Positions 1-64,000 of a DNA stretch of 64,000 nt are shown here, in pieces. The notes beneath the pieces were generated by a model. That model did not search any database, was not told where the DNA came from, and saw only the letters and a program-made list of their open reading frames with translations. The position numbers were made by a program, and so were the translations under genes. This DNA is from Chitinophagales bacterium (lineage in GTDB: Bacteria; Bacteroidota; Bacteroidia; Chitinophagales; CAIOSU01): NCBI GenBank assembly GCA_018401955.1, contig JAGYJT010000012.1, forward strand, positions 10,303 to 74,302. Reading direction: 5' to 3'. How positions within the stretch are numbered: position 1 is the first letter of the stretch; the number at the start of each line of letters is the position of its first letter.

Positions 1-3000
1 CAGCTTCATAAACCCAGGTATTGTAGTTTTAATACCATCCATACCCTTAACAATAATCTCGGCAGGAATGTCACCAAATACGGTGCCGTCAGTATCAATT
101 TCCCACGCTTCGTCTTTACCATCAATCTTGGCGCGAATAATATTAGTTCCTGCTTTACCCGAACCAACTCGCTTGGCTATATCAAGACCTTGAAGCACAA
201 ATCCGACGTTGCGTGTCGCTAGGTTACGCAAAGCAAGATCCATAACCATGTTCGTGTTTTGTAAAGAGTTTACAAAAATACTTCTTATTTTTTGGTCGGA
301 ACCTAAAAGTTCTTTGAGGTGCGGCTGCTCAGTAAGGTCTCCCATCTTTACTATTTTTTCATCACCGATAAAAAGATTAACTGTTCCAGAAGCATCTGCT
401 CGGTAGAATGGAATGTAGTCTTTTCGAGATTTTATTTCAGCAGCTTTAGCTTTGCTTAAGTAGCCCGATTGCTCCAATAACGTAATCAAATCGCTGTTGT
501 ACTCGTTGTAAAGCTTACGAGCTTCTTGGATAGCTGAGTCTTTTCTGCCAGCGTCAAGTAAAGCTTTAACGTCTGCTGGCGTAGTGTTTGCGCCTAGTTT
601 ACTAAGACCAACAGCTTTTGATTGAGCACGTTCAGCCGCCATATATGCGGTCATAAAGTTTTCGTTAGCTTGAACGTCTCCAAACTTAGCTTTGGAAAGT
701 GCGAGAGCGACCCCTTTCATTGACGCAGCGTCTTTTTGAAGGTCCCTAGAAAGCATAAACTCGCCGGTCTTGGGGTCCTTCATTAACTGCACAACGCCAC
801 TAGTCATTGCTTCTGAAACAAAACTTGTGCGTTGCCCATACTTACGCGCAAAATACAGAAGATCAGTTGCTTTCAGGCTATCGAGCATAGGCTTTCCAAC
901 TTTGTCTAGCGTAGCCTGCCCAATGCGTTTAATGCGCTCAAGGGAATCGAGACGATCAACAAACTGTGTTCTAAAATTTAAACCGCTAAGGTTGGCTTTT
1001 AATTTCTCATAGGCAGGTGTATCCGGAGCTACAATTTTATCTACCGCGTTGACTACATTTTGGTTTACCGTTGGGTTAAACCTGGGCTTGGCGCTTCGCA
1101 AGGATATGGTGCCGTCGGTATTACGGTAAGTCTTGGCTTTGCCAGCATCAAAAGTTTTGTAGGCGCTCTTAATCAGGGAGAAAAGCTCGGGCGTGGAGAC
1201 GTCTTTGAACTCCTTAAACCCACTGGATGTCAACCATCGGCGGATGGCAAACAGGATTTCTTTGAAGAACTTCTTAACCGCGCCTTCTTTAGAAGCAGGC
1301 GCCTTGTCCATATAATTTTCTGTAGTATAGGCAAGCACTTCACGAAGCGCCTTCATGCGAGCAAGCTCTACTTGCTGCGCCTTGGTCATTTTGCCCTCGG
1401 CTACAAGAGCTTTTGTAGACTCAACAGACTCAAGCCACGCATCGCCAGCCTCACGTAAAACGCCAAGCTCTTTTGCCAGAGCAAACACCCCGGTCTCACC
1501 AGTCTTAGCATCGCCAGGGAAAGAGGTTTCTACACGCTTTAGAAGTCGGCGTATACCATCCTTGCCAAGCAGCCCTTCAAGGGTATAGTGGCCCACCAGC
1601 TCGTGCGCTGCTGTCTGCTCAAGGTCTTTCAGGTTGGCGTGGTGGCTGACAATAACAAACACTTCGCCGTCAGGCGCTACACCGCCCTTAATTTTGTCGG
1701 CGTAAATGCTCATGCCTTGATTAGCAAGCGCCTTAAGAATCTTCATGGGAACTTCAGTGAAGTCTTTGTACACTTTGAACTTAATGTTCTGGCTCTTAGC
1801 TTTGGCTTCTAACTCTTTAATAAACGGAGCAGCTTCAGATGCATCAACAGCCGTTTCAAAGTCCGTATCGCCAACACGCCAGTCGTAGTTTGCGTCTTTA
1901 CGGTAGCCAGACAGTGCGTCTTTAAGTTCTTTGTCAGCTTCTTCCAGGCTTAAGAAAACATTGTCGTCTGGATTGGCATTTGTTTTGTCAGACGCCAGGT
2001 CTTCCAATTTTAGCTGAAGCTCGTACCTCGCTACGGTTGCACGAGTAAGTGCTGTCTGAGCCGACTTTAGTTTAGCCTTAGCCACCATCTGCTCACGCTT
2101 GTCTTTGGCAGCGTTAAGTTCAGCCTGGGCAACTTTCATCTGGTCACGAGCAATGCCTTCGGCTTCTGTCATGACCTCTAATTCTGTTTTCCTAGTGACC
2201 TGGTTCTTTACATCTTCAAGCAGAATACGGCGCTGCTTTTCAGCCATCTCGCTAAAGTCTTCTGCCGTGCCATAAATTGTTTCTTTTGTACGCACAGGCA
2301 GCGCAACAGTCTGCATGGCTTTGAGCCGGTTGGCATTTTTTGTATTAGCTGCGAGCTTGCCGCCAATCGACTGGCGCTCTTTTGGCGTAGCAGTTTCTTT
2401 TTGTTTCTCAAGCTCAGCACGTTGTTTAGCTAATATCTCAAGCTCATCGGCAATAGCTTCAGGCCGCTTTTCAAACGCAACATCCTCAAGCTCACGGCGA
2501 ACTTTCGTAACAGGAAGCTCTTTGCCTTCAGGCGTTTTCATGCGTCCGATCTGAAGCGCAGCAGTCAGGTCTTCTTCAACTTTCTCGGCTGCTTTAAGGC
2601 GGTTTTGGGTCGCTGTAATGCGTTTCTTAAGTGCTTCAACCGCGCTGCGTCGGTCGGCTACAGAGATTGCGCCTCGTGTGTCACGTTGCTGCTGTGCCCA
2701 GTCACCGTCTTCTTCAATCTGGCGAAGAACAAATTCACCGTCTCGGTTAATCGAAGTGTCAACGCCCTGCTTCTTAAGAAGCTCAACCGTTTTTTTGTTT
2801 TCATTCTTTAAAATACCGGCTTCTTTACGAGCCGCAACCATTTGCTTTTCAAGTTCTTTAATACGAGCACGTGCCTCTGGATCTTTTTTACCTGCTACCT
2901 GCTTGCGCAAACGCGCAAGTTCTGATCCAGCCTTTTGCAATTGGGTGGTAATGCGTGCAAGTTTCTTCTGGTTGTTTGAAACCTCAACCACATTGTCGTT

Positions 3001-5889
3001 GATGACCTTGCGCTGTATTTCAATAAGCTCTTTATCTTCGGGCTTGACAGGGGGCTTTTTAGGAGGGGCAGGTGCACGCCGTCCTGTTTCAACAGGTAGC
3101 TCTTTCTCAACCGGAGCGCCCTTAGCTTCTTGAGTAACCTCATCAATATTACCGCGAAGCGCCTGCAGTGCAGGGCCAATACTGCGAATCCGACCTTCAG
3201 TTGTAGGCTTACTTACCCTATCAATAAAAGCTTGGAACGGTGCACGAAGTTTTAGTTCCGTGTCAGTGCGCTCTTCACCAGTCAAAGCAGGGCGTCGGGA
3301 TGTAAGCCGAGCTGCGTCAATTTCTTTCATAGCCTGCGTGATATAGGCATCGGCTGCTTGCGTAGCATCTCGTTGAAGTGTAGAAAATAACGACGTGCCC
3401 GCTTCTGGCGCACGGGTAAGCCCCGCTCGGAGTTGCTTTATTTCACCTTCAAGCTGCGTAAGTCGGCGTTGTAAATTAGCACTTGCTTGCGCATTACGTT
3501 GCACACCAGGCTGCGCCAAGCGGTCTTTAATCTGGTTGGCTTCTCTGGTAGCTAAAAATATCCGGTCTCGCAGCCCTTGATTGCGCTCGCGCTCTTCCGT
3601 TGCAAGTCTTTCAGGAACACCCTCACGATCACTAATAAACTGACCGCGCTGCAGGGGGTAAACAGCATCACGAAATGCTTCAAAAGCTGTATTTTTAAGC
3701 GGGGGTACGTCTTTGAACGCATCAATGGCGTCTTGTTCGGTAGGCGCGTCTTTTAACTCTCGTGTTTGCTGCTCTACCATACGACTAAACGGCTCTTGAC
3801 GCAGTTGTTCTTGTCGGTCAAGTTCTAGGGCTTGTTCAAACCTAGCCTGCGCATCCTCAGCGGCTCGTGCGTCTAACTTGGAAAGGCCAACCGTACGCAG
3901 ACGGTTAAGCTCCTGCATCTTGGCTTCATCGGCAACAGCCTGACGGCCTGCGTCGGTAAGCTCACCCTTTTCATCAAGTAGCTCGACCCGGTTATTAAGT
4001 ATGTCGTAGAAACGCCCCTGCCTCTGCTCGTTGAGCGAGCGCATTGCGTCTTCAATCTGGGGTAGGGCTTTGTCTGCAGTAGTACGCTTATCAACAGAAA
4101 TGCCAAGAAGCTCTGCCGTAGGGGGTAACACAATACCCCGGTTGATTTGCTCTTCAATCGCTTTACGGCGTGTGGCAGGAATACCCAGCGCAGACAAGCC
4201 CATATTCTCAAGGCCAAATTCAATGCGCTCAAGTGCTTTAGCCTGCGCCTCAGCCGCTTCTCTTTCTTGCTCTGTCTGCTGACGTGACTGTCGAATGATG
4301 CGCTTGGATACGTTGAATACGTTCTCACCACGCTGGATCTTGGCTTCTTCCTCAGCAACAAGCCGGTCTTGTTCCGCAAGCTGGGCTAGGTTTTCTTCAC
4401 CAAACAAAGAGGGTTGTGTCTGAGCCTGGGCGATTTCTGCTTCAAGAGCGTTTACTCTGCTTGCCAAACCCTCAATTTTGTCAAATTCACCAAGGTCACC
4501 AGCTTTTACAAGCGCCTTCTTAGCGGTATCCAGCTTTTTATTAAGCGCCGCAACAGGGTCCAGCCCACCTTCAACAGGCTTTACAAGCTTTACTTTATCT
4601 GCTTTTGCTTGTTCTTCAATCTGCTTGAGCATGCTTTGAAGGCGTTTACCTTCTTGAGATAGCTGTACAGCTTGGGCGCTATCGCCTGCCTGTGCAGCGG
4701 CAGCAGTGGGTTCTTTTAGTGCCTCAATCTGGGCTACGAGCTGCTGATATGTCGTTTGCAGTTCCTGCGCACGCTCAGCTTTGGCGGTTTCTTCTGCTTC
4801 AACTTCTTCTTGCCTTTGCCCAAGCATCGACACAGGACCTAACAGATCGCCCTGCATGGTGGCTTCTTCACCGGTTAGTAGGGGGGCACCTGCTTCTTCT
4901 GCAACCTTACGGGATTCTTCTTGGTCGGCAATTAGTTGTTGGCGGCGTTGCTCTTCAGCCGTAATCTCAGCTTCGCGCTTTTCAACAGCAGTCTGGATAC
5001 CACGACGCTCAAGGTAACGGCCCGGAGGGGCGAGCACGCCCCCAAGAACAGCGCCGCCAATAAAGCTTTCAAAGTATTCATCTCGGGCGTCTTCGTCGCT
5101 CATTGTTAGGCCAGCCTGTAAACGCTCAAGGGCCTGCTGCGCAGTTTCTGTCAACCCCTCCACGCCCATCGTGCGTCCCGTGGCTAAAGCGTAGTCAGCA
5201 GCGCCATCCTTTAGAGTCTTTTTGGCTACTTCAAGGGCCGCTTCTTCGGTGAGGTCTTTGCCAACCTGCCCAAAAATATTTCGGATAAACGGCAACATCC
5301 GCAAGCTAAGCGTATCGAGCGCCGCCTGGGGCACGGCTGCTAGGGCAGCGTTACCTAAATCCGTTTCGCCAATGCTTTTACCTGTCTCCATCTGACGGAG
5401 CAGGTTAGTACCCGTGAACTGAGCGCCTGAAGCAAGACCTGCCGCACCAAGACCAGCAACCGTAGCTGCCGTACCAGTAAGAGGTGCTAAAGCTGTGGCC
5501 CCAGCAGCGACAAGGGGCGCTGCCATATAGGGTAGAGACTGCCCAAGAAGTTCAGTAGTTTTAGTAAGGGGGGCTTCTAAAAAGCCTTCTTCGGTGGGGG
5601 CAAATGTACGGCGCTGGTAGGCTTGCTCTTCTTCAATGGCCTGTCGTGCAGCCTCCTCATCCATTAAACCCGTGCGCCCGAGGACGGCAAGACCAGCTTC
5701 TTTTACGCCAGAAACACCAGCTTTAAAGGCGGGGACAAATCCAGATTCGGGGGTTGCTTCGGGTTCTACAGGCGTAGGGGGTTGGAGCTGCGCCATTACG
5801 GCAGCTATGGCTTCTTCATCCGTTAACTCACGTCGTGAATTAACATCAAACGATCCCTGCCCAGGGATGTTTACTTTATAAAGGGGCAT
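1..5889 (-). CDS. Giant virion-associated protein, N-terminal 1,963+ aa (3' end outside window); possibly PLxRFG-type large internal protein
   Basis: ATG at 5889-5887. My manual translation of this frame reaches base 1 without a stop (5,889 nt = 1,963 codons). The ORF track shows only short out-of-frame ORFs here, and it appears to omit ORFs with no in-window stop. Begins MPLYKVNIPGQGSFDV, followed by long A/E/K/Q coiled-coil stretches. AAHELVGHYTLEGLLG lies near nt 1585-1612 and SRKDYIPFYR near nt 402-420. Confidence 0.75.
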   Translation of the reverse strand, partial: MPLYKVNIPGQGSFDVNSRRELTDEEAIAAVMAQLQPPTPVEPEATPESGFVPAFKAGVSGVKEAGLAVLGRTGLMDEEAARQAIEEEQAYQRRTFAPTEEGFLEAPLTKTTELLGQSLPYMAAPLVAAGATALAPLTGTAATVAGLGAAGLASGAQFTGTNLLRQMETGKSIGETDLGNAALAAVPQAALDTLSLRMLPFIRNIFGQVGKDLTEEAALEVAKKTLKDGAADYALATGRTMGVEGLTETAQQALERLQAGLTMSDEDARDEYFESFIGGAVLGGVLAPPGRYLERRGIQTAVEKREAEITAEEQRRQQLIADQEESRKVAEEAGAPLLTGEEATMQGDLLGPVSMLGQRQEEVEAEETAKAERAQELQTTYQQLVAQIEALKEPTAAAAQAGDSAQAVQLSQEGKRLQSMLKQIEEQAKADKVKLVKPVEGGLDPVAALNKKLDTAKKALVKAGDLGEFDKIEGLASRVNALEAEIAQAQTQPSLFGEENLAQLAEQDRLVAEEEAKIQRGENVFNVSKRIIRQSRQQTEQEREAAEAQAKALERIEFGLENMGLSALGIPATRRKAIEEQINRGIVLPPTAELLGISVDKRTTADKALPQIEDAMRSLNEQRQGRFYDILNNRVELLDEKGELTDAGRQAVADEAKMQELNRLRTVGLSKLDARAAEDAQARFEQALELDRQEQLRQEPFSRMVEQQTRELKDAPTEQDAIDAFKDVPPLKNTAFEAFRDAVYPLQRGQFISDREGVPERLATEERERNQGLRDRIFLATREANQIKDRLAQPGVQRNAQASANLQRRLTQLEGEIKQLRAGLTRAPEAGTSLFSTLQRDATQAADAYITQAMKEIDAARLTSRRPALTGEERTDTELKLRAPFQAFIDRVSKPTTEGRIRSIGPALQALRGNIDEVTQEAKGAPVEKELPVETGRRAPAPPKKPPVKPEDKELIEIQRKVINDNVVEVSNNQKKLARITTQLQKAGSELARLRKQVAGKKDPEARARIKELEKQMVAARKEAGILKNENKKTVELLKKQGVDTSINRDGEFVLRQIEEDGDWAQQQRDTRGAISVADRRSAVEALKKRITATQNRLKAAEKVEEDLTAALQIGRMKTPEGKELPVTKVRRELEDVAFEKRPEAIADELEILAKQRAELEKQKETATPKERQSIGGKLAANTKNANRLKAMQTVALPVRTKETIYGTAEDFSEMAEKQRRILLEDVKNQVTRKTELEVMTEAEGIARDQMKVAQAELNAAKDKREQMVAKAKLKSAQTALTRATVARYELQLKLEDLASDKTNANPDDNVFLSLEEADKELKDALSGYRKDANYDWRVGDTDFETAVDASEAAPFIKELEAKAKSQNIKFKVYKDFTEVPMKILKALANQGMSIYADKIKGGVAPDGEVFVIVSHHANLKDLEQTAAHELVGHYTLEGLLGKDGIRRLLKRVETSFPGDAKTGETGVFALAKELGVLREAGDAWLESVESTKALVAEGKMTKAQQVELARMKALREVLAYTTENYMDKAPASKEGAVKKFFKEILFAIRRWLTSSGFKEFKDVSTPELFSLIKSAYKTFDAGKAKTYRNTDGTISLRSAKPRFNPTVNQNVVNAVDKIVAPDTPAYEKLKANLSGLNFRTQFVDRLDSLERIKRIGQATLDKVGKPMLDSLKATDLLYFARKYGQRTSFVSEAMTSGVVQLMKDPKTGEFMLSRDLQKDAASMKGVALALSKAKFGDVQANENFMTAYMAAERAQSKAVGLSKLGANTTPADVKALLDAGRKDSAIQEARKLYNEYNSDLITLLEQSGYLSKAKAAEIKSRKDYIPFYRADASGTVNLFIGDEKIVKMGDLTEQPHLKELLGSDQKIRSIFVNSLQNTNMVMDLALRNLATRNVGFVLQGLDIAKRVGSGKAGTNIIRAKIDGKDEAWEIDTDGTVFGDIPAEIIVKGMDGIKTTIPGFMKL

Positions 5890-5899
5890 ACCCTAGCCT

Positions 5900-7393
5900 T
5901 TAATTTTTAGTAACCGTAGTACCTGCTGCTGATCGAGCGCGTAAAACCTGCTGGATAGCGTCATTTAGCATTGTATCTTTTTGATCTTGCGGTGCAAGAG
6001 CGTAGCGCGGATTGCCAGTAACCAACTTTGTTGCAGCGTCCACAATATTCTTAGTCTGGGTTTCACCCAACTGCTGCTTTAACCGAGCAATAGTGGCTTC
6101 GGTCGTCAGCTCAGTCGCTTTTAATGTAGTTTGAGACGCAAGCTGCTGACCGTAAATAGTGCCACCAATTCGTGCTGCGTTATCCTGAACAGCGTCACGT
6201 CGGGCTTCGACACGGTTCTTCTTAGCCTGAAGCTCGGCACGGGCTTTGTCTGTAACGTCTTTACGCATGCGGCTATCGAAGGCTGCAATCTCAGCGCTCA
6301 GTTTTTCATCCTCACGCTTAAGTTTGCGTAGGTCTTTAACAGACTCCATAACCCCAGGCATGATGTCTTTACCTGCTTTAGCGGCTGCAGCAAGTGTCGG
6401 GCCAGTATTTGACGCCCAATTAAACCCAAACTGAGCAAGTGCCATAAGGCCAGCTTCGTTTCTTTGCTTCTCGTACTCAGACTCCGCGCCAGATAAACGC
6501 TCTTTAATTTTTTTGTAGGGGTCCAGATCAACACCCATGTCTTTGTACAGCTTGAATTGGTCTTTTACAGCCGCTTCATCTGTTGTCGTAATTTTGTCAG
6601 GTAACGTGCCAGCAAACGATTTTGCAATACCCATAATCCCTGCTTTGTCTAGTGAGGGTAGTCCGGCAGAGGTCGTCTTCTTTTCAGGCTGGTCAACACG
6701 TGTAACCGTAGGTTTGTCTTCGGCTGCGGGTTGTAAAGGAACCACGCCTGCTTGTGCGGCTTGTTCAGCTTGGGCTGCTAGGGCAGCGGGGGGTACAAAT
6801 GCAACATCGGCAGGCCCTGAAGTGGTTTGAACACGCTCTCGTAGAGGTGTGCCTTGCGTAAAGAAATTAACAACAGGATTAATCAACGCCTCTTTGGTTG
6901 CCCCAAACACACCCAAACCTTTAAGCCGCGCCGCTTCAGCAAGCTCTTCTTCACTTAACTGTTGCCTCGGTACAGGCGCATACGGCATCGGACGACGGCC
7001 CTCACCAAACATTTGTTCCAGTACCGCGTCCACTGGGCTACCACCAGCATCAAACGCAACCATACCTCCCGTAGCAAATTCTTGTGCAGCACTAGGGGCA
7101 GGCAGTGCGGCTACACCACCTTCGGCAGGGGCTTGGGCCATTTGTTGTGGCATTTGTTGCTGGGGCATCGGAGGCATAGCGCCGCCTGTAATTAGTTCTG
7201 CAATAACGGGTGTCTTATTTCCTTGCCCCATAGCAGCTTTTTGGCGTGTGTTTTTACGTGCTTGGATTTCACCGGCGGCAAGGATGTACTCAGGGGTGCC
7301 AACAGCCCCAGTTTGCGTCATTTGAATAAGCATTTGGCGAAGCGCCTCATCAGGCACACCCTTCATGCGGTTTTCCATTTGCACAATGTTCAT
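5900..7393 (-). CDS. Internal virion/ejection-type protein (hypothetical, 497 aa)
   Basis: Long intact ORF. Q/P/A-rich N-half (PMPQQQMPQQMAQAP) and coiled-coil C-half. Contains FATGGMVAFDAGG. Sits between the giant ORF and other internal-protein-like genes. Confidence 0.5.
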   Translation of the reverse strand: MNIVQMENRMKGVPDEALRQMLIQMTQTGAVGTPEYILAAGEIQARKNTRQKAAMGQGNKTPVIAELITGGAMPPMPQQQMPQQMAQAPAEGGVAALPAPSAAQEFATGGMVAFDAGGSPVDAVLEQMFGEGRRPMPYAPVPRQQLSEEELAEAARLKGLGVFGATKEALINPVVNFFTQGTPLRERVQTTSGPADVAFVPPAALAAQAEQAAQAGVVPLQPAAEDKPTVTRVDQPEKKTTSAGLPSLDKAGIMGIAKSFAGTLPDKITTTDEAAVKDQFKLYKDMGVDLDPYKKIKERLSGAESEYEKQRNEAGLMALAQFGFNWASNTGPTLAAAAKAGKDIMPGVMESVKDLRKLKREDEKLSAEIAAFDSRMRKDVTDKARAELQAKKNRVEARRDAVQDNAARIGGTIYGQQLASQTTLKATELTTEATIARLKQQLGETQTKNIVDAATKLVTGNPRYALAPQDQKDTMLNDAIQQVLRARSAAGTTVTKN

Positions 7394-7395
7394 GC

Positions 7396-8511
7396 TTATT
7401 TTCCTAACATTTGAGACAGCGCAAGGAGTCCTAGACCACCACCAGCAACTTGTGAAACCGTGCTTGGCTGTGCCTGATACAGTGTTGAAGACGACCCAGG
7501 TAGTCCACGGAGAAGCCCAGACATAAACTCAATCTGCTGATAAGGGTAGCGCTGTTGGTTAAGAAAGTCTTGGTACGCAATGTCTCGCGCTTGTTGCTCG
7601 CGTTCTTGTCCGAGGCGACCAAATTCTTCTTGGGACTTAAGCCGGTCAAGCGTTGTAGCCTGTTCCATGCTCCCCAACTGACCCAAGGTAGCGGCTGCTT
7701 GCGTCGCGGCCTGCGCCCCCTGAAGACCAAGGCTGGAACCAAACTGACGAGACTGCTCCCGCAGTCGCTGGGCTTCAAGTTGCTGTTGTTGCGTCTGTAG
7801 CCCAGCCTGTAGACCACGACCTTGCTCTGCTTCAAAAGCACGTTGCGCTGCATCAAAAGCCGACTGAGACCCGGTGCCTTGAATATTAGAAAGCCGGTCA
7901 AGTAGACCGCGCTCACGTTCTGCTGTAGCTAAAGCCTGACGGGCACCACCATAAGTGCCCTGACGAGCCGAACCAAGCCTAGCTTGTTGATCTGCGATCT
8001 GTGCTTCTCTTACGGCGGCTTGTTTCTGAACGTCTACAACCTGCTGCATATAGGGCGACATGTACATGTTAGCTGCGCCGGGAGCAACAAAAGACCCCAT
8101 TCCACTTGTAATTTGACCGGGCGTAAACTGACCGGGGCCGTACTGCCCTGCTCGAAGCGCTTGTTGTCCGCCTGCTGTTGCAAGCCCTGTTGCCGGGGCA
8201 AATTGTTGGGGGCCACCATAAGCAGACATACCGGCTCGTGCTGCTTGTTGTTCACCAGTAATCCCGGCTAAGCGCTCCCCGCCGTACGTTTGATAGGGTG
8301 TGCCTTCACCAGCTTCAGGACCAATACCTGTAAGCGCACCTGCCTGCCCCGCCATCGACTCCGCATAAGGCTGCAGGTACTCAGGAATACTAATCTGGCT
8401 AGTTTGGGTAGGTTGCCCCCCACCTCCACCGCCTTCAAGCGTCATACCATAACGACCGTTCCGGGGTTGGAAAGCCTTTTCTGGCAGCATTGAAAAATGG
8501 TCGTATCTCAT
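7396..8511 (-). CDS. Gly/Gln-rich internal virion protein (hypothetical, 371 aa)
   Basis: Intact ORF with G/Q/A-rich low-complexity sequence plus a YMSPYMQQVVDVQKQ segment. C-terminal hydrophobic tail GGGLGLLALSQMLGK. Composition resembles podovirus core/ejection proteins (from memory). Confidence 0.5.
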   Translation of the reverse strand: MRYDHFSMLPEKAFQPRNGRYGMTLEGGGGGGQPTQTSQISIPEYLQPYAESMAGQAGALTGIGPEAGEGTPYQTYGGERLAGITGEQQAARAGMSAYGGPQQFAPATGLATAGGQQALRAGQYGPGQFTPGQITSGMGSFVAPGAANMYMSPYMQQVVDVQKQAAVREAQIADQQARLGSARQGTYGGARQALATAERERGLLDRLSNIQGTGSQSAFDAAQRAFEAEQGRGLQAGLQTQQQQLEAQRLREQSRQFGSSLGLQGAQAATQAAATLGQLGSMEQATTLDRLKSQEEFGRLGQEREQQARDIAYQDFLNQQRYPYQQIEFMSGLLRGLPGSSSTLYQAQPSTVSQVAGGGLGLLALSQMLGK

Positions 8512-8912
8512 ATCTTTGCCTCAAATAGCGTATAGCGCTCTTGAAAACCGTAACGACTCCATAGCCGCACGATTGCGTCTCTACCGACACCTTGAACTCT
8601 GTCGGCGCCAAAACTTTTTAAAATACCTTTGAACTGCTCAAATGTTTCGGTATTACTAATTAAGCGTCCGCCTATTGCAACCACAAACGCCACTCGATAA
8701 TTGGGCATGTTGTAGATGTTTACCACCGCTGCGCCACGTATACCGCTTTCATCGGACGCAATAACTAAAAGCCATTCACCACGTGCTATGTTAGCGCGTA
8801 CTTGCTCTGCTGTGTAATCGTCTCCTGCGTATTGCAATGCGTCAATTAAAAACTTCTCTGCATCAGGCCATACACGGTGTACTAACGATGTCGGTACGAC
8901 CTCAATAATCAT
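8508..8912 (-). CDS. Small GNAT-fold-like (acetyltransferase-like) protein, 134 aa
   Basis: ATGA-type overlaps with both neighbours. Pattern WLLVIASDESGIRGAAVV...VAIGGRL...GRDAIVRLWSRYGF resembles the GNAT beta-alpha core. Weak assignment, from motif memory only. Confidence 0.35.
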   Translation of the reverse strand: MIIEVVPTSLVHRVWPDAEKFLIDALQYAGDDYTAEQVRANIARGEWLLVIASDESGIRGAAVVNIYNMPNYRVAFVVAIGGRLISNTETFEQFKGILKSFGADRVQGVGRDAIVRLWSRYGFQERYTLFEAKI

Positions 8913-10177
8913 GCCCTGCGCTCGGCCTTTTTCATCAGGGCGTACATATTGGTTGTGCCGCCTGCTTTTTTAACGCCCTTCTTGGTGACATAGGCTTCTC
9001 CATGCGACACACGCGCAGGTATTTTACCTTCGATGGACGTTTTAATCTTGTCATCTTTGCCTGCCTTTGGCCCCCTACGGGCACCCGGACCCTTGAGCGC
9101 TATGGCGCCTAAGCCTTTTTTAAGCTCTTCCTGCCCCTTTTTGTTGCTCCCACCACCGAGACCATCCACGGCTTTCTTGGTCATAACAAAGCCGCCATCC
9201 TCTAACATAGGTACAGAACCGCCGTCCTTGGCTCGGTAAATTGGCATAGGGGCGTAACGGGGTCGGAAGTATTCTTGTTCAGCCGTGCTTTCTGTCGGTG
9301 CGCCTGTGCGGTATGCGACATCCTGACGGCCTGGGTCGTACTGGTAGGGCCGTATCATCTGGGGGGACCCCGCAGGAGCGCCTTCAGCGTCTGAAGATAA
9401 GAGAGGAAGGACTGCTGCACCGCCGTATTTAGCCAACCCGCCGTAGCCCCCAACGTTTTGCATAAACAACTCACGCCCAGGCCCCCCACCAAGCGCTTGA
9501 AAACCACCTTTTAGGTTAGTCAAGCCCCCTTGCTGCCCAGCCTGTTCGATTGCCGTCATGTCAAAACTAGGGGGGGTTGCTACCGGAGGTGTTACCGGGG
9601 GTGTCACATTTACGACAGGAGGCGTTGCGGCAAGAGTACTACCTTTGGTTTGCGCAATTGCCTGTTCTGGCGACATACCAGTATTTAGCAGTGATTGCGT
9701 TGCTGGGTTAGTTGACGTTGCCGTTACTGCCTGTGGCGCTAATACCGGTGTTGCCGTGGTCGGCATTGCCGCTGCCTGTTTTGCCGCTTCTGCCTGCATG
9801 GCTGTTTGTGAGCCTGTTGTTGCAAGTGAACCGCCCAGACCTGCGCCACCATAGGCACCGAGTCCGGCTGAAAAACCTCTCTCTACATCACCTGTAACAA
9901 CGGCTGTACCTCCGCCTACAATCATACTTGCTGTAAAAGGGTCAATCGCCCCGCCTGTGCCAATTGTTAACGCAGCGCCAGCAATCATAGGGAGAATGTT
10001 ATCAAGGAACCCTGCTTCGGGGAGCCCTGTCTGGGGGTTGATGGTTAATGAGCCACCGTTTGCCATAGCAAGGGCCTGCAGTCCACCCACCTCACGAGGT
10101 GTCATGTGGACAAGCATTGAGTCATTTCCTCGTCCTTGGGACTGGACGCTTTGGGCGAGTGCTGGGAGTCCGTTCAT
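8909..10177 (-). CDS. Internal virion/ejection-type protein (422 aa)
   Basis: The N-terminus GRGNDSMLVHMTPREVGGLQALAMANGGSLTINPQTGLPEAGF matches a conserved N-domain I recall from marine podovirus structural proteins. Gly/Ala/Thr/Pro-rich middle. C-terminal KDGGSVPMLEDGGFVMT and a basic tail. Confidence 0.5.
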   Translation of the reverse strand: MNGLPALAQSVQSQGRGNDSMLVHMTPREVGGLQALAMANGGSLTINPQTGLPEAGFLDNILPMIAGAALTIGTGGAIDPFTASMIVGGGTAVVTGDVERGFSAGLGAYGGAGLGGSLATTGSQTAMQAEAAKQAAAMPTTATPVLAPQAVTATSTNPATQSLLNTGMSPEQAIAQTKGSTLAATPPVVNVTPPVTPPVATPPSFDMTAIEQAGQQGGLTNLKGGFQALGGGPGRELFMQNVGGYGGLAKYGGAAVLPLLSSDAEGAPAGSPQMIRPYQYDPGRQDVAYRTGAPTESTAEQEYFRPRYAPMPIYRAKDGGSVPMLEDGGFVMTKKAVDGLGGGSNKKGQEELKKGLGAIALKGPGARRGPKAGKDDKIKTSIEGKIPARVSHGEAYVTKKGVKKAGGTTNMYALMKKAERRA

Positions 10178-10204
10178 ATCAGTATTTTAAAGAATTATCA
10201 AGGT

Positions 10205-10879
10205 TTAAGGAAGGGCCGACACCCAAACAATAGAGCCAATGACAGACGGTATGGCGGGTCTGGCAAAGGGAGATGCTTGGGCTGCATCGTGAAATAGCAA
10301 AATACCGTCGGCGGCAGGTGAAACGACATCTGCTTGGTCAGTTGCCCAGTAAAGCTCAACTTCATCACCGACATTCACACTAAAGGTTGCTTCAGAATAA
10401 GCACAAATAAACCCCGGTATGGAGGCGCTTTTTCTTGCCGGGACCGAAAAAGTAGTGGCTGAGTTGGCTACATCTGCCGAGTTTTTCTGAAGCCAAGCAG
10501 TCGCCGTATGCGCAGCGTTGTCAGTATTGGCAAACTGAATACTGTATCTGATCGTATACACCCCAGCAACAGCCGCTGTAGCAGACCCCGGTGAGTTAAG
10601 CGTCCAGCCAAACCCAGAGTCTAAAGTGTTGAAGTTAACTACCGTAGCAGTGTCGTCTGTGGTTCTTTGGTCGGTTGAGTCAGATGCCGCAATATGAGGA
10701 AGAGTTATGGTGTTCCCACCCAGGCCCCCGTTGAAAGCATCTAATACGGTATCTACAAGGAACCGATCCACCAAGTTAAAATATAAACGTAGGGCGTTAG
10801 AAAACTGATCTTGGTCCAGCCTGTTGTAATCATTCTTAAAAAGAGGCAGGTTGGGAGCAACGAATTTTTTACTAATCAT
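10205..10879 (-). CDS. Tail-associated protein with C1q/TNF-like jelly-roll C-terminus (224 aa)
   Basis: Intact ORF. The C-half (GVYTIRYSIQFANTD...WLQKNSADV...NVGDEVELYW) has the strand pattern typical of C1q-like receptor-binding heads. Overlaps the upstream gene by 4 nt. Confidence 0.4.
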   Translation of the reverse strand: MISKKFVAPNLPLFKNDYNRLDQDQFSNALRLYFNLVDRFLVDTVLDAFNGGLGGNTITLPHIAASDSTDQRTTDDTATVVNFNTLDSGFGWTLNSPGSATAAVAGVYTIRYSIQFANTDNAAHTATAWLQKNSADVANSATTFSVPARKSASIPGFICAYSEATFSVNVGDEVELYWATDQADVVSPAADGILLFHDAAQASPFARPAIPSVIGSIVWVSALP

Positions 10880-12836
10880 CGCTTACCATCCGGGCGTACA
10901 TCAAGCCTAGGCAAACCTAACTGCCACTGGACACCCAAATTCTCAGATTCAACCTTCAAAGCCATCTGCCTAGCTCTTGCACGAATATAAACTTGATTGG
11001 TGTACTGTCCTACCGACGTTTCAATTACCCGCTGGGTATCTGAAGGATCGCCTTGAAAGTTAGAGCCAGGCCAGTCTCGTGGGCGAATCGTGAGAGACAC
11101 TTCCGGATCGGTTGCTGTAGAGGTTGAGAAGTTGATGTCTGGGATCATTCTGCGGGTCAAAATAAACTGCTCACCATCACCAAGGTCAAAATCTGAGGAC
11201 TGGATAAAAGCCTCCATTCGGTAGTCCAGCGTCATCAATACCAGACTCATGCGTATACAAAATACCGGGGTCTTGATCCTCGTCGGTGTACATCGCTAAG
11301 GGTAATTGCCGTGATGCAACATCAAGCCATGCGGTTCGGCTCAGATTACCGTAGTACCAGACTTGATCTAAATGGTTATAAATGACGTAACGGTCTACCC
11401 AGTTTGAATTGCCGCTAGGGTAAAACCACCAGACTTCATTAAAGCCTTCGTTAGTGCCACTTATAACTTGATCTGCTTGAGAGTAGTTTAAATCTTTAAA
11501 CACATATTCACGCAACGAACAGGGTAGTGTTTGCACACGACCGTCGTACACATAGAACTTATCCAGCCCCATCCAGTAAGCAATGTTATTGGCTGTGATG
11601 ACCGCCCGTGGACTCATAATAGAAATATTGTCACCAGCCTTTGGAGGCCAAATACATCTGTCGTACCCAAAAACTGTAAGGAATACAGGGTCGTATCTGT
11701 AAAGGTCAAGATCTCTTGTCGTGTTGGTATGGCACGAATAATTCGTGAGCCACGAGAAACTCTTAAAAATCCAGCCGAGTTCGTAGTTGTGGGTTGCCAA
11801 ACATTAGGTTGATCTTGAGATGCCCAGCGAATTAACAGCGGGTCATAAGACGGCAATGGAGTTGGTGGGCTTGCAGGGTCGTAATAAGGTCTAGCCCCAA
11901 ACGCCAATAAATGTTTATCGTTTTGAGAAACAAGAATTTGACCAGCTTGATCTGGAACCGCTGATGCAGACACACCATTTAGGGTTAACCCAGATAACAA
12001 TACGGCATGAGTGTCGAGCGCTGTGGCAGGAGACACCGAAGTTCCACGCTCCCAATAGTAAATAGGACCACCAACAGCAACACCGCCCGCTTCGATATCT
12101 GCCCGAATATTCATTACCAAATCGTTGTCAAAATTGTCAAAAAACCAATCTCGTTGCGGCAAATAAACGGGCGTTGACGAAGATAAACCCCAGCCAAAAG
12201 AACCGCTCCAAGTACCAGTACCCCAGCCATAACCCTCAGTAACTAATGGAAAACCAGGGCTAATTTGGCACTCAATATCAATAGCCGTGCCTCCAGCACC
12301 GGGGGGAGTACTAACAGTTGAAGTAGCAGGGGTCGCAACTACAAACGTGAAAATATTAGCGTCTACTCTAGTAACAACATGTTCGGCATTGATCTCGGCA
12401 TCGGGTATACCACCGGGATCTCCAGAAACTCCAGAAATAGTTACATAGTCTCCGGTTGAACAACCATGCCCCGATATGTTTACAGAAACTGTGGTTGATC
12501 CATTTACTGTTGTTATACAGTCATCGGATGATGGGGTGGTAGAAGTAGTAAACGTTTCTCTAATTGGCGTAATGTCGTAAAAAATAGCTCCTACTTCAAT
12601 ATAGACTTTGACATTAGTGCCGACAGCCAGAAAATTATCTTGATACGACGTAATCCAATTCCACATCTGGCGGGATGTGCCGATAACCCGCTCAGACGTT
12701 GTTTCAACCCAACCACCAATTTTTTGTGGGTAGCCAGAAACCGAATTTTGTCGCACTCAAACCAACCACCCTCGTTAGCATAGTTAGTGGTATCTCGATT
12801 AATACCGGGGCGAAATTGAAGTTTGAGGAACGGCAT
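10876..12836 (-). pseudogene. Large tail/nozzle-like virion protein (~650 aa) split into four ORFs by at least 3 frameshifts
   Basis: ORFs 12591-12836, 11614-12756, 11186-11800 and 10876-11250 overlap in different frames and read through as one protein. Examples: ...GGWFECDKIRF|SGYPQKIGGWVETT at ~12,745 (one T missing from a T-run), ...TDVFGLQ|AGDNISIMSPRAV at ~11,640, and ...HESGIDD|LDYRMEAFIQ at ~11,230. Confidence 0.65.
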
Positions 12837-13232
12837 TTAGGCCACCAGTCCAGGGAGATAAACTGTTTTACCGTTTTGTTTCGTTGCGGTCAAGACCTGC
12901 TTTTTGTTGTCGGCAGGGTTGAAGCTCACGTGGACCCAGCCCGAGTCCGGGACACCTACTGTATAAAACTCTAGTATCAGTTGGCGGAACTCGCAGTTGT
13001 CTGCAATCCATTGGGCCAAGTCAGCATTAGCAATACCAGGAATCTCGATGTCGGCTGCAAACCCCTTGCAATGGTCCGATGTCGTACTGCCGCCCACCTT
13101 AGGAATTAACGAGGGGGTGCTCAGGCTATTGACCTTGACCCCCATGCCGTAATAGTCACGCACCTTTTGAAGCACGTTCTCGCACAGCAGGCGCATGTTC
13201 TCGATCTCGGTTTCGCTGGGGTCATTTGCCAT
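12837..13232 (-). CDS. Endolysin, peptidase M15 (zinc D-Ala-D-Ala carboxypeptidase-like) family
   Basis: GGSTTSDHCKGFAADIEIPG and GWVHVSF match the Sx-H-x-x-G-x-A-x-D ... H signature of Peptidase_M15_3-type phage lysins. 131 aa, adjacent to the holin. Confidence 0.75.
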   Translation of the reverse strand: MANDPSETEIENMRLLCENVLQKVRDYYGMGVKVNSLSTPSLIPKVGGSTTSDHCKGFAADIEIPGIANADLAQWIADNCEFRQLILEFYTVGVPDSGWVHVSFNPADNKKQVLTATKQNGKTVYLPGLVA

Positions 13233-13295
13233 GCCAAAGCGCAGGGCCGTCTCGCTCTTTGGTCATTTCAGACAAGGTGAAGTTCTGGGTCAGGT

Positions 13296-13734
13296 TCATT
13301 TCTTCTTTTCCATGATGTCATCAAGCTGGGCGCTCTTTTCTTTGCTGCCAGCCGAGGATCCAAAATAGTAGCCCAACACCATCGTAACCGCAGAGGTCAG
13401 CGCACCCAGTACATAGATGAGAATGTCCTTGGAATCGGCATCCACATCAACAAAGATAATCACGCCAAACAAGATAAAGGTTAACCCTACCGTGCCAAGC
13501 GCAAGCAAGGGGGTGACAATCTTGCTCAACATTGGAGCAAACTCGCTGGTAGCAATCTGCACTTTCGATCACGGGCAGACTGCATCTCTTTAACCTGGGC
13601 CTCTAGTTGAGCCAGTTCACCCCGCTGCGCCATCTCCATAAGACTAACCTGTGCTTTGGCTTTGGCCTCTGGGTCTGGCAGAACCTTATCCAGCACTTTT
13701 CACCAATGGATAGAATTGCGGCTAAGGGAATCAT
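13296..13734 (-). pseudogene. Holin, GTA-type 3-TM family, interrupted by 2 frameshifts
   Basis: ATG at 13734. Reads MIPLAAILSIGEK|VLDKVLPDPEAKAKAQVSLMEMAQRGELAQLEAQVKEMQSARDR|VQIATSEF...TM segments. The PDPEAKAK...coiled segment followed by TMs resembles PF11351-type holins. Frame changes at ~13,695 and ~13,565. Confidence 0.5.
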
Positions 13735-14138
13735 CTTGCAGTCTCCATTGTGTTGTCGCCCTTCTTAACTGTCACCTTGTCGCCGTCAACAGTTACAGAC
13801 ATGGGGTCACGGTCAGCCATCCGGTCAAGGCGGTCAATAAGCTGCTTCATCACCTCAAACTCTGGCTTTTCTTGCTTTGGTGTAGCCCCGGCGATGTTGT
13901 TGAGCATGGAGATCAGGCCGTGAGAGACGCACCAAGCAGCCCCATCACCGCAGCCATCTTGCCTTCTGCCAACTCAAGACTGGCAAGCACACCGATCACC
14001 AATAAGCGTAATGTAGAACAGGCCGTACCGACCAATGGATTTGCCTGCCACCTCTTTGGCGTTTTGCTGGGCATCCAACCGATTAAGTTCAGCCCGTATG
14101 TCAATCTTGGCCCGTTTAAGTTCTTTGTCATCAAACAT
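13731..14138 (-). pseudogene. Membrane protein of the lysis cassette (hypothetical), interrupted by 2 frameshifts
   Basis: ATG at 14138 after GGGGAAAG. Reads MFDDKELKRAKIDIRAELNRLDAQQNAKEV...GLFYITL|LVIGVLASLELAEGKMAAVMGLLGAS|SHGLISMLNN...KVTVKKGDNTMETAR only if the frame is changed at ~14,005 and ~13,925. Confidence 0.4.
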
Positions 14139-14150
14139 GACTTTCCCCTT

Positions 14151-14624
14151 TTACTTTGCGTACCTAAAAATAAAGTCTACTGCCATGTACAGTAACAAGC
14201 ACCCAACCACGACTACGGCTGAGACACCACCATAAAGAAACATGTCGTCCCAGAACTTCTTTTGCATCATCTCCTGCTCTTGCTTCATGCGGATACGGTC
14301 TGCCCTGATCTTACGACGCATCTCTAAAAACTTGCGGTACCCGTCCAGGCTCCCGTAGCCACCTTCAAGGTTACAAAATGCCCCATATAAAAATTCAAAC
14401 CGTATTTCCTTCTCTATAGACATTAACTTATGCTCGGCCTCGTTGAAGGCTTCCTGCGTGTCGTTACCAAAATCTAAATTACCAAACAGCTTGGGTTTCT
14501 GAGGCTTGTTCTTCGCATCGGTGATGTGCTGCTCAAGCTGGTCTGCATAACCGACGTATTTACTTAACTGTGACCAAACACCTTCAGCCTCCTGAGCAAA
14601 CTCGGAGGCTTTCTTTGATGCCAT
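14151..14624 (-). CDS. C-terminally membrane-anchored coiled-coil protein (lysis accessory/spanin-like?), 157 aa
   Basis: Intact ORF with a single C-terminal TM (GGVSAVVVVGCLLLYMAVDFIF). Lies immediately upstream of the holin/endolysin genes. Confidence 0.35.
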   Translation of the reverse strand: MASKKASEFAQEAEGVWSQLSKYVGYADQLEQHITDAKNKPQKPKLFGNLDFGNDTQEAFNEAEHKLMSIEKEIRFEFLYGAFCNLEGGYGSLDGYRKFLEMRRKIRADRIRMKQEQEMMQKKFWDDMFLYGGVSAVVVVGCLLLYMAVDFIFRYAK

Positions 14625-14678
14625 TCCATACCGCCGAGGCCGCTGCTAGAAGAGTGATTGGGTCCATTATTCATTTCA

Positions 14679-15131
14679 TTAAGGCCGTTCGGGCCACGTA
14701 ACATCCCACGGGAATCCTTCTTGTGCCGGTACATCACGCAATGCTTGACGGTAAATACCCCAAGATACTAAATCAACAGGTGAGTCTGCAACCTGCGTCC
14801 AGTCAGACTCCGTAAGTTTTTGGTTACGAGCGCCACGTATAAACTCAGCCTCAGCTTGTTCACGTTCGGCGTACTCTTCAGAGCTTAACGTAACAACGTT
14901 ATATTTTTGATACCACATACCGTCAATAAATTCAGGCACATCCTCAACAACACGTTTCGTTGGGTCAGTAACTGTTGGAGCTGTAACTGCTTGTACTATA
15001 ACAAGATTAAATTGATCTAGCACATCTTGAGTAATAATTTTAGGAAACGAACACTGTGGATTATCTTTCCTAAGTTGACTGATTGTGTAAGGATATTTCT
15101 CTATAACCCCATTGTTAAGTTTTGCGTACAT
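14679..15131 (-). CDS. Tail-fibre assembly/chaperone-like protein (DUF4376-like C-terminus)
   Basis: The C-terminus RNQKLTESDWTQVADSPVD...WGIYRQALRDVPAQEGFPWDVTWPERP matches the SDW...W..YRQ.LRD.P...P..WP motif of phage tail-fibre assembly proteins. Follows the fibre genes. Confidence 0.6.
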   Translation of the reverse strand: MYAKLNNGVIEKYPYTISQLRKDNPQCSFPKIITQDVLDQFNLVIVQAVTAPTVTDPTKRVVEDVPEFIDGMWYQKYNVVTLSSEEYAEREQAEAEFIRGARNQKLTESDWTQVADSPVDLVSWGIYRQALRDVPAQEGFPWDVTWPERP

Positions 15132-16162
15132 TACTCACTCCTTATTGCCATGTAAACATAGGTACCGCCGCTTGCATTAACATCGGCAGACGAGGATTTA
15201 ATTTGAAAGCCGGTAGTTAAAAAGTCAATACCCGGGGCACTATTGTTTACTGCATCGAAAGTATTTGCAGACAATGTTGCGGTACGTGTGTTACTTGGGT
15301 CTATTGATGCGCTATAAATAAGCCAAGGTCCGGTTGAATCAGCACGTTTAATCATTAACCATTGTGGTTCCCAACCAAGAGCCTCAATGGGACCAGTTGC
15401 AGATCCGTTGCCCGTGTATGAATCGCAGCTAATTAATCCACGGGTAGTAGTTTCATGCCCAAACAAAAATGCAAAAATATTAAACGCATTAGCGTTAACT
15501 AACGAGCTTGTACCAACAGAAAACACACTGCTAGTAGGTGCTGTATCGTTCCAAACTGTTGAATCAGTAGCCTCTGCGGCGGTTGAATTTAGTGTTAAGT
15601 ATTTTGTAGGACCCAGGCTGCGGTGAAACACACGCCAATCCCAAGAACCAAATGGCCCAGTTCGTTTTACCAACATCATTCCTGGCACTGCGTTTAGTGT
15701 ATGTGCAATAGTCCGGTTTGTGTCATTGCCAACAAACTTTACAAAACTAAAAAACTTTTCGGCTTCCCTGAAGCTCCAAGAAACAAAATTTGGAGTAGCA
15801 GGTGAACTAGGAGGAACATTAATAAGGCTACCGCTAGGAGCAGCATTCCACCCTGTTGCCGTAATTGGATTAGAGCTTGCCAAAAACCAACTCGAAGCTG
15901 CTATAGATAGATTTGGAAAAATAGAAGATCCAGAAGTTGAAGAACTATCTTGATAGGGTTGTATTACGTGATCAAAATTAACCGGGTTAGTGCCTTCCTC
16001 TAAATTTTTACACCAAATAAATCCCCCATTATTTAAAATATCAATATTGGTAATAACATTAAGAGTGGTGCCAGTACCACTGTATAGGCGTGAATTAAAT
16101 ACGTCTGCGATAGTATTGCCGCCTAGGCCAGCAGCGGCAGTTAGAATTATGCGAGAACTCAT
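15131..16162 (-). CDS. Fibre/structural protein with three internal repeats (343 aa from MSSRIIL)
   Basis: Start taken at ATG 16162, one nt after the stop of the upstream gene (the track ORF begins further upstream inside that gene). Three modules share a pattern: F/Y-x-G-x-G...hydrophobic-K-R/N... Confidence 0.5.
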   Translation of the reverse strand: MSSRIILTAAAGLGGNTIADVFNSRLYSGTGTTLNVITNIDILNNGGFIWCKNLEEGTNPVNFDHVIQPYQDSSSTSGSSIFPNLSIAASSWFLASSNPITATGWNAAPSGSLINVPPSSPATPNFVSWSFREAEKFFSFVKFVGNDTNRTIAHTLNAVPGMMLVKRTGPFGSWDWRVFHRSLGPTKYLTLNSTAAEATDSTVWNDTAPTSSVFSVGTSSLVNANAFNIFAFLFGHETTTRGLISCDSYTGNGSATGPIEALGWEPQWLMIKRADSTGPWLIYSASIDPSNTRTATLSANTFDAVNNSAPGIDFLTTGFQIKSSSADVNASGGTYVYMAIRSE

Positions 16163-16163
16163 A

Positions 16164-16925
16164 TTAAGCTGCCAACATATCGTAGCCAACCACAAAACCG
16201 TTCCATGTCGTACCTCCGTCATACGTGAAAAACGCCAAAACATCACGCCCAGAAGAAGTAAGCTCAGGGGTTTCCCCTCCAACCCATGTCAGGTTTGCGT
16301 ACCATGTAACCACAGCGCTGCCACCGTTAGTAATGTCAAGGATAAACGCTATTGCCGTACCGCTACTTGGTATATTGCTTACCGTAAACGTCGTAGCTGT
16401 CGTAACTGTGTGTGAAAAATAATTTCCAGAAGACAGGTTTATGTCGTTTGCCACCGTAGCAACTTTGACTTCTTTAGTAGCAACGATTGTTTTGTTACTA
16501 AGGGTTTGCGTACCTGCAAGAGTTACATCCCCCGCAATTCTAACAAAATCCGATCCGTTCCAAGCAACGACTGTGGCTACGTTTGTGGGTATTGTTACTC
16601 CCGTTGTAGCAGAACCTTTAATAACGATTGAAGAATCCGAAGTGTTAAATACGGCATAAACCTTACTAGCGCTTGGCGCTACAATATTTCGTGTCGTACC
16701 AGGGGTGCCTGTAGCAATTAATATCGCAGAACGTGATTGATCAGCAGCGCCATCCGTATCGGTCAGTGTGACATCTGCACTTGTAACGTTAACGCTAGTA
16801 GCCCCTGCAATTGCGCTATCAAGAAGCGAAGTAATTTCATTATTAACAACGTTTCCCCACGTACCAGCTAATTCGCCAGTAACAGGAAGCGCTAAACCAA
16901 GAAGGGTGGTATATGACGTAGGCAT
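16164..16925 (-). CDS. Tail fibre protein (253 aa)
   Basis: The N-terminus MPTSYTTLLGLALPVTGELAGTWGNVVNNEITSLLDSAIAG is a fibre N-terminal motif I recognise (L.LP..GE..G.WG...N). GGAG box upstream; T/S/V-rich beta-type sequence. Confidence 0.6.
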   Translation of the reverse strand: MPTSYTTLLGLALPVTGELAGTWGNVVNNEITSLLDSAIAGATSVNVTSADVTLTDTDGAADQSRSAILIATGTPGTTRNIVAPSASKVYAVFNTSDSSIVIKGSATTGVTIPTNVATVVAWNGSDFVRIAGDVTLAGTQTLSNKTIVATKEVKVATVANDINLSSGNYFSHTVTTATTFTVSNIPSSGTAIAFILDITNGGSAVVTWYANLTWVGGETPELTSSGRDVLAFFTYDGGTTWNGFVVGYDMLAA

Positions 16926-16928
16926 GGT

Positions 16929-16982
16929 TTACTCCGGTTGTATCCAAGATGTTGTTTCATTTAAAAATGCGTAATGTGTCAT
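16929..16982 (-). pseudogene. 17-codon relic (MTHYAFLNETTSWIQPE) of the 123-aa gene found intact at 18342-18713
   Basis: The first 8 codons match MAHYAFLDEN. The last codons match NEETTSWIGVQL of the full-length paralogue. The flanking DNA is part of a duplicated segment. Confidence 0.6.
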
Positions 16983-16990
16983 TTGTTTTC

Positions 16991-17866
16991 CTATGCGAAT
17001 GAGACGTTGCCTGTACCAGCAGTTACGGTAGTAACGCTAAAACCACCCGCCGTAGCAGTTGAAAGAGTAAGACCACCACCAGGGTTAGAGATAGTAAATG
17101 CACTTGAGTATTTAAGAATAACTACACCAGAGCCACCGGGTTGACCTGCACTATTAAAGCTTCCACCACCCGCCCCGCCGCCAGTATTTGCTGCGCCCGC
17201 AGTTGGGTTAGCGGTTGTAACTCCACCCGTATCCATACTTCCGCCGTCCCCACCACCACCTTGACCACCTGTGCCGCCAGTAAAGTCTTCAGCAAAAGCA
17301 CTTACAACCCCGCCGCCGCCGCCACCTCCTGCGTAGTAGACTGCGCTACCAGTAATAGAGGACTCAATACCAATCCCTCCATCGCCGCCTTCATAACCCA
17401 ATGTTACGGTACCTCCAACAGCGCCCATTCCACCGCCACCACCGCAGTTAAATGAAGCATTTGCATCCACCTTACCCGCACCACCGTTAAACCCTTGCGA
17501 TCCTGTACCACCTGCAAGGTCACCCTCAGCGCCACCACTCCCGCCGCAACCACCACCCAAACTAACACTAGTTCGACCCCCGCCACCACCACCACCGGTA
17601 GCAGTAAACGAACTAAAAACAGAATTAGAACCGTTACCGCCATTAGTTCCGTTAGAACTTGCTGCTCCCGCAGAACCGCCTCCACCTACAGTGACTGTGT
17701 ACGTTGTTCCGGGGACAAATACAAAGGCTGTGTCTTGAACAAGTCCACCAGCACCTCCGCCGCCACAAAATCCGCCTGTCCCCCCACCGCCAGCAACAAC
17801 TAAATAATCCAAAATCGGTGGTCCCCCAAAATTCATTCCCAAAAGGGCTAAATGGATTCCACTCAT
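16991..17866 (-). CDS. Glycine-rich fibre-associated protein (291 aa)
   Basis: DYLVVAGGGGTGGFCGGGGAGG followed by repeated GGxGG tracts. C-terminus GGSGVVILKYSSAFTISNPGGGLTLSTATAGGFSVTTVTAGTGNVSFA. Paralogue of 18722-19693. Confidence 0.6.
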   Translation of the reverse strand: MSGIHLALLGMNFGGPPILDYLVVAGGGGTGGFCGGGGAGGLVQDTAFVFVPGTTYTVTVGGGGSAGAASSNGTNGGNGSNSVFSSFTATGGGGGGGRTSVSLGGGCGGSGGAEGDLAGGTGSQGFNGGAGKVDANASFNCGGGGGMGAVGGTVTLGYEGGDGGIGIESSITGSAVYYAGGGGGGGVVSAFAEDFTGGTGGQGGGGDGGSMDTGGVTTANPTAGAANTGGGAGGGSFNSAGQPGGSGVVILKYSSAFTISNPGGGLTLSTATAGGFSVTTVTAGTGNVSFA

Positions 17867-18345
17867 GGTGCTACGTTCCCTGAAATAACACAGACTGTGC
17901 CGCTAATAAACAAAATCGTGCAAATGCCTCGGGTTGCCAAATCAACCGTTGCCTCATCGCTATCTGCACCCGCTATGTACGCCGTTGTAATTGTGCAAGT
18001 AATCGTAATGTCACCTGATGTGTTGTTAAAGATTGAAATAACATCGCCCGCCGAAAAAGTAGCGTCAGGGATTGTGATTGACCCGCTTGCCCCAACCTCA
18101 ATAAATTTGCCTACGTCGCCTGTTGCTAAAGTGTAAGAAGCAGTTTTAGCCGAACCTGACTGCGGGATATTTAAGAAACCAACGGAGGAAAAACTAAGCG
18201 CTCCCGACCCGTTTGTAACAACCGCTTGCCCGCTAGTACCATCCGTACCTGGCAATGTAAACGTAGTATCCGAGTTGGTGTTAGCTGTTTGCAGCGTGGT
18301 CGTTCCGGTCCCGCTTGCGTTACCTGAAATTTTTATATTGCTCAT
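17863..18345 (-). CDS. Fibre-like structural protein (160 aa from MSNIKISG)
   Basis: ATG 18345 overlaps the upstream stop (ATGA). The N-terminus MSNIKISGNASGTGTTTLQTANT...LPGTDGTSGQAVVTNGSGALSF is typical of short phage fibres. Confidence 0.5.
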   Translation of the reverse strand: MSNIKISGNASGTGTTTLQTANTNSDTTFTLPGTDGTSGQAVVTNGSGALSFSSVGFLNIPQSGSAKTASYTLATGDVGKFIEVGASGSITIPDATFSAGDVISIFNNTSGDITITCTITTAYIAGADSDEATVDLATRGICTILFISGTVCVISGNVAP

Positions 18346-18713
18346 AACTGCACCCCAATCCAAGATGTTGTTTCTTCGTTCCATTGATAATACTTACCAT
18401 CGTCTGGATAAGCTACTGGTGCTTCCCATAAACATGTTGTTTCATTCAGGTTCCACGATACATAAGGCTTAGGTGAAATAAATGCATCACGCTCAGAATC
18501 ATAGGTGTATCCAACCCCTGCGTAGTTCTTGCGGTACGGTGTGCCATCACTAAAATGAACGCCGCCTTGAGTGTTGTATGAGGTGCGCTTGCAAGTTTGA
18601 CCACGAAACGCACCATAGTGCTGTTCCCAGTCAATGCCGTCTTCACCCTCATCTTTGCCCACAATCACCTCGGTGACAATGTTGTTTTCATCTAAGAATG
18701 CGTAATGTGCCAT
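18342..18713 (-). CDS. Conserved phage protein MxHYAxLDENN family (123 aa), fibre-module associated
   Basis: Intact ORF with an AGGA box. The N-terminus MAHYAFLDENNIVTEVIV is a recurrent phage small-protein signature (from memory). Function unknown. Confidence 0.5.
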   Translation of the reverse strand: MAHYAFLDENNIVTEVIVGKDEGEDGIDWEQHYGAFRGQTCKRTSYNTQGGVHFSDGTPYRKNYAGVGYTYDSERDAFISPKPYVSWNLNETTCLWEAPVAYPDDGKYYQWNEETTSWIGVQL

Positions 18714-18721
18714 TTGTTTTC

Positions 18722-19693
18722 CTATGCGAATGAAACGTTGCCTGTACCAGCGGTTACTGTTGTTACCTTAAACCCACCAGCAGGTGCGGCAGTTGAAAGA
18801 GTAAGACCACCGCCAGGGTTAGAAATGGTAAGTGTGTCAGGGTATTTGAGAATTACTACACCAGAGCCGCCATTACCTCCTGCGCCTCGAATCGGAGAAA
18901 GTCTTTGGTCGTATCCGCCACCACCAGCACCGCCACCGGTGTTTGCAGACCTGTTTGCGCTTATTGGCTAAATTTCCAGCGCCACCACCGCCCGCCCTGC
19001 CAGCACCAGCCGCAGCCAAAAGACTACAGCACCTGCGCCGCCACCGCCACCACCAGCGTATGTCGTGGAAGAACCTGAAATAGATGACGCTGTGCCTGCA
19101 CCGCCAGCCCCGCTTTGAACCGACGCTGTATTACCACCAACGGCCCCAGCCCCTCCACCACCGGCTGCTGGATTGGTAAAACCAACAACAACATCACCGC
19201 CATTGTTGCCTTGAGAAGGTGCTGTTGAAGGAGTGTTACCAACGCCACCAGTTTGAGCACTACCACCCCCACCAGAAGCACCAGAACCAGAACCACCAGC
19301 ACGACCAGGTTTTGCACCACCCACCGCAACACCGCCACCGCCTCCAGCAGATGTAATGGTTGAAAAAACAGAATTAGCCCCGTCACTACCATCATTAACA
19401 CCATTGCTAGCACCGCCTGTCCCGCCCGCTCCAACAGTAACGGTATAGTTTGTTGCGGGAGTAATCGGAGTAAGAGTTCCGGTTCTATAACCGCCAGCGC
19501 CAGCACCTGAGCCTAATCCAGAACCACCCCCACCTCCACCAGCAACTACAAGGTATTCGACATCAACAGAAAAAAAGGGCCAATCGCCAGCCTCTATTGC
19601 TTTGAATTGCTCTTGCAGGCTCCAAATGCCAGACGCAACAGTATCTGTTGGGTTGTTTGCTACCCCAATTATTCCGCCATTACCGATAGGCAT
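18722..19693 (-). pseudogene. Glycine-rich fibre-associated protein paralogue, interrupted (in-frame TAG at 18968-18970 and local frame disturbance)
   Basis: ORF 18968-19693 stops at TAG. The same frame then continues ...ANTGGGAGGGGYDQ...GGSGVVILKYPDTLTISNPGGGLTLSTAAPAGGFKVTTVTAGTGNVSFA* to 18722, homologous to the C-terminus of 16991-17866. Between ~19,035 and ~18,965 a different frame gives the expected Gly-rich text (AAAGAGRAGGGGAGN). Confidence 0.6.
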
Positions 19694-20067
19694 TAGCTGA
19701 TCTCCTCGTAGCTACACACCACCTTTAGGTCACTTGCCGCCGAAGCCGTTGCACCAATAGACTTGTCTTCTTCCAAATAAATTGAGGTGTCTTTAGAAAT
19801 AACTACCAGAGAAGCATCAGCCGGGACAGATACAGTGCTTACAATTTCCGTAGCTGTTCCACCAATGTTGTCTTCTGAATAAATGCTGATCGTTATATCA
19901 GCCGCAGACGATCCGTCCACATTGGAGACAATTAACGAGTTGATTTTAAAAACTTTGCCACTTGCTGCTGTATTTTCTACAACCAAGGTTGCGTTAGTGG
20001 TGGACAGGTCCACAACAGCAGTCTTGCCACGAATGTCTGTAACGTTAACAATATTTGGGTTTGCCAT
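19693..20067 (-). CDS. Hypothetical virion protein (124 aa)
   Basis: Intact ORF with AAGGAG 6 nt upstream of the ATG. Beta-rich T/S/V composition. Lies in the fibre module. Confidence 0.4.
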   Translation of the reverse strand: MANPNIVNVTDIRGKTAVVDLSTTNATLVVENTAASGKVFKINSLIVSNVDGSSAADITISIYSEDNIGGTATEIVSTVSVPADASLVVISKDTSIYLEEDKSIGATASAASDLKVVCSYEEIS

Positions 20068-20077
20068 TTAAAACTCC

Positions 20078-20608
20078 TTATCCAAAAACTATTGACATGG
20101 CAATAGCCTTACCTACTGTAGCCACGTTTCCCGTACCGGGTGGTGTTGTTGACAAGATAAACCAAGAATTACTTCCTAAAAGTGTCACATCCACACCGGA
20201 CTCAATAGTGATAGGACCAACGGAAAATCCGTTGTAGTTAGCAAGGAAAGTAAAATCTTCACTTAATGTATTGCTGTTTGTAATGATTCCAGAACTAGCG
20301 CCACCAAACGCAGAACGGCTCGATGGATACGTTACAAACACATCCTTACTGCCAGCCCCCCAGCTAACAGCATTGCCTGAATTGGACGAACTAAGAATTG
20401 CGTCTCTATTTAAAGTTGTGCCTGATGATGTGAACGTACCAATCCCGACTTCCCAATCGGTGCCGTCGGTTGTTGTGTAGTACGTGGTATTTCCATCACC
20501 AATAGCACTAAAGTCTTGAAAGCCTGTGCTGGCTGAACCAAGCGTATAAGCCCCCGTGCCCGTTGTCGTGCTGGTAACCTTGACTCGATCTGCTACAACG
20601 AAAGCCAT
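20078..20608 (-). CDS. Fibre-like protein (176 aa)
   Basis: AAGGAG box. The N-terminus MAFVVADRVKVTSTTTGTGAYTLGSASTGFQDFSAIGDGNTTYYTTTDGTDWEVGIGTF matches a common phage fibre N-domain (V..T..TTGTG...L.G....F....dg....Y...dg..WEvG.G). Confidence 0.55.
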   Translation of the reverse strand: MAFVVADRVKVTSTTTGTGAYTLGSASTGFQDFSAIGDGNTTYYTTTDGTDWEVGIGTFTSSGTTLNRDAILSSSNSGNAVSWGAGSKDVFVTYPSSRSAFGGASSGIITNSNTLSEDFTFLANYNGFSVGPITIESGVDVTLLGSNSWFILSTTPPGTGNVATVGKAIAMSIVFG

Positions 20609-20618
20609 TTATTGCTCC

Positions 20619-21467
20619 TTAGGGCTGGGTAGGTATGGTGGTCCAGTCTGAAGTCTCGGACGTATTAATCGTGCCCCAAGACGTTGATTGACTGGAATCA
20701 ATATTACCCCAGACCACACTCTGAAAGTCGTTAATAATTTCCCACAGACGCCTTGCTGTTATAGAATCCGAGGCAAGAATTAGTTCTTGAATAGCGGCTA
20801 AAAAAATCGTGCTTGCAATAACGGAATCTGTAGCTGTAGCTGACTCTAAAACTGATACGGCATACTCAGGAAGAGAAGACGTTTCTCCAGAAACCAAAAT
20901 AGATTCTGTAATATCCCCATCAACAGAAAAAGTAGAAGATATTTCATCTGTAATGGTAGCGTTATTAATGACAAGCGAATTAAATGTTGGCGTCGTACTG
21001 GGTAAGTCAGTAATCTGACCTCCATCTGATATATCCGACTCAAAGACAACGCTGACGCTAACCTGCTCAGTTCCTGTTCCAGTTTCAGAAACGGAAGAAC
21101 TAAACGAAGTAGATGCCTCTATTGTGTCGTTTGCAGAAGCAGATTCATTGATAAGGCTATTAAAAGTTTCGCTTACTACAACTGTATCTGTGCCGGTAAC
21201 AGACTCTGCGATTGCTGACGCTATGCTAATTCCTGCGGCGACGGTATCTGTACCCGTTGCGTTTTCAATTACGCTTGATATAAAAGACCCGTTGGCTGCT
21301 ACTGAATCTGTTACTAAAGCAGAGCTTATAAACTCCGCTGCAAAAACCGCCTGAGCTACAAAAGTTACTGTGCCTGTTGCTGATTCACTAATTGAAACAT
21401 CGTAAACAACCCCTACTTCTGCAAGAGAAGCAAACGGGGCTTCAGCAAACGCAGCGTAACCAAACAC
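20619..21467 (-). CDS. Repeat-containing acidic Ser/Thr-rich virion protein (282 aa)
   Basis: About 11 imperfect repeats of ~19-20 aa of the form h-x-E-S/N-x-T-G/A-T-D-S/T-V (e.g. IENATGTDTVAAG, AESVTGTDTVVVS, LESATATDSVIAS). Confidence 0.5.
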   Translation of the reverse strand: MFGYAAFAEAPFASLAEVGVVYDVSISESATGTVTFVAQAVFAAEFISSALVTDSVAANGSFISSVIENATGTDTVAAGISIASAIAESVTGTDTVVVSETFNSLINESASANDTIEASTSFSSSVSETGTGTEQVSVSVVFESDISDGGQITDLPSTTPTFNSLVINNATITDEISSTFSVDGDITESILVSGETSSLPEYAVSVLESATATDSVIASTIFLAAIQELILASDSITARRLWEIINDFQSVVWGNIDSSQSTSWGTINTSETSDWTTIPTQP

Positions 21468-21468
21468 G

Positions 21469-21651
21469 TTACTCTACGGCTACGAGATCAGACTCTTTGA
21501 ACCAGCGTGACTGTTCTTTGCCATCCGCATCAGTCCAAACAAGCCAGCAATACACAATACCGTCTTCGTCCATACGAAATGATTGAACGGCACCTTGAGG
21601 GATAACAGCCCGTACTTTGACTTGCTGCCCCTTAGTAAATGTTGTTGCCAT
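21469..21651 (-). CDS. Small hypothetical protein (60 aa), SH3/KOW-like beta pattern
   Basis: Intact ORF with an AAGGAG box. Sequence MATTFTKGQQVKVRAVIPQGAV... Confidence 0.35.
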   Translation of the reverse strand: MATTFTKGQQVKVRAVIPQGAVQSFRMDEDGIVYCWLVWTDADGKEQSRWFKESDLVAVE

Positions 21652-21661
21652 TTGTTGCTCC

Positions 21662-22243
21662 TTAGGTCGCAGCTAAGCTGAAGGTGTAGGTCACGTTAAC
21701 AGTGTCACCGTTCACAACAGCACGGTCACCTGGCGCTTCAAAGTCTGCCGCCGAAAACAATGTGCCAGAAGTGCCACCCTTGGTGTCATCCGAGGTCAAG
21801 AAAGCGCCACCAACCGTCGTTGTGCCGTTGATCGAAAACACAGCTACTGAACCCGAGTTATCAATTACCGAAGGATCTGCGGTGGTTGCCGTTCCAAATG
21901 TAGCAGCGGGGCGGGTGGCTTGGCTATAAGCCGTTACTTCCGTCCAACCAGCGTGTGAAGACATCGTGTCACCAGCGGCGGGATCGTTAGAAGAGGCCGC
22001 ACCGTAAAGACCAATGTACCAAGCAGCCGTGTAGGTGGAGCCACTGAAGTACTTGGTGTTCATGTCCTGAAGGCCAACATTAACCACTAAATTAGGGGAC
22101 TTAGCTTCCCACTTTAGGTTGCCGTCCTTGTCAAAACACGTGACGGTAAATACGCCCCCACCACGAATACCTTCCGCAACACCCTTACTTTTTTGCACGG
22201 TGCTAGACACAAGGTCTGTGCTTTTTGCTTGTTCGTTAAACAT
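21662..22243 (-). CDS. Hypothetical virion protein (193 aa)
   Basis: TAGGAG box. Shares the ...GY.AGG...V...F...W motif architecture with the neighbouring 135-aa ORF (possible paralogues). Confidence 0.4.
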   Translation of the reverse strand: MFNEQAKSTDLVSSTVQKSKGVAEGIRGGGVFTVTCFDKDGNLKWEAKSPNLVVNVGLQDMNTKYFSGSTYTAAWYIGLYGAASSNDPAAGDTMSSHAGWTEVTAYSQATRPAATFGTATTADPSVIDNSGSVAVFSINGTTTVGGAFLTSDDTKGGTSGTLFSAADFEAPGDRAVVNGDTVNVTYTFSLAAT

Positions 22244-22252
22244 AACTAACTC

Positions 22253-22660
22253 CTATGAAAGTCTAATTAATGCATCCGTTGAGGAAGCTACTGGAAAGTC
22301 AACCGTAAAGGTTGTTGTAGAAGTCTTATCAGATCCAAAGTCTAATACACAGACTGCTGCACCACTATCTTTATAAATCAACGCACCACGAGCCGTAATA
22401 GCGGCAGACCACGAAGTATCTGTAAATGTAATAAACGCCGTACCGCCTGTGATGCCCTTGGAGACGGTTAGGGTATTCCCACCAGCCGTGTAGCCTGAAC
22501 CAACAACCTCGCCACTTGTTGTATATGCAGCAGTCTCTGCGTTAAGCGATGCGCTGTTTGTGTATAACGCAATCTTGAACGTGTCCGTATCAAAATCAAA
22601 GTCTCCGTCAATCAGCCCAGACTTGAACGAATTGCAGGTGAAGTTTCCAGTAAATGCCAT
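22253..22660 (-). CDS. Hypothetical virion protein (135 aa)
   Basis: Intact ORF abutting the upstream stop. Contains FKIALYTNSASLNAETAAYTTSGEVVGSGYTAGGNTL, a pattern seen in small phage neck/tail proteins. Confidence 0.4.
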   Translation of the reverse strand: MAFTGNFTCNSFKSGLIDGDFDFDTDTFKIALYTNSASLNAETAAYTTSGEVVGSGYTAGGNTLTVSKGITGGTAFITFTDTSWSAAITARGALIYKDSGAAVCVLDFGSDKTSTTTFTVDFPVASSTDALIRLS

Positions 22661-23380
22661 TTACATCACCGGGATCTTAATTTGACCATTACGATAAGCG
22701 TCGCCTCTTTCCATCCCATCACCAAGGCGTTTAGCTAACATCATTGCTTCATCGTAACGCTTCTGATACCCAGCAATGACATCAGGCTCGCCCTTCATAT
22801 AGGTGTAAGCCTCTAAGAGCGAACCGTATAGCAAGACGCTGTCAAAGTTATCTGCAAGCCAAGTCGTTGATGCAGTGACAATAGACTCAGGGTAGTAATA
22901 GTAGTGAAGTTCAATATTGTATGCAGCATCTGGTGTTGGACCAAGAATAAAGCTGTATTCATTTGTAATCACAGCAGGAACAGTGTTTGTCGTTGTTGGT
23001 CCAAAAATAGCGTAGTACTGAGGTTTGCCTGTAGCAGTAGGGCTTGGAAAAGATTGCCGTATAAAGTTGACATCTTTGTTGAGCAAAAACTCATACTCGC
23101 CGGTTACTAAATCAATAACCGCCATTGAATAAACAGCAAGGAAGTCAGACGGACTAGAGAGGTACTTATTGTTAGGTGTGACTGGGCCAGTGACGTTATT
23201 ACGAATAGCTGGGAACTGAACCGAGTTATAAATCCTTTGTTCAGCCTGTTGGATAAACGTATCGATCTGTTCTTTTGACGTAAATGTAACGTTTGCAGCG
23301 GTGGGATCACCGAACTGCGTGTTTGGGAAATCGTTTTCGCAATATCCCTTGATCGTCTCAAACAGAGTCGTATAGTTCAT
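22661..23380 (-). CDS. Neck/adaptor-region structural protein (239 aa)
   Basis: Intact ORF, similar in size to and adjacent to the 238-aa adaptor-like gene. No catalytic motif seen. Confidence 0.35.
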   Translation of the reverse strand: MNYTTLFETIKGYCENDFPNTQFGDPTAANVTFTSKEQIDTFIQQAEQRIYNSVQFPAIRNNVTGPVTPNNKYLSSPSDFLAVYSMAVIDLVTGEYEFLLNKDVNFIRQSFPSPTATGKPQYYAIFGPTTTNTVPAVITNEYSFILGPTPDAAYNIELHYYYYPESIVTASTTWLADNFDSVLLYGSLLEAYTYMKGEPDVIAGYQKRYDEAMMLAKRLGDGMERGDAYRNGQIKIPVM

Positions 23381-23523
23381 TTATCCAAGCTTCTTAGAAG
23401 AGTTTGTGCCCTTCGTTGCTGCGCCCGTACCACGAGTCTTAACAGTCTGCGTATTGGGAACATTATTAGGGTATCCACTAGTGTGAGGGACCGGCACGGG
23501 AGTTGGTTGGTTATGCGAAGACA

Positions 23524-23688
23524 TTATCGACCCCTTCCAGAAGAGCGCTGGTTCATAACCTTAGCCATGCCTCGACCGTACTTCTTCATGTCAAGGTTGG
23601 TTTTGCCACCTTTTTTTAAACCTTTGTGTGCTTTGCTTGCAGGTTTGTCTGCATGCTCTTTAAGCATTTCTTTCAATTTCTTTTCCAT
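23524..23688 (-). CDS. Small basic protein (54 aa; MEKKLKEMLKEHADKPASKAHKGLKKGGKTNLDMKKYGRGMAKVMNQRSSGRGR)
   Basis: Below the 60-aa track cut-off; found by hand. AGGAG box 6 nt upstream, and its TAA overlaps the next ATG (TAATG). A further 47-codon ORF (MSSHNQPTPVPVPH..., ~23381-23524) follows. Confidence 0.45.
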   Translation of the reverse strand: MEKKLKEMLKEHADKPASKAHKGLKKGGKTNLDMKKYGRGMAKVMNQRSSGRGR

Positions 23689-23697
23689 CTCAATCTC

Positions 23698-24090
23698 CTA
23701 AGTTACTGATACCGTTACCGTTCCAAGTGTTATACCCAACGCCAAGTTGTTTGGTGTAAGACTATCTGCATTAGCTCTGGCGCCGCCTACAGGAGCAAAG
23801 CCCCATTGAAAAATTCTACTGCCGCCCGACTCTGTTCCATCGGGGCCAAGTCCAGATGTGATGTAGCTGTTTGCATCTGGTCGTGGGTTTCTTACTGCTT
23901 GCGGGTCTTCCACCGGATACATGCCCAACTGCAACTGCGGCTGATCGGGTTCCCAACACTCCGGGCATACTAGAATATTAACGTTTTTTGTCTTAATAAT
24001 CAGCCTTTTTAGTTCTTTTAGGTCGTACCGAAAGTTGCAGCGGTCACACTGCGCAATCGCATACTTACCCGAAGAAAACCGATTACTCAC
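23698..24090 (-). CDS. Zinc-ribbon virion protein (130 aa)
   Basis: CDRC...(24 aa)...CPEC four-Cys ribbon near the N-terminus. Overlaps the upstream gene by 4 nt. Confidence 0.5.
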   Translation of the reverse strand: MSNRFSSGKYAIAQCDRCNFRYDLKELKRLIIKTKNVNILVCPECWEPDQPQLQLGMYPVEDPQAVRNPRPDANSYITSGLGPDGTESGGSRIFQWGFAPVGGARANADSLTPNNLALGITLGTVTVSVT

Positions 24091-24803
24091 GATATAAACA
24101 TCCTGCGCGGTACCAGACGATCAGGCGCTTTCTCACGGTCTTCCCCAGCCGCCAAGTCCCACGCCTCGTCATACATCTGTTTTAAAATAACCAGTCGTTC
24201 AGTCGCATCAGGAAGCTTTAAAGCTAAGTAGTACGACAGCCCTGCCACAAGACAAGGAAGAAAACGAAACGGGATGTCCTGGGTAGCAGTACCACCGCCA
24301 GCATCTTGAATACGGCGCATGCGCCAGTAAACGAACGTATACGCTTGGGAGCCATCAGGAGCAGGCCAAACATTGATTTGGGGTGCGTTCACCCCAGTAG
24401 GCTCTGTCGCCCCAGACTGCCTGTTAACCCAGACTTGAATGGGCCGTCCTTGTTGAATCTTGTTAGGGATCGTGGCGTAGGTAGAAACACTAATACGAGA
24501 GATTGTTAGGTCTGCCTGCGTTGCCGCACTACCCGCGCCCGTGCGAATAACATGTTCTAAAAGGTCTACGGTGTCAACCGGAAGGTCATAAGAAACCTGC
24601 CCCTGCACTAAAGGGAGAGAACCTTGCTCGATTGTCCAGAGGTTAATGCCTCGGTTGGCCCAGTCTGCAAACAAAAGGTTTAGGGAGCGCCTTGCTGTAC
24701 GAAAGTCGTAACCCGTGCGTAATTCTGCACCGCAGCGCTCAAAAGCCTCTTCGAGAATATCGTTGAGGTCTAAATTAAATGATGCGGTGCCAGAGGTTGT
24801 CAT
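24087..24803 (-). CDS. Putative head-tail adaptor/connector protein (238 aa)
   Basis: ARRSLNLLFADWANRGINLWTIEQGSLPLVQGQVSYDLP resembles the conserved N-region of podovirus adaptor proteins (from memory). Position is downstream of the head genes. Confidence 0.4.
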   Translation of the reverse strand: MTTSGTASFNLDLNDILEEAFERCGAELRTGYDFRTARRSLNLLFADWANRGINLWTIEQGSLPLVQGQVSYDLPVDTVDLLEHVIRTGAGSAATQADLTISRISVSTYATIPNKIQQGRPIQVWVNRQSGATEPTGVNAPQINVWPAPDGSQAYTFVYWRMRRIQDAGGGTATQDIPFRFLPCLVAGLSYYLALKLPDATERLVILKQMYDEAWDLAAGEDREKAPDRLVPRRMFIS

Positions 24804-24807
24804 ACTT

Positions 24808-25008
24808 TTAGCCCGTCGCCTTTAAATTTGCAGTCGTAATAAATTTTACCAATTTGCCGTATTCATTCATAATTTTTACAATTAAATCACTTTTGTGCTC
24901 AGTATAGGCTTCGCACTCATTTTTTGTCACAAAATTTGTCTGATCGTCAAACACGATGCCCGTGCAACCTTGCGTTAAGGTACAGAGAACAAATTCAGCT
25001 ATCCACAT
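24808..25008 (-). CDS. Small hypothetical protein (66 aa from MWIAEF)
   Basis: GGGGAGAGAG box upstream of ATG 25008. A second hand-found 49-codon ORF (MEISTHLITGMMVGIELVPGD..., 24992-25141) lies just upstream. Confidence 0.3.
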   Translation of the reverse strand: MWIAEFVLCTLTQGCTGIVFDDQTNFVTKNECEAYTEHKSDLIVKIMNEYGKLVKFITTANLKATG

Positions 25009-25155
25009 TGCTCTCTCCCCAATGAAACATGATTCGCACAATAAACAGGTCAATAACAAAACAATGTTGCCAATCACTATCTCCAGGGACAAGCTCAATC
25101 CCCACCATCATGCCAGTAATCAGGTGAGTGCTTATTTCCATTATTTTCTTTTCCA

Positions 25156-25359
25156 CTACAACTTTTCCGCCGCTTTGTATGCGGCGAGTAACGCTTTAAG
25201 CTCCGCAATTTCTGCGTCTCTTTCTGCTAGTTTTTTTAAGTAACTTTCATTCATGTCAACCCAAATCTTCATGCCATTCATGCGCTCTTTATGGTCGTCT
25301 GCCATCATTTGAAACAAACGCTCTGAAGCCTCGATCTGCTTTTGAATAAAGTCAATCAT
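25156..25359 (-). CDS. Small coiled-coil protein (67 aa from MIDFIQKQ)
   Basis: ATG 25359 overlaps the upstream TGA (ATGA). The upstream extension of the track ORF overlaps the preceding gene and is unlikely to be coding. Confidence 0.4.
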   Translation of the reverse strand: MIDFIQKQIEASERLFQMMADDHKERMNGMKIWVDMNESYLKKLAERDAEIAELKALLAAYKAAEKL

Positions 25360-25631
25360 TTCTTTTTCATGCCTTTTAGTGTTTGTGCAAGTCGGGCACG
25401 TTGGCCCATCTTTCCGGGGGCTTTGGCGGCTTTGGCTAATTTGGCGGCGGGGATTTTTTCGCCTTTTTTCACACCAAGCGATTTTCGTAAAGAGCCGGGT
25501 TTTTTGATGGCTGACTGAATCCATTTTGAAGTTGCGCCGCCCTTTTTCATAAAGCCCATTTTGTTACGGACATCTGTTGGAAGTTTTGCCAGACCCGGAT
25601 TTTCTTCTTTGTCTACAGGTTTAAGTGCCAT
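25356..25631 (-). CDS. Small Lys-rich basic protein (91 aa)
   Basis: MALKPVDKEENPGLAKLPTDVRNKMGFMKKGGATSKWIQSAIKKPGSLRKSLG...; TAATG overlap with the upstream gene. Confidence 0.5.
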   Translation of the reverse strand: MALKPVDKEENPGLAKLPTDVRNKMGFMKKGGATSKWIQSAIKKPGSLRKSLGVKKGEKIPAAKLAKAAKAPGKMGQRARLAQTLKGMKKK

Positions 25632-25882
25632 TATCGAAACCCCGCTGTCTTTCTAGCAATGCTCTTTGGTTGTTTAACAAACTGCTTACCCTTAGCTTTA
25701 CCTGCCCGTTTGGCCCTTGAAGTAGCTGCATACTCGGCGGGAGATAATGACTTAATGGCTGATTCTGGTAAATAGCGCTCACCAGTGGCCTTTGCCCCCT
25801 GAGTAGAAGGCTTTCCACTCTTAGTCCTCCATTTTTGCTGAGTCCAAGATTTCAGACTCTGCTGCGGCTTTTTCAATGGCAT
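25631..25882 (-). CDS. Small Lys-rich basic protein (83 aa) with W..QKWRTKSGK...GERYLP motif
   Basis: SLKSWTQQKWRTKSGKPSTQGAKATGERYLPESAIKSLSPAEYAATSRAKR resembles a small conserved phage/marine DUF family (name not certain). Confidence 0.5.
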   Translation of the reverse strand: MPLKKPQQSLKSWTQQKWRTKSGKPSTQGAKATGERYLPESAIKSLSPAEYAATSRAKRAGKAKGKQFVKQPKSIARKTAGFR

Positions 25883-25977
25883 GGCGTTCTATCCTTCTAA
25901 GCTCTCTTAGCGTTTGCGTGGAGTACAAGACCCATTCAAATACGTTACCGTCTGTCTTCGGCTCGTACGTCGGCATC

Positions 25978-26259
25978 TTAATCACGGTATCCGCCGCCTG
26001 CTTTTTTGTATTGCTGGGCAAGCATTTGGGCTTTTCTGGCAGACCACTGTCCTGGGGCACCACCCTTACCACCCGCTTTAATTCTTTCAAATATCTGCTT
26101 TCGGAGGGAAGGCTTGGTGTAGTTGCCAGCTTCGTTAACACGTGACTTACCTCCGGCTTTAAAAACCGTTACCTCGTTTGGATCATCCTTACGGGTAATC
26201 GTACGAGCTTTAGGCATTTTGGATGGGCGCATGTCGCCCATCCCTCGGCTCGGCATCAT
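25978..26259 (-). CDS. Small basic protein (93 aa) with GAPGQWSARKAQ...YKKAGGGY motif
   Basis: The C-terminus KAGGKGGAPGQWSARKAQMLAQQYKKAGGGYRD matches a DUF-type motif I recall from phage/viral small proteins. A possible 51-codon ORF (25821-25976) follows. Confidence 0.5.
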   Translation of the reverse strand: MMPSRGMGDMRPSKMPKARTITRKDDPNEVTVFKAGGKSRVNEAGNYTKPSLRKQIFERIKAGGKGGAPGQWSARKAQMLAQQYKKAGGGYRD

Positions 26260-26261
26260 GC

Positions 26262-26495
26262 TTAGACCTTACCGCCGCTCTTCATCATTTTGGACATGCC
26301 ACCGCTTGCCATCATTTTGGCTTTACCAACGCCACCACCCGCCATCATCTTAGTCATACCGCCACCGTACAACATTTTCCCTTTGGTCTTGCCCTTTACG
26401 GCAATACCGTCAGCACGCTTAGAAGCGCTGCCCATAGAAGGCTTTGCTGTTTTAACGGTGCCCATTTTAGAAGCGCCCATTTTTGCTTTCATCAT
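26262..26495 (-). CDS. Met/Lys/Gly-rich small basic protein (77 aa)
   Basis: By my count 14 Met, 16 Lys and 17 Gly of 77 residues, with GGxxxKMM repeats. Contains SASKRADGIAVKGKTKGKM, shared with 27160-27423. Confidence 0.5.
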   Translation of the reverse strand: MMKAKMGASKMGTVKTAKPSMGSASKRADGIAVKGKTKGKMLYGGGMTKMMAGGGVGKAKMMASGGMSKMMKSGGKV

Positions 26496-26500
26496 CTCAG

Positions 26501-27160
26501 TTACTCCTTGTACAAGTTATTAAAAGTCACCTCAGGGTCCATGTACGAGTCATCTTGTTCCGCACATTGAATCCATTGGCTCGGTCTAAAATCAGGCGCT
26601 CCTTCTCCGGTCTGCCAATAAGCAGGACTGGTAACTCGCACTCGATTGTTGGGTAAAGCCACTACATTTCCTGTCCATTTGCCTGCATCAGTAAGAATTA
26701 ACACATGGCTCTGTTTATGCTGGGAGGGGTCTTCAGAGACATCGCTCTCGGCGTAGTCCACCGTAAACAAGTACCTTCCAGTATGAAACTCGTTATCAAT
26801 CTTGCACAACCAAGGCGAAGGCTGTGCCCTGGCGATCTTAACAATCCCGTGGTTGTACGAGCTACAGTCCCAAGGCTGAGCCAGATGGGTCTGCATACGC
26901 TCAGGCCACTCTTGAAGGGGGATGTCACCCACAAGTGCAGTGATCGGCATACGCGCCCACATAGCCCCGCCATGAGGGTTAGGCTCTCCTTCAGCCTCAC
27001 AACCCGTGAAGATGATCTGAAAGCTAAGGCATCGGTCAGGTATTGTCGTGACAGCAACTGCCAAGCCGTGTATGTACTCTCCGTGGTAGTTGCTGTGCGC
27101 ATTAGTAAATTCTTTCCTGACCCAACACTTGAAATACGGAATGTTGCTTGTTAGGTACAT
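26501..27160 (-). CDS. Hypothetical protein (219 aa), Trp/His/Cys-containing globular
   Basis: Longest ORF at this locus; two overlapping alternative-frame ORFs are shorter. No motif recognised. Embedded among the basic small proteins. Confidence 0.45.
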   Translation of the reverse strand: MYLTSNIPYFKCWVRKEFTNAHSNYHGEYIHGLAVAVTTIPDRCLSFQIIFTGCEAEGEPNPHGGAMWARMPITALVGDIPLQEWPERMQTHLAQPWDCSSYNHGIVKIARAQPSPWLCKIDNEFHTGRYLFTVDYAESDVSEDPSQHKQSHVLILTDAGKWTGNVVALPNNRVRVTSPAYWQTGEGAPDFRPSQWIQCAEQDDSYMDPEVTFNNLYKE

Positions 27161-27423
27161 CAGATCATCTTTCCTCGGGTTTTGCCTTTCATGGCAATAC
27201 CATCCGCCCGTTTAGAGGCGGAAGACTTAATTGAACCACCCTTCTTCTTTCCAATTGCAGTTTTTTTTAGCTTTCTTTGGGCTGCTCGTTCTTTTGCACG
27301 TTTAGCAAAATCATCCATATCTTTCTCAACTTCAGATTGAGGAGTGTCCATTTTTTTAGCTGCCGCTTCGTACTGCTCTTTAGTAACAGGGCGACCTAAA
27401 ATTTCGTATACCTCTTTAGCCAT
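27160..27423 (-). CDS. Small basic protein (87 aa) with C-terminal SASKRADGIAMKGKTRGKMI
   Basis: Acidic/helical N-half and Lys-rich C-half. The C-terminal 19 aa are nearly identical to an internal segment of 26262-26495. Confidence 0.5.
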   Translation of the reverse strand: MAKEVYEILGRPVTKEQYEAAAKKMDTPQSEVEKDMDDFAKRAKERAAQRKLKKTAIGKKKGGSIKSSASKRADGIAMKGKTRGKMI

Positions 27424-27425
27424 GG

Positions 27426-27668
27426 TTATTTACCTGTTAAATAATGTAGTAGAAACCCTAATGTGCCACTTACTGCGGCGGCTAGTCCTGCGACAGCCAT
27501 CATTGTTTTCCAGCCGCCTTTGGCTTCTGAAAGGGTGCGGTTTATCTCTGCCAGAGAGCGCTTGATCTCATCAATATCCTTCATCATCCGGTCCATGTCG
27601 TCCTGGATGTGCTTGATTTCAACGCCGTGTTCGGCTAGTTCACGTTCGACGCTCATCAGCACTTCCAC
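27426..27668 (-). CDS. XhlA-like coiled-coil protein with C-terminal TM (80 aa)
   Basis: VERELAEHGVEIKHIQDDMDRMMKDIDEIKRSLAEINRTL followed by the TM segment WKTMMAVAGLAAAVSGTLGFLLHYL. This architecture matches XhlA-type phage membrane proteins. Confidence 0.4.
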   Translation of the reverse strand: MEVLMSVERELAEHGVEIKHIQDDMDRMMKDIDEIKRSLAEINRTLSEAKGGWKTMMAVAGLAAAVSGTLGFLLHYLTGK

Positions 27669-27949
27669 CTTTTTAATGATTGGTTAATTCGGCTGTTGGG
27701 GTCTTTGCGTGTCTCGGGCTTAGCTAACTTCTTCATGCCTTTCATTCGAGCACAAAACGATTTACGCCGCGCTGCGCGCTTGCCTGTAGGGCTATCTTCT
27801 GTAACGGCAGTCTTAAGCTTAGAGCCAGGGTTGGCCTTACGGTAGGCTTTTACACCTTTCTCCGTCATGCCAGCACCCTGTTTTGTTTGTCGGAAGTTAC
27901 CGCTTTTTACCGACGTTTTAATACCCATGCCCTTAGCCATGCTAGCCAC
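27656..27949 (-). CDS. Small basic protein (97 aa), GLT..G.KAYRKANPGSKLK...RRKSFCARMKGM motif
   Basis: MTEKGVKAYRKANPGSKLKTAVTEDSPTGKRAARRKSFCARMKGM resembles a small phage DUF family (recalled as DUF6321-like; unverified). Confidence 0.5.
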   Translation of the reverse strand: MASMAKGMGIKTSVKSGNFRQTKQGAGMTEKGVKAYRKANPGSKLKTAVTEDSPTGKRAARRKSFCARMKGMKKLAKPETRKDPNSRINQSLKRWKC

Positions 27950-28544
27950 ACAGAAGAGTAAACGAAGTTACGTTTGTAACCGTTACCGTTGCGAAGTCGT
28001 CCCGTGCATCACCACCTACTAAAATACCTTCAGCAGGCATAAACAGGCTGTCAGCAAAGCTAGCGCCGTTGGTTGGGGTAACAATCTTGTACAAAGGCGC
28101 TGTCACGTTGGCTGAAGTAATAACAATGCTGCCTGCGCTTCCGCTACCTACGTAGTACAAACCCTTAATTCGCGTGCGCGGGAGGGCTAAATCAGCGGTG
28201 TACCCAACGCTTACGTCGTTGGATGATGTTGCGCTTGCTACGACGCTTGTGACAGAAGAGAAGTACTTGGTTGAAGAAACGGTATTAGTATTAACACCTG
28301 TGATTGTTTCTGTGCCAATACCGCCATCGGTTGTCTGCCCGACGATTGTTCCTGTGATCGTAAACACCGTGGTCGCATCGTCACCGTCTGAAGTAACCGA
28401 AACTTTAAACCCATAGCCATTGCGGCCTGGGATTGTTTTAAGTAACGTTAAAGGCCCCGCAGCAGCAATAGTAGCAGCCGCTCGGTAAAAATCGACATCG
28501 GCCTCTGGTGTTACTGACCAAATATCATACTGTTGACTTGCCAT
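27942..28544 (-). CDS. Hypothetical virion protein (200 aa)
   Basis: GGAG box. T/S/V/G-rich beta-type sequence in the head-proximal module. A hand-found 58-codon ORF (MAALDKEYLLGLRNQALEQRQKYLDL..., 28525-28701) bridges it to the upstream gene with TAATG coupling. Confidence 0.4.
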   Translation of the reverse strand: MASQQYDIWSVTPEADVDFYRAAATIAAAGPLTLLKTIPGRNGYGFKVSVTSDGDDATTVFTITGTIVGQTTDGGIGTETITGVNTNTVSSTKYFSSVTSVVASATSSNDVSVGYTADLALPRTRIKGLYYVGSGSAGSIVITSANVTAPLYKIVTPTNGASFADSLFMPAEGILVGGDARDDFATVTVTNVTSFTLLCG

Positions 28545-28700
28545 CTTGGTTCTCCGGTTCTTCTCGGTCGAGTTCTGTTAACAAAACATCCACCATTGCG
28601 ATTGCGCCGTTAGCCTGTTGGATAAGGTCCAGGTACTTTTGCCGTTGCTCCAGCGCCTGATTCCTTAAACCCAACAGGTACTCTTTATCTAACGCAGCCA

Positions 28701-29297
28701 TTAATTATCTTGGTAGTCAGCAGCGGCAACCAAAGGAATATAAAACAGACTTGCGCCAACCTTGACCTTGATACCAATGCCACCCTCAATATCAGCAGCA
28801 GCAAAGTTACCGCCGGGGGCTGTCACCATATCGGTATCACCAGCCGAACCAGCCGTCATACCAACGAGGTTTAACAGCACACCATTAGCGTTAACAACAG
28901 AGTCTGCACCCGTGCCGTTAACTGAAGCGTGGATAAGGGAGGTCAAAGTACCGGTTGAAGCTGTTGAAGCGGCATTAAGCTCAATCTCAACAGGCGCGTA
29001 AGTACCGGCAGAAGTGCCAGCAGACAGGGTCATCTCAGCAACAAAGGCTGAACCCAGGCCAGAAGTAGAACCAGAAGCGCCGTAAACAACCTCAGCCTTA
29101 AGAGCATTGGTGAACGAACCAAGCGCGGCATCGGCATTAAGTTTGAAAAGAGTACGTCCACCCGTGCCGCCAGCACCGGTCATCGTGACTTCGGTAGTAC
29201 TAACGTTGAATGTGGCGGAACCTGTGGAAGTGTCTGTAACGGTGCTTTGAAAACCGTTTTGAGAGACTACTGGCCCAGAAAAAGTAGTTGTTGCCAT
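28701..29297 (-). CDS. Ala/Gly/Thr/Ser-rich abundant structural protein (198 aa from MATTTF)
   Basis: AAGGAG 6 nt upstream of ATG 29297. Own transcription context immediately after the capsid-gene terminator. Possible decoration/head-fibre protein. Confidence 0.45.
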   Translation of the reverse strand: MATTTFSGPVVSQNGFQSTVTDTSTGSATFNVSTTEVTMTGAGGTGGRTLFKLNADAALGSFTNALKAEVVYGASGSTSGLGSAFVAEMTLSAGTSAGTYAPVEIELNAASTASTGTLTSLIHASVNGTGADSVVNANGVLLNLVGMTAGSAGDTDMVTAPGGNFAAADIEGGIGIKVKVGASLFYIPLVAAADYQDN

Positions 29298-29395
29298 TGA
29301 AAACTCCTTGTGTAGTAGCACATCCCCGTACCGTCTCTACTATGTCTGCTAGGTCAGTCTGTACGGGTAATAAATCCTAGACTTAATGAAATAAT

Positions 29396-29428
29396 AAAAC
29401 AAAAAAGGGGGCTTGTCGCCCCCTTTTT
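29396..29428 (-). terminator. Rho-independent terminator downstream of the major capsid gene
   Basis: On the minus strand: GGGGGC-GACAA-GCCCCC followed by TTTTTTGTTTT. Begins 9 nt after the capsid stop. Confidence 0.8.
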
Positions 29429-29436
29429 CTTGCTAC

Positions 29437-30348
29437 TTAAGCTGCGCCAGGAGATCCGAAGATACCTCTTGCATCGCTGAAGCCAAACGAATACCTCTCG
29501 CGCGCCTTGTACCTAACGTTCCCGGTGTCAAAATCACCATCCATGGAGTTCTGCAGCGGCGTACGAATAAAGTGCTTCATGCCGTTAGGAACGTCCGTGG
29601 TAAGGAACCAAGCATCGGTGTCGGTTAAGTAGTGGTTAATGGTGTAACCCTCGGGAATCGAGCCGTTATTCTTCAACGCATTGATGTCGTTGTCAGCCGT
29701 AGCCACGCGGAGTTCAGTATCCAAGAGGCGTGTTGCAACGAACTGCAATGCAGGGGGAATAACGAGCTTGCGGGGGCGAGCTGCGATTAACAGGCCACGC
29801 TCATCTGTCCATGCAGCGATCTGAATAACAGCGGCTTCAAGAGAAGTCTCATTCAGGTCAGCAGGAGTAGTGGGGACGTTGCTGTTAACACCACCCGAAA
29901 CCAAGGGGTGCGAAGCGGAAAACAAAGGCACTCCATCGCCACCGGGGAAATTGGTGTCGAAGCCATTGTTAAGAACCGCAGCAGCCTTAGTCTGCTTGGT
30001 GTAAGCCATAGCACGAGCGAGAGCCTTGGTGTATCGGCTGGAGAGCGAGTCATAGAGGTTGTCCTCAATTGCCTCTTCCGTCAGCGAGAAACCAAGAGCG
30101 ATTGTCTCGTGTGTATAGCGGGCTGTGAAAGTTTCCTGTGCGTTGTCATAGGCGATGGCAGAACCCTCGTTTTTGACAGGAGCGGCGGAGAAACCAGACA
30201 GCTTGGTTTCTTCTTCGAACGAACGCTCGGAAGTTTCGGTTTCAAAAATCTCCTTATGCTCTTCGCCGTAACGAGCATACTCAAGACCAAACAAAGCATT
30301 AAGTCCTGGGAGCAGTTCTTTAAGTAGTTGTGCGCGTGAAATAGCCAT
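29437..30348 (-). CDS. Major capsid protein (303 aa)
   Basis: AAGGAG box and position after the scaffold. ...ETSERSFEEETKLSGFSAAPVKNEGSAIAYDNAQETFTARYTHETIALGFSLTEEAIEDNLY resembles capsid-family N-regions I recall. Followed by a strong terminator. Confidence 0.7.
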   Translation of the reverse strand: MAISRAQLLKELLPGLNALFGLEYARYGEEHKEIFETETSERSFEEETKLSGFSAAPVKNEGSAIAYDNAQETFTARYTHETIALGFSLTEEAIEDNLYDSLSSRYTKALARAMAYTKQTKAAAVLNNGFDTNFPGGDGVPLFSASHPLVSGGVNSNVPTTPADLNETSLEAAVIQIAAWTDERGLLIAARPRKLVIPPALQFVATRLLDTELRVATADNDINALKNNGSIPEGYTINHYLTDTDAWFLTTDVPNGMKHFIRTPLQNSMDGDFDTGNVRYKARERYSFGFSDARGIFGSPGAA

Positions 30349-30359
30349 TTATCTGCTCC

Positions 30360-30980
30360 TTAAACGCCAACGGCGGTGTCATAAGCATGCATACCGAAGT
30401 TGAACTTAACAATCACTTCGGGAAACAAGATGTTGCCGCCTGAAACGTAGGCGGTGTCCGGCACAACATCAACAATCCGAATTGGGAAAGTATCTGTCGT
30501 AGCAGTTGTTTCAAGCAACGCAACTTGTGAGTTGCCAGCAGCAGTAATGCCTGTGTTGTTTACGATCTCAGCGTTGTTACCAACAGATGTAAATTGAACA
30601 CCGGTTATAACAGTGGTGCCAGAAACTACCGTGACTTGAAACAGCGTATCGGGGTCATCACAGACATAAGCCGTAATAAAACCAGATGTTACTGTTGTAT
30701 CAGCCACAAAGTTTTGCTGGAACTGCACTTGCCCTGTGCTTGAGTTGACAAATTCGCAACCAAGAAAAACGCCAGCGAAACCGCCAGTTGGTTTTGCATC
30801 AGTTGCTGCTGAACGGGCAACAGTACCGTCGTTAACACGAATAAGCAGATCGCCAAAACCAATTGAAGTGTCATAGCCACTAGCAATTCGCATTTTACGT
30901 GTAGCGCCGGCAAATACCTGCCCGCCGATCAAATTGATCGGCCTGAAGCCATAAGGCTTGCTAACAGTAGGATAAGCCAT
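30360..30980 (-). CDS. Capsid-associated (decoration-like) protein (206 aa)
   Basis: TAGGAG box. Lies between the scaffold-region genes and the capsid gene; beta-rich. Confidence 0.4.
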   Translation of the reverse strand: MAYPTVSKPYGFRPINLIGGQVFAGATRKMRIASGYDTSIGFGDLLIRVNDGTVARSAATDAKPTGGFAGVFLGCEFVNSSTGQVQFQQNFVADTTVTSGFITAYVCDDPDTLFQVTVVSGTTVITGVQFTSVGNNAEIVNNTGITAAGNSQVALLETTATTDTFPIRIVDVVPDTAYVSGGNILFPEVIVKFNFGMHAYDTAVGV

Positions 30981-30997
30981 TTTAAACTCCTAAAAAA

Positions 30998-31474
30998 TTA
31001 TTTAGAACCATTTCCAAATCCGACGCCTCTGGTTGTGGAAGTTTTCTTCTCACTGAACAGCGGCATACGGGGGTCACTTTGACGCATGAAGTTGTTATCC
31101 ACAGACTCCATTTGGGCTGCGTTTTGTTTACGGTAAAAGCTATTGCGCGAATCTACCAATTCTTCTGGCATCTTGCACAGTAATAGACCGCCTAACTCAA
31201 CGTTCCCGTTTTTATCGCCTGCGAGCATAAGCTCGGGGTGGTCAAGAGCTTTGACCGGTTCCCAGCCTTCACGGGTTTTTTTGGAAACATTCTGCGGAAG
31301 TGCCGCACCTAAAAGGGCAGTAGCAATCCATCGAAATTTCCAACCCGGTTGAGGGGTGGGGTCAGGAAGAGTGCTCGGTGGACTGTATTCCATGCTACGA
31401 GCAGAACTCTCACGTGTTTGAAGGTTTCTGGGCGTGCGCTCTTGCGCGCCGTCACGGCTAATTCGTTCAGACAT
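30998..31474 (-). CDS. Head-module hypothetical protein (158 aa from MSERISRD)
   Basis: GGAG box. ATG 31474 lies 1 nt downstream of the scaffold TAA (TAAAATG). Motif PQPGWKFRWI...REGWEPV. Confidence 0.4.
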   Translation of the reverse strand: MSERISRDGAQERTPRNLQTRESSARSMEYSPPSTLPDPTPQPGWKFRWIATALLGAALPQNVSKKTREGWEPVKALDHPELMLAGDKNGNVELGGLLLCKMPEELVDSRNSFYRKQNAAQMESVDNNFMRQSDPRMPLFSEKKTSTTRGVGFGNGSK

Positions 31475-31475
31475 T

Positions 31476-32420
31476 TTAGGACTCCGATGTAAGTTTAAGG
31501 ACTTCTCTAGCGTACTGCTCATTGGTCAAGTTAAATTTTCTTGCCAGGGCTTCCTGGGTTTTAGTTAATTTAACTTTTGTTTTTCCATTGGCAGATCGTG
31601 TTACAGCGGCTACTACGTTAGCCGGACGTTTACTCGGTTGTTCCTTCTTTGTCTCTCCAAAATAGTCGGGAAACACCTCACGCATGCGAGCGTCTACTCG
31701 CTCGTAATATTCAGCCGATCCCGCAGGAACTCCGGCATTGACCAGTTTTTTGTGCACAGCGTAAGCAAGATTGGTCATTTCATCATCTGCCCCAAACCAA
31801 GAGTTCTTGGTTTGCCACTGAACATCGCGTTCAGTAGGCTGCGGAACCGATTGCTGCTGCGTAGGTTGAATATATACATCATCTTCTTTGGATTGTAAAG
31901 CGGGGGGCTGATAATTTTTTGCAGCTTCAGAACGATATTTAGCTGCCGCAAATTCTTCTTGGGCGTCAATAATCGCATCCGTGTCATAGCTCTCCTGCGC
32001 TGATTTTAATTTCTGCCGAGCCATTTGAAGCTCCATATCCGCCTTGGACTGGAGAACTTCCCCGTAATGAGTGGCCCCTTTACTGAACTGGTCACGCAGT
32101 TTTTTGTTTTCTTCAAAAAGTTGTTGCGCAACCCGGACTGCTTCTTCCCGTTCACGTGCAGCCGCTTCTTTAGCCCGACGTTCATCATGACGAGCGTGCG
32201 TAAGCTCCTTCATCCGTTTCTGGACTTTTTCGCTGTACTCTGCGACCTCTTCATCCGTTGGGTCATTAACTTCACGGTCAAGAGGCTTACGCCCACGGTC
32301 TTGCTCTGGCGTATCGTCAACTACTTCTAGCTCAATATCGCTTTCGTCGGACTCCGTTTCAATTTCTAAATCCTTGTCTTCCACTTCTATTTCATCAGGA
32401 AACTTGTAGTTCTCTGCCAT
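31476..32420 (-). CDS. Scaffolding protein (314 aa)
   Basis: Very acidic N-terminus (EIEVEDKDLEIETESDESDIELEVVDD), charged coiled-coil centre. Position is between the portal and capsid genes. Confidence 0.55.
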   Translation of the reverse strand: MAENYKFPDEIEVEDKDLEIETESDESDIELEVVDDTPEQDRGRKPLDREVNDPTDEEVAEYSEKVQKRMKELTHARHDERRAKEAAAREREEAVRVAQQLFEENKKLRDQFSKGATHYGEVLQSKADMELQMARQKLKSAQESYDTDAIIDAQEEFAAAKYRSEAAKNYQPPALQSKEDDVYIQPTQQQSVPQPTERDVQWQTKNSWFGADDEMTNLAYAVHKKLVNAGVPAGSAEYYERVDARMREVFPDYFGETKKEQPSKRPANVVAAVTRSANGKTKVKLTKTQEALARKFNLTNEQYAREVLKLTSES

Positions 32421-32432
32421 GATTAGCTCCTA

Positions 32433-32789
32433 TTAAGCGCGGGTATACCCACGAGGGTCTTCAACAACGGCTTCAACCTGATCGTCGTTAAGCAGGCGGA
32501 ACTCTCTGCCGTGAATTTTAAAACGAGTTCCTGAGTAAGCACGAACTAACACAAAATCACCTTCTTTACACCAAGGGCCTTGTGGAAACTTACTTTCGTC
32601 TTTGTACGCATCTGGACCTACTTTGACGACAAACAAGACGGTTGTGCTGTGCTCTTCGATCTTTGCCATTGAATCGGGCTTGAGTAGATCGGTGCCGGAA
32701 AACTTATCCTCAACTTCAGGAATAGCACACAGTAATTTCCAGCCGGTTGGGTTTGGCAACTGGGTTGCCTGTTGGGTTTCTTCAGTCAT
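32433..32789 (-). CDS. GroES/Cpn10-like co-chaperonin fold protein (118 aa)
   Basis: By eye it aligns to the GroES pattern: P.G.K/R-L-L...E.K..G..L.P.S...VV.VG......V..GD.VL....G......G.E...L...D..A.VE. Confidence 0.45.
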   Translation of the reverse strand: MTEETQQATQLPNPTGWKLLCAIPEVEDKFSGTDLLKPDSMAKIEEHSTTVLFVVKVGPDAYKDESKFPQGPWCKEGDFVLVRAYSGTRFKIHGREFRLLNDDQVEAVVEDPRGYTRA

Positions 32790-32976
32790 CTATTTCCTCA
32801 GCTTTCTGTGCAAGGTCAAGTAAGTAAGCCTCTGCCATTGCCAGACCTTGAATGACACCGCAGAGTTTTTGATACTGCTCAAAATTTTGACAAGCGCCGC
32901 CTGCAATATCGTCGGCGTAGTTATTCAAATCTTCTCGTATTTTTTTGCGTAGAACCTCTACGAAGTTTTCAATCAC
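32782..32976 (-). CDS. Small hypothetical protein (64 aa)
   Basis: Intact ORF overlapping both neighbours by a few nt; helical, acidic C-terminus. Confidence 0.35.
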   Translation of the reverse strand: MIENFVEVLRKKIREDLNNYADDIAGGACQNFEQYQKLCGVIQGLAMAEAYLLDLAQKAEEIDD

Positions 32977-35441
32977 CGGGTTTTACCTCCTCGTTGTCTG
33001 GATTCCCCAACAGATATGCCGAGTTTCATTCCCTCAAGCTGCTGCTTAATCTTCAGTTCGTCGGCGTCTTTTGCTGCTTTTACTAACAATTCTTGCTCTC
33101 GTAACTTCAATTCGTCAGCTTTTGCTGCCGCATCCACCGCCAGTTCCTTCTCTTTTATAGCGAGTTCAGCCTGTTTAATCTGAATGTCGAGTTGGTCTTT
33201 CTGCGTTTTGCGCTGCTGCTCGGCCTGCTTGAGCATGAGTTCTTGCTGCTGCATCTGTACGATGGGGTCTTGCGCTTGTTGCTGCGCCTGCTTCTGGGCA
33301 ACTTCGGATTGGCTATTTGCCAATACCCGCTTACTTGCTTCTGCTGCCAGACGCGAAACCTGAATTTCAAGCTCCTCGGGCATCTCTGTATCGGGTGCAG
33401 GTAACGGCATCCCAAGCTGCTCTTCAAGCCTACGGCGGTAGGCAAACCCAACGTGCTCAGCGATATGCGCCTGCATCGCCGCCACAAGCTGGTTGGCTCT
33501 TGGATTTTGCCCAATAAGCTGCGTAACAAGTGGATCCTGCATTGCGTTCATGTGTACCTGAATATGTGCCTCATGGTCTTGATAAATAAAGGCTTTTACG
33601 GGCTTGCCCTTGAGCACATCCATGTTCTCAGACACGGGGTCCACCGGCTTCTCATCATCCTCTGTAGGTATAAGCTTGGCGGCGTTCTTAATGCCAAGGG
33701 TTTCAAGCATTTGCCTGTGAAGCTGTGGGAGGTTGTAAATCTGAGGCGCCGTCTGGGAAAGCTGGATAACTGCCTGATACTGCACAATCCTCTGAGACAT
33801 CGTTGCCGCATTGGGGTCCGAGACAGGAATAACCTCCACCATGTCGTAGTCGGCCTGTTTGGCCCGCCTTGACCCCTCAATCGGATCGTAGTCGTAATCA
33901 TCGTCGGTGTAATCCCTAATGATTGCAGACAAAAGCTTTAACTCATGTTTAAAGGCGTAGTGCACCCGAGCTTGAACCGCAGACATCACCTTGAGCATGC
34001 GCTCCAACAACGCCAGCGTTGTACCCACAGGGGCCTGTGCCGACATGTCCGAAATCTTCATGTCTGATGTTGCGGCAAAACGACGCCCTTCTTCAACAAT
34101 CGTCCCTAACAACTGGTACAGCGTCGCACTGGGTTCTTTATAGGGTAGTGGCAGAATGTTATCCCGCAGAGCGCCAGAGCCAATGTCCACATCTCTAAAC
34201 TCCCCCGGTGCAATCGGTGTGTCGTCCCCCTTGATGCGTAGTCCTCTGGATTTCAGTCCCCCCGGCAGGTTGGATAACGTACCGGCATCCACAAGCTGCC
34301 TCATGATCGACGTTGCCGACTTGGCAAACCCACCAATTAGGTGAAACAGCCCGAAGCCGTAGAACCCAAAGCCAGGGATGTAAACGTAGTGCACGAAATG
34401 GTCGCGTCTTTTTTGCGTTACATCGTCTTCGTAATAGTTACGCCTAACTGCCAGTACTTCACCTGTGCCCTCTACCACTGTGACCACGTATGGTATGGCA
34501 ATGCCTGTAGGCTCCCCGTCTTCTAGGTCTTCATAGCCCGGTAGGTCAAGGTTGACGTGTACTTCATACAACACATAGCGGTCGTCATTAATTGACGACA
34601 TTCCGCTTTCTTTGTCCTTTTTCTCCTGCAACTCATTTTTTAGCCTGGAGGGCTCACCCAGTTCAATATCACGGTAAAAGCCTGCTACCTGAAGCTTGCG
34701 TATCTCATTGCTGGTTTTGTACATACGATGTGTTACACGCTCAGCACTCTCCAACCCCACCGCGCCGTAGGACACGATAATGTCTTCTGCTGGAACGAAA
34801 ACCGATGTCTGGCGCTGGAGGTTGGGGTCGAAGTAGACTTTCTTAAATGCGGAACCAGTGGCTGGCAAGTTCCACAACATCCTTTCGTGCTCCATGCGGA
34901 ACTCAGGCATGCGCTCGGTCAACTCGTAGTTCATGTCCTCCTTGACTCGGGCTGCAGCGTCTTCTTTCTCGCGTGTGTCTTTACCAATAATTTTTGTACG
35001 TACAGGCCCTTGAGCAGGAAATGTCTCCATGATTGTTTCGGACTGAAAACGAACGACCGCTTCTGTAATCATGGGGTGGAACACACCACAGGCGCCGTCC
35101 CACGGCTCAGTACGCTCTTCGTATTTCAAGCCAAGCAGCACAAGCCCTTCTTTATACGATTTCTCCCAGTCTTTTCGGGAATCAAGGTCGTCTTTAATAT
35201 TTTGTAAAAGCTCGTTACCAAGGCTCTGCAGTTCAGCTTCGTCTATTTCTTCTGCAAGGTTGGCATAAAAATCAGGCCCGCCTTCGCCTTCGGTAATTTC
35301 AAGAATTTCTTCCCCACCCACGCTAACGCGTACAGCTTCTGGGTCCTCAATCTCAATTTCAAGATCCGGTTCACCCATCAGCGCTTGAGCGTCTTCCTCA
35401 ATGCCTTGGGGTGCTTGGTACAGTGCTTTATCAATAGCCAT
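32973..35441 (-). CDS. Portal protein (822 aa) with long Q/K/E coiled-coil C-terminal extension
   Basis: Largest head-module ORF, one gene downstream of the terminase, with AAGAGG box. C-terminal ~150 aa are Q/E/K-rich (QKQAQQQAQDPIVQMQQQELMLKQAEQQRK...). Confidence 0.7.
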   Translation of the reverse strand: MAIDKALYQAPQGIEEDAQALMGEPDLEIEIEDPEAVRVSVGGEEILEITEGEGGPDFYANLAEEIDEAELQSLGNELLQNIKDDLDSRKDWEKSYKEGLVLLGLKYEERTEPWDGACGVFHPMITEAVVRFQSETIMETFPAQGPVRTKIIGKDTREKEDAAARVKEDMNYELTERMPEFRMEHERMLWNLPATGSAFKKVYFDPNLQRQTSVFVPAEDIIVSYGAVGLESAERVTHRMYKTSNEIRKLQVAGFYRDIELGEPSRLKNELQEKKDKESGMSSINDDRYVLYEVHVNLDLPGYEDLEDGEPTGIAIPYVVTVVEGTGEVLAVRRNYYEDDVTQKRRDHFVHYVYIPGFGFYGFGLFHLIGGFAKSATSIMRQLVDAGTLSNLPGGLKSRGLRIKGDDTPIAPGEFRDVDIGSGALRDNILPLPYKEPSATLYQLLGTIVEEGRRFAATSDMKISDMSAQAPVGTTLALLERMLKVMSAVQARVHYAFKHELKLLSAIIRDYTDDDYDYDPIEGSRRAKQADYDMVEVIPVSDPNAATMSQRIVQYQAVIQLSQTAPQIYNLPQLHRQMLETLGIKNAAKLIPTEDDEKPVDPVSENMDVLKGKPVKAFIYQDHEAHIQVHMNAMQDPLVTQLIGQNPRANQLVAAMQAHIAEHVGFAYRRRLEEQLGMPLPAPDTEMPEELEIQVSRLAAEASKRVLANSQSEVAQKQAQQQAQDPIVQMQQQELMLKQAEQQRKTQKDQLDIQIKQAELAIKEKELAVDAAAKADELKLREQELLVKAAKDADELKIKQQLEGMKLGISVGESRQRGGKTR

Positions 35442-35450
35442 AATGACCTC

Positions 35451-36308
35451 TTAAATTAATTTCTTGTTGCCCGCGTTTTCAACGTAGCCGCCCTCAGCAA
35501 ACCCAATCATTCGTTTAAATTTGTCAATGGTGCCTGTGGTTGGCTCTTCAACCCGAGTCATAGGTTCTATATCATGCCTGTCTAACCGGGTCATGCGAAG
35601 TCCTGTTAGGGCGTTATAAGTTTCCCGCACATCTCGATCTTTAAACAGCGTTTTACGAAGCACTGGATCCTTAGTTAAATCCACGCCTTGTGTATCTTCA
35701 ATGGATGCAAGGGTGGCAAGCTGTTCATATAAAAGGTTCGGAAGTTTTCCAGCCTTTGCTTGAAATTCAAGCATCTTTGGGTCCAAGTATGCCGACTCAA
35801 TACCGTACTTTTCTTTGAGGTATGGATACGCTTCAGAGGCGGCTCTTACAAAATCAGTCCTCTTTCTCCCTAAATACTTCTTTTCTTCTTCTCCGGCTTT
35901 GTTTTTTCTAGTTGTAAAATCACCAAGTAACTCATCAAACTTTTGGTTAATGTTTGCAGCAGCCCCCAATTGTTTCCTAGCCAGTATGTGGTTGGCTTCA
36001 TGCGAAGCTGTTTGTGCAGGATTTTTGTTCTCTGGGTTCATCCACATTTCATCAGGAATACCCATATTTGCATAGTTATCCCTCAAGTACGGGCTTTCCA
36101 TTACATACCCGCCAGTGCTTGATCCTTCAAGCGCATAATCTCTACGCACCTGTGGATTTACCAAGCCCTGATAGGTAGAAGAACTTCCTTCTGTACCCTT
36201 TAAAAGCGCGGGTAGCCCACCGGGCACTGCTTCTGTAAAGCGTCGTTGACGATTTACCCTTTGTTGCACTTCTGGGTGCAGCTCTTCGTAGGATCGGTCT
36301 TTAGCCAT
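35451..36308 (-). CDS. HExxH-motif protein (putative zinc metallopeptidase), 285 aa
   Basis: TASHEANHILARKQLG contains HEANH. C-terminus IGFAEGGYVENAGNKKLI. Lies between the terminase and the portal. Confidence 0.4.
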   Translation of the reverse strand: MAKDRSYEELHPEVQQRVNRQRRFTEAVPGGLPALLKGTEGSSSTYQGLVNPQVRRDYALEGSSTGGYVMESPYLRDNYANMGIPDEMWMNPENKNPAQTASHEANHILARKQLGAAANINQKFDELLGDFTTRKNKAGEEEKKYLGRKRTDFVRAASEAYPYLKEKYGIESAYLDPKMLEFQAKAGKLPNLLYEQLATLASIEDTQGVDLTKDPVLRKTLFKDRDVRETYNALTGLRMTRLDRHDIEPMTRVEEPTTGTIDKFKRMIGFAEGGYVENAGNKKLI

Positions 36309-36316
36309 GCTGGCTC

Positions 36317-37831
36317 CTAGTAATATGCCGCCTTGCGGCTACGGAAGTACATTGGTTCATCGGCTTCATCGCTTGGTAGCGTAATAAACCCCCCATTTCT
36401 AAAGCGTAACAGCGCCTGGGTCATAGTGTCCACGTAGTCGTCATGCTCTCCAACTGGAAACGCCACAATCTCTTCAATCACATCCCGCGCCCATCGTGTA
36501 TCGGGCGCCCAAACGCACCCACTGGCAAATAAATCTGAAACAGCATTGACACGGGTAATCTTATCGTTGCCTCGACTGGGGGTAAATTCGTCAACAGGTA
36601 TACCCATGCGGCGTAATTCTTGAATTAGCGGGGCGCCAGCAGCTTTTTTTTCTACTAAAAACGCATCAGGCTCCCACTCTTTCCATTGCTTGTAAGCAAC
36701 CTCTTTAAGTTCGGGAAATTCCATTCTATCTTTAAATGCGTCCAAAAGTATAATACTGGGTCGGCTGCCCTCTTCTTCGTTATACCAAATACCCCAGGTT
36801 GTGCACGCCGTGTAGTCGGCTGTGGTCTTGGCTTCGTGCGCCGTGTCCCAAGACTGATAATAAATTCGCACTGCGGCGGGTCTTCTGGCTCCCAAATACG
36901 CCAGTGACTTCTCTTAATAAACGCTGCAGAATCAAGTGTTGGCTGCTGCATGTACTGGGCGTTCCAATACCGGGGGTCCATCGCCATTTTCTTTTGCTGT
37001 AGCTGCTCCAGGGGCCACTGCTCAGGCCAAAGGCTCTTTTCTTTCTCAGTATCCTCAAAAAGGATAGCCGGAAGTTCCACAATTTCCCAAGGATCTGCGT
37101 CTGGATTACGCGCTTGAAAGCTAAGAAGCCGCCCTGTTAAGTCCACCAGGCTCCATCGTGTCATTACCACGATAATTCGGCCCCCTGGCATCAACCGCTG
37201 TAGCGGTCCGGTCTGAAACCACGACCAGGCATTGTCAAATGTGGCTCTGCTATTGGCTTTTATATCCTGTTCGGAATGTGGGTCATCAATAACAAACAAA
37301 TCGGCACCGCGTCCTGCAAGTGCACCACCCACACCCACCGCGTAATATTGACCGCCCTCGTTTGTTGACCATTTACCGGCAGCTTTTTGGTCGTCTGCGA
37401 CTTTCGTTCCTGGAAAAACTTGAGCATAGTCCTCTCCTTCAATGAGGTTACGCACTCTTCGGCCAAAATCTTCCGACAATCCGGCGGTGTGGGTCGCCAT
37501 AATGATCTTTGTCTCGGGGTACTGCCCTAAAAACCACGCTGGAAACAAGTAAGAGGCAAACTCTGACTTACCCATACGGGGGGCGATGTTAATAATCACC
37601 CTCTTTTTCTTACCAGAAGCCACGTCCGCAAAAATCTTCGCCAGTTTCCTGTGGTGCGCACCCTCTTTAAACCCAGGATACACCTCCTTTGCAAAGGAAA
37701 TCATGTCCCCTGGCATTACGCAGCCGTAGGCGGCGCTCTTGTTCGTCCAGTTCTTCAAGAAATTCAAGCTTTTGCTGCGGTGACATGCTTTTAAGCAGCA
37801 CCTGCAGCTCTGGGTCAGTCATTCTCTTCAT
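36317..37831 (-). pseudogene. Terminase large subunit, interrupted by 2 frameshifts
   Basis: Walker A-like IAPRMGKSE and Walker B DLFVIDDPHSEQD. Nuclease half YYQSWDTAHEAKTTADYTACTTWGIW...GEHDDYVDTMTQAL. ORFs 37667-37969, 36655-37767 and 36317-36895 overlap in different frames (shifts ~37,700-37,770 and ~36,860-36,890). Confidence 0.85.
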
Positions 37832-38400
37832 CTTCGACGGTCTCAACCTCTTGGGCTTCAACTTCAATCGTTTTGTGCAAGGCATCAAGCTTTTGTTTAA
37901 TGCGCTCGTCCAGCTCCACATCGCTAAGATCGGATTTCTTAATCTCAATGCGCTCAGTAAACAGCCCAACCTCGGTAACTTTACCCAGCATCTCCAAAGC
38001 CTTTAAGCGTATTCGGGCATCAGGGTGCTCGGTCTCTTCCAATATCTTTGCCACCGCCATTCCACGTATATGCTGCGCCTGCTCCACAAACTGCCAGTCG
38101 TATGCCGTTAACATCCCCACCAAGCGCTGCACTGCAACAGGCGTCTTGATCTGAGTCAGGCTGGTTTTTGCCTTCTCGTGATCCACTAATGAATCTTTAA
38201 ACGCCTCCGTGACCTGCTTATGCTCCATTTCCGTCAGAATCTCGTCCTCGGTTTTGGCGCCCAGCTCCGTTAACCAGTCGCTGGTGTTGATCTGCGCTTC
38301 AAGGATTTGTTCGCGTTTGCTTTTTTCATAGGCAAAAAGGTTTCCAGGGGTACGCTAAGTACCTCCGGTGGGGGCGCGGATTCTTGTAGGTGTTCGAGCA
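37815..38400 (-). pseudogene. Terminase small-subunit candidate, interrupted by 1 frameshift
   Basis: ATG 38400 follows AGAGGAATTACAAT. That frame stops after 37 codons, while the adjacent frame is open from ~38,355 and runs into MEHKQVTEAF...(ORF 37815-38228). The shift lies in the T5/A6 runs at ~38,320-38,345. Position is immediately upstream of TerL. Confidence 0.45.
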
Positions 38401-38487
38401 TATTGTAATTCCTCTAATTTAGTTTATACTTATCATGCGCTTGTGTGCAACACAAGCGTTTCTCCTTTCTGTATTCTCCTCCTTATG

Positions 38488-38520
38488 CCCCCGTTCACAG
38501 GCGGGGGCTTTTTGTTTTGC
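38488..38520 (+). terminator. Plus-strand intrinsic-terminator-like hairpin in the phage terminal region
   Basis: GCCCCCG-ttcacagg-CGGGGGC followed by TTTTTGTTTTG. A second 9-bp perfect hairpin (CGCTTGTGT-gca-ACACAAGCG) lies at 38438-38458. Confidence 0.5.
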
Positions 38521-38582
38521 CGTTGTCTATTTTTTGACAATGGTTATGCGGATTTTTGTAGAAAATTTAAGCAGGTGTGAAA

Positions 38583-38645
38583 GGGGGTAAGCACAAATCT
38601 ATGCGCGTTAAAGTGGGGGATAAGCACAAATCTATGCGCATTAAA
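38583..38645. repeat. Two tandem ~31-bp direct repeats
   Basis: GGGGGTAAGCACAAATCTATGCGCGTTAAA (38583-38612) and GGGGGATAAGCACAAATCTATGCGCATTAAA (38615-38645), followed by a third GGGGGG start. Confidence 0.85.
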
Positions 38646-38831
38646 ATGTAGGGGGGTCCGATACCAGTCCCTTTCCCTTGGCTCGGCGTTCCTTTGGCTG
38701 CATAAGGAGGTGTCATAACCAAAATCTACGAGCTATTTTAGGTCGCTGCGTAGCTGACCCGGCCTCCCCAGCAAATATACAAAAGTTGGGCGAGTTTATG
38801 CTGACGGCGTAACTTCTTGAAGATGGGGCGT

Positions 38832-41021
38832 TTAATCTTTTATAGAAAATTTTGACAGTTGCGGCCGTGCAGCTGCGAAACACTGCTCCTTGTGCGGTCT
38901 GCCAAGGCCTAGTAGCATTGGGGGATGTAAAGCTCTCTTGTGGGGTCTGATATTCCAAAAAAGGCCAGTCAAACCAGCCAGACCTAAATACCTAATAAGT
39001 GTTATAATGTAAGTAAGCCAATTGGGTAGGCCATTTGACGGCAAGCCGAACGCCCGATGTTTCCAGAATATTGTGGGTACTTCAGTGCAAAGTAGCACAC
39101 AGAGGGTGCCTGTAAACAAAAAGCTCTTGCCATCCAGTTTGTTGTTGGCTGGGGTAACTTCCTCGTGCTGTGTTTCGATGTTTACACCCAGTTCTTGTAG
39201 TTTTTTTAGTAGCTGAATATTGGCTTCGGTATGGAAGAACTCATACACGCTTTCGGCTACTTTGGGGCCAACGTCTTCTAGTTGGGTCAGTTTTTCTTGG
39301 TCCCAGTCAATATAGTCAAGTGCTGATTTTACCTGTTTGGCCAATACTTTGGCAGTAGTATTGCCAATATGCCTTATGCCCAAGGCGGTAATCAATCGCC
39401 AAAGTGGTTGGGTCTTGCTGTTTTCAATGCCGGTTTTTAGGTTGGCCACACTCTTTTCTTTCCAGCCTTCCAAAGCCAAAATGCGGGCATAATCCAATTG
39501 GTAAACATCTTCTAGCTGATTGATGATGCCTTCAGCCATAAAACGCTTTACTATATCTTTACCCAAGCCATCAATATCCATAGCACCTTTGCTCACAAAA
39601 TGAATGATGCGTTCTTCTTGCTGCACCGGGCATTCAATATTTACGCAGCGCCAAATAGCCTCCCCCTCGGGCTTTACCAAGGTAGAGCTACACGATGGGC
39701 ATTCGCGCGGGAAATCGATAGCAGTTTCGTTGCCGGTGCGCAAAGTAGTTACCACTCCCGCAATGTATGGTATTACTTCCCCAGCACGCTCCACTACCAC
39801 GGTATCGCCAATCTTAATATCTTTTTCCAGTATAAAATCCTCGTTGTGCAACGATATGGAGCTGATAGTAACACCAGCCAACGGCACTGGCGTTATTTTA
39901 GCAACTGGCGTTATCGCTCCCGTGCGGCCTACCTGAAACTCCACCCGCTCCAAGGTGCTTTGCGCTTGGCGGGCTTTAAATTTGAAAGCTATGGCCCAGC
40001 GCGGGTGGTGAGAGGTGCTACCGGTTTCTTGTTGTTTTTGGTAGTCGTTCAGTTTTATCACCATCCCATCAATCTCGATAGGGAACACGTTGCGTTTTTC
40101 TTCCCACTCGCCTACATGGGCTACTACTTGTGGTATAGTAGGGTATAGGCCAATCTCTTTTACCGGGGCATTAAAACCTAGTTTGTACAAGGTTTCAATA
40201 CTCTCATAGTGGGTTTTAATACCCATGCCCAATACATTGTTGCCATCCTTATCAATGGCATATCCTATTTGGTATATTACCGCCTCCAAGCCACGGCGGG
40301 CCACTTCGGCGCTATCCTTTAATCGCAACGCACCTGATGCCGTGTTGCGGGAGTTTTGAAACGTTTTTAGCCCCTGTTCGCGACGCTTTTCGTTCATTGC
40401 CTCAAACACATCATTGCGAATAACCACTTCGCCACGCACTTCAGCCTTCACTATGCCGTATTTGCTAAACTCGGCCCTAAGGGGTATTGATTTTATTACC
40501 TTGGCATTGTTGGTAATATCTTCGCCCATTACACCATCGCCACGGGTGGCGGCGCGCACCATAATATCGTTTTCATAAAGAATGGCAATGCTAGAGCCAT
40601 CAAATTTGGGCTCCACACAGTATTCAATACCTTCGTTGCCCACTATTTTGCGCAAGCGGTTGTCAAACTCCGTAAGGTCTTCTTCGTTATAACTATTGTC
40701 CAACGATAGCATGGGCAAGTTATGCTCAACCGGCACAAACGCCTCGGTTAGCCCCATGGCCACCCTTTGGGTTGGCGACTCGGGTGATTGTAGCGAAGGG
40801 TAATTTGCCTCAATATCTTTAAGGCGCTTGAAAAGCTGGTCGTAGTCAAAATCAGTAATTACCGCTTCAGAGCGCACATAATATCTCCAGTCGTGGTACT
40901 TAATGGTATCCCTTAAATCTTTTACTTCTTTATCAGCAGCCTCTAGGCTTTGCGGTGCAGGGTTTGCCAGTATTTGTTGGCTTAGTTCCAGGTATTCACG
41001 TTCTTGCGCTGCGGTGTACAT
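38832..41021 (-). pseudogene. ligA: NAD+-dependent DNA ligase LigA, truncated in the BRCT domain at ~39,100 and fused to ~89 unrelated codons
   Basis: Adenylation motif CVEPKFDGSS, Zn finger CPSCSSTLVKPEGEAIWRCVNIECP, HhH region, and BRCT start DGKSFLFTGTL. After GTL (nt ~39,102) the text becomes CVLLCTEVPTIFWKHRAFG..., with no BRCT similarity. Confidence 0.85.
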
Positions 41022-41133
41022 TGTGATTGCGGGTTATAGGTGGCGAGTTCAGATTCGCCTTCGTTCATCTGATGTTACAAATGTACCACCGAACCAACTA
41101 AAACTAGCAATTTAACCTGTACAAAGTATCCAC

Positions 41134-41943
41134 CTATTTTCTACATACTATTATGGGTTCTCTGGGGTCAACGGCATATTTGGTATAATCTTGGTTTGGG
41201 CTGAGTTTGTTCAGCCTTAAGAGTTTTACATCGAAACCCACATAAGCAAGTCGCTCTAAATAATCGGTTCCGTACTGCCTTACATGGTCTTTTTGCCCAA
41301 AATACTTTTCGCGTAATTCATCACTTTCCAAAAAAGCGTCTTCTTGGGTATGTTTTAGTTTTTCATCCAAAGGCACTTGAAATATGCCCCACCCGCCTAT
41401 TTTCATTACTCTAAAAAACTCACTCATTACCCGTAAATCATCTTGTACGTGTTCTAGTAAGTGGTTGGCAATCACCACATCAAAAGTCTCATCTTTAAAA
41501 GGTATGGCATGAGCATCAAAATGATATTGTGCCCACGGGCTACACAGGTCGGCGGTGATGTAATCTAAATTATTTTGCTTTTGCAGCGCCCTTCTTAGGC
41601 ACACCTCTGGCGCTATGTGCAAAACCTTTAACGGCTCACGAAGCAGGTTGGTGTGCTCTTTGAGGTATAGAAACAAAAGACGATGCCGCTCTAGCGATAA
41701 AGAACCGGGCGCCAGTGCATTGGGGCGTGGGTTTACATACCCGTAGGGTAACAAGCTACGGTAGCCTCTGTTGTCAATGGGGTCAATGTAATTTTTTCCC
41801 CTCAGGTAAAGGGCTATCAATGGTGAGGCGAGTTCTGCAAAGCGTTGCAGCTGGTTTCGCCCAAACCCATTAAGTGCCCATTTTATCATCATTGGTAAAA
41901 ACATAGCAAATGGCGTTGATTGATACGAAAGTACTGGCATCAT
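41134..41943 (-). CDS. Class I SAM-dependent methyltransferase
   Basis: FDVVIANHLLEHVQDDLRVMSEFFRVMKIGGWGIFQVP is a typical Methyltransf_11 post-I/II region. The start codon is uncertain. Confidence 0.65.
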   Translation of the reverse strand: MMPVLSYQSTPFAMFLPMMIKWALNGFGRNQLQRFAELASPLIALYLRGKNYIDPIDNRGYRSLLPYGYVNPRPNALAPGSLSLERHRLLFLYLKEHTNLLREPLKVLHIAPEVCLRRALQKQNNLDYITADLCSPWAQYHFDAHAIPFKDETFDVVIANHLLEHVQDDLRVMSEFFRVMKIGGWGIFQVPLDEKLKHTQEDAFLESDELREKYFGQKDHVRQYGTDYLERLAYVGFDVKLLRLNKLSPNQDYTKYAVDPREPIIVCRK

Positions 41944-42121
41944 TTGCTTTGGACAATTACAAAATTTCGCTGTTATCGGGCAGTTGCATCACTGTAATTG
42001 GTTTGGTTGTATTTTTATTACCATAAATTGAGGATGCTAAAACCGCTGAATATTAGGATGATAACAGCACTATTGGAGCTGAACAGAATTGAAGCCTTAT
42101 CAACGAGAAGATTATTTATAC

Positions 42122-43138
42122 CTACGTGGCTTTTTCTTTTCCTCCCCAAGCTTTTCGAAAAATGTTCCAATAACTGGTTTCTACACAAGCATTATCAAGC
42201 AAGCCACGTTTTTTGAGCATTTGGTGCATAGTTCTCAGGTTATACGGTGCTACAGCGGGCATAAGGTGGTGCTCAAGGTGATAGTTTACATGGTGTGGTG
42301 CAAACAGCAAGCGTTCGTACCACCTGGCATAGGTAGTACGGGTATTATTCAATGGGTCGGTGGTATCTGGTGTAATGGCGTGCTCGGCTATGGAGCGTAC
42401 CCTGGCAAACAGCATGGCAGTGGTGAGCATACTGCCTATCCAAATAAGGTATAGCCATGGTTGGCCAAAAGCTAGCATTGTAATAAAAATGATAGTGTTG
42501 ATGATAATGGGGCCCGCTAAATTACCAGCACCGTATCGTAATCGTTCATAGTATTTTTTGCCGGTATTATCTATGCGCTCTACTAAGCCGCCCAATTGGT
42601 ATTTGAAGTTTCCAAGGTGCATCATTACAATCCCAAAGTGGGCCTTAATGCCACTAACACCGCTTATATCTCTACCTATTTTTCGGGCAAAGCTTTTTGG
42701 GGAGGTTGGATAGCCCGCCTTAAGGTGCAAATCGGGGTCGTTAACTGTACCGGTGTGTTGGTGATGGCTTAGGTGATAGGTTCGGTATGCTTCCATATCG
42801 TGCCAAATTGGCGCACCGCATAGCCATTTACCTACCAATTGGTTTTGCTTTTTTGTTTTGAAAAGGGCATTGTGAGAAGTATCGTGCATTAATATAGCTA
42901 GTGCAAGTTGCCTACCACCTATAATTACAAATGCAGCAGCAACGGTAAATGCATTGGGCCATAAACCTACCAATACAAACGTGGCAATAATAAGGCCCCA
43001 CGTGAACATAACTTCCCAAGCTGCTTTCCAGTTGTTGCGTTGCATTAGTTGGCGCACTTCGTCTTTTGAGAAGATTTTTAAAACGTTCATTATCCTAAAG
43101 TTATCATTTAAAGATATGGCAACCCAGTATGTTGACAT
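42122..43138 (-). CDS. Membrane fatty-acid desaturase
   Basis: Three His boxes (HDTSHN, HLSHHQH, HHVNYHLEHH) plus TM segments. The start may be the internal MNVLKIF (43090). Confidence 0.85.
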   Translation of the reverse strand: MSTYWVAISLNDNFRIMNVLKIFSKDEVRQLMQRNNWKAAWEVMFTWGLIIATFVLVGLWPNAFTVAAAFVIIGGRQLALAILMHDTSHNALFKTKKQNQLVGKWLCGAPIWHDMEAYRTYHLSHHQHTGTVNDPDLHLKAGYPTSPKSFARKIGRDISGVSGIKAHFGIVMMHLGNFKYQLGGLVERIDNTGKKYYERLRYGAGNLAGPIIINTIIFITMLAFGQPWLYLIWIGSMLTTAMLFARVRSIAEHAITPDTTDPLNNTRTTYARWYERLLFAPHHVNYHLEHHLMPAVAPYNLRTMHQMLKKRGLLDNACVETSYWNIFRKAWGGKEKAT

Positions 43139-43190
43139 AAAAAAAGGGGCACCAACTAGGCGCCCCTTAAATTAGCTTTACCAAATGCAG

Positions 43191-45578
43191 TTAACGATTG
43201 AGCACCAAACGACGAATGCCTGAAGCACCATCGGCTGTTACTTTTACAATGTATATACCATTAGCTTCGGCGCTAAGGTCAAGTGTGTGGCTAACTTGAG
43301 CCAAACCGTTTAGGTTGGTTTCACTAACCAAAGCACCTAGGGTGTTGAATATTTGGATGGTAACATTAGTATTGTTGGCCAAATCAGCTTTTACAGTAAC
43401 ATTGCCACTAGTTGGGTTAGGGAATACATCAAAGTTGATGCTGCTTACCACATTAGCAATACCAACAACATCGGCAATACGCAGGTTTTGTACTGTAGAG
43501 CATCCGTTGTTATCAATTACGGTAATTTCATAAACGCCAGTTGCCAAACCAGTTTGATTTGCACTTGATGAACCATTGCTCCAACCAATAGTATAAGGAG
43601 CCTGTCCACCTTTAATATCAAGTGTTACATCGCCCGTTCCGTTGTTAATTGTTACAGTGGGGTTAAGCATAACTGGGCCATAAACCGTGAAGGTTTGGGT
43701 AACATTAATACCACTGTTGTTTTCCATAGTTACAGTGTAGTTGCCAGGTGCAAGGCTAAAAGCAACTGCACCCGTTTGGCCATTGCTCCAAGTAAAAGTA
43801 CAATCAGTGCAACCTACTGCGCTTACCGTAATTTCTCCCTCTTTGCCGCCTCCACAAGCACTGTGGGTAATGCTTGCCAGGTCAACAGCTGCAACGTTTT
43901 GAGCGATATCAACACTGGTTACTTCACTTTCGTTAAGTTCAAACTCCAAGGCATTTAATATTTCACGATCTCTAGAGGAAGAACCAAATTTTTGCACAAC
44001 AGCCACCAAATGAACTTGGTTAACATCCCAACCTGCCGGCAAGGTGTAGGTAAATGTATGACTGTATGGCGTAAGGGCAACTATGTTATTTGGTATTACA
44101 CTTGCTTGGCCCCAAGCACCACCCATAAAGTGACGCGCCACATCGCGATGCACAAAACCTACAATAGGGTTGCCAGCTTGGTAGTAAGGGTGTCCAGTCA
44201 CATTGTTGTATGCGTTTACCTGGTTATAACCGGTACCGGTGCCTACCACGCTATCTTCTACTATAAACACATTTAGTCGATAATCGCCAGTAAGGTCGGT
44301 CATAAACTCGGCTGAAACATTTACCGTTAATTCGCGACTGCTTGAATTATAAGTGTTATCGGCATTGATAGAGACAATACTAGTCTCTGTCAAACGGGTT
44401 TCTGCATAATTGGTCCACTTGGTTCTGCTTGTCGCAATATTCGATTCACCATCGTATAAAACCCTGTCAATAGTTCCAGACGGGAAACTACCGCCTGTAA
44501 CCAGGTTTCCAACAGTGTTACCATCAGGAAAATCCATAGCGTCAGCATTATGCACACCTACTCCTATTGCATTAGGGTTGCGGTCAAGTATATCGTATAG
44601 TACCACGGTTCCATCAGGGCAAAACTGGCACCAAGCGCCAGTATGGTCCTCTATCACAACAAATTTTTCAACGTTACCCAACAACACATTAACTGTGGCA
44701 TAACCAACATTGTTGGCCGACAAGTCATTTTGACCGTTTGGTAAGCTAAGGTCAACATCAATGGTTAGTTCAGCACTAGTAAGGCTAATGATATTGGTGT
44801 TGTGCGTAACAGTTTTTGTAGCACCTGGGGCCAAACCAAGGGCATTTACCGTTTCGGTGTGGTTCGTAGTGCCGCCATCTGTAGTCCAATTAAAAACAAA
44901 AGAGTTAAGGGTTGCAGTGCCGTAGTTTTTTACGGTAATGGTTACCGGCACGGTGCCAACTATAGACGAACTCGGAACATCTACTGATATTAGCTGCACA
45001 TCATTAGGCGTTGGTTGAAAAACTTTCACATCATCAACAGCAACACCATCGGCCCAATCTCCACCATCGTTGTGCACAAAGGCAAATTTTACATTGCTTT
45101 GGTTCAAGTAAGCGCTTAGGTCTATGTTCAAATCTTGCCAATCAGCCGATGTACCTATGGTTTGCATTACGCTCCAGCTCGACCCTCCATCGGTGCTTAT
45201 CTCCAAGGTTGCTGTTGAGCCGTATGCACCTGTGTGATATGCTGAAAACGCCAATATACCTGTGGTCATTGTAGTAAGGTTCAAGGTAGGGGTAATCAAC
45301 ATATCCCTATCGGCTAAATTTTGTGTTGCCGCCTGGTTGTCGTATTTGTCATCGTTGCTGGCAGCAAATTTAGTATGAGCAGGTGGTGTAAAATAACCAC
45401 TACCCAGCGAAGTGTTGGTGCCAAACTCCCATCCTCGTGATGGGGTATTTTGTACACGGCTCCAGCCTGATGGTAACGAACCCGACTCAAAATCTTGATC
45501 CAGTAATATTATCTGTGAAAATGCGGTAGAGGTTGCAAGCAACGCAAAGGAAAAAATGAGGAAGTAGATTTTTTTCAT
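43191..45578 (-). CDS. T9SS-sorted secreted multidomain protein (Omp28-like/thioredoxin-like CxxC region, SprB-type repeats, Por_Secre_tail)
   Basis: Signal peptide MKKIYFLIFSFALLATSTAFSQ. HTGAWCQFCPDG. Repeats ...TFTWSNGQTG / YTIGWSNGSS. C-terminus FPNPTSGNVTV...GIYIVKVTADGASGIRRLVLNR is typical of the T9SS C-terminal sorting domain. Confidence 0.7.
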   Translation of the reverse strand: MKKIYFLIFSFALLATSTAFSQIILLDQDFESGSLPSGWSRVQNTPSRGWEFGTNTSLGSGYFTPPAHTKFAASNDDKYDNQAATQNLADRDMLITPTLNLTTMTTGILAFSAYHTGAYGSTATLEISTDGGSSWSVMQTIGTSADWQDLNIDLSAYLNQSNVKFAFVHNDGGDWADGVAVDDVKVFQPTPNDVQLISVDVPSSSIVGTVPVTITVKNYGTATLNSFVFNWTTDGGTTNHTETVNALGLAPGATKTVTHNTNIISLTSAELTIDVDLSLPNGQNDLSANNVGYATVNVLLGNVEKFVVIEDHTGAWCQFCPDGTVVLYDILDRNPNAIGVGVHNADAMDFPDGNTVGNLVTGGSFPSGTIDRVLYDGESNIATSRTKWTNYAETRLTETSIVSINADNTYNSSSRELTVNVSAEFMTDLTGDYRLNVFIVEDSVVGTGTGYNQVNAYNNVTGHPYYQAGNPIVGFVHRDVARHFMGGAWGQASVIPNNIVALTPYSHTFTYTLPAGWDVNQVHLVAVVQKFGSSSRDREILNALEFELNESEVTSVDIAQNVAAVDLASITHSACGGGKEGEITVSAVGCTDCTFTWSNGQTGAVAFSLAPGNYTVTMENNSGINVTQTFTVYGPVMLNPTVTINNGTGDVTLDIKGGQAPYTIGWSNGSSSANQTGLATGVYEITVIDNNGCSTVQNLRIADVVGIANVVSSINFDVFPNPTSGNVTVKADLANNTNVTIQIFNTLGALVSETNLNGLAQVSHTLDLSAEANGIYIVKVTADGASGIRRLVLNR

Positions 45579-45806
45579 GGAAAGTAGTTGATTGTTAGGA
45601 CGGTACATTATGATAACAGTACCGCAATATAACTAATCTCTTAACTTTTTTTTAATGAAGAGTTAATTTTTTTCGTGCTCGCATAAATCAGGTAAACAAA
45701 CCTGGGCAATAGTCAAACTCTTTGTGAATGCTAAAACATGGGTGAAAATATTTGCGATGTAATTAATTTTGAAGTATCTTAGTGTTATTGTGTAAAAACC
45801 TTACTG

Positions 45807-46526
45807 ATGCAAAAAATACTTGCTGTAATTATTATTGCTACATTTTTGAGTTTCGGAACTATTTCAGCTCAAAACTTTTCAATTAGTAGCGACTCTTTGT
45901 TTGGCACTGCTGATGCAAATAGGGCAGAGTATGTGTTGGATATTGATATTGTTAATTTAGGTGCTACTAAGCCAATTTCGCTTAAGTGGCATCGCTACCA
46001 AAATGTATATGACAATAATTGGTTAGGTAATCAGATTTGTGTTTACGGCTCTTGTTACTATTACACCGTAGATACAGGTACCATAGAAGTTGGAGCGGGC
46101 AGTTCTGAAGAGTTTTCTGCGCATTTCGGTAACAATAACTTTCCAGGAGATGGAGTACAGCGCGTAAGTTTTTACGAAGAAAGTGATAGTGCCGGTACTG
46201 TACAAACTACTTATTTTGGTACTAATCTTACTCCGTTTACCTCTGTAGCTACTCCTATGAGCAATAGCTATGCACCTTCTGACATACAAATTTACCCTAA
46301 CCCAGCGAAAGAGTTTGTTATTGTAAAACGTCCTGAACTACTCAACATTAGCCGAATAGAGGTTTACAATATGTTGGGTCTTAAAGTTGTTACCCAAAAA
46401 GTAGACCCTGACAATACTAACAATCGTGTTGATTTGCTTGATTTGGCCAAAGGCGTATATATGCTGCGTATTTTCGACAACAACAATAATGTAATTCTTA
46501 CCAAATCTATTTCGAAGATTAGGTAA
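45807..46526 (+). CDS. T9SS C-terminal-domain secreted protein (239 aa)
   Basis: Signal peptide. C-terminus IYPNPAKEFVIV...VYNMLGLKV...LAKGVYMLRIFD...KSISKIR matches the Por_Secre_tail pattern. Confidence 0.7.
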   Translation: MQKILAVIIIATFLSFGTISAQNFSISSDSLFGTADANRAEYVLDIDIVNLGATKPISLKWHRYQNVYDNNWLGNQICVYGSCYYYTVDTGTIEVGAGSSEEFSAHFGNNNFPGDGVQRVSFYEESDSAGTVQTTYFGTNLTPFTSVATPMSNSYAPSDIQIYPNPAKEFVIVKRPELLNISRIEVYNMLGLKVVTQKVDPDNTNNRVDLLDLAKGVYMLRIFDNNNNVILTKSISKIR

Positions 46527-46594
46527 TATAAACTTTTCGCAAGAGGGGATTTTAATCCTTATCCATACAATAGGCTACCAGCAAAGGTGGCCTA

Positions 46595-47812
46595 TTGTGT
46601 TTTAATGCAACTAAACCTTTAGATTTAAACACAAATCCACTTGCCATGATAGCATTTATTGAGAGCGTTGTTAACCAATTTGGTGGTAGGTTAGCGGGTA
46701 GCAGCGCCGAGAAAGCGGCACAGCAATATGTTCGAGATTGTTTTGAAACAATAGGTGCCAGTGCCGAGATACAGCCATTTACGGCTGCCCTTACTGCCAA
46801 GTTTGTAGCACTTAAGCTGTTTACAGTGGTTTATTTTATTAGTCTTGGCTTGTATTGGCTCTCGGTACCTGGGGCGGCCATTTTGGCTTTAGTAAACGGT
46901 ATATTATTTGTCGGTCACTTTTTAACCTATCGTAATTGGCTCGATTTTTTGTTTCCTCAAATGGAGTCATCAAACGTAGAGGCTACTTTGGAACCTCAGG
47001 GCGAAGTAATACGAACGATATTAGTAGCTGGCCATATTGATAGCGTGCGGGAGTTTCAATGGTGGTATCATCTAAAAAATTTTGGCGGTATACTTACCAT
47101 TGTAGCTGGGGCACTGTTTGTGTTACAAGGCATTGTTTTATTGTTGGTTTGGCTTATAGGCTCGGCATGGGGCGATATTGCCTGGTTGGTGCTGGCAGTG
47201 CTTTCGCCTGCCACCTTTACCATGTACGCTATGCATGGCAAACAGGTAGTTGATGGTGCTATGGATAACCTTACCGGTGTGGCTGTAGCGGTAGAAATGG
47301 CCAAAGTGTTTGCTGATGAAACCCAACCAGGAAAAAGCAAGCTTAAACATACCCGTTTGCGTTTGGTAAGTTTTGGTAGCGAAGAGTGTGGGTTGCGTGG
47401 CTCAAACGCATACGCAATGCGCAATAAAGAGCAGTTGTTGCGCGAAAATGCTCTACTGGTAAATATTGATACGATAAAGGATGCTGAGCATCTTACTATA
47501 TTAAAGAGTGAGATAAATACCCGTGTAAAGTATGATAAAGCATTAGTTGCAGCCATCAACCAAGCTTTTGTAGATTGTGGTGTGCCTGTTAAGCAAGTTA
47601 ACTTAAGCGTGGGGGCTACCGATGGTAGTGCTTTTGGCATACATAAGCTGCCGGCAATATCAATAATTGGGATGAATGCCAGCGCGTTTGACCCTTGCTA
47701 CCATACTCGGCTTGATAAACTCGAAAACCTTAACCCACAAGCATTGGAAACATTTAAAGGGGTGCTGATAAATTTTATTGAAGGGTGGGATAGTGGTAAG
47801 TATAAGGCGTAA
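46595..47812 (+). CDS. M28-family membrane-associated aminopeptidase
   Basis: VAGHIDSV, DNLTGVAVAVEMAKVF, FGSEECGLRGSNAY, GATDGSAF and YHTRLD are M28 metal-ligand/catalytic motifs, with internal TM segments. The start codon is uncertain. Confidence 0.75.
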   Translation: MCFNATKPLDLNTNPLAMIAFIESVVNQFGGRLAGSSAEKAAQQYVRDCFETIGASAEIQPFTAALTAKFVALKLFTVVYFISLGLYWLSVPGAAILALVNGILFVGHFLTYRNWLDFLFPQMESSNVEATLEPQGEVIRTILVAGHIDSVREFQWWYHLKNFGGILTIVAGALFVLQGIVLLLVWLIGSAWGDIAWLVLAVLSPATFTMYAMHGKQVVDGAMDNLTGVAVAVEMAKVFADETQPGKSKLKHTRLRLVSFGSEECGLRGSNAYAMRNKEQLLRENALLVNIDTIKDAEHLTILKSEINTRVKYDKALVAAINQAFVDCGVPVKQVNLSVGATDGSAFGIHKLPAISIIGMNASAFDPCYHTRLDKLENLNPQALETFKGVLINFIEGWDSGKYKA

Positions 47813-47818
47813 GGTTTG

Positions 47819-48976
47819 TTAAAATGCTTCGCCTATGGCTAAGTAAAAACCCCGTGAGCCATCTTGCCCAAAGCCAGCATCAAATCGAATATTGATGCGC
47901 TCTTTGGCATCAATAGTAAAGCGCAAACCACCACCACCGGCAAATTTTAGGTTGTTGAAGCCTGCGCTGCTGTATGGTCCCATGGTGTTTCCCATAGAAG
48001 CAAAGGCCACCCCTATGAATTTCCAAAAAAGCGGAAAACGGTATTCACCCGTTAGGGCGTACATGTGCTGGTCTCTGTTACGGCCAAAAAAATAACCTCT
48101 CATTAGTTCGCTGCCACCAAATGTCGCCATCATTTTAAAAGGTGGCATCGCGCTATTTGCCTGCGCTACACCTTGCAAGGCTACAATGTGACTGCCTTTG
48201 CCGGGGTTAAAATATTTGCGTACATCTAAGCGCACACTGGTTAAATCTGTATTGCCGCCAAAGTACCTTGAGTATTGGTGGTGCGAGAAAATCATGTACC
48301 AGCCTTTAAAAGGGAAAAGGTTGTGATCCCTAGTGTCGTAAATAATGGCTAGCCCCAACCCAGATGCCGTGTACCCACCTTCGCCAGGAATGTCGTTGGT
48401 GTCAAAAAGCCCGTTTTCTTCAGTCTTCATTCCATACATATACTCAAAGCGGTACTGGGCACCAAGCTGAAAATGTGGTGCAAACTGCTTGGTAAAACGG
48501 TTGCGCACCAATACATAGTCTGACGAGAAACGCTCTTGATCTTGCTCTTTGGTTTCGTTTCCGAGCCCAAAAAACGAATCGGGATAACGTTGCCAAAGGA
48601 CTGCACCAGTTAGTCGGTAGCGGTCTTTTTTCCAGAAAATATCCCAATTGGGGTTAACAATGAACTGTTTGTTAAGCGTGAATATAAAAGCAAACCCTGT
48701 GGTTGATAGATTACCGGTACTATCTGTTGATGGTGTTCTGAACAACACTTGCGTACCCAAGCCAAATCCCCATCTGGTTTCGGGGCTATAATTTATCAGT
48801 GGTACTGGTATTACTCTTACCTTGTAGGGATTACCCGATGGGCCGAAGTATTTTTTTAGCTTACTTACTTTAGAAGGCATTTGGCCTTGTGCATACAATG
48901 GCGCATAGCTAAAACATAGCAATAGCAACCATAAAAATATGGCAGGTGCGCGCAAAAGTGTTAATAATGAAAGCAT
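47819..48976 (-). CDS. Omp85/BamA-family (bacterial surface antigen) outer-membrane beta-barrel protein
   Basis: Signal peptide. C-terminal barrel signature ...GGSELMRGYFFGRNRD...GGGGLRFTI...RFDAGFG...YLAIGEAF ending in Phe. Confidence 0.55.
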   Translation of the reverse strand: MLSLLTLLRAPAIFLWLLLLCFSYAPLYAQGQMPSKVSKLKKYFGPSGNPYKVRVIPVPLINYSPETRWGFGLGTQVLFRTPSTDSTGNLSTTGFAFIFTLNKQFIVNPNWDIFWKKDRYRLTGAVLWQRYPDSFFGLGNETKEQDQERFSSDYVLVRNRFTKQFAPHFQLGAQYRFEYMYGMKTEENGLFDTNDIPGEGGYTASGLGLAIIYDTRDHNLFPFKGWYMIFSHHQYSRYFGGNTDLTSVRLDVRKYFNPGKGSHIVALQGVAQANSAMPPFKMMATFGGSELMRGYFFGRNRDQHMYALTGEYRFPLFWKFIGVAFASMGNTMGPYSSAGFNNLKFAGGGGLRFTIDAKERINIRFDAGFGQDGSRGFYLAIGEAF

Positions 48977-49048
48977 AGTGGCTATAAATACAATAGGCTA
49001 TTCCTGATTAAAGGAACAGCCTACTATGTGCTATCAATTTCCGCCGAA

Positions 49049-49420
49049 TTAGTGCTTCGGGGTAATAGTTGTATTTGGCTTAACTACCGGTTGAGTTCTG
49101 GGTGCAGCATTTCTGCCATCTACATTTATAGTGTTATCTGGCGATAGCACGCGAGTAGATGGGGTAGTGTTAGTGCCCCTTGTTGCTGCTGGTGCCGCAT
49201 CAGTTGATCCTGCCGGAGCATTTTCAGCACTTCTAGTAGAAGTTGATGGAGTTGTAGTTGGCGAATTAGTGCTAAGATTATCGGTACGTACATCGCCACC
49301 TGATGGTCTTGGGGCTTCAGTAATTTGAGTTGATTTTTTTGGAGTGGTAGCGCTGCTTTGAGCTTGTGCAAACATGGTTACTCCAAATACAAATGCACCT
49401 ATGGCGAATAATTTTTTCAT
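49049..49420 (-). CDS. Secreted low-complexity Thr/Ser/Pro/Ala-rich protein (123 aa)
   Basis: Signal peptide MKKLFAIGAFVFGVTMFAQA followed by disordered T/S/P/A-rich sequence. Confidence 0.45.
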   Translation of the reverse strand: MKKLFAIGAFVFGVTMFAQAQSSATTPKKSTQITEAPRPSGGDVRTDNLSTNSPTTTPSTSTRSAENAPAGSTDAAPAATRGTNTTPSTRVLSPDNTINVDGRNAAPRTQPVVKPNTTITPKH

Positions 49421-49469
49421 GGTATGTTGAGTTTACTATTTCAATGTTATTAGCTAAAGTTACACTTTT

Positions 49470-50138
49470 TTAGTCTTGTGGCATACGGGCAATGATTGTT
49501 TTGCCGCCGCGCACCTTTTCTTTTAAGTTCACTTCTATTTTTGCGTCAAGGGGTAAATACAGGTCAATGCGCGAGCCAAATTTGATAAACCCAAACTCGG
49601 CACCTTGAAAAACTTGTTGACCTTCTTCTACATAATGCACAATTCTGCGGGCCAACACACCAGCTACTTGGCGCACCAATACTTCTACTCCTTCATCTTC
49701 TATCACTAGCGTGTTGCGCTCATTGTGCGTAGATGATTTGGGGTTGTAGGCTACCAGGTATTTGCCCGGGTGGTATTTTACATACTTTACTATGCCACTT
49801 ATAGGGTTCCAGTTGATGTGCACATTGCTGGGCGACATAAATATGGATACCAATAAGCGCTTTTCGTTAAAATACTCTACCTCATGGGTTTCTTCAATGG
49901 TTACAATTTTACCATCACAAGGTGCTACAATGCACTGTGCATCGGTAATCATGGCCCTTCGCGGTTTGCGAAAGAAGTATGCTACAAAAAGGAAAAACGC
50001 TACACTAATGCCCGTAAGCAAATAGAGCCCATTATATGGTAGTAAGTTGGCATAATGGAAGGTAACGTTAAACGCCGCTAGCACCAAAAAGGTTACCAGT
50101 ATTATTTTATATCCCTCCTTGTGTATCGAAACTGCCAT
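49470..50138 (-). CDS. psd: Phosphatidylserine decarboxylase proenzyme
   Basis: N-terminal TMs, FMSPSNVHINWNPISG and C-terminal FIKFGSRIDLYLP (self-cleavage G-S site region). Size typical of Bacteroidota Psd. Confidence 0.85.
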   Translation of the reverse strand: MAVSIHKEGYKIILVTFLVLAAFNVTFHYANLLPYNGLYLLTGISVAFFLFVAYFFRKPRRAMITDAQCIVAPCDGKIVTIEETHEVEYFNEKRLLVSIFMSPSNVHINWNPISGIVKYVKYHPGKYLVAYNPKSSTHNERNTLVIEDEGVEVLVRQVAGVLARRIVHYVEEGQQVFQGAEFGFIKFGSRIDLYLPLDAKIEVNLKEKVRGGKTIIARMPQD

Positions 50139-50316
50139 GCAATCAGATTAGCTTTGCTAAATATTGTAAAAGTAAAAGCCCACAAAAATAGTTCTTTTAC
50201 CGCATAATCAATTAACAATCTTTAAGCAGTAATAGTTAATTAAGGTACGAAAATTGCACAACATTATGCTATTAACTGCTTTTTTGCAGCTAATTAATTT
50301 TAAAAACTATTGTAAC

Positions 50317-50547
50317 ATGTGGACAGAAACTAATAACCAGTTGCACCGAAATTATAAGTTTAAAGACTTTTCTGAGGCATTTGCCTTTATGACCCGTGTG
50401 GCCATCCTTGCTGAGAAGCATAACCATCATCCTACTTGGACCAATACCTACAACACCTTGGATATATACCTATCCACGCACGATGCAGGAAACAAGGTTA
50501 CAGATAAAGACCATAAGCTGGCCAAGGCTATTGATGGGCTGTTGTAG
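50317..50547 (+). CDS. phhB: 4a-hydroxytetrahydrobiopterin (pterin-4a-carbinolamine) dehydratase
   Basis: [58 protein letters not shown] carries the HNHHP...TH signature of PCD/DCoH. Start set at the internal ATG 50317. Confidence 0.85.
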
Positions 50548-50687
50548 CACTTGTAAAGTACCTGATTATCAATGCGCTTGCGTGCTTTGTTTACTTATTT
50601 TGCATTATCCCGTAACCTTTACTTTGGCATTGCCGTAAAAGAGGGTGTGAAGAGTGATAGAGTGTTAAACTATTAACATTAGACGGG

Positions 50688-51251
50688 ATGAGAGTTGAGA
50701 AGAAAGAAAACGGACTGCGCGAGCGCCGCTCCAAAACGGTACGTGCATATCTACTAGAATATACGGCAAAGCATGCCGTGAGCGAACAGGATACCTTGGG
50801 CTTAGCTTTGGCGGCACAAAATGGAGACCTTAGCGCATTAAATACCCTGGTAAACGCCCACCTTAGTTTGGTGAAGACCGTTGCAAGAAAGTATCAAAAC
50901 CAAGGATTATCGTTTCAAGAACTTTGTTATACTGGCAACATCGGCCTCATTAAAGCCTGCAATAGGTTTGATGTGAGCAAGGGCGTAAGTTTTCGTACCT
51001 ACGCTATCTGGTGGATTCGCCAGTCGGTTTCTAAAGCATTACAAGAGCATTTGCGCATTGATGAGGTAAAAGGTGTAAGCCTTACCGACCTATGGGTGAT
51101 ACCAGAGAGCTTTAGTTCATGGGAGGCCATGGACGATGCCGAGCCTTCGCGCAAGCAAATGCATGCCTTTTTAAATACCAAGGTATACGAAATAGCCAAA
51201 TTGAACCCAAAGGCTCACCCTGAGTGCTTTGCTTGGCTGCCCCGTGCATAG
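50688..51251 (+). CDS. Sigma-70-family paralogue containing region 2 only (no recognisable region 4 HTH)
   Basis: LVKTVARKYQNQGLSFQELCYTGNIGLIKACNRFDVSKGVSFRTYAIWWIRQSVSKAL corresponds to region 2.1-2.4. The remaining ~70 aa show no region 3/4 pattern. Confidence 0.6.
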   Translation: MRVEKKENGLRERRSKTVRAYLLEYTAKHAVSEQDTLGLALAAQNGDLSALNTLVNAHLSLVKTVARKYQNQGLSFQELCYTGNIGLIKACNRFDVSKGVSFRTYAIWWIRQSVSKALQEHLRIDEVKGVSLTDLWVIPESFSSWEAMDDAEPSRKQMHAFLNTKVYEIAKLNPKAHPECFAWLPRA

Positions 51252-51412
51252 GCACTAATAAAACCCAACCATTTTTTTGAAAAGAGCATAAGGCAAGCTA
51301 TTTAGCAGGCAACTACCTCCGCATGCCCAAGCGGAAGCCTGTAAGCAATAGCTGCCACGAATGAAGTAACTGTGCGAGCAGGGTTTTAATAAAAAACTTG
51401 AGGAATAAGGAT

Positions 51413-52282
51413 ATGAGGCAGTTGAGAATCAATCAAAGGTTTACCACGCGTGATTCAATAGCGCTTGAGAAATATTTTAGGGATGTATCCAAAGAAACGG
51501 GCATTACCGCTGACGAGGAGGCTATGCTGGCTAAACGTATACGCATGGGCGACATACAATCGCTTGAAACGCTGGTAAAGGCAAACCTCAGGTTTGTAAT
51601 ATCGGTTGCGAAACAATACGAAGGCTTTGGTATGCACCTAGAAGACTTGATAAGCGAAGGGAACATAGGCTTGATGAAAGCTGCCCGGCGCTTTGACGAG
51701 AGCCGCGGATATAAATTTATCAGCTATGCGGTATTTTGGATTAGGCAATGTATACTTAAATCGCTGAACGAAAATGCCCGCATTATAAGGATGCCGAGCA
51801 ATCAGCTTGCACAAATGCAAAAGCTACATGCCACCTTTGGCCGGCTAGAGCAAATGTTTGGCCGTGAACCTTCGGCAGAAGAGCTGGCGCTTGAGCTGGA
51901 TCTTACCCCGGCGGAGGTGAACAAAGTGCTAATGCAATCGCAGGGCGCATCGGCTATATCCATTGATAGGCCAATAGGCAGCAACGAAGATGACGTGACC
52001 TTGCTTGAGCGAATAAAAAACGAGGCTGAGGCTGCGCCAGATGAGGGTTTGATGACTGCATCGGTATCTCAAGAGCTATCAAGGTGCCTGAATAGGCTAA
52101 ATGCACGAGAGGCAGAAGTGATAAGGCTTCACTTTGGTTTGGATGGACGCACGCCGATGAAGTTTGAAGAAATAGCAGATACTATGGGCTTAGGTAAAGA
52201 GCGCGTGCGGCAGCTTAAAGTGCAAGGTATACGCAAACTGCAAAAGCTTACCCAACGTAGCGGATTATTGACTAAAATATAA
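51413..52282 (+). CDS. RNA polymerase sigma-70 factor, Bacteroidota short primary-like (RpoD/SigA-type)
   Basis: MRQLRINQRFTTRDSIALEKYFRDV...ANLRFVISVAKQY...EGNIGLMKAARRFDESRGYKFISYAVFWIRQ...region 4 EVIRLHFGLDGRTPMKFEEIADTMGLGKERVRQLKVQGIRKL. Start set at the internal ATG 51413. Confidence 0.8.
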   Translation: MRQLRINQRFTTRDSIALEKYFRDVSKETGITADEEAMLAKRIRMGDIQSLETLVKANLRFVISVAKQYEGFGMHLEDLISEGNIGLMKAARRFDESRGYKFISYAVFWIRQCILKSLNENARIIRMPSNQLAQMQKLHATFGRLEQMFGREPSAEELALELDLTPAEVNKVLMQSQGASAISIDRPIGSNEDDVTLLERIKNEAEAAPDEGLMTASVSQELSRCLNRLNAREAEVIRLHFGLDGRTPMKFEEIADTMGLGKERVRQLKVQGIRKLQKLTQRSGLLTKI

Positions 52283-52299
52283 CAAAGAGCATCTTTTCA

Positions 52300-53047
52300 T
52301 TGGTTTTGAGACCTAGAGGTACAATGTGGGACTGTCCGCCTGCCACACAAGTGGTCAGTCCCTACCTTTGGGGTTTGGTTATCGGTTAACTGGTTATTAG
52401 TTGATTGGTGCCAAAACCGAAAAAAAGAAAAAAATGCCCAGCTGCAAGCTGAGCCAAAAGTATAAAGGGTACTATTTACCAGTTAACCACTAACAAGTAA
52501 CCAGTAACCAAAAAAATGAGGTTGGTTTTGAGACTTAAGGAAAAGGGCTGCTGCGGCAGACTGCAAACTACCGCAGCGGCCTCCTTAAAGTAGTTACTAG
52601 TTGATCGGTTATAGGTTGATTGGTTTCAAAACCAAAATAATGTGAGAACAAAATGCCCAGCTGCTAGCTGAGCCAAAAGATATAATGAGTAACGTTTACG
52701 AGTAATGGTTAACCAATAACCAATATACCGGTTACAAATAACCAAATAAAGAGAACACCCTTGCTCGCTCTCCACACACCGAGGTAAGGTTGGTTTTGAG
52801 ACTTAGAGGAAACGAGGGTTGCATTGCGGGCCCATTGCAGTGCAACCCTACCTTTAAGGAAGTGTGGGTTTAGTTATCGGGTAATGATAACAACAAAATG
52901 AACAATGGCTGAGTGTGTAAACGAAGTAAAGGGATTTAACGAGTACAATTTACCAGTTAACCAATAAACTAGTAACTGGTAACCAAAGATAGAGGTTGGT
53001 TTTTGAGACAGTAAAATTTCGGCTCCTAGCAATAGGGGCCTTTACTG
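52300..53047. repeat. Four tandem units: conserved box (G)GTTGGTTTT(T)GAGAC plus long hairpin with unit-specific stem, interleaved with AACCA/GGTTA word-repeat arms
   Basis: Box copies at 52300, 52520, 52788 and 52995. Hairpins: GGGACTGTCC/GGTCAGTCCC (52328-52362), GGCTGCTGCGG/CCGCAGCGGCC (52546-52581), GGGTTGCATTGC/(T)TGCAGTGCAACCC (52816-52848), and GGCTCCTA/TAGGGGCC (~53021-53040). In units 1-3 these are enclosed by an outer stem (TAGAGG.../...CCTTTA). Confidence 0.8.
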
Positions 53048-53067
53048 TTTTAAGGGTAACTATGGTG

Positions 53068-54108
53068 TTACAATTGCGGGCAAGGAATGCTTAGCCTGCG
53101 TTTACCTACTGAAGTAAATACGCCAGAGTATACCAGCGAAAGCTCATATGCGCCCCGGGAATTACTTACCGTGTTAAGATTAGAAATATTTACATCGTAA
53201 GATAGCCCTAAAATAAAGCGGATAAACTCTAAGCGAGCGCCTATAATTACCGCATCGGGAGTAATATTGCTTATGCGGCCCCAGGCACCAATGGCAAAAG
53301 CTACATCGCCATCATCTCGGTACTCCATAATAAACTTAAGGTAGGTACCTGCGTTAATTTGCCTTGCGGTACCTTGTTGCGCGTACATTACACTTGGTAA
53401 AAAATAGATGGTGCGGTTTGCTTGAAAAGAACCCCCGGCATGAAACGTATATTTAGGCTCTAAGCGGTAAGTAGCGTTTGATATTAATGATATAGTAGGT
53501 TGCAGTATATGCGAGTATGCCGCCCCAAAATATACATTGGCATATTTGTTAGGCATTATTTGATAAAGCAAGCCAACACTTGCATCAGGCTTAAGGCCCG
53601 AGCCGCTAGCTACACTTTCGCCTGATAGCAAATCAGGGTCTACTTCTATACCATTGTATTGGTTGTCAAAAATCAACTCTTCCGTGTCAATGCTCTGGCC
53701 AATCATGTTAAACTGTGCACCGATGCCCAAAGTATGCTTCACTTTACGGCCAAGTTGTTTGCGGTATCCAAATGATAGGGTAAGCTGGTTAGTGCCAAAG
53801 GCAGCGGTACCAGCAGCATCATTATAAAAATGCATACCTATCGCAAAGTTATCATCCTTCAACCTTCCCTTAAACATCGATATTTCGGCTGAGGCGGCTG
53901 CTGTGCGATAAGTATTGGTAAAACTGCCCCATTGGCTACGGTAGTTGGCTATCAATCTATAATCGCCATCAAAAAAACCGGTAAGTGCAGGGTTGAGAAA
54001 CAAGGGGTTGGCGTTGAATTGAGAGAATTGAGGGTCTTGTGCCTTGAGCACCGATGCCCAAACCAAACAAGTGGTAATCAAAACCAATTTTATACTTCCA
54101 ATCCTCAT
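53068..54108 (-). CDS. PorP/SprF-family type IX secretion system membrane protein
   Basis: AQDPQFSQFNANPLFLNPALTGFFDGDYRLIANYRSQWGSF is the canonical PorP/SprF N-terminal signature. Overlaps the upstream cargo gene by 4 nt. Confidence 0.85.
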   Translation of the reverse strand: MRIGSIKLVLITTCLVWASVLKAQDPQFSQFNANPLFLNPALTGFFDGDYRLIANYRSQWGSFTNTYRTAAASAEISMFKGRLKDDNFAIGMHFYNDAAGTAAFGTNQLTLSFGYRKQLGRKVKHTLGIGAQFNMIGQSIDTEELIFDNQYNGIEVDPDLLSGESVASGSGLKPDASVGLLYQIMPNKYANVYFGAAYSHILQPTISLISNATYRLEPKYTFHAGGSFQANRTIYFLPSVMYAQQGTARQINAGTYLKFIMEYRDDGDVAFAIGAWGRISNITPDAVIIGARLEFIRFILGLSYDVNISNLNTVSNSRGAYELSLVYSGVFTSVGKRRLSIPCPQL

Positions 54109-55589
54109 CTCAGCAGGGTTACATTACCTTTTATGGTGCGCTCTTTACCGTTGGCAAATTCAAGTACGCCATAGTAAACATATACACCCACATTGGCAGG
54201 TTTTCCATTTTTATTGTTGCCATCCCAACCAATACCTTGGTCGGTAGTAAAAAACATCTCTTGCCCCCATCTATCATACACTCGAAACTCCAATCCAACT
54301 AGCCTAGGGCTTCGCACAAATAAGAAATCATTGTCCCCATCCCCGTTTGGCGAAAAAGCTGTGGGCACAAACGTTGAGTTTTCGTCTTTAATAACCGTGA
54401 TGATAATATTAGTGTCGGCTATGCAACCATCAACATCTTCAACCTGCAGGGTATATACAGTAGTAACCCTAGGCTCGGCCCTAGGGTTTGGGCAGCTGCC
54501 ACAAGACAAACCCGTAATTGGCTCCCAGAAATAGTTAACTATCGGGTTAGGGCTTATTACCTCCAATGGCAATTGGTCGCCATTAAATATAGTTGCCTCT
54601 CCCGGATCAATGCTTAGCACTACTGGTTCGCCAATGTTAGGCAATAGGCTATCGATAATAAACTTGCACCCTTCATCATCAGTAATGGTTAGGCTGTATG
54701 GTCCTTCAACTAAATTCTCCAGTTCAGGGTCACGTATATCGTTGTTCCAAATGTACTCGTAGGGGCCGGTTCCTCCAGTGGTTAACACCGATAAAAAGCC
54801 GTCCATGGCGCGGCAGCGCTCAGGTGCAACCGAATCAAATACGGCCAACAAATCAGTGCCTGGCGCACATGGGCCATTGCAGGCACCAAGGCTGGGGTTT
54901 CCGCCTGTTTGCCAATTGCCTGTCCCGTCCAATGTGCGGTAAATGGTTAGGTCGGCAGCAGGAAAACGGCCAGCATAATTTATCTCAAGGCCAGCACTCA
55001 TTTGGTCTGATGCTTTAAAGCTTGCTGGGAAGGTGCAATCGGCACTACCCGGCGCACAAGGGTTGTCATCGTAAGCAGCCTGATTGTTGCGTGCATTGGG
55101 TTCACCTGCATTCAACGTCCAAAACACGGCATCGCTTACGGTACCATCTTCTAGGTATATAGCCATCCATCCATAGCCATTATCCATGTTCCAGTTGCCA
55201 GAGGTGCAAAGGTTGCCGGTGCCACAAAAAGCAGCAAGGTCAATATCGGCACCCGATACGTTTGGCCCTCCGATAACTAAATGTTGCAGTGGGTCAAGTA
55301 TAGTGCCTGCCGGAAACGTAAACGAACCAAAGTTGTTGGCACCTGTATGCGAAGCCAGTACCATGCAACCCAAATCAATGGTATCGCAACGGGAGCTGTT
55401 GTATATCTCAACCCATTCGTAGCCAAAGTTGGCATTGCCACAATCTACCAGCGATTGATAAAGCGGGGCGGTTGGGTCTTGAGCTGGGTTAATGAACAGC
55501 TCATTAAGTACAATTTGTGCTGATAGGGTGCCGTTGGCCATCCACATCATCAACACTATAAACCCAAATCTTTTAAGAGAATACATCAT
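54105..55589 (-). CDS. T9SS type-B (gliding-motility-associated C-terminal domain) cargo protein with lamin-tail-like N-domain
   Basis: N-terminus LNELFINPAQDP...EWVEIYNSS (LTD-like). C-terminus FVPTAFSPNGDGDNDFLFV...VYDRWGQEMF...GWDGNNKNGKPANVGVYVYY...GNVTLLR is the CHU_C/type-B sorting domain. Confidence 0.8.
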   Translation of the reverse strand: MMYSLKRFGFIVLMMWMANGTLSAQIVLNELFINPAQDPTAPLYQSLVDCGNANFGYEWVEIYNSSRCDTIDLGCMVLASHTGANNFGSFTFPAGTILDPLQHLVIGGPNVSGADIDLAAFCGTGNLCTSGNWNMDNGYGWMAIYLEDGTVSDAVFWTLNAGEPNARNNQAAYDDNPCAPGSADCTFPASFKASDQMSAGLEINYAGRFPAADLTIYRTLDGTGNWQTGGNPSLGACNGPCAPGTDLLAVFDSVAPERCRAMDGFLSVLTTGGTGPYEYIWNNDIRDPELENLVEGPYSLTITDDEGCKFIIDSLLPNIGEPVVLSIDPGEATIFNGDQLPLEVISPNPIVNYFWEPITGLSCGSCPNPRAEPRVTTVYTLQVEDVDGCIADTNIIITVIKDENSTFVPTAFSPNGDGDNDFLFVRSPRLVGLEFRVYDRWGQEMFFTTDQGIGWDGNNKNGKPANVGVYVYYGVLEFANGKERTIKGNVTLLR

Positions 55590-55798
55590 ACTAGAACGGC
55601 AAAATTAATAAAACTGTATCAACCCGTGCAGCATTATACTGCTAATGCTGCAAAAACATATTTTATCGGGATTTAACGGCTCCATTGCAAATATCCATAC
55701 AGTGTGGATTTCTTATAAAACGCTTAAAAAATGCTTAGAGTATATTGCACTTCAATATGGTAATAATTAGCCTATTATAAACTATTCAAACTGCACAA

Positions 55799-56584
55799 TT
55801 GGCCATGGAGTATGGTATTTGCGACCTTAGTGTAGCGCCCGTAAGGGCTGAGCCCTCTGATAAAAGCGAGATGGTAACGCAACTGCTTTTTGGCGAAACG
55901 CTTACCGTTATCCAGCGCGAGAAAAGTTGGGTGAAGATTGAAGCTGCCTATGATCATTATGAGGGTTGGGTTGATGAAAAACAGTTTATGCCGCTTACCA
56001 AAGAGCAGTTTGTGCAAATGAACAACAAATTTATGCCCGTGGCATTGGATGTGGTTCAATCGGCGGTGAGCTCTGAGCGGCACATACCTATACTTATTGG
56101 TAGTAGCCTGCCCGGGTTTGATGGGATGAATTTCCGTATCGGTAAAGAGAAGTTTGTTTACAACGGCCAAGCCATACAGCCCGACCACGACCGCATGCAG
56201 GTTGATAAATTTATTGAAAAGGTAGCCCTTCGATTTATGAACGCCCCTTACCTATGGGGTGGTCGCAGCTTGTTTGGTATCGATTGCAGCGGGTTTACGC
56301 AAGTGGTGTATAAGCTACTGTGCATTCCAGTTCCTCGCGATGCTTACCAACAGGCCGAAGGTGGACAGCTGATTGATTTTGTATCGCAGGCACAAGAGGG
56401 CGACTTGGCGTTTTTTGAGAACGATGAAGGCCGTATAATGCATGTAGGTATAGTATTAAACGAAGGCAGAATAATACATGCAGCTGGCAGGGTAAGAATT
56501 GATATGCTCGACCATTATGGCATCTACAACAAAGAAAAAAAGAAATACACCCATCGGTTGAAGTTGGTAAAACGGTTTTTTTGA
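55799..56584 (+). CDS. NlpC/P60 (C40) peptidoglycan endopeptidase with N-terminal SH3-like domain
   Basis: YGICDLSVAPVRAEPSDKSEMVTQLLFGE (SH3b-like). WGGRSLFGIDCSGFTQVVYK (catalytic Cys) and MHVGIV (His). Confidence 0.85.
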   Translation: MAMEYGICDLSVAPVRAEPSDKSEMVTQLLFGETLTVIQREKSWVKIEAAYDHYEGWVDEKQFMPLTKEQFVQMNNKFMPVALDVVQSAVSSERHIPILIGSSLPGFDGMNFRIGKEKFVYNGQAIQPDHDRMQVDKFIEKVALRFMNAPYLWGGRSLFGIDCSGFTQVVYKLLCIPVPRDAYQQAEGGQLIDFVSQAQEGDLAFFENDEGRIMHVGIVLNEGRIIHAAGRVRIDMLDHYGIYNKEKKKYTHRLKLVKRFF

Positions 56585-56654
56585 TGCTTACCAAAGGTCG
56601 TTAAGCGGCATTAGTGTATTGTAGATAGTTGTTAACATTGTAATATAGCCAACG

Positions 56655-58199
56655 TTATTGCCTTTTCTTTAATTGGGCTTTGGCCCAATCCATGTTGTTT
56701 CTTGCAATCTCATCGGTTGGGTCAAGCTCCATGGCTTTGGTACATGCCTCAATGGCTTTTTCATACTCTTGCAACTGGTTGTATGCAGCGCAAATATTGT
56801 TCCACGCATCAAAGCTTTTAGGGTTTAGCTCTAGTATTTTTTGATTGGCCCTTATGCAGCCCATATAGTCGCCCTCGTTATATTTTTTTATACCGATTTT
56901 GAAAAGGTCTTGTGGGGTGGGGGCAATGGTGTCAATTATCACCAACTCATCCGATTTCTTAAAGGTATCCAATGCAAAATTTGGTAGCACATCGGCTGCA
57001 TGTAGTAGTTTATAAGTTATCGGGTCATACATGCCATAGTCAATAAATATCCGTTTAAATTGGCTCAAATTATAGCCAGCTATTAACACTACCGCGAAAA
57101 TACCCGCGTATTTGGCTAGTTTTCTTTTTTGCAACAGCTCATTAATTAATGCCGGTAGGGCAATTGCAGCCATAAACAGTAGTATCCATTCAAGGTAATT
57201 GATGTACCTGAGGTTAAGGGTTGCAAAGGTAACGGCAGCGGCATTTAGCACAAATAGGGTTACTACAATCAAAACATCGGCTTGCCAAAGCTTTTTACTA
57301 CCGAAATAATAACCTATACCCAACAAGCCGATGAGCAGTAGTACGGGCGAAAGGAGCGTATAGTCCAATAAAATGCGATACCAATGGCCTTGCTGATATA
57401 AATAATGGTAGCTGTTGTATTGGTTATAAGCAATGCCTTCGTCAATTAATGCAAATATCGACATAAAATTGTCCCAGCCTAAGAAAATGGCATAGCATGA
57501 TAAAAGCAATGTGGGTACGCAAACTGCCACTAACAAACCATCAGTAAACCGATATTTGCCTTTGTATTTAAAGTAATAAAATAGCCACACCAGCGCAATG
57601 CCCGGCAATAGCATTGCACTTGGTTCTTTCTCTAATACAAGCAGTGTTTGCATTACTATAAAGTATACAAGCCATTGGTAAGTTGGTGTTTTAAGATACC
57701 TGATGAACACCAAAGTGGTACCCAATACAAACAAGTAGTTGCTGCTATCCATCAGTGCCCTGCGTGCAATGCCCAAGCCTAGCGGGGCGGTAACCAGCAA
57801 TAAGCAAAACAAAAGTGCGGGCAAGCCCCCATAGCGCTCTTTAACAAACCTAAACGATAAGAAAACAATTAACGCATACGAGAGCGTAGACATCCAGCTT
57901 AGGGCTGCCATGCCATCAAAGATGTTAACAAACACCCACGCTTGAAACAAGTGTACAATGCGCAATGGCGATGGCCAAACATACTTATCGGGTCTATCGG
58001 CGTGGTATTTGGCTAGGTGTTTCATGCCGTCCAAGAAGCCATCGGCCTTAAGCGTAAGGGCATAGTTCATGTAATTTCCCTCATCGGCATTAAGCTTATA
58101 TTGCCCTTCATTAGGAAAACTAAGTGACAGGCCAACCACCATGCCTATGATAAACAACAGACAGGCTAGCTCATATTTATACTGGGATAGCTTCATCAT
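56655..58199 (-). CDS. GT-C/GT39-like membrane glycosyltransferase fused to C-terminal TPR repeats
   Basis: About 10 TM segments with an early loop motif NADEGNYMNYAL (DE-type GT-C motif). C-terminal TPR units (YMGCIRANQKILELNPKSFDAWNNICAAYNQLQEYEKAIEACTKAMELDP). Confidence 0.55.
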   Translation of the reverse strand: MMKLSQYKYELACLLFIIGMVVGLSLSFPNEGQYKLNADEGNYMNYALTLKADGFLDGMKHLAKYHADRPDKYVWPSPLRIVHLFQAWVFVNIFDGMAALSWMSTLSYALIVFLSFRFVKERYGGLPALLFCLLLVTAPLGLGIARRALMDSSNYLFVLGTTLVFIRYLKTPTYQWLVYFIVMQTLLVLEKEPSAMLLPGIALVWLFYYFKYKGKYRFTDGLLVAVCVPTLLLSCYAIFLGWDNFMSIFALIDEGIAYNQYNSYHYLYQQGHWYRILLDYTLLSPVLLLIGLLGIGYYFGSKKLWQADVLIVVTLFVLNAAAVTFATLNLRYINYLEWILLFMAAIALPALINELLQKRKLAKYAGIFAVVLIAGYNLSQFKRIFIDYGMYDPITYKLLHAADVLPNFALDTFKKSDELVIIDTIAPTPQDLFKIGIKKYNEGDYMGCIRANQKILELNPKSFDAWNNICAAYNQLQEYEKAIEACTKAMELDPTDEIARNNMDWAKAQLKKRQ

Positions 58200-58464
58200 G
58201 GAGATGCTAAAATAGATAATGTATCGGTTTTGTCGCTGTTAAACTGGAAAAGTATGTATGCCAAAGGTATTGGCGTATGGTTTTTATCCAATAAATATCG
58301 GTTTCCCACACCATATTGTTATTATCTACTAAATAAAATAGCTGACGGGGTGTTATCTTTGTTATTGGAATAGTATCAAGTAGTGAGTATCAAGTATCAA
58401 GTAGCGATGATTAAATTGCATTTGATACATTGTACTTCGTACCTCGTACATTGTACATCAAACC

Positions 58465-61431
58465 ATGAGTGAAGAGTTAGAAGAGGATTTACCGGCAGAA
58501 GAACAACCGAACGAAGACCAAGAGCTTTTATCGGGCTCGGTGCCCGTAAGTGGCATGTACAAAGATTGGTTTTTGGATTACGCTTCGTATGTAATCCTTG
58601 AGCGTGCTGTGCCTGCCATTGAAGATGGCTTAAAGCCTGTTCAGCGCCGCATACTTCACTCCATGAAGGTTATTGATGATGGCCGATTTAATAAAGTAGC
58701 CAACATCATTGGGCAAACCATGCAGTACCACCCCCACGGTGATGCGGCCATTGGCGATGCCATGGTAAACTTGGGGCAAAAGGATTTATTGATTGAAACC
58801 CAAGGTAACTGGGGCGATATACGCACCGGTGATGGCTCGGCTGCCCCACGTTATATTGAGGCACGACTGAGCAAATTTGCGCTAGAGGTAGCCTTTAATG
58901 ATGATACCACCGAGTGGCAAATGAGCTACGATGGCCGTAAACGCGAGCCGGTATCATTGTCAATGAAGTTTCCGTTGCTTTTGGCGCAAGGCGTAGAAGG
59001 TATTGCGGTAGGGCTTTCAACCAAAGTATTGCCGCATAACTTTATTGAGCTTATTGATGGTTCAATTGCAATATTAAAGGGAGAGGATGTTGTTATCTAC
59101 CCCGATTTTCTTACGGGTGGCTCGGTTGATGTAACCGAGTACAATGGCGGCGCTAGAGGCGGACGTGTAAAAGTGCGTGCTAAAATTGAAAGCCCCGATA
59201 AAAAGACCCTACTCATAAAGGAAATACCTTTTGGCACCACCACCACCAGTATTATTGATAGCATTATTAAGGCCAATGATAAGGGTAAGATAAAAATCAA
59301 AAAGGTAGTGGATAACACTGCTGCCGATGTAGAAATTGCCGTTGAGTTGGCCCCGGGCATTTCGCCTGATGTAACTATTGATGCCTTGTATGCTTTTACC
59401 GAGTGTGAGGTGAGCATTTCGCCGAATGCTTGTGTCATCATCAAAGATAAGCCGCACTTTCTTAACGTAAATGAGATATTGAGGCTTTGCACGTTCCAAA
59501 CCAAGGAGCTGTTGCGCCAAGAGTTGGAGATTGAAAAGCGTGCCCTTGAAGAGAAGTGGCACTTTGCATCGTTGGAGAAAATCTTTATCGAGAACCGTAT
59601 TTACCGTGATATTGAGGAAGAGGAAACTTGGGAAGGGGTAATATCGGCCATTGATAAAGGCTTGGAGCCGCATAAGGCTATTTTCCATAGAGAGATTACC
59701 GAGGAGGATATTGTAAAGCTTACCGAAATAAGGATTAAACGTATCTCTAAGTTTGATAAGTTTAAGGCTGATGAGCAAATAAAGAAACTTGAGGACGACC
59801 TTAAGCAGGTTAAGCACCACCTAAGGCACCTTACCGATTATGCCATTGCCTACTACCAACGCCTAAAAGATAAGTATAGTAAGGGCCGCGAGCGCAAAAC
59901 CGAGATTCGCTTATTTGATAGCATCCAAGCATCGCAAGTAGCCGTGGCCAACCAAAAGCTATATGTAAACCGTGAAGAAGGGTTTATTGGTTATGGCATG
60001 AAAAAGGATGAGTACATTGGCGATTGCTCTGATATTGACGACATCATTGTTTTCCTTGCCGATGGCCGATACCAAGTGATAAGGGTTAGCGAGAAAGCCT
60101 TTGTAGGCAAAGACATAATACATGCCGGGGTATGGAAACGCGGCGATGAGCGAATGGTGTATAACGCTGCATATTGGGATACCAAGAGCAAGCGTGCTTT
60201 TGTAAAACGTTTTGCAGTGCCGGGCGTTACCCGCGAGAAGGAGTATGATGTAACCCAAGGGGCCAAGAGCAGCAAGGTGCTTTACTTTAGTGCCAACCCT
60301 AATGGCGAAGCAGAGGTAGTAAGCGTATTGCTTACCCCAGGCAGCACCGCAAGGGTGAAGAAGTTTGAGTTTGATTTCTCAACACTTGAGATAAAAGGAC
60401 GGACCAGTAAGGGCAACACGCTTACCAAATACCCGGTAAAGAAAATAGAAAAGATATCATCAGGCTCTTCTACGCTTGGGGGTATTGATGTGTGGTTGGA
60501 TGACTCGGTGGGTAGATTGAATATGGAGGAGCGTGGCCGATACCTGGGCAAGTTTGAAGGCGATGATAAGATATTGGTGATATACAAAGACGGGCACTAT
60601 GAAATAACCGGCTTTGAAATGACCAACCGTTATGAGCTGGCCGAGATACTGGTGATAAAACAGCTGGACATTGAAGAGGTGGTTACTGCCGTACACTTCG
60701 ATGGCGAGAAGCAGAACTATTTTATAAAACGCTTCTATATTGAGCTAACCAAACCAGGGCAGAAGTACCTGTTTATTAGCGAAGCCAAGGATAGCAAGCT
60801 TACCTTCCTTTCGTTGGATAACCGCCCGAATGTAGAGGTGAAAGTTACCAAGGGCAAAGCCAAAACCCCAGATACGGAGATAGTGTCTTTGGCCGACTTT
60901 ATTGACATAAAAGGTTGGAAAGCACTGGGCAATAGGTTGAGCCTAAACGATGTGGTAAAAGTGACCAAACTGGACAGTGACCCTGACCCAGAGCCTGATA
61001 CCATGCCAGACGGCGGCGATGACGACGATGATGGTGACGATACACTAAATGACAATACCACTGGCAGCGAGGATGCAGATGCTGAAGATACACCTGTGGA
61101 AGATGCGGATAACGATACGGAGGAAAGTGCCACTCCTGAGGCAGTGAAAGAGGCAACGCCAGCAGACAAGCCCATAGAAAAGCCAACGCCTGAGCCTAAA
61201 GTTGAGGCAACACCTCAGCCAAAAATAGCACCAACCCCTGAAGCAAAACCAGCTGCAACCCCAACTGCTAAGCCAGAACCTGAATCAGCCGAACCTAAGA
61301 AAGAGGAGCCTAAGCCAACTGTAGACGATACAAAGCTAAACACCGGCAGCGAGGTAGAGTGGGACATTCAAAAGAAGACCAAAACTACCAAGCTACCACC
61401 GCCCGATACCAGCCAAGGTAGTTTGTTTTAA
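58465..61431 (+). CDS. parC: DNA topoisomerase IV subunit A (GyrA-family) with ~170-aa acidic then Pro/Glu/Lys/Ala/Thr-rich C-terminal tail
   Basis: GMYKDWFLDYASYVILERAVPAIEDGLKPVQRRILHSM, QYHPHGDAAIGDAMVNLGQ and AAPRYIEARL (catalytic Tyr region) are typical of Bacteroidota ParC. Confidence 0.8.
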   Translation: MSEELEEDLPAEEQPNEDQELLSGSVPVSGMYKDWFLDYASYVILERAVPAIEDGLKPVQRRILHSMKVIDDGRFNKVANIIGQTMQYHPHGDAAIGDAMVNLGQKDLLIETQGNWGDIRTGDGSAAPRYIEARLSKFALEVAFNDDTTEWQMSYDGRKREPVSLSMKFPLLLAQGVEGIAVGLSTKVLPHNFIELIDGSIAILKGEDVVIYPDFLTGGSVDVTEYNGGARGGRVKVRAKIESPDKKTLLIKEIPFGTTTTSIIDSIIKANDKGKIKIKKVVDNTAADVEIAVELAPGISPDVTIDALYAFTECEVSISPNACVIIKDKPHFLNVNEILRLCTFQTKELLRQELEIEKRALEEKWHFASLEKIFIENRIYRDIEEEETWEGVISAIDKGLEPHKAIFHREITEEDIVKLTEIRIKRISKFDKFKADEQIKKLEDDLKQVKHHLRHLTDYAIAYYQRLKDKYSKGRERKTEIRLFDSIQASQVAVANQKLYVNREEGFIGYGMKKDEYIGDCSDIDDIIVFLADGRYQVIRVSEKAFVGKDIIHAGVWKRGDERMVYNAAYWDTKSKRAFVKRFAVPGVTREKEYDVTQGAKSSKVLYFSANPNGEAEVVSVLLTPGSTARVKKFEFDFSTLEIKGRTSKGNTLTKYPVKKIEKISSGSSTLGGIDVWLDDSVGRLNMEERGRYLGKFEGDDKILVIYKDGHYEITGFEMTNRYELAEILVIKQLDIEEVVTAVHFDGEKQNYFIKRFYIELTKPGQKYLFISEAKDSKLTFLSLDNRPNVEVKVTKGKAKTPDTEIVSLADFIDIKGWKALGNRLSLNDVVKVTKLDSDPDPEPDTMPDGGDDDDDGDDTLNDNTTGSEDADAEDTPVEDADNDTEESATPEAVKEATPADKPIEKPTPEPKVEATPQPKIAPTPEAKPAATPTAKPEPESAEPKKEEPKPTVDDTKLNTGSEVEWDIQKKTKTTKLPPPDTSQGSLF

Positions 61432-61505
61432 TAGGCATACAATTCCAGAAGCCTAACGCCGTTTAATATTAACCCATAATGGGTATCTTCGTAAAAAGGC
61501 TCACC

Positions 61506-61931
61506 ATGAAAAATTGGTTTTTGTTCCTAATGATGTTTTGCGGCGGTGTTAGTCTTAAGGCTCAACAAACGTGCGAATGCGTTGCCGAAATATTTGATGA
61601 AACCGGAAACTTGGTACTCACTATAGACCCATCGGGGGCTTGGCTATTTCCAAAGTCTGCAGAAGGGGAGTATAACGTACAAGACTTATGTTTTACCGGG
61701 CCAGCATTGAATGAGGTAAAACAATTAGTGCTGCATGGTGGCCGTTTAGAATCTCCTAAGTTGCTGGGTATTAAATGCTGCAACGTGAAGTACTTGGCAT
61801 CATTTGCTGGTATCTCAACTGAGTTACCCATTAAGCTTAACACCACCACCCCCTACGTGCTCTTTGGTGAAGATAGGCGCATTGTCCTCACCAATGATTG
61901 CATGCATTTGTATAATGTAAAGTTTGAGTAG
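61506..61931 (+). CDS. Secreted hypothetical protein
   Basis: Signal peptide MKNWFLFLMMFCGGVSLKAQ. No recognisable motif. Confidence 0.4.
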   Translation: MKNWFLFLMMFCGGVSLKAQQTCECVAEIFDETGNLVLTIDPSGAWLFPKSAEGEYNVQDLCFTGPALNEVKQLVLHGGRLESPKLLGIKCCNVKYLASFAGISTELPIKLNTTTPYVLFGEDRRIVLTNDCMHLYNVKFE

Positions 61932-61965
61932 CAAGAGATAGTTACCTAAGGGTGTTTATGCTTGC

Positions 61966-62259
61966 ATGAGACTATTTATACTGTTCCTTTTATTGGCACC
62001 TTTTGTAGCGTTTTCACAAAACGTGCCTGAAGTTGATAGGCAGGAATTGGATACCCTTTCAATAGAAGTTGTTGGTCATAAAGTAACTGAGTTGCCTCAA
62101 GTAATAAAAGACTGCTTTGAAATTGGCTGTTACAACTGCGGAGGTTGCACAGTAAATAAGGTAAGTTACATCGAGGAAGAATCATTAGGTCAATTTAATC
62201 TAATAAATAAACCTAGAGAATTCTGGTTCTTTTGGAATCTAATAGTGGTAAGGGATTAA
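61966..62259 (+). CDS. Secreted hypothetical protein (97 aa)
   Basis: Signal peptide MRLFILFLLLAPFVAFSQ. Cys cluster CFEIGCYNCGGC. Confidence 0.4.
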   Translation: MRLFILFLLLAPFVAFSQNVPEVDRQELDTLSIEVVGHKVTELPQVIKDCFEIGCYNCGGCTVNKVSYIEEESLGQFNLINKPREFWFFWNLIVVRD

Positions 62260-62310
62260 ACCTGTAACGTAAAACCAATCAACCAATAACTAATAACCTA
62301 TAACTAAACC

Positions 62311-63102
62311 TTACGCCTTCCCCTTCAGCTGCATTACCTCGCGCTGAAGTTCAAGCATCATGCCCATCATACGCTCGATGCTCATGTCTTGCTCGGCTGG
62401 TGCATGGCTGATGAAAAGTTTGGCTTTCCATACTTCCACTACGTCTTCCAGTGGCATTTCGTAAGGGGTGTAGCTAGGGTTGTCGGAGCGCAATAATAGC
62501 TTTTGCGTTTCCGGTAGTTGATTGAATAGGCGCTTATACACAATACCATCGTTGCGGGAAACCACTACGTAGGTTAGGCCATCTTTAATGCCGGTCCAGT
62601 CTTGCACATACTCGCCCACTACCACCGAGCCAGGCTGCAATGGCAACATGCTATCACCACTAATCTCAAAGGCACGGTAAGTACCTTCACTTAAAAACGG
62701 CAAGCGGAAACGCGGTAGCTCTTCAATATATTCTGGGTCGGCATAGCCGTTTAAGTAGCCGGCAGCGGCCTTGGCAGGCACTAGCTCTACAAATTCGCGG
62801 TTCTCCTCATCCACAGTAATGGTAAGCACACGCAGCTTGCGGCCTTCGGCATCGTTGGCACCGGGTTCTTCTTTAAACAGGTTTTTGGCGGCAATTTTGC
62901 TCAAGTTGCGGCTCAACAGTTGGTCGAGCGACAGGTTGAACATTTTTGCCAATGCACGCTGCACGTCCAAATTTGGCTTGGCCCTACCTTCTTCGTACGC
63001 GCCAAGGGTGGCACGTTTGATTTTTAAAAGGTCGGCAAACTCTTGTTGGGTAATACCTTTCTGCTTGCGCAGGAAGCGAATATTTACGTTGATTATGTCC
63101 AT
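62311..63102 (-). CDS. LexA-like repressor: XRE-type HTH fused to S24 peptidase domain
   Basis: N-terminus IRFLRKQKGITQQEFADLLKIKRATLGAYEEGRAKP (HTH_3). C-terminus FEISGDSMLPLQPGSVVVGEYV...GIVYKRL (Ser/Lys dyad pattern). Divergent from dinB. Confidence 0.8.
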   Translation of the reverse strand: MDIINVNIRFLRKQKGITQQEFADLLKIKRATLGAYEEGRAKPNLDVQRALAKMFNLSLDQLLSRNLSKIAAKNLFKEEPGANDAEGRKLRVLTITVDEENREFVELVPAKAAAGYLNGYADPEYIEELPRFRLPFLSEGTYRAFEISGDSMLPLQPGSVVVGEYVQDWTGIKDGLTYVVVSRNDGIVYKRLFNQLPETQKLLLRSDNPSYTPYEMPLEDVVEVWKAKLFISHAPAEQDMSIERMMGMMLELQREVMQLKGKA

Positions 63103-63141
63103 GACAGCTCTTGCGGTTATCTAAAGAAATTAGTACCTTTG

Positions 63142-63206
63142 GCTAAAGATATTACAAATATACTAACAATTATTCCATATTTGCAAATTAGGTCAATATC
63201 TTTAGC
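63142..63206. promoter_or_regulatory. Perfect 12-bp inverted repeat in the LexA-like/dinB divergent promoter region (candidate operator)
   Basis: GCTAAAGATATT (63142-63153) and AATATCTTTAGC (63195-63206), 41 bp apart. A related half-site ATCTAAAGAAATT lies at ~63118-63130. Confidence 0.5.
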
Positions 63207-63217
63207 AATTTTCCCCG

Positions 63218-64000
63218 ATGGCCGCCGACAATGAACGCACCATATTGCACATGGACCTAGACAGTTTCTTTGTCTCGGTAGAGCGCCTCAAAAACCCTGA
63301 GCTGGTTGGCAAGCCTGTAATAGTAGGTGGCAGCAGTAAGCGTGGGGTAGTGGCGGCGTGTAGCTACGAAACCCGGAAGTTTGGTGTGCACAGCGCCATG
63401 CCCATGATGCAGGCGCTGAAGCTATGCCCCAATGCCATAGTAATTAGCGGCAGCCATGGTGAGTATAGTCTATACAGCAGGCAAGTAACCAATATTATAA
63501 GGGAAGAGGCGCCGCTGTTTGAGAAATCGAGCATTGATGAGTTTTATATTGACCTCACGGGCATGGAGAAGTACTTTGGTTGCTACCAGTGGGCTACCAA
63601 GCTGCGCCAGCGCATAATGACCGAGACCAACCTGCCCATTTCCTTTGGCCTATCTATAAATAAGATGATGGCCAAGATTGCCACAGGCGAGGCCAAGCCC
63701 AACGGGCAACTTATGATACCCCGCGGAACCGAGGCGGAGTTTTTAGCCCCCATGAAAGTGGGCAAAATCCCTTTTATTGGCGAAAAGACCGAAGAAACGC
63801 TGAATAAACTAGGTATACGTACCGTTGGGCAGCTGGCCAACTACAACCTAGGGCACTTGGAGCAGTTTATCGGCAGCCATGCCAGCACGTTGCAACTGCG
63901 GGCTCGTGGCATCGACCATAGCCCTGTTACACCATTCCACGAAGCGAAATCGGTAAGCACGGAGCGTACCTTTTATGAAGATACTATGGATGTAAACTAC
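63218..64000 (+). CDS. dinB: DNA polymerase IV (Y-family), N-terminal part; continues past window end
   Basis: Hand translation from ATG 63218: MAADNERTILHMDLDSFFVSVERLKNPELVGKPVIVGG...SIDEFYIDLTG...SFGLSINKMMAKIATGEAKPNG. These are canonical DinB motifs. No stop occurs before the window end, which is why it is absent from the ORF track. Confidence 0.9.
   Translation, partial: MAADNERTILHMDLDSFFVSVERLKNPELVGKPVIVGGSSKRGVVAACSYETRKFGVHSAMPMMQALKLCPNAIVISGSHGEYSLYSRQVTNIIREEAPLFEKSSIDEFYIDLTGMEKYFGCYQWATKLRQRIMTETNLPISFGLSINKMMAKIATGEAKPNGQLMIPRGTEAEFLAPMKVGKIPFIGEKTEETLNKLGIRTVGQLANYNLGHLEQFIGSHASTLQLRARGIDHSPVTPFHEAKSVSTERTFYEDTMDVNY

Follow-up and report, generated by a model that had tools for sequence, protein, structure and literature searches.

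Shine–Dalgarno usage as a signature of origin in a contig that joins an HTVC023P-type phage to a Bacteroidota chromosome

Background

The podoviruses of the HTVC023P type are represented by the Pelagibacter phages HTVC023P and HTVC027P, the Roseobacter phages CRP-901 and CRP-902, and the Planktothrix phage Pag-Yong1 (PMC9599517, PMC10149686). Cultured relatives of the phage described here have Pelagibacter, Roseobacter and Caulobacter as hosts. Translation initiation that is independent of the Shine–Dalgarno (SD) sequence has been described in Flavobacterium johnsoniae (PMC6847099, PMC7797042, PMC9976891), and Bacteroidia ribosomes free of bS21 gain SD recognition in the same species (PMC9976891). 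Phage genes in general have more strong SD sites than do host genes (bioRxiv 10.1101/2021.04.21.440840).

Phage and host parts of the contig

The DNA analysed here, which we call the window, is a stretch of 64,000 nt of contig C24. The left 49.4 kb of the contig, up to about window position 39,100, is most of a podovirus genome; we identify it from gene content and relatives as an HTVC023P-type podovirus, apparently of lytic type, and thus as a new member of an already known group. The copy is incomplete, at about 49 kb compared to an expected 52–65 kb. An earlier note on this DNA had divided it into a left and a right half; the boundary lies at about 39,100 rather than in the middle of the window, and SD-led phage genes extend 10.2 kb to the left of the window, up to the contig end. 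The features, in window coordinates, are as follows.

1..39100, minus strand: HTVC023P-type genome segment, late/structural operon (PHROGs/Pfam, tblastn, Pag-Yong1 synteny, SD statistics)
From -10246, left of the window, plus strand: phage continuation to the contig start, a convergent replication module, also SD-led, with family A DNA polymerase (cut by the contig end), PD-(D/E)XK exonuclease, SNF2 helicase and DUF927 primase
10879..14650, minus strand: phage structural genes in which frame disruptions are most concentrated (by comparison with variant contig C20, whose frames are intact)
29437..30348, minus strand: major capsid protein gene, SD-led (AAGGAGcagataaATG; phrog_371; 74% to the Pag-Yong1 capsid)
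32973..35441, minus strand: intact gene for the portal protein (822 aa), whose ATG has AGAGG 6 nt before it (phrog_1216)
36317..37767, minus strand: large terminase gene, frame broken (Pfam Terminase_6N)
37815..38403, minus strand: gene in the small-terminase position, true start near 38403 (AGAGGAAttacaatATG; alignment to L062, 94%, and L070, 90%)
38975..39033, plus strand: conserved phage early-promoter element, extended -10 TGtTATAAT at 39000–39008 (IMG/VR alignments, loci L060, L073, L076, L079, L085 and L086)
39098..39104, no strand: phage/host breakpoint, between ...GCACACAGAG and GGTGCCTGTAAA...
39100..41021, minus strand: host ligA (NAD-dependent DNA ligase), truncated (Pfam, protein comparison)
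39103..64000, no strand: Bacteroidota chromosome segment (Pfam, synteny, single-frame alignments, SD statistics, typical tetranucleotide usage)

The host segment encodes T9SS cargo proteins, PorP/SprF, psd, sigma factors, NlpC/P60 and a parC-like gene. Two genomes of the same genus show synteny with it, and it is free of frameshifts. The labels parC, psd, NlpC/P60, PorP/SprF and sigma, read from the sequence in the earlier note, are confirmed by Pfam.

Shine–Dalgarno usage on the two sides

Genes were called by codon log-likelihood and the first ATG was taken as the start, which makes the choice of start blind to the SD. One scheme was then applied to both sides, requiring a core of at least 4 nt at a spacer of 3–12. 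By this rule 20/46 phage genes in the window have an SD, as compared to 1/21 host genes (Fisher p=0.0014); with a core of at least 5 nt the counts are 12/46 and 0/21 (p=0.013), and the mean anti-SD duplex energy is -5.0 kcal/mol for the phage and -0.65 kcal/mol for the host (Mann–Whitney p=1.3e-7). Across the whole 3.49-Mb assembly the shares are 23/55 (42%) and 124/2776 (4.5%; p about 3e-16), and no SD-rich gene cluster besides the phage was found elsewhere in that assembly. The best SD among all candidate starts served only as a secondary figure, as multiple testing inflates it (33% of host genes reach a 4-nt core). Internal in-frame ATGs give an SD background of 6–7% in both halves, so the contrast is not due to base composition.

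The form of the signal differs as well. SD 4-mers in the phage show a sharp peak, starting at -11/-10 in 22–24% of genes, with a purine-rich core complementary to CCUCC (42% of starts, compared to 7% of internal ATGs); in the host they are flat at ∼0.5%, and the frequency of A reaches 0.41–0.49 at -14 to -10. Codon choices also differ between the phage and the host half, and in tetranucleotide distance to the host the 10-kb phage windows lie at the 97th–99th percentile, while the host half of the contig is typical. Tetranucleotide, codon and SD usage all shift abruptly at one point.

The difference between the two sides that the earlier note had claimed is thus borne out by count, by pairing energy (highly significant) and by composition, and all five SD-led starts that it had quoted are present (30348, 30980, 20067, 20608 and 36308). 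Its AGGAG-type boxes in the left block are real, but “nearly every start” was too strong: the actual share varies with the threshold between 40 and 60%, and part of the shortfall comes from the many phage ORFs that are mere pieces of frameshifted genes and so have false starts. It had named two exceptions in the right block; the sigma-factor gene at 51413 indeed has an SD (GAGGA/AAGGA), but the desaturase has none at the start called here (43138).

On the host side, initiation resembles that of F. johnsoniae: SDs precede 4.5% of starts, a lower share than at internal ATGs, the leaders are rich in A from -14 to -10, and the anti-SD is kept in a 16S of the same family; in the Bacteroidota-type mechanism this anti-SD would be sequestered by bS21, bS18 and bS6. 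The last point comes from a same-family genome, which has the canonical anti-SD ACCUCCUUU and whose 16S end reads ...GGAATACCTCCTTT; no 16S was found in this assembly. The host side is otherwise ordinary, and its rpsU lacks the extended SD described for many Flavobacteriales. The host DNA is that of an ordinary Bacteroidota chromosome, with A-rich, unstructured leaders in place of SDs at its translation starts.

Relatives of the phage and SD usage as a lineage trait

The phage shares with the HTVC023P-type group the order terminase, portal, GroES-position gene, capsid, tail genes and giant terminal protein, and with Pag-Yong1 in particular the convergent replication module and tblastx colinearity from terminase to giant protein. 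That module, with its family A DNA polymerase, SNF2 helicase, DUF927 primase and exonuclease, lies at the left end of the contig. By tblastn against phages, the capsid is 74% identical to that of Planktothrix phage Pag-Yong1 and Synechococcus MinM2, 65% to Pelagibacter HTVC023P/027P and 59–60% to Roseobacter CRP-901/902; the portal is 35–46% identical to the same cultured phages and to Caulobacter phages (38–46% for the HTVC023P-type members named under Background), and the capsid and portal matches to cultured members span 75–100% of the length. The closest relatives (capsid 80–91%, portal up to 85%) are uncultured environmental contigs, and the portal is present on more than 300 IMG/VR contigs. 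Unlike other members of the group, the present copy is joined to a Bacteroidota chromosome, is incomplete and has at least 13 frameshifts, with hits in both terminase genes. Records contain no protein identical to the fused LigA, the small-terminase-position protein or the capsid.

Within the same bin, six short contigs are 73–99% identical to the C24 phage and represent variants of it; an extra 285-aa gene of the C24 phage (35451–36308) is absent from variants C17, L062 and L070. Searches of the bin with the early regions of ten relatives did not recover the remaining phage early region, and a naive CRISPR scan of the bin yielded neither arrays nor spacers. For the capsid gene, 0/400 genomes sampled across the Bacteroidota phylum gave a match, and 0/300 from the same order, five of the same genus among them. 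Capsid relatives (66–91% identity) occur in bins labelled as about ten phyla, several on 55–62-kb phage-only contigs, and this spread indicates that the phage type is habitually mis-binned.

SD usage runs through the lineage: all 30 related loci and genomes scored are SD-led, at 25–88% of genes and across GC contents of 0.35 to 0.68, with HTVC023P at 40% and CRP-901 at 58% under the same scoring. Four Bacteroidota control phages (Flavobacterium 11b, Cellulophaga phi38:1, Bacteroides B40-8 and Croceibacter P2559S) reach only 0–7% by the same method, in agreement with the published finding that Cellulophaga phages lack the strong-SD feature (bioRxiv 10.1101/2021.04.21.440840). The phage lineage as a whole has a canonical AGGAG-type SD 5–9 nt ahead of its start codons and is thus probably tuned to hosts whose ribosomes use SD/anti-SD pairing; the group's cultured hosts belong to the Alphaproteobacteria.

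Since the phage lineage is SD-led and the host chromosome is without SD, the contrast is an inherited signature of each DNA's origin and not a regulatory device. The earlier note had also proposed that the evolution of the phage took place outside the organism of the right half. Both checks that it had named support this reading: the two sides differ in SD usage, and the nearest phages by capsid and portal belong to an SD-led lineage outside the Bacteroidota phages. Further support comes from the 30 relatives, all SD-led where Bacteroidota phages are at 0–7%, from the absence of the capsid in all 700 other Bacteroidota genomes searched, and from the tetranucleotide and codon usage of the two halves.

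The junction and the truncated ligA

The breakpoint lies where relatives have the SD of their first early gene. In those relatives this SD-led gene follows the early-promoter element by about 90–110 nt; C24 has host DNA there instead. Shared bases at the breakpoint number about 4–6 at most (GAGG-like), an apparent microhomology. On the host side, the LigA protein is 88–90% identical to same-genus relatives up to ...GKSFLFTGTL and is then cut inside the BRCT domain, losing its last ∼63 aa, with about 90 codons of unrelated read-through down to 38832. The phage junction is absent from the best ligA matches in five same-genus genomes, and each of the four full-length same-genus matches ends in an intact BRCT domain. 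Such an intact end reads ...FTGTLTKFTRDEA....

The truncated ligA is the sole ligA found. A search of the bin for its BRCT end and for the gene downstream was negative, the latter giving only distant paralogues. Because the contig end cuts the phage DNA polymerase gene, only one junction is seen; the assembly lacks the second phage/host junction. When the junction region was compared with all contig ends by short-word BLAST, the matches were chance 16–20-mers only, and exact-pattern scans found no match to the phage side in metagenome and viral contigs, nor to the host side in metagenome contigs. A phage-borne ligase was considered as the cause of a chimera in ligA and rejected: no frame of 38229–39110 resembles a ligase or BRCT domain.

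Frameshifts in the phage half

At least 13 small frameshifts, mostly 1–2-nt deletions, disrupt the phage half, at sites that are intact in same-assembly variants C20 and C41 and in IMG/VR relatives; 12 host genes on the same contig have none. Compared with two IMG/VR relatives whose 523-aa frame is intact, the large terminase gene lacks 1 nt at 36857 and 2 nt at 37712, and the small-terminase-position gene has a 1-nt deletion at 38313. A needle-protein homologue is split near 11225, 11629 and 12738, and 1–2-nt indels occur at 13254, 13562, 13696, 13916, 14002 and 14614 relative to variant contig C20. The frameshifts are clustered at 10.8–38.4 kb of the window, and about 20 kb (with a 7.4-kb ORF) is free of them. 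Counts of in-frame stops within tblastn alignments were dropped, as spurious antisense ORFs of the relatives gave false stops in demonstrably open genes.

Origin of the join

The earlier note implied a phage resident in this host, but no integrase, att site or repaired target gene was found with the phage, and the join may be an artefact. The 49 kb present has no match to an integrase, repressor or excisionase; an estimated 3–15 kb of the genome lies beyond the contig end and the junction. No integrase is found among the listed annotated features of Pag-Yong1 (102/102), HTVC023P (first 72 of 86) or CRP-901 (first 75 of 77), and the word “integrase” is absent from the group's main genomic paper (PMC9599517). 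No att core repeat with a restored target was found; the window has no tRNA, and the ligA BRCT domain is lost. Related host genomes gave no sign of the element or of an occupied site (five same-genus ligA loci, and the capsid in 700 other Bacteroidota genomes). Mu-like transposition was also rejected, as the part of the phage present has no transposase and the replication module is of family A DNA polymerase and primase. Multiple inactivating small deletions in essential phage genes beside intact host genes are shared with cryptic or defective prophages, but unlike those the C24 phage is of a type apparently without a lysogeny module, sits inside an essential host gene with no site-specific signature, and has no large deletions (20 kb is fully intact). 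The two DNAs have different evolutionary homes, and what joined them was probably a fault of assembly or an accidental insertion rather than the integration of a normal prophage.

As the most likely origin we infer, with somewhat better than even confidence, a chimera made during assembly or library preparation, in a metagenome bin to which other fragments of the same phage population were also assigned. In its favour are that no integrase or tRNA was found, that ligA is cut in a conserved domain and left unrepaired, and that there is a single junction; the mis-binning of the phage type over about ten phyla, the more than 300 IMG/VR contigs with the portal and the six variant contigs in the bin point the same way. 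With known cross-genome chimeric or mis-binned contigs C24 shares one junction, no att site, a cut essential gene, and an abrupt change of composition and SD usage; it differs from simple chimeras in lacking long shared sequence at the junction and in its one-sided frameshifts, which are unusual for them. In de Bruijn-graph assembly, chimeras normally depend on k-mers of at least 20 nt common to both sides, and an overlap of only about 4–6 nt speaks against one here. Chimeras that arise in whole-genome amplification typically form at microhomology. So do the frameshifts, at least 13 and in the phage half only, with variants and relatives intact and 12 host genes clean, a one-sided pattern more in keeping with inserted, dead DNA in decay than with a simple chimera.

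The main alternative, which we hold tentatively and as the less probable, is that the join is real: a non-temperate foreign phage genome, having entered by mis-adsorption and injection or by uptake of free DNA, would have been captured in ligA by illegitimate recombination at a few bases of microhomology and would now be dead and decaying. Its SD sites would be unused relics, the SD contrast would again stem from the foreign origin of the phage, and the linkage would be biological. The microhomology-only junction is as expected, and so are frameshifts limited to the phage half that hit both terminase genes while co-assembled variants, IMG/VR relatives and 12 host genes stay intact; most are 1–2-nt deletions, as deletion-biased decay predicts. 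Same-genus relatives with intact ligA and no phage are consistent with a recent, lineage-specific event. Yet a non-host would, a priori, very rarely capture an entire lytic phage genome of ∼50 kb, and the event would have removed the BRCT domain of the only ligA found. The frameshifts are clustered where variant contigs exist, which looks more like an effect of assembly quality; the 99.4%-identical variant C34 points to a live, diversifying phage population in the same sample; and the other junction and the ligA 3′ end are missing from the bin.

That the phage truly infects or persists in this Bacteroidota host, with SDs kept on purpose and read, for example, by ribosomes lacking bS21, seems very unlikely to us. 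Linkage on one contig, the co-binned phage variants, the canonical anti-SD ACCUCCUUU of the host family and the SD recognition of bS21-free Bacteroidia ribosomes (PMC9976891) would all agree with it, but the four real Bacteroidota phages scored are without SD (0–7%), the capsid is in 0/700 Bacteroidota genomes searched, neither a CRISPR array nor a spacer was found in the bin, the frames of the two terminase genes are disrupted, and composition and codon usage are unlike the host. No bS21 is encoded by the phage; the only match in the assembly is a host gene on contig C86. About as doubtful is that an SD-led phage of an otherwise alphaproteobacterial/cyanobacterial-type lineage replicates or persists in a Bacteroidota cell by means of a special ribosome pool, such as bS21-free 30S subunits exposing the anti-SD, that would give phage mRNAs a private initiation channel in an SD-ignoring host. 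Likewise very unlikely is that the contrast merely reflects a general tendency of phages, virulent ones especially, to stronger SDs than the host average and so is uninformative on origin: phage genes are indeed enriched in strong SDs compared to host genes, but the same preprint (bioRxiv 10.1101/2021.04.21.440840) describes Cellulophaga phages without the feature, the four Bacteroidota-phage controls are at 0–7%, and host SD usage (4.5%) is at or below the 6–7% background, leaving no host usage to amplify.

Implications

As this case shows, SD usage at start codons can mark foreign or mis-joined DNA in Bacteroidota assemblies both sharply and cheaply; here it changes less than a few hundred bases from the true breakpoint. 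A species-representative genome is thereby flagged as probably contaminated with phage DNA or chimeric. The occurrence of one abundant phage type over bins of about ten phyla matters for any inference of phage hosts from bin membership. Should the join prove real, this would be one of few documented examples in which the chromosome of a non-host has captured a non-temperate phage genome in full. The ecologically important HTVC023P-type group gains a well-resolved member, together with a conserved early-promoter element.

Shine–Dalgarno signals at gene starts

Scoring of all called starts bears out the claim of the earlier note that Shine–Dalgarno (SD) signals differ between the phage half and the host half. 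Genes were called assembly-wide by codon log-likelihood, with the start fixed as the first ATG so that SDs had no influence on start choice; an SD was counted as a core of ≥4 nt (or ≥5 nt) with a spacer of 3–12. Cores of ≥4 nt precede 42% of 55 phage genes; the share falls to 9% among the 32 host genes of this contig and to 4.5% among 2,776 genes from the rest of the assembly; for ≥5 nt the figures are 25%, 0% and 1.3% (Fisher p ∼3e-16 and ∼7e-14, respectively). Anti-SD duplex energies also differ (Mann–Whitney p 1e-8 to 1e-19), and within the window alone an SD is present at 20/46 phage genes versus 1/21 host genes (p = 0.0014). Internal in-frame ATGs, our background, score 6–7% in both halves, and composition is thus not the cause of the contrast. 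Phage SD 4-mers start at −11/−10 in 22–24% of genes; the host profile is flat (∼0.5%), with leaders A-rich at −14 to −10, a known Bacteroidota pattern (PMC6847099). Elsewhere in the genome we found no further SD-rich stretches. The five SD-led starts quoted in the earlier note are all exact, and SDs are frequent in the phage half, but its “nearly every start” was too strong, the true figure being 40–60%. Many of the SD-less phage “starts” are spurious and belong to frameshift fragments.

The two halves of the contig

The assembly (153 contigs, 3.49 Mb, 79% complete) contains no 16S gene; the window corresponds to bases 10,303–74,302 of its contig C24. From window ∼39,100 rightwards, C24 is by gene content ordinary Bacteroidota chromosome, with type IX secretion (T9SS) sorting domains, PorP/SprF, psd, sigma factors, NlpC/P60 and a parC-like gene. 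This half shows gene-for-gene synteny with two same-genus genomes, in single frames and at 72–95% protein identity; the host side is wholly textbook Bacteroidota. Methyltransferase and fatty-acid desaturase genes (41134–43138) lie between the ligase gene ligA and a T9SS/Omp28 gene; since ligA directly adjoins the T9SS gene in the two same-genus genomes, they form a genome-specific 2-kb, two-gene insertion.

Everything left of ∼39,100, including 10.2 kb beyond the window to the contig end, is phage DNA. Judged by its capsid, portal and terminase sequences, the phage is assigned to the HTVC023P-type podovirus group; these nearest relatives, which are not Bacteroidota phages, agree with the foreign origin proposed earlier. 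Capsid identity is 74% to Planktothrix phage Pag-Yong1/Synechococcus MinM2, 65% to Pelagibacter HTVC023P/027P and 59–60% to Roseobacter CRP-901/902, with Caulobacter and Alcaligenes phages as remoter relatives. Gene order is that of Pag-Yong1: a late operon, with terminase at one end and a giant terminal protein at the other, meets a convergent early/replication module. There a family A DNA polymerase gene, cut by the left contig end, lies beside a PD-(D/E)XK exonuclease, an SNF2 helicase and a DUF927 primase. We found no integrase in the phage part present on C24, nor among the listed annotations of Pag-Yong1, HTVC023P and CRP-901, and the word “integrase” is absent from the group's main genomic paper (PMC9599517). 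The phage side is a typical HTVC023P-type member, though new and damaged.

Records OL906435.1, OQ594354.1 and PP438419.1 carry the host labels Planktothrix, Synechococcus and Planktothricoides, respectively; each is 65,014 bp with the same query scores, and they are therefore apparently one genome, whose GC of 0.68, high for cyanophages, means that the host assignments deserve caution. Between portal and large terminase, an SD-led 285-aa gene (35451–36308) with no Pfam match is missing from variant contig C17 and from L062 and L070, two IMG/VR relatives; in these, 35445 is followed straight by 36302, which suggests strain-specific cargo.

SD usage and distribution of the phage lineage

Scored identically, 30/30 relatives (27 loci in species-representative genomes, along with Pag-Yong1, HTVC023P and CRP-901) have SDs at 25–88% of starts, over a GC range of 0.35 to 0.68; for HTVC023P the figure is 40% of annotated starts. 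Four verified Bacteroidota phages (Flavobacterium 11b, Cellulophaga phi38:1, Bacteroides B40-8 and Croceibacter P2559S) score 0–7%, matching the report that Cellulophaga phages lack the SD feature (Hockenberry et al., bioRxiv 10.1101/2021.04.21.440840). The 16S of a same-family genome keeps ACCUCCUUU, so that the host lineage is of the usual Bacteroidota type, having an anti-SD but not using it (PMC7797042). The phage does not encode bS21. The host bS21 gene, rpsU (contig C86), has no extended SD upstream (…aaaacaagagttgaatATG), unlike many Flavobacteriales, for which an autoregulatory rpsU SD is reported.

The capsid was found in 0/400 Bacteroidota genomes sampled phylum-wide and in 0/300 same-order genomes, among them 5 congeneric with the host and 17 from its family. 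A search of 185,579 species representatives gave 27 records with the capsid, labelled as about ten phyla (Microbacteriaceae, Nanopelagicales, Methylopumilus, Burkholderiales, Chloroflexota, Dehalococcoidia, Saccharimonadales, Cyanobium, Maricaulis, Rhodobacteraceae, and also Roseivirgaceae and Ignavibacteria). Nearly all come from metagenome bins or single-cell assemblies, and several contigs are 55–62 kb, close to full phage-genome length; together with the scattered labels, this pattern marks an abundant free phage that is binned arbitrarily. IMG/VR holds >300 portal relatives, at up to 85% identity. An 87% identical capsid relative lies near the end of CP070693.1 (1,081,055–1,101,963 of 1,121,939 bp), a metagenome-derived record labelled as a closed Dehalococcoidia chromosome, which may be another instance of this phage type appended to bacterial sequence.

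Composition likewise separates the halves: phage windows fall at the 97th–99th percentile of host windows in tetranucleotide distance, the C24 host half being typical, and codon choices are strongly unlike (Thr ACC 0.25 vs 0.46, Val GTC 0.15 vs 0.02, Ile ATA 0.16 vs 0.34). Across SD scoring, relatives, controls, capsid distribution and composition, the foreign evolutionary origin of the phage holds.

The junction

The protein match of host ligA to same-genus relatives ends with …DGKSFLFTGTL; at the DNA level homology stops at 39,103, beyond which the BRCT domain is replaced with unrelated read-through. On the phage side, the IMG/VR relatives align across the gene in the small-terminase position (94% and 90% identity) and again at a conserved early promoter (38,975–39,033; TGtTATAAT), ∼90–110 nt after which they have an SD-led first early gene. 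The C24 phage leader reaches …GCACACAGAG and then passes into antisense ligA from GGTGCC...; the best-matching relative there reads …GCACACAGAGAGGAAACTGCTATG, placing the breakpoint at the SD of the first early gene. The two sides overlap by at most about 4–6 nt, and the junction has no tRNA, repeat or repaired target. Neither the missing ligA end, its downstream neighbour nor the rest of the phage was found in the bin, and protein identity look-ups and exact-pattern scans of metagenome and viral contigs gave no second copy of the junction.

Non-coding elements in this region, including the promoter just described:
38975–39033 and 38838–38892, conserved in distant IMG/VR relatives (CTAAATACCTAnTA..TGTTATAATGTAAGT and TTTGACAGTTGC...GCTGCGAAACACTG); both are likely to serve this phage group as early promoters or regulatory sites
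38590–38650, tandem pair of ∼32-nt direct repeats (…TAAGCACAAATCTATGCGCrTTAAArTG…) upstream of the late operon
38488–38520, strong hairpin followed by a T-run

Frameshifts and variant contigs

The phage half has at least 13 frameshifts, as compared to none in 12 host genes on C24:
near 11225, 11629 and 12738, frame breaks in a needle-protein homologue
13254–14614, five or six indels relative to intact frames in variant contigs C20/C41
near 23600, one indel relative to intact frames in C20/C41
near 25900, one frameshift
36857 (−1 nt) and 37712 (−2 nt), large terminase, intact in two IMG/VR relatives
38313 (−1 nt), gene in the small-terminase position, intact in the same two relatives

Most are 1–2-nt deletions in C24, often with one base of a doublet lost (CC to C, GG to G, AA to A), as at 13562, 13696, 13916, 14002, 36857, 37712 and 38313 (nearly all 1–2-nt deletions); this type fits either deletion-biased decay or an assembly consensus-error mode. 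The frameshifts are clustered, with none over ∼20 kb (−10,246 to 10,800, including a 7.4-kb ORF). Six contigs of the bin are 1.1–1.8-kb variant copies of parts of the C24 phage, at 73–99% identity:
C17, 34129–36823
C20, 13159–14669
C34, 17825–18970 (99.4% identical across 1,146 bp, diverging after)
C41, 23022–24170
C48, 28582–29757
C49, −922 to 209

The first five overlap the frameshift regions and C49 the frameshift-free part. This phage is present in the sample as a diverse population, and part of the phage DNA in the bin is redundant.

Origin of the join

We lean, with no great confidence, toward misassembly or a library chimera. The phage is of a lytic type and habitually mis-binned, its co-assembled population is diverse, the junction is single and cuts an essential gene without repair, and frameshifts are concentrated in regions whose assembly graph is bound to have been tangled; a microhomology-only junction is, however, unlike a k-mer-mediated chimera. 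That junction instead suits a real illegitimate insertion of phage DNA now dead and decaying, as do inactivating deletions that are limited to the phage half and spare the co-assembled variants. We hold this to be a tentative second possibility, because the prior for a lytic phage being captured whole by a non-host is very low, and it is this prior that tips our weighing toward misassembly or chimera. Genuine infection of, or persistence in, this Bacteroidota host is improbable. Under any of these three readings the SD contrast would share one cause, a phage lineage built for SD-reading ribosomes adjoining a chromosome that is not; a generic tendency of phages toward stronger SDs is the least credible account, and a very doubtful one beside the low scores of Bacteroidota phages. 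The label “prophage” is unsupported: no integrase was found in the phage part present, and the junction has no tRNA, repeat or repaired target.

A phage and a Bacteroidota chromosome on one contig are an unusual pairing, most economically explained without new biology. The value of the finding lies mainly in quality control and host prediction, with a small chance of a real cross-phylum capture.

Follow-up and report, generated by a model that had tools for sequence, protein, structure and literature searches.

A 17-codon mini-ORF in a phage fibre locus as the probable joint of a receptor-binding module swap

A podovirus-like phage or prophage, located on a contig of a metagenome-assembled Bacteroidota genome, contains in its distal fibre (receptor-binding) locus a 17-codon mini-ORF that is most probably (we put it at about 80%) a recombination joint left by a receptor-binding module swap. 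In this exchange, an 857-nt piece would have come in for the body of an Lcl_C-type fibre gene and most of p138, the gene that follows it in related phages. The window, i.e. the whole stretch of 64,000 nt that was analysed, had previously been read as carrying two modules of the same layout, with a 123-aa middle gene intact upstream and reduced downstream to the 17 codons at 16929-16982, and this description holds. By contrast, the accompanying claim that a full copy of this gene had cleanly lost about 320 bp from its interior is not borne out in that form, because the 3' 30 nt of the mini-ORF and everything downstream belong to p138. The features of the region, in which every gene lies on the minus strand, are as follows.

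18722-19693, minus strand: GlyA, cassette 1 fibre-tip gene of the Gly_rich_2 family, body of the A-type, disrupted as assembled (PF21722, E 1.3e-17; three-frame translation)
18686-18871, minus strand: copy A of the junction block, comprising the C-terminal beta-strand block of GlyA, stop codon, spacer GGAAAACAA and first 9 MxHYAFL codons
18342-18713, minus strand: intact MxHYAFL gene, 123 aa, phrog_7759 (E 1.5e-39)
17863-18345, minus strand: fib160, small fibre or adaptor protein (weak tail-fibre PHROG hits)
16991-17866, minus strand: GlyB, intact 291-aa Gly_rich_2 fibre-tip gene (PF21722, E 3.8e-21)
17823-17866, minus strand: left boundary of the swapped module, 44 nt (three-way alignment)
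16955-17811, minus strand: 857-nt segment, 95.0% counterpart of L138 5172-6028 (blastn)
16929-16982, minus strand: mini-ORF, 17 codons, MTHYAFLNETTSWIQPE and stop, a hybrid with its 5' part from MxHYAFL and its 3' part from p138
16949-16958, minus strand: 10-nt microhomology GAAACAACAT at the joint (three-way comparison of the mini-ORF, the MxHYAFL 5' end of L138 and the p138 3' end of L138)
16164-16925, minus strand: fib253, fibre gene downstream of the joint (tail-fibre PHROG hits)

The sequence-only reading had suggested a comparison with related phages, and it was this comparison that revised the deletion reading, by revealing an alternative state with Lcl_C and p138 in L137 and L138. These close relatives are near-identical phage contigs from public metagenomes, retrieved by an MxHYAFL protein search followed by contig look-up. 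Their locus order is p124, a Gly-rich gene of another allele type (hereafter star-type), MxHYAFL, fib160, an Lcl_C-type fibre gene, p138 and fib253. The relatives thus carry the Lcl_C gene and an intact p138 at the place of GlyB and the mini-ORF, as does C34, a variant contig of the same assembly, and it is on this basis that the mini-ORF is interpreted as a module-swap joint. The star-type gene followed by a full MxHYAFL gene is present in L137 to L141, and fib160 followed by the Lcl_C-type gene in L137, L138, L142 and C34. The gene fib160 is conserved in L138 and C34, and in the window it is ATGA-coupled to its neighbour on each side. C34 is 99.4% identical to the window from 18970 to 17825, and then switches to the Lcl_C type. 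Relative to L138, the flanks of the locus are about 99.5-100% identical (20300-19701 and 16958-16259), and the shared interior genes differ by 5-7%. At least three breakpoints (about 19700/19577, about 18740, 17823 and 16958) separate the window, C34 and L138. No sequence similar to window 16000-20000 was found in 40 related host genomes; relatives of fib253 in viral and metagenome contigs were distant only, reaching at most 66% over a portion of the protein, and none had an MxHYAFL gene in its vicinity.

The mini-ORF is composed of two pieces of different origin. Its 5' 28 nt (16982-16955) are the start of the MxHYAFL gene type that travels with the Gly-rich body; they occur in the window only at 16955-16982 and 18686-18713, with a chance expectation of 0.00. 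Its 3' 30 nt (16958-16929), which include the QPE-stop tail, are the 3' end of p138, a different resident gene: p138 of L138 ends in AYRWDEETTSWIQPE and a stop codon (in the shorter form, WDEETTSWIQPE). The intact MxHYAFL gene, unlike the mini-ORF, ends in GVQL and a stop codon. From GAAACAACAT on, window and L138 are identical over at least 107 nt, with 3-4 mismatches in the first 700 nt downstream of the joint, and fib253 is about 99.5% identical in the two. In blastn, window 17811-16955 corresponds without gaps to L138 5172-6028 (95.0%), and window 16958-14155 to L138 7883-10676; no more than 4 nt are common to these blocks, which abut at 16955/16958. Both parental arrangements have been found, and identity switches abruptly, exactly at the joint. 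On comparison of these sequences, the hybrid make-up of the joint and the existence of the two arrangements are directly apparent, and an internal deletion within a single gene is probably not the origin of the mini-ORF. Against the MxHYAFL HMM, it matches at positions 1-10 only (9 bits), short of a full-length match to phrog_7759. It also carries an A2T change, with T at that site in 0 of 87 family members, which may be a sign of relaxed constraint.

The joints are known from one assembly. A regular-expression scan of about 100 loci for other short M.HYA ORFs found none, and the exact junction or mini-ORF DNA patterns were not found elsewhere in viral contigs or genome contigs. A junction-based scan did identify a second MxHYAFL stub, of 15 codons, at the same kind of junction in phage contig L090. 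In the first Gly-rich gene, the boundary between A-type and star-type alleles likewise coincides with this junction block. Together with the L090 stub, this recurrent breakpoint bears out the proposal that the site is a candidate recombination hot spot.

The left joint lies within GlyB, which is itself chimeric, its first 44 nt matching the Lcl_C-type allele and its remainder the star-type body. These 44 nt (17823-17866, the first 14-15 codons, MSGIHLALLGMNFG) are common to the Lcl_C-type gene of L138, L142 and C34, and C34 parts from the window at 17825. The 11 nt that follow (17822-17812) are unlike both L138 parents, and resemble the natural N-terminus of MSG-type Gly-rich genes from other phages. 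In L138, segment 5172-6028 lies at the first cassette position and runs from a Gly-rich body through the junction block into MxHYAFL, of which it takes in the first 28 nt; in L140 and L141, a segment of the same 857-nt type is followed by the full MxHYAFL gene.

According to the proposed mechanism, the incoming piece would comprise the star-type Gly-rich body, its C-terminal block, stop codon, spacer and the first 28 nt of MxHYAFL, and would have replaced the Lcl_C body and all of p138 except its last 30 nt. The right crossover would be non-homologous, with nucleotide 28 of MxHYAFL linked to the 3' end of p138 through the 10-nt GAAACAACAT, which p138 would carry because its W-rich C-terminal domain is common to p138 and MxHYAFL. 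This join is in frame and gives a 17-codon mini-ORF with its own ribosome site and start codon. The mini-ORF also retains the stop codon and the GGAG site serving fib253, which sits within its last codons, so that translational coupling in the operon would be preserved. The intact MxHYAFL copy that is left could act for GlyB in trans. We infer a single step in this direction from the arrangements at hand, although these do not fix in which order or direction the events ran. A two-step path, with homologous exchange in the shared C-terminal domain and then slippage deletion at GAAA(A)CAACAT, leads to the same final sequence.

The repeat at the two Gly-rich/MxHYAFL junctions, previously put at about 170 bp and 85% identity, extends over about 185 bp (16955-17137 versus 18686-18871) at 83% identity, or 83.2% over 191 columns in blastn, with one 3-nt and one 1-nt indel and longest exact runs of 23 nt. 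A repeat search gave 88% for 16955-17050 versus 18686-18781 and 80% for 17042-17137 versus 18776-18871. The similarity is not confined to low-complexity glycine codons: the repeat contains the non-glycine C-terminal block of two PF21722 genes, a stop codon, a ribosome-site spacer and the first 9 MxHYAFL codons, and the junction homology is real. It encodes GSGVVILKY..ISNPGGGLTLSTA..GGF.VTTVTAGTGNVSFA and a stop, followed by the spacer GGAAAACAA, the ATG and 9 codons. Copy A is identical to the L138 junction at 165 of 198 positions and copy B, that of GlyB, at 190 of 199. The earlier description of the locus as a scar of modular exchange or duplication is upheld for exchange of receptor-binding modules. 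Recent tandem duplication of the cassettes is rejected, as dS is about 0.55 in the block shared by copies A and B (dN 0.08) and the two Gly-rich bodies are only 49% identical; it is also countered by copy B being the 95% counterpart of the L138 junction, with copy A a different allele. GlyB is the 95% counterpart of the sole Gly-rich gene of the relatives, which there occupies the first position. In a junction tree, copies A and B are sisters with moderate support only (0.86).

In the assembly, the upstream Gly-rich gene is broken. The frame of GlyA shifts by -1 at about 19040-19015, ends at TAG 18968-18970 and shifts by +1 near 18962, and the out-of-frame patch measures about 70 nt. C34 lacks the extra base of GlyA and reads through the second shift site. 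The first 117 nt of GlyA are common to L138, and the body beyond them is unalignable; no close relatives of A-type GlyA were found by which to judge the frameshifts, the best matches reaching 47-64% over part of the protein. Both Gly-rich proteins score above the PF21722 gathering cutoff of 24.3 bits, with 76.6 bits for GlyB and 65.1 for the N-terminal part of GlyA.

An improbable alternative is that a full MxHYAFL gene once stood between GlyB and fib253 and lost about 315 nt in situ by slippage at GAAA(A)CAACAT direct repeats, possibly after homologous exchange had produced a full-length MxHYAFL/p138 hybrid. The motif occurs three times in the intact gene (18689-18679, 18443-18434 and 18374-18365), and deletion between its 10-11-nt copies at nt 25-35 and nt 340-349 would be in frame. 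In addition, the 17-mer GAAACAACATCTTGGAT occurs unchanged in just two places of the window, 16942-16958 and 18358-18374 (chance expectation 0.00), and tandem Gly-rich/MxHYAFL cassettes with both copies intact are known from other phages (L096, L028 and L093). However, a slipped-strand deletion takes both flanks from one gene, and here the 3' flank is p138: the QPE-stop tail and the downstream DNA fit p138 of L137 and L138, not the GVQL ending, and the sharp switch to about 99.5% identity starts exactly at the joint. Moreover, a full MxHYAFL gene is absent from this place in every relative, Lcl_C (with or without p138) is found there in four independent contigs, and a deletion requires one event more than a single microhomology join.

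It is far less probable that contig C24, which carries the window, is a chimera of co-occurring strains and that double cassette and mini-ORF exist in no single molecule. The bin does contain variants of this phage on several contigs (C34 with 99.4% identity, and C17, C20, C41, C48 and C49 with 75-90%), and the compensating frameshifts of GlyA lie suspiciously at the exact start of C34. Yet the parents share only 10 nt, at the right joint, and the left joint has 11 nt absent from both L138 parents. Such overlaps are far below usual assembler k-mer sizes, and reads should therefore span the joints; both joins are also in frame with start and stop contexts kept, which is unlikely for a random mis-join. 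That the 17 codons are an unrelated short gene or a non-coding spacer resembling MxHYAFL by chance or convergence is close to inconceivable: the ORF is very short and its hmmsearch match covers 10 residues, but the 28-nt and 17-nt matches are not expected by chance, the surroundings show full synteny with the conserved Gly-rich/MxHYAFL junction, and the 3' end of p138 recurs unchanged in the 3' part of the ORF.

The intact MxHYAFL protein matches phrog_7759 over profile positions 1-121 (about 121 of 125), and is thus a full-length member of an uncharacterised family of pelagiphages, roseophages, cyanomyophages and Methylophilales phages. The mini-ORF keeps only 9 N-terminal codons of this family, its C-terminal codons coming from the half-homologue p138, for which the shared profile positions are 71-120 only. 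The C-terminal half of p138 matches MxHYAFL HMM positions 73-120 (E 4.6e-14) and phrog_7759 (E 1.9e-9), and its N-terminal half matches neither. Homologues of phrog_7759 are annotated only as hypothetical proteins. Among 80 viral loci, an MxHYAFL homologue starts at most 60 nt from a gene ending in the Gly_rich C-block in 52-57, and in 14 a 2OG-Fe(II) oxygenase lies between the two genes. The same pair is found in CRP-207 and HTVC025P, and the arrangement with the intervening oxygenase in DSL-LC04. A Gly_rich_2 tip gene and the phrog_7759 gene directly downstream form a conserved, portable and very abundant pair in aquatic phages, with at least 8000 protein clusters scored.

The GlyB protein has no sequence-level match to any PDB chain. 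Its AF2 model (pLDDT 86) resembles 9d93, the glycine-rich tail-tip protein of Bxb1 (Foldseek E 1.6e-4), and Pam3 gp24 (7ypx_A, E 2.3e-3), over nearly its whole length, at probability 1.00 and low TM-scores of 0.31-0.40; a beta-sandwich with a glycine lattice may thus form the tip. In cyanophage Pam3, the fibre gp24 is followed by the downstream chaperone gp25 (PMC9608196; PDB 7YPX). As there, a small gene lies directly downstream of the fibre gene, a position shared by the 52-57 homologues mentioned above. The MxHYAFL protein (AF2 model pLDDT 95.8) does not resemble gp25, TfaMu or PF16778 significantly in either fold or profile, and a chaperone role would thus follow from gene order only. Membership of the chaperones PF16778 (Phage_tail_APC), TfaMu or Pam3 gp25 is rejected, with negative results in PDB profile, Foldseek PDB and BFVD, NCBIfam and hhalign searches: the PDB sequence/profile search gave no hit, Foldseek nothing in the PDB at E≤0.001 (5yvq_B, 16 columns, E 4), and hhalign against a PF16778-type alignment a probability of 0.03. 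A tentative and rather unlikely idea is that MxHYAFL and p138 belong to a very large unnamed two-domain accessory family with a new fold, combining a shared W-rich C-terminal domain with a partner-specific N-terminal domain, each dedicated to the tip gene directly upstream (Gly_rich_2 or Lcl_C). The one MxHYAFL copy that remains would then serve the transplanted adhesin GlyB in trans while the native adhesin GlyA decays. If true, the two cassettes would display complementary loss: the first has a broken GlyA next to an intact partner, the second an intact GlyB whose partner is down to a stub.

The nearest known counterparts are the 'novel joints' of mosaic tailed-phage genomes and the recombination of T-even distal tail-fibre/adhesin genes (gp37/gp38) at conserved motifs (Tetart et al. 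1998, as cited in PMC3157838; Trojet et al. 2011, PMC3157838). As in these mosaics, host-recognition modules at the present locus would be swapped between related phages, at or next to the most conserved blocks, with an abrupt identity change at the joints and glycine-rich adhesins. Unlike in gp37/gp38, one joint is non-homologous (10-nt microhomology): it connects accessory genes of two distinct kinds, and what is left is a hybrid stub of 17 codons that can be translated. The families are PF21722 and phrog_7759, and the parental arrangements come from metagenomes and not from crosses. Mosaicism of fibre loci by homologous and illegitimate recombination is textbook knowledge, so that the mechanism will not surprise the specialist, and the locus adds a well-resolved example of this known kind of mosaicism, its novelty being moderate to low.

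Its value is that of a natural example of phages re-equipping their host recognition, with both parental arrangements and the recombinant in hand, the crossover placed within a 10-nt microhomology, and the alternative allele present alongside it in one assembly. The locus further highlights an unnamed, very abundant gene pair of aquatic phages, a PF21722 tip gene followed by a phrog_7759 gene, for which there is a confident AF2 model with no solved structure alike, and whose function is testable.

The genes at 14-24 kb of the window form a tightly coupled series, all of it on the minus strand.

Fibre locus of the window, in transcription order
22661-23380, minus strand: SU10-type adaptor (PF24175), followed by several small fibre-module genes
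20078-20608, minus strand: p176
19693-20067, minus strand: p124
18722-19693, minus strand: GlyA, a Gly_rich_2 (PF21722) fibre-tip gene
18342-18713, minus strand: MxHYAFL gene (123 aa)
17863-18345, minus strand: fib160
16991-17866, minus strand: GlyB, the second PF21722 fibre-tip gene (291 aa)
16929-16982, minus strand: 17-codon ORF (the relic)
16164-16925, minus strand: fib253
Between fib253 and the PF16778 gene, minus strand: DUF7483 protein
14679-15131, minus strand: PF16778 tail-fibre assembly protein

The relic, translated as MTHYAFLNETTSWIQPE and a stop, had been taken by the sequence-only reading for an internally deleted MxHYAFL gene. Two sequences have exactly two occurrences each in the window (chance expectation 0.00 for both): the 28 nt at the 5' end of the relic and the 17-mer GAAACAACATCTTGGAT. 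The closest homologue of the MxHYAFL protein, P0001 (93% identical), is encoded on L137, L138, and L139, which are 20-63 kb metagenome contigs of near-identical phage with the order p176, p124, Gly*, MxHYAFL, fib160, Lcl_C, p138, fib253, DUF7483, and assembly protein. Gly* is their single intact Gly-rich gene (317 aa), and the Lcl_C (PF07603) and p138 proteins have 212 and 138 aa, respectively. The p138 protein terminates in AYRWDEETTSWIQPE, and the window is identical to L138 from GAAACAACAT on, across the stop codon and the GGAG site into fib253. Only the C-terminal half of p138 is related to MxHYAFL, matching positions 73-120 of its profile (E 4.6e-14); the N-terminal half is not. The relic is thus a hybrid of the MxHYAFL 5' end (through ATGAAA) and the p138 3' end, with the two blocks overlapping within GAAACAACAT. 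Just 3 nt lie between its end and the fib253 ATG, and its ribosome site and start are kept.

Alignment of L138 with the window (blastn)
L138 1-5155, window 24734-19577: 95.7% identity
L138 5172-6028, window 17811-16955: 95.0% identity, gapless
L138 5846-6891, window 18871-17823: 92.8% identity
L138 7883-10676, window 16958-14155: 93.8% identity

Based on these blocks, GlyB is the counterpart of the first-position Gly-rich gene of the relatives. Its first 44 nt (17866-17823) correspond to the 5' end of an Lcl_C-type gene; 11 nt without a counterpart in either L138 parent follow, and the Gly* body starts from 17811. Both parental arrangements are found repeatedly: C34, a short contig from this assembly, follows window 18970-17825 at 99.4% identity and continues past 17825 into an Lcl_C-type gene 90.7% identical to that of L138; fib160 is also followed by an Lcl_C-type gene in L142, and Gly* by a full MxHYAFL gene in L140 and L141. 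Among the loci compared, the arrangement of GlyB plus relic occurs only in the window. In the flanks, identity to L138 is about 99.5-100% (0 mismatches over 20300-19701, 3-4 over 16958-16259); the interior genes common to both show 5-7% divergence, and this switch in identity coincides exactly with the joint. Two other differences were observed in these comparisons. The DUF7483 gene (15259-16258) is another hypervariable stretch, with patchy divergence from L138 of up to 34 mismatches per 100 nt between the nearly identical fib253 and assembly-protein genes. The fib160 homologue is called at 128 aa in L137 (6369-6755) but at 160 aa in L138 (6369-6851), with the start of the following gene one base later; one of the two contigs, near-identical in other respects, probably has a single-base indel.

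The best reading of GlyB and the relic is module replacement, in which the right-hand crossover would be a microhomology-mediated, non-homologous join of an MxHYAFL gene to p138. Because this join is in frame, the relic retains its ribosome site, its start, and an end near the fib253 ATG, and translational coupling with fib253 would be preserved. A two-step path, with homologous exchange in the shared C-terminal domain and then slippage between GAAA(A)CAACAT copies, could draw on three such copies (18689-18679, 18443-18434, and 18374-18365) but is less economical than module replacement. A chimeric assembly at the joints is unlikely, given that the parents have just 10 nt in common at one of them and no shared sequence at the second. 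The proposed scar of modular exchange stands, but not as a simple internal deletion, since the 3' end of the relic is that of p138.

The repeat of the Gly-rich 3' end and junction is real: copy B (16955-17137) and copy A (18686-18871) are 83% identical over 191 columns (88% in one sub-block, 80% in the other). It extends beyond glycine codons to a non-glycine C-terminal block (GSGVVILKY...TAGTGNVSFA), the stop codon, the spacer GGAAAACAA, and the MxHYAFL ATG plus 9 codons. The L138 block is identical to copy B at 190/199 positions and to copy A at 165/198, and junction DNA is kept at 70-77% identity among unrelated contigs. With dN 0.08 and dS 0.55 between the copies, their conservation mainly reflects protein-level constraint rather than recency, and a recent cassette duplication is rejected.

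The upstream small gene (18342-18713) matches phrog_7759 over its full length (E 1.5e-39). By tblastn, its protein is found in 39 phage records, including Pelagibacter, Roseobacter, and Methylophilales phages and cyanophages, always annotated as hypothetical. None of the at least 8000 clusters scored in a protein search carries a name or a Pfam domain, and no Pfam or NCBIfam model exists for this very large family. The gene comes immediately after one for a protein with a C-terminal PF21722 domain in CRP-207 and HTVC025P. Of 80 viral-contig homologues whose upstream region was long enough to judge, 52-57 begin no more than 60 nt from a gene that ends in the C-terminal block of the repeat, and in 14 more a 2OG-Fe(II) oxygenase gene separates the two. 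Intact pairs are also arrayed in tandem, two or three at a time, in L096, L028, L093, L058, and L032. The pair is thus a conserved unit. The intervening oxygenase (PF13759, about 200 aa) frequently overlaps the Gly-rich stop codon; it is present in L029, L040, L042, L049, L063, L065, L066, L071-L073, L087, L089, L098, and DSL-LC04 (L009:4397-5017), and possibly modifies the fibre tip.

The suggestion of a recombination hot spot gains support elsewhere. The junction block is also the right boundary of the difference between the A-type and *-type alleles of the first-position gene, where identity to L138 resumes at a 23-nt exact stretch, TCATTCGCATAGGAAAACAAATG. The independent contig L090 (3909-3956) has a 15-codon MxHYAFL stub, MAYYAFIDEQNTVTG and a stop, overlapping the Gly-rich stop codon; about 45 nt with TATAAT-like and AGGAGG sequences follow, so that the complete MxHYAFL gene, which starts at 4001, has a promoter-like sequence and a ribosome site to itself. 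The family thus has a second recombination stub, and both observations mark the junction block as a recurrent breakpoint.

The GlyB model (pLDDT 86) resembles, nearly full length but at low TM-scores (0.31-0.40), the Bxb1 tail-tip protein (Foldseek E 1.6e-4) and the Pam3 fibre gp24 (E 2.3e-3), with weak matches to ALK/LTK glycine-rich domains. In Pam3, the receptor-binding tip combines a beta-sandwich and a glycine-rich domain, and a chaperone gene lies downstream (PMC9608196). The very confident AF2 model of the MxHYAFL protein (pLDDT 95.8) has no match among solved structures at E<=0.001, and in BFVD its hits are all to uncharacterised viral proteins; its profile comparison with PF16778-type assembly proteins was also negative, so that gene order is what suggests a putative chaperone-like role. 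Invariant residues include H3, T44, S45, W87, W111, E113, and W118.

The window comes from a genome of 3.49 Mb (153 contigs, 79% complete). From about 38.8 kb onward it contains genes for NAD-dependent DNA ligase, type IX secretion, and topoisomerase, some of which are Bacteroidota-typical. Because such chromosomal DNA adjoins the phage region, either the phage is integrated as a prophage or the contig is chimeric. The stretch at about 38800-64000 has lower GC and also encodes a fatty acid desaturase, T9SS-sorted proteins (Por_Secre_tail, CHU_C), PorP/SprF, Omp85, and gyrase/topoisomerase IV subunit A. No tRNA genes were found within the window. Parts of the phage region have matches of 75-99% identity on six short contigs of the bin (C17, C20, C34, C41, C48, and C49), and the bin thus contains fragments of several related phage strains.

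As assembled, GlyA has at 18950-19045 a -1 shift, an in-frame TAG (18968-18970), and a compensating +1 shift, all in about 70 nt. C34 starts exactly at 18970 without the extra A (AAT-GGCGC vs AATAAGCGC), which restores the frame at the second site, so that NLANGANGSANTGGG is read there; for judging the first site, no close A-type relative was found. Either GlyA is truly a pseudogene, or a repeat of glycine codons was misassembled here. The relic is a well-documented instance of an already known kind of event; if the GlyA shifts are real, the phage would be left with GlyB as its one working adhesin and with a single working MxHYAFL gene, each from a different cassette.

What the first reader, a model, noticed from the sequence alone, without database searches (positions are those of the whole stretch)
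23381..27949. Set of at least 7 tiny, extremely basic Lys/Gly/Ala/Met-rich proteins interleaved in the head-neck module
Seven small ORFs of 54-97 aa are strongly Lys-rich and partly low-complexity. They are 23524-23688, 25356-25631, 25631-25882, 25978-26259, 26262-26495, 27160-27423 and 27656-27949.
- Several are chained by TAATG/ATGA overlaps, implying coupled, stoichiometric translation.
- Two share the near-identical segment SASKRADGIA(V/M)KGKT(K/R)GKM.
- One is 14 Met, 16 Lys and 17 Gly of 77 residues, with GGxxxKMM repeats.
- Others carry compact conserved motifs: W..QKWRTKSGK...GERYLP, GAPGQWSARKAQ...YKKAGGGY, and KAYRKANPGSKLK...RRKSFCARMKGM.

Their number, charge and placement among virion genes suggest packaged DNA-condensing/histone-like or co-injected proteins rather than random small ORFs. 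As far as I know, the function of such families is not established.
Basis: partly seen in the sequence, partly recalled or inferred. Interest (0 to 1): 0.65.

Follow-up and report, generated by a model that had tools for sequence, protein, structure and literature searches.

The report
Conserved suite of tiny polycationic phage proteins
An uncultured aquatic podophage carries, among its head and neck genes, about eight real, strongly conserved genes for tiny, very basic, disordered proteins built from shuffled modules; their job is unknown, and the best guess is that they are packaged with the DNA inside the head.

Summary
All seven ORFs exist on the minus strand, with pI 10.1-11.3 and net charge +12 to +22, between acidic virion genes. 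They lie between a Mu-gpT-like capsid gene and two SU10-type adaptor genes. An eighth small ORF (23381-23524) belongs to the set.

They are real genes. Each recurs in 50-60 of 82 related loci. dN/dS is 0.04-0.24, with one short low-divergence pair at 0.45 and one 37%-identity pair at 0.61; adaptor and capsid give 0.04-0.12. B97, B83 and the RADG module each have thousands of metagenomic relatives.

They are modular. Relatives carry B93n+B91c or B93c+B83 fusions. A tag, ...SASKRADG[CI]AxKGKTKG[RK][FM]V, ends exactly 4 residues before the C-terminus on very diverse disordered proteins. A hydrophobic-K-K-G-G motif is about tenfold enriched.

One module is Pfam DUF6321. It also forms the C-terminus of cyanomyophage protein T4-GC119, which mass spectrometry found in S-SM1 virions but not in Syn9.

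Function is not established. My best guess (0.4) is late-made internal head proteins that bind DNA or the capsid interior. Varying gene context in other phages and site-specific conservation argue for caution.

The parts
27656..27940 (-). B97: 94-aa DUF6321 protein, net about +22. The mechanical ORF extends to a GTG at 27949.
   Evidence: Pfam PF19846 hit at E=2.4e-16, 60.6 bits against a cutoff of 28.5. At least 7972 metagenomic homologues, almost all stand-alone and 93-97 aa. 46 invariant columns among 32 homologues. AF2 mean pLDDT 68.9; residues 50-94 form three helices at pLDDT 80-87 and the N-terminus is disordered.
27426..27668 (-). Interleaved non-basic gene encoding an N-terminal coiled coil and a C-terminal transmembrane helix. 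The likely start is the ATG at 27656, which overlaps the B97 stop as TGATG.
   Evidence: Translation and junction. Weak PHROG hits to a haemolysin/XhlA-like family, E=2e-5. DSL-LC04 has a small ORF at the same relative position (2219-2467, right after its DUF6321 gene) that encodes a hydrophobic N-terminal stretch followed by a coiled coil; tblastn found no match to TM80 in that locus. HMO-2011 gp60 has the same coiled-coil plus C-terminal TM layout.
27160..27423 (-). B87: a variable, partly acidic N-terminal part, then KKKGGS, then the C-terminal RADG tag (SASKRADGIAMKGKTRGKMI-COOH).
   Evidence: In relatives the tag ends exactly 4 residues before the C-terminus in 51 of 72 strict instances, on N-terminal parts of 57-452 aa. 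The RADG profile finds 5820 metagenomic proteins.
26501..27160 (-). Interleaved 219-aa acidic accessory gene. It is not part of the basic set.
   Evidence: phrog_3704 ('ferredoxin', moron category), E=5e-31. Present in only 4 of 82 related loci.
26262..26495 (-). B77: an internal RADG motif followed by (A/S)GGM(S/T)KMM repeats. Composition is K16, G17 and M14 of 77 residues.
   Evidence: Relatives carry 1-2 further repeat blocks. dN/dS is 0.10-0.16 against L054 and L032.
25978..26259 (-). B93: two modules. B93n is MMPSRGMG..PSKMPKA..RKDDP..V; B93c is NEAGNYTKP.LRK..F.RIKAG.KGGAPGQWSARKAQ..A..YKKAGGGY.
   Evidence: phrog_17747, E=4e-32. B93n occurs in 63 loci and B93c in 52. In relatives B93n is fused to B91c (34 cases) and B93c is fused to B83 (28 cases). 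HMO-2011 gp63 and a 60-aa HTVC034P protein carry B93c.
25631..25882 (-). B83: W..QKWRTKSGKPSTQG.KATGERYLP..AIK.LS..EYAA..RAKR.GKA.GKQFV.QP, net +18.
   Evidence: phrog_14910, E=1e-35. At least 8000 metagenomic homologues with no Pfam domain. 47 invariant columns among 24 homologues. Present in roseophages, pelagiphages, OM43 phages and HMO-2011 gp59. In GTDB genomes it occurs only on MAG contigs.
25356..25631 (-). B91: an N-terminal part, then MKKGG, then the B91c module (KWIQ.AIKKPG.L+K.LG...GEKIP..KL.KA.K.PGK.GQRARLA.TLKGM).
   Evidence: 1668 clusters at 50% identity with E<=1e-3. The module lies C-terminal, N-terminal or internal in proteins of 58-602 aa. The long carriers have no Pfam domain and are low-complexity proteins with repeated KKGG and PAKAP motifs.
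23524..23688 (-). B54: 54 aa, net +12, with H..KP..KAHKGLKKGG. It is encoded after the Zn-ribbon gene that follows the first adaptor.
   Evidence: The B54-type module gives 85 hits in 68 loci and is often fused to the RADG tag. dN/dS is 0.07-0.09.
23381..23524 (-). s47: the eighth member, 47 aa, pI 10.6, ending ...TQTVKTRGTGAATKGTNSSKKLG. It is coupled to B54 by a TAATG overlap.
   Evidence: Family found in 70 loci. dN/dS is 0.05-0.28. It lies on the disordered side of the charge-hydropathy plot.
29401..29429 (-). Strong intrinsic terminator directly after the capsid gene. It marks the start of the lower-expression unit that holds the cement-like gene, the small genes and the adaptors.
   Evidence: 12-bp stem with 6 GC pairs and a T-run. 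No comparable site on the minus strand down to 23381.
29437..30348 (-). Major capsid protein (context).
   Evidence: PF25209 Phage_capsid_4, E=2.4e-16, and Mu-like gpT. 66% identical to the DSL-LC04 MCP.
24087..24803 (-). First SU10-type adaptor (context). The small-gene block ends here.
   Evidence: PF24175, E=1e-9. At least 600 related loci in IMG/VR.
22661..23380 (-). Second SU10-type adaptor paralogue (context). B54 and s47 sit just upstream of it.
   Evidence: PF24175, E=1.2e-21.

Best explanation
The region encodes a conserved, modular suite of about eight late-expressed, intrinsically disordered polycationic proteins.

Shown:
- They are genuine genes under purifying selection.
- They lie in one terminator-free stretch (same strand, coupled junctions) with head-decoration and neck genes, downstream of the capsid-gene terminator.
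- They are assembled from a small repertoire of shuffled modules: DUF6321, B93n, B93c, B83, B91c, a B54-type H-K-H/KKGG module, GG..KMM repeats, and a C-terminal RADG tag.
- The same modules travel together in unrelated aquatic phages.

Inferred, and my commitment:
- The proteins are incorporated into the procapsid and stay inside the head with the DNA. They act as internal head proteins that neutralise and organise DNA and/or bridge it to the acidic capsid interior, and may leave with the DNA on infection.
- The shared terminal modules act as incorporation or anchoring tags. These are the RADG peptide ending 4 residues before the C-terminus and the N-terminal MxPSRGMG module.
- The repeated hydrophobic-K-K-G-G motif acts as a multivalent contact motif.
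For: (1) Real genes. Each ORF occurs in 50-60 of 82 loci fetched through the adaptor gene, always between the capsid gene and the second adaptor. dN is 0.04-0.27 where dS is saturated. dN/dS is 0.04-0.24 wherever it could be computed, apart from two outliers: B83 vs L054, 0.45 at dS 0.10, and B77 vs L006, 0.61 at 37% identity. Adaptor, g130, g239 and MCP give 0.03-0.13.

(2) Physical chemistry typical of nucleic-acid binders. pI is 10-11.3 and net charge +12 to +22. All lie on the disordered side of the charge-hydropathy boundary. AF2 gives only short helices, with pLDDT 64-69.

(3) Late, virion-module expression. There is a strong terminator after the MCP, none before 23381, and translationally coupled junctions.

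(4) Direct virion evidence for one module. T4-GC119 of S-SM1, whose C-terminal 63 residues are DUF6321 (iE 1e-27; Pfam), was found in purified virions with 13 peptide counts (PMC3037559, Table S8). In P-SCSP1q the DUF6321 gene lies between the MCP and tail tube A.

(5) Functional linkage by fusion. Architectures B93n+B91c (34), B93c+B83 (28) and B54+RADG occur in relatives. All seven window proteins join one single-linkage cluster of 411 ORFs in 81 loci.

(6) Suite behaviour. 24 complete loci carry 3-9 such ORFs (median 7), with summed net charge +54 to +209 (median +121). The window sums to +119. HTVC034P, an unrelated 35-kb pelagiphage, has DUF6321 (+25), B93c (+17) and B83 (+23) close together in one run of small genes, B93c and B83 being adjacent, with two further tiny basic ORFs (+14, +15) among them.

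(7) Tag-like anatomy. The RADG motif ends exactly 4 residues from the C-terminus in 51 of 72 instances, on N-terminal parts of unrelated sequence, with 2-4 paralogues per genome. It also ends a 308-aa protein of the cultured phage Pag-Yong1.

(8) The hydrophobic-K-K-G-G motif occurs 10 times against 0.95 expected in the window set, and 494 against 56 across the family. Long relatives add PAKAP-type repeats like those of H1/AlgP-type DNA binders (that comparison is from my own knowledge).

(9) Restriction to phages. There is no copy in isolate genomes of 185,579 species; all hits are on MAG contigs. All 519 phage records with DUF6321 come from aquatic hosts.
Against: - No member of this window's own lineage has been examined by proteomics or cryo-EM.
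- Syn9 gp114 (T4-GC119) was annotated but not detected in virions.
- In HMO-2011 the B83 and B93c genes lie among a monooxygenase gene, membrane proteins and the lysozyme, upstream of the terminase.
- In HTVC034P and Skadi the genes follow the M15 peptidase. In S-CRES1 they follow the lysozyme. In S-EIVl and Ma-LMM01 they sit near replication genes.
- The interval is an insertion hot spot: the 219-aa accessory gene occurs in only 4 of 82 loci.
- Near-invariance of many uncharged residues fits a specific partner better than generic charge neutralisation.
- No prohead protease or known capsid-targeting signal was identified.
- One set supplies only about +120 charges against roughly 120,000 phosphates of a 60-kb genome. 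Bulk neutralisation would need on the order of a hundred or more copies of each protein (my arithmetic).
- No DNA-binding fold or family was recognised.
Confidence: 0.4

Rival explanations
1. The proteins are late intracellular nucleic-acid-binding accessory proteins that are not packaged. They would bind phage or host DNA or RNA, or the ribosome, during late infection. Possible roles are compacting or protecting replicated DNA before packaging, displacing host nucleoid proteins, or tuning translation, in the way phage-encoded bS21 is thought to work.
For: - The composition and disorder also fit ribosomal-protein-like or nucleoid-associated binders.
- Site-specific conservation suggests a defined macromolecular partner.
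- The genomic context varies outside this lineage, including replication neighbourhoods in S-EIVl and Ma-LMM01.
- Syn9 gp114 is absent from the virion proteome.
- The modules occur in the hyperplastic gp16-gp17 region of cyanomyophages, together with metabolic genes.
Against: - S-SM1 GC119 was detected in virions.
- The placement is stable between capsid and adaptor in hundreds of loci, and between MCP and tail tube in P-SCSP1q.
- There is no hit to any ribosomal-protein, HU/IHF or other nucleoid family in Pfam or NCBIfam.
- The tag-like terminal modules are not explained.
Confidence: 0.25
2. The proteins are assembly or structural glue rather than DNA binders. They would bind acidic virion components and act as assembly chaperones or internal cement. 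Candidate partners are the capsid interior, the portal barrel, and the hyper-acidic N-terminus of the putative scaffold at 31476-32420.
For: - Neighbouring virion proteins are strongly acidic: MCP is net -13, and the putative scaffold starts with about 40 residues rich in D and E.
- Specific residue conservation and terminal tags fit protein-protein docking.
- The position between cement-like and adaptor genes also fits.
Against: - The same modules occur in myophages, T7-like podophages and pelagiphages with unrelated capsid, scaffold and neck proteins.
- No solved phage particle in the PDB contains a recognisable homologue.
Confidence: 0.12
3. The proteins are lysis-associated cationic peptides, like the disruptin gp28 of phage phiKT, that permeabilise the outer membrane at the end of infection.
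For: - The modules lie next to an endolysin and small membrane proteins in HMO-2011, HTVC034P, Skadi and S-CRES1.
- A coiled-coil plus TM protein is interleaved in the window.
- There is precedent for a cationic lysis peptide in a spanin-less podophage (bioRxiv 10.1101/515445).
Against: - Hydrophobic content is 0.13-0.26, against 0.32-0.38 in reference antimicrobial peptides. The best hydrophobic-moment windows are broken by Pro or Gly.
- Seven to nine different proteins per genome is excessive for this role.
- DUF6321 is part of a 443-529-aa protein found in virions.
- In this window no endolysin is adjacent.
Confidence: 0.06
4. The genes are a mixed bag of mobile accessory genes (morons or anti-defence genes) that only share composition and have no common function.
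For: - The interval accepts insertions: the 219-aa accessory gene, the 68-aa coiled-coil ORF and the 96-aa ORF are each present in 1-5 of 82 loci.
- Gene order among the small genes is shuffled between relatives.
Against: - Inter-module fusions occur.
- The KKGG motif and the RADG tag are shared across members.
- DUF6321, B93c and B83 recur together in an unrelated phage.
- The number of genes and the total charge per genome are conserved.
- Conservation is far higher than is usual for anti-defence genes.
Confidence: 0.1

Closest known systems
T4-GC119 'structural protein' of T4-like cyanomyophages (S-SM1 SSM1_115, Syn9 gp114, S-E7 AYR02000)
   Same: - The C-terminal 60-70 residues are the same DUF6321 domain as window protein B97.
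- The whole protein is Lys-rich and multi-modular.
- It was detected in purified S-SM1 virions.
- Two further GC119 segments resemble B83 (the W..W..C..PKC segment) and B93c (the WPSAYASG..K..GA.NW segment). hhalign gives P=0.0013 and P=0.005, against 0.16-0.54 for non-cognate pairs.
   Different: - It is one fused 443-529-aa protein in the gp16-gp17 hyperplastic region, whereas here the modules are separate 54-94-aa genes between capsid and adaptor.
- The extra-module similarities are only suggestive (hhalign probability 7-18%).
- It was not detected in Syn9 virions.
- Its function is equally unknown.
Internal head proteins IPI, IPII and IPIII of phage T4 (established knowledge, not tested here)
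   Same: They are small, basic proteins made late, packed in the head with the DNA in hundreds of copies and ejected with it. They are incorporated through a short terminal targeting peptide. This is the functional model I propose.
   Different: - There is no sequence or profile similarity.
- T4 uses an N-terminal targeting sequence removed by the prohead protease; no protease or cleavage motif was found here.
- Here there are about eight families, strong disorder and module shuffling.
Protein counter-ions of other viruses: adenovirus core proteins VII, V and mu; fusellovirus VP2 (established knowledge)
   Same: They are tiny, Arg/Lys-rich, largely disordered proteins that condense the packaged genome.
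   Different: - The lineages are unrelated.
- The only sequence hint is a sub-threshold hit of B91 residues 36-52 to Fusello_VP2_Capsid (E=0.031, 15 bits against a cutoff of 27), which I do not accept as homology.
Cargo-loading peptides of encapsulins and the C-terminal coat-binding helix of P22-type scaffolding proteins (established knowledge)
   Same: A short conserved terminal peptide on otherwise unrelated proteins directs them to the interior of an HK97-fold shell. The RADG tag has this anatomy: it ends 4 residues from the C-terminus, sits on diverse bodies, and has several paralogues next to the capsid gene.
   Different: There is no sequence similarity, and binding to the capsid protein was not tested.
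Disruptin gp28 of phage phiKT (bioRxiv 10.1101/515445)
   Same: It is a small cationic phage protein, and in some carriers the modules lie beside lysis genes.
   Different: The window proteins are less hydrophobic and less amphipathic, have many paralogues, and share a module with a protein detected in virions.

Membership tests
Pfam DUF6321 (PF19846) | Profile match above the curated gathering score | tested here: met
   B97 scores 60.6 bits against a cutoff of 28.5, E=2.4e-16, covering profile positions 5-72 of 72. All listed homologues carry PF19846.
PHROG 14910 and PHROG 17747 (unknown function) | Profile match over most of the family model | tested here: met
   B83 matches phrog_14910 at E=1e-35 over 1-79 of 80. 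B93 matches phrog_17747 at E=4e-32 over 5-63 of 63.
T4-GC119 cyanophage virion protein | Shared DUF6321 C-terminal domain | tested here: met
   My DUF6321 profile hits S-SM1 (iE 1e-27), S-E7 (1e-27) and Syn9 gp114 (1e-17) at their C-termini. Pfam agrees.
T4-GC119 cyanophage virion protein | The other window modules (B83, B93c) correspond to internal GC119 segments | tested here: inconclusive
   hmmsearch finds nothing. hhalign gives P=0.0013 and P=0.005, at probability 18% and 7%; non-cognate controls give P=0.16-0.54.
T4-GC119 cyanophage virion protein | Presence in purified virions | not testable with these tools
   Published only for S-SM1 (detected) and Syn9 (not detected). Nothing is known for this lineage.
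T4-type internal head proteins | Sequence or profile homology to IPI, IPII or IPIII | tested here: not met
   No Pfam, PHROG or NCBIfam hit to internal-protein families.
T4-type internal head proteins | Terminal capsid-targeting sequence processed by a prohead protease; packaged and ejected with the DNA | not testable with these tools
   Conserved terminal modules exist, but no protease gene was recognised between portal and capsid. Packaging needs an experiment.
Bacterial histone-like proteins (HU/IHF, H-NS) and eukaryote-type histones | Match to the DNA-binding fold or profile | tested here: not met
   No Pfam or NCBIfam match. Foldseek against the PDB gave no hit with E<1. The H-NS N-terminal domain appears only at E=8.4, probability 0.04.
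Phage-encoded ribosomal proteins (bS21 and others) | Match to a ribosomal-protein profile | tested here: not met
   No such family at E<=1 in Pfam or NCBIfam for any of the proteins.
Disruptin / cationic lysis peptide | Amphipathic, membrane-active cationic helix encoded in a lysis cassette | tested here: inconclusive
   Maximum hydrophobic moment is 0.34-0.59, in windows interrupted by Pro or Gly. The hydrophobic fraction is 0.13-0.26, against 0.32-0.38 in reference peptides. The genes are next to lysis genes in some other phages but not here.
Fusellovirus VP2 | Pfam PF25632 above the gathering score | tested here: not met
   15.1 bits against a cutoff of 27, over 17 residues only.

The most novel reading that the evidence does not exclude
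Aquatic tailed phages may carry a previously unrecognised class of 'phage protamines'. These would be families of multivalent, intrinsically disordered polycations loaded into HK97-fold capsids through short terminal tags: the C-terminal ...RADG[CI]AxKGKTKGxxV peptide and the N-terminal MxPSRGMG module. The loading would resemble encapsulin cargo loading. Repeated hydrophobic-K-K-G-G turns would then condense or pattern the packaged genome and enter the host with it. The modules would be shuffled and exchanged between podo- and myophages of cyanobacteria, SAR11, SAR116, OM43, roseobacters and freshwater hosts.
Probability: 0.15. Interest if true: 0.85.

Novelty: new variant of a known kind. 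Interest (0 to 1): 0.55.

Why it matters
These module families are among the commonest unannotated small proteins in aquatic viromes.
- Three searches were capped at 8000 scored candidates. They gave at least 7972 hits for B97, 8000 for B83 and 5820 for the RADG module.
- B91c has 1668 clusters at 50% identity.
- The modules occur in the phages that dominate the oceans and lakes: HMO-2011-type phages, pelagiphages, cyanophages and roseophages.

If the proteins are packaged DNA- or capsid-binding polycations, three things follow.
- Tailed phages outside the T4 group would routinely use protein counter-ions.
- There would be a nitrogen-costly investment to explain in nutrient-poor waters.
- A portable capsid-targeting tag would become available.

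Even if that guess is wrong, several results are concrete, testable handles on a large block of viral dark matter. These are the fusion patterns, the fixed-position C-terminal tag, the enriched KKGG motif, and the link to a protein detected in virions. The analysis also shows why standard tryptic virion proteomics would miss these proteins: each yields only 1-5 usable peptides.

Tried and rejected
- PDB sequence searches found nothing relevant. I searched a concatenate of all nine small proteins and Syn9 gp114.
- AF2 models of B97 and B83 had only moderate confidence. Foldseek against the PDB gave no hit better than E=4.6.
- NCBIfam gave nothing. Pfam gave nothing for six of the seven.
- I first thought, by eye, that B93c equals the 'WPSAYASG' segment of Syn9 gp114 and that B83 equals its 'W..W..C..PKC' segment. 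hmmsearch did not support this, and hhalign gives only suggestive P-values. I report it as unproven.
- I looked for domain fusions that would reveal function. Stand-alone proteins dominate the DUF6321, B83 and RADG hit lists. Apparent long B83 proteins are mis-called starts. Long B91c carriers have no Pfam domain.
- The search of 185,579 species genomes for a cellular homologue of B83 found only MAG contigs with scattered taxonomic labels, which are probably binned phage DNA. Two of these contigs are long and could be prophages (L115 on a 1.12-Mb record, L125 on a 390-kb contig); I did not check them.
- Literature searches gave no function or proteomics for this lineage. I searched for DUF6321, Syn9 gp114, HMO-2011 proteomics, DSL-LC04, Pag-Yong1 and Pam1. 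The P-SCSP1 paper has no virion mass spectrometry.
- The RADG motif fits the Walker-A regular expression GxxxxGKT. A P-loop NTPase cannot end 4 residues later, so I treat this as coincidence or, at most, a phosphate-contacting loop.
- The spurious-ORF explanation is rejected on conservation and dN/dS.

Full report
**What is in the window**

The window is a phage genome fragment with its structural genes on the minus strand.
- The portal is at 32973-35441.
- A Mu-gpT/Phage_capsid_4 major capsid protein is at 29437-30348, and two SU10-type adaptor paralogues are at 24087-24803 and 22661-23380.
- The closest annotated records are the lake metagenome-assembled phage DSL-LC04 and seawater phage 023Pt_psg01. 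Weaker matches go to HMO-2011-type phages, pelagiphages and Planktothrix phages.
- DSL-LC04 has the same order: capsid, cement protein, six small 'hypothetical' genes, adaptor.

**Checking the observation**

All seven ORFs exist as described.
- Their pI is 10.1-11.3 and their net charge is +12 to +22. The larger neighbours have pI 4.0-5.5, except g130 (23698-24090) at pI 7.6.
- The composition quoted for the 77-aa protein (K16, G17, M14) is exact.
- The coupled junctions are real: TAATG at 25631 and 23524, TGATG at 27656 and 27160, and ATGA at 25361.
- All seven, plus a 47-aa ORF at 23381-23524, fall on the disordered side of the charge-hydropathy boundary. Every neighbour falls on the folded side.

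There are three refinements.
- The '97-aa' protein most likely starts at the ATG at 27940 and is 94 aa long.
- The 47-aa ORF is an eighth member.
- Two non-basic genes are interleaved. One encodes a coiled-coil plus transmembrane protein. The other is a 219-aa gene of the PHROG 'ferredoxin/moron' family found in only 4 of 82 relatives.

**Are they genes?**

The adaptor protein retrieved at least 600 related loci from IMG/VR, and 80 were kept.
- By tblastn, each basic ORF is present in 50-60 of the 82 loci held, always between the capsid gene and the second adaptor.
- In the closest pairs, synonymous sites are saturated while dN is 0.04-0.27.
- dN/dS is 0.04-0.24 where it could be computed. The exceptions are B83 vs L054 (0.45 at dS 0.10) and B77 vs L006 (0.61 at 37% identity). 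Adaptor, g130, g239 and capsid give 0.03-0.13.
- B97 and B83 each saturated the 8000-candidate limit of the metagenome protein search.
- Alignments show 46-47 invariant columns, including many uncharged residues.

The ORFs are therefore real, constrained genes.

**Modularity**

- In an all-against-all comparison of ORFs from the capsid-adaptor interval, all seven window proteins fall into one single-linkage cluster of 411 ORFs in 81 loci.
- Iterated profiles for sub-segments explain why.
  - The N-terminal half of B93 (MxPSRGMG..PSKMPKAKTI.RKD.P..V.MY.KGG) is fused to the B93 C-module in 23 relatives and to the B91 C-module in 34.
  - The B93 C-module is fused to B83 in 28 relatives.
  - B83 stands alone in 29 relatives.
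- The segment shared by the 87-aa and 77-aa proteins is a widespread motif. In strict form it is [AS][DNS]G[ICVLM][AVS].[KRQ]G[KRH]T[KRNA].
  - It ends exactly 4 residues before the C-terminus in 51 of 72 instances.
  - The typical context is ...AKGG.V.SASKRADG[CI]A.KGKTKG[RK][FM]V.
  - It is attached to N-terminal parts of 57-452 aa that are unrelated to each other and of low complexity, with 2-4 paralogues per genome.
  - It also ends a 308-aa Pro/Ala/Arg-rich protein of the cultured Planktothrix phage Pag-Yong1.
  - Its profile finds 5820 metagenomic proteins, and the best hits are all 30-79 aa.
- A short motif, hydrophobic-(K/R/A)-(K/A/S/G)-G-G, occurs in five of the seven window proteins.
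  - It occurs 10 times in the window set, against 0.95 expected from shuffles.
  - It occurs 494 times across the family, against 56 expected.
- Among 24 loci with a complete interval, there are 3-9 such ORFs (median 7). Their summed net charge is +54 to +209 (median +121). The window sums to +119.

**Distribution beyond this lineage**

- B97 is Pfam DUF6321. tblastn finds it in 519 phage records. Every listed category is aquatic: Synechococcus and Prochlorococcus myo- and podophages, pelagiphages, Microcystis and Planktothrix phages.
- In T4-like cyanomyophages DUF6321 is the C-terminal domain of a 443-529-aa Lys-rich protein, T4-GC119, in the gp16-gp17 region.
- In the T7-like cyanopodophage P-SCSP1q it is an 84-aa gene between the capsid gene and tail tube A.
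- The B93c and B83 modules occur in several cultured marine phages:
  - roseophages CRP-1, CRP-9, CRP-13, CRP-345 and CRP-603;
  - pelagiphages HTVC033P, 034P, 035P, 103P, 104P, 115P and Lederberg;
  - OM43 phages MEP401 and MEP402;
  - HMO-2011, S-CRES1, S-CRES2 and S-EIVl.
- HTVC034P, an unrelated 35-kb pelagiphage, has DUF6321 (+25), a 60-aa B93c protein (+17) and an 82-aa B83 protein (+23) close together in one run of small genes. B93c and B83 are adjacent, and two more tiny basic ORFs lie among them. The suite therefore travels together.
- The B91 C-module forms 1668 clusters at 50% identity, in proteins of 58-602 aa. The long carriers have no Pfam domain. They are low-complexity proteins with many KKGG repeats and PAKAP-type repeats.
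- In one genome per species of GTDB, B83 is found only on MAG contigs with scattered taxonomic labels, never in an isolate. This points to a phage-restricted family.

**Experimental evidence in the literature**

- No paper in the searchable library mentions DUF6321.
- Table S8 of Sullivan et al. 2010 (PMC3037559) lists T4-GC119 as a structural protein. It was detected with 13 peptide counts in purified S-SM1 virions. It is absent from the S-PM2 genome. It is annotated but was not detected in Syn9.
- That is the only direct evidence that a member of this module set is virion-associated.
- Tryptic proteomics would be a poor test for the small proteins, because each yields only 1-5 peptides of 7-30 residues.

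**Structure**

- AF2 on B97 gave mean pLDDT 68.9. The N-terminus is disordered, and residues 50-94 form a three-helix C-terminal part at pLDDT 80-87 that includes the two conserved cysteines.
- AF2 on B83 gave mean pLDDT 63.6, with helices at 40-63 and 73-78.
- Neither model has a structural neighbour in the PDB.
- No PDB chain matches by sequence.

**Expression context**

- A strong intrinsic terminator follows the capsid gene at 29429-29401. No comparable site occurs on that strand down to 23381.
- The small genes are therefore probably read together with the cement-like, neck and adaptor genes, at a lower level than the capsid protein.

**Interpretation**

I commit to the following as most likely (0.4).
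- The proteins are late internal head proteins: disordered polycations incorporated into the procapsid.
- They stay with the DNA, bind DNA and/or the acidic capsid interior, and may enter the host with it.
- The fixed-position RADG peptide and the B93 N-module serve as incorporation or anchoring tags.
- KKGG serves as a multivalent contact motif.

The shown steps are gene reality, the terminator-free, co-directional arrangement with virion genes, charge and disorder, module fusion, suite co-occurrence, and virion detection of one fused homologue. The inferred steps are packaging in this lineage, DNA binding, and tag function.

Several points count against this reading.
- The genomic context varies in other phages. 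The modules lie next to lysozyme or M15 peptidase and membrane proteins in HMO-2011, HTVC034P, Skadi and S-CRES1. They lie near replication genes in S-EIVl and Ma-LMM01.
- The Syn9 proteomic result is negative.
- The interval is an insertion hot spot.
- The site-specific conservation suggests a defined partner rather than bulk neutralisation.

**Rivals**

- Unpackaged late nucleic-acid or ribosome binders: 0.25.
- Assembly or capsid glue acting on acidic virion proteins, such as the hyper-acidic N-terminus of the putative scaffold: 0.12.
- A heterogeneous set of accessory genes: 0.10.
- Disruptin-like lysis peptides: 0.06. The hydrophobicity and amphipathicity comparison argues against this (precedent in bioRxiv 10.1101/515445).
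- Spurious ORFs are excluded.

**Comparison with known systems and novelty**

- Functionally, the nearest models are T4 internal proteins and the core proteins of other viruses. Membership fails on homology and cannot be tested on packaging.
- By sequence, one protein is a bona fide DUF6321 member and two belong to PHROGs of unknown function.
- The relation of B83 and B93c to internal segments of T4-GC119 is only suggestive. hhalign gives P=0.0013 and P=0.005, against 0.16-0.54 for controls.
- The families are catalogued but uncharacterised.
- As far as the searched literature shows, the following have not been described:
  - the suite behaviour;
  - the fusion network;
  - the C-terminal tag;
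  - the KKGG motif;
  - the link to a virion-detected protein.
- I rate this a new variant of a known kind (virus-encoded basic genome- or capsid-associated proteins), of moderate interest.

Noticed in passing
window 26501-27160 (-): A 219-aa acidic gene matches phrog_3704 ('ferredoxin', moron/AMG category, E=5e-31). It is inserted in the middle of the basic-gene block and is present in only 4 of 82 related loci, so it is probably a recently acquired accessory gene.
   Followed up: partly
window 27426-27668 (-): A protein of about 76-80 aa has an N-terminal coiled coil and a C-terminal transmembrane helix, with weak XhlA/haemolysin-like PHROG hits. DSL-LC04 has a small hydrophobic-stretch plus coiled-coil ORF at the same position, HMO-2011 gp60 has the same layout, and HTVC034P and Skadi have an N-terminal-TM plus coiled-coil ORF in the same gene run. 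This could be a lysis or assembly membrane factor.
   Followed up: partly
window 29401-29429 (-): A very strong intrinsic terminator (12-bp stem, T-run) lies immediately after the major capsid gene. This is the classic arrangement for over-expressing the capsid protein relative to downstream genes.
   Followed up: no
window 31476-32420 (-): The putative scaffolding protein (314 aa, phrog_28737, annotated 'kinesin-like' in relatives) starts with about 40 residues that are almost all Asp and Glu. Near its C-terminus it has ...TRSANGKTKVKL..., faintly reminiscent of the RADG tag. It is a possible docking partner for the polycations.
   Followed up: no
window 23698-24090 (-): A 130-aa protein with a CxxC...CxxC zinc-ribbon-like N-terminus is conserved in all 82 related loci. 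It always sits directly downstream of the first of the two SU10-type adaptor paralogues, between the two; Pag-Yong1 has an equivalent after its single annotated adaptor.
   Followed up: no
window 25156-25524 (-): The mechanical 122-aa ORF overlaps B91 in another frame. The real gene is probably the 67-aa coiled-coil protein starting at the ATG at 25361 (ATGA overlap with the B91 stop). It is present in only 2-5 relatives.
   Followed up: partly
window 27163-27230 and 26373-26430 (-); related loci L003-L082: The RADG motif G[CI]AxKGKT fits the Walker-A pattern GxxxxGK[ST] although it lies 4 residues from the C-terminus. This is either coincidence or a minimal phosphate-contacting loop.
   Followed up: no
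proteins P0405, P0475, P0374 (metagenomic): Disordered proteins of 300-600 aa carry the B91 C-module together with up to ten KKGG repeats, long PAKAP/AKPA repeats and Met/Pro-rich stretches. They look like giant versions of the window's small proteins.
   Followed up: partly
window 38832-41021 (-) and 58465-61431 (+): The phage encodes an NAD-dependent DNA ligase (phrog_3869, E=2e-173) and a topoisomerase II-like protein of 988 aa (phrog_551, E=2e-82).
   Followed up: no
L115 (CP070693.1, Dehalococcoidia MAG chromosome) and L125 (390-kb contig): Two B83 homologues lie on long MAG contigs rather than on phage-sized ones, so they may be prophages of this phage group. I did not inspect the context.
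   Followed up: no
L084:5496-5771 (Syn9 gp116): The small protein just downstream of Syn9 gp114 gives a sub-threshold hit to Pfam VP_N-CPKC ('Virion protein N terminal domain', E=9e-4). This is another small Cys-containing module in the same hyperplastic region.
   Followed up: no
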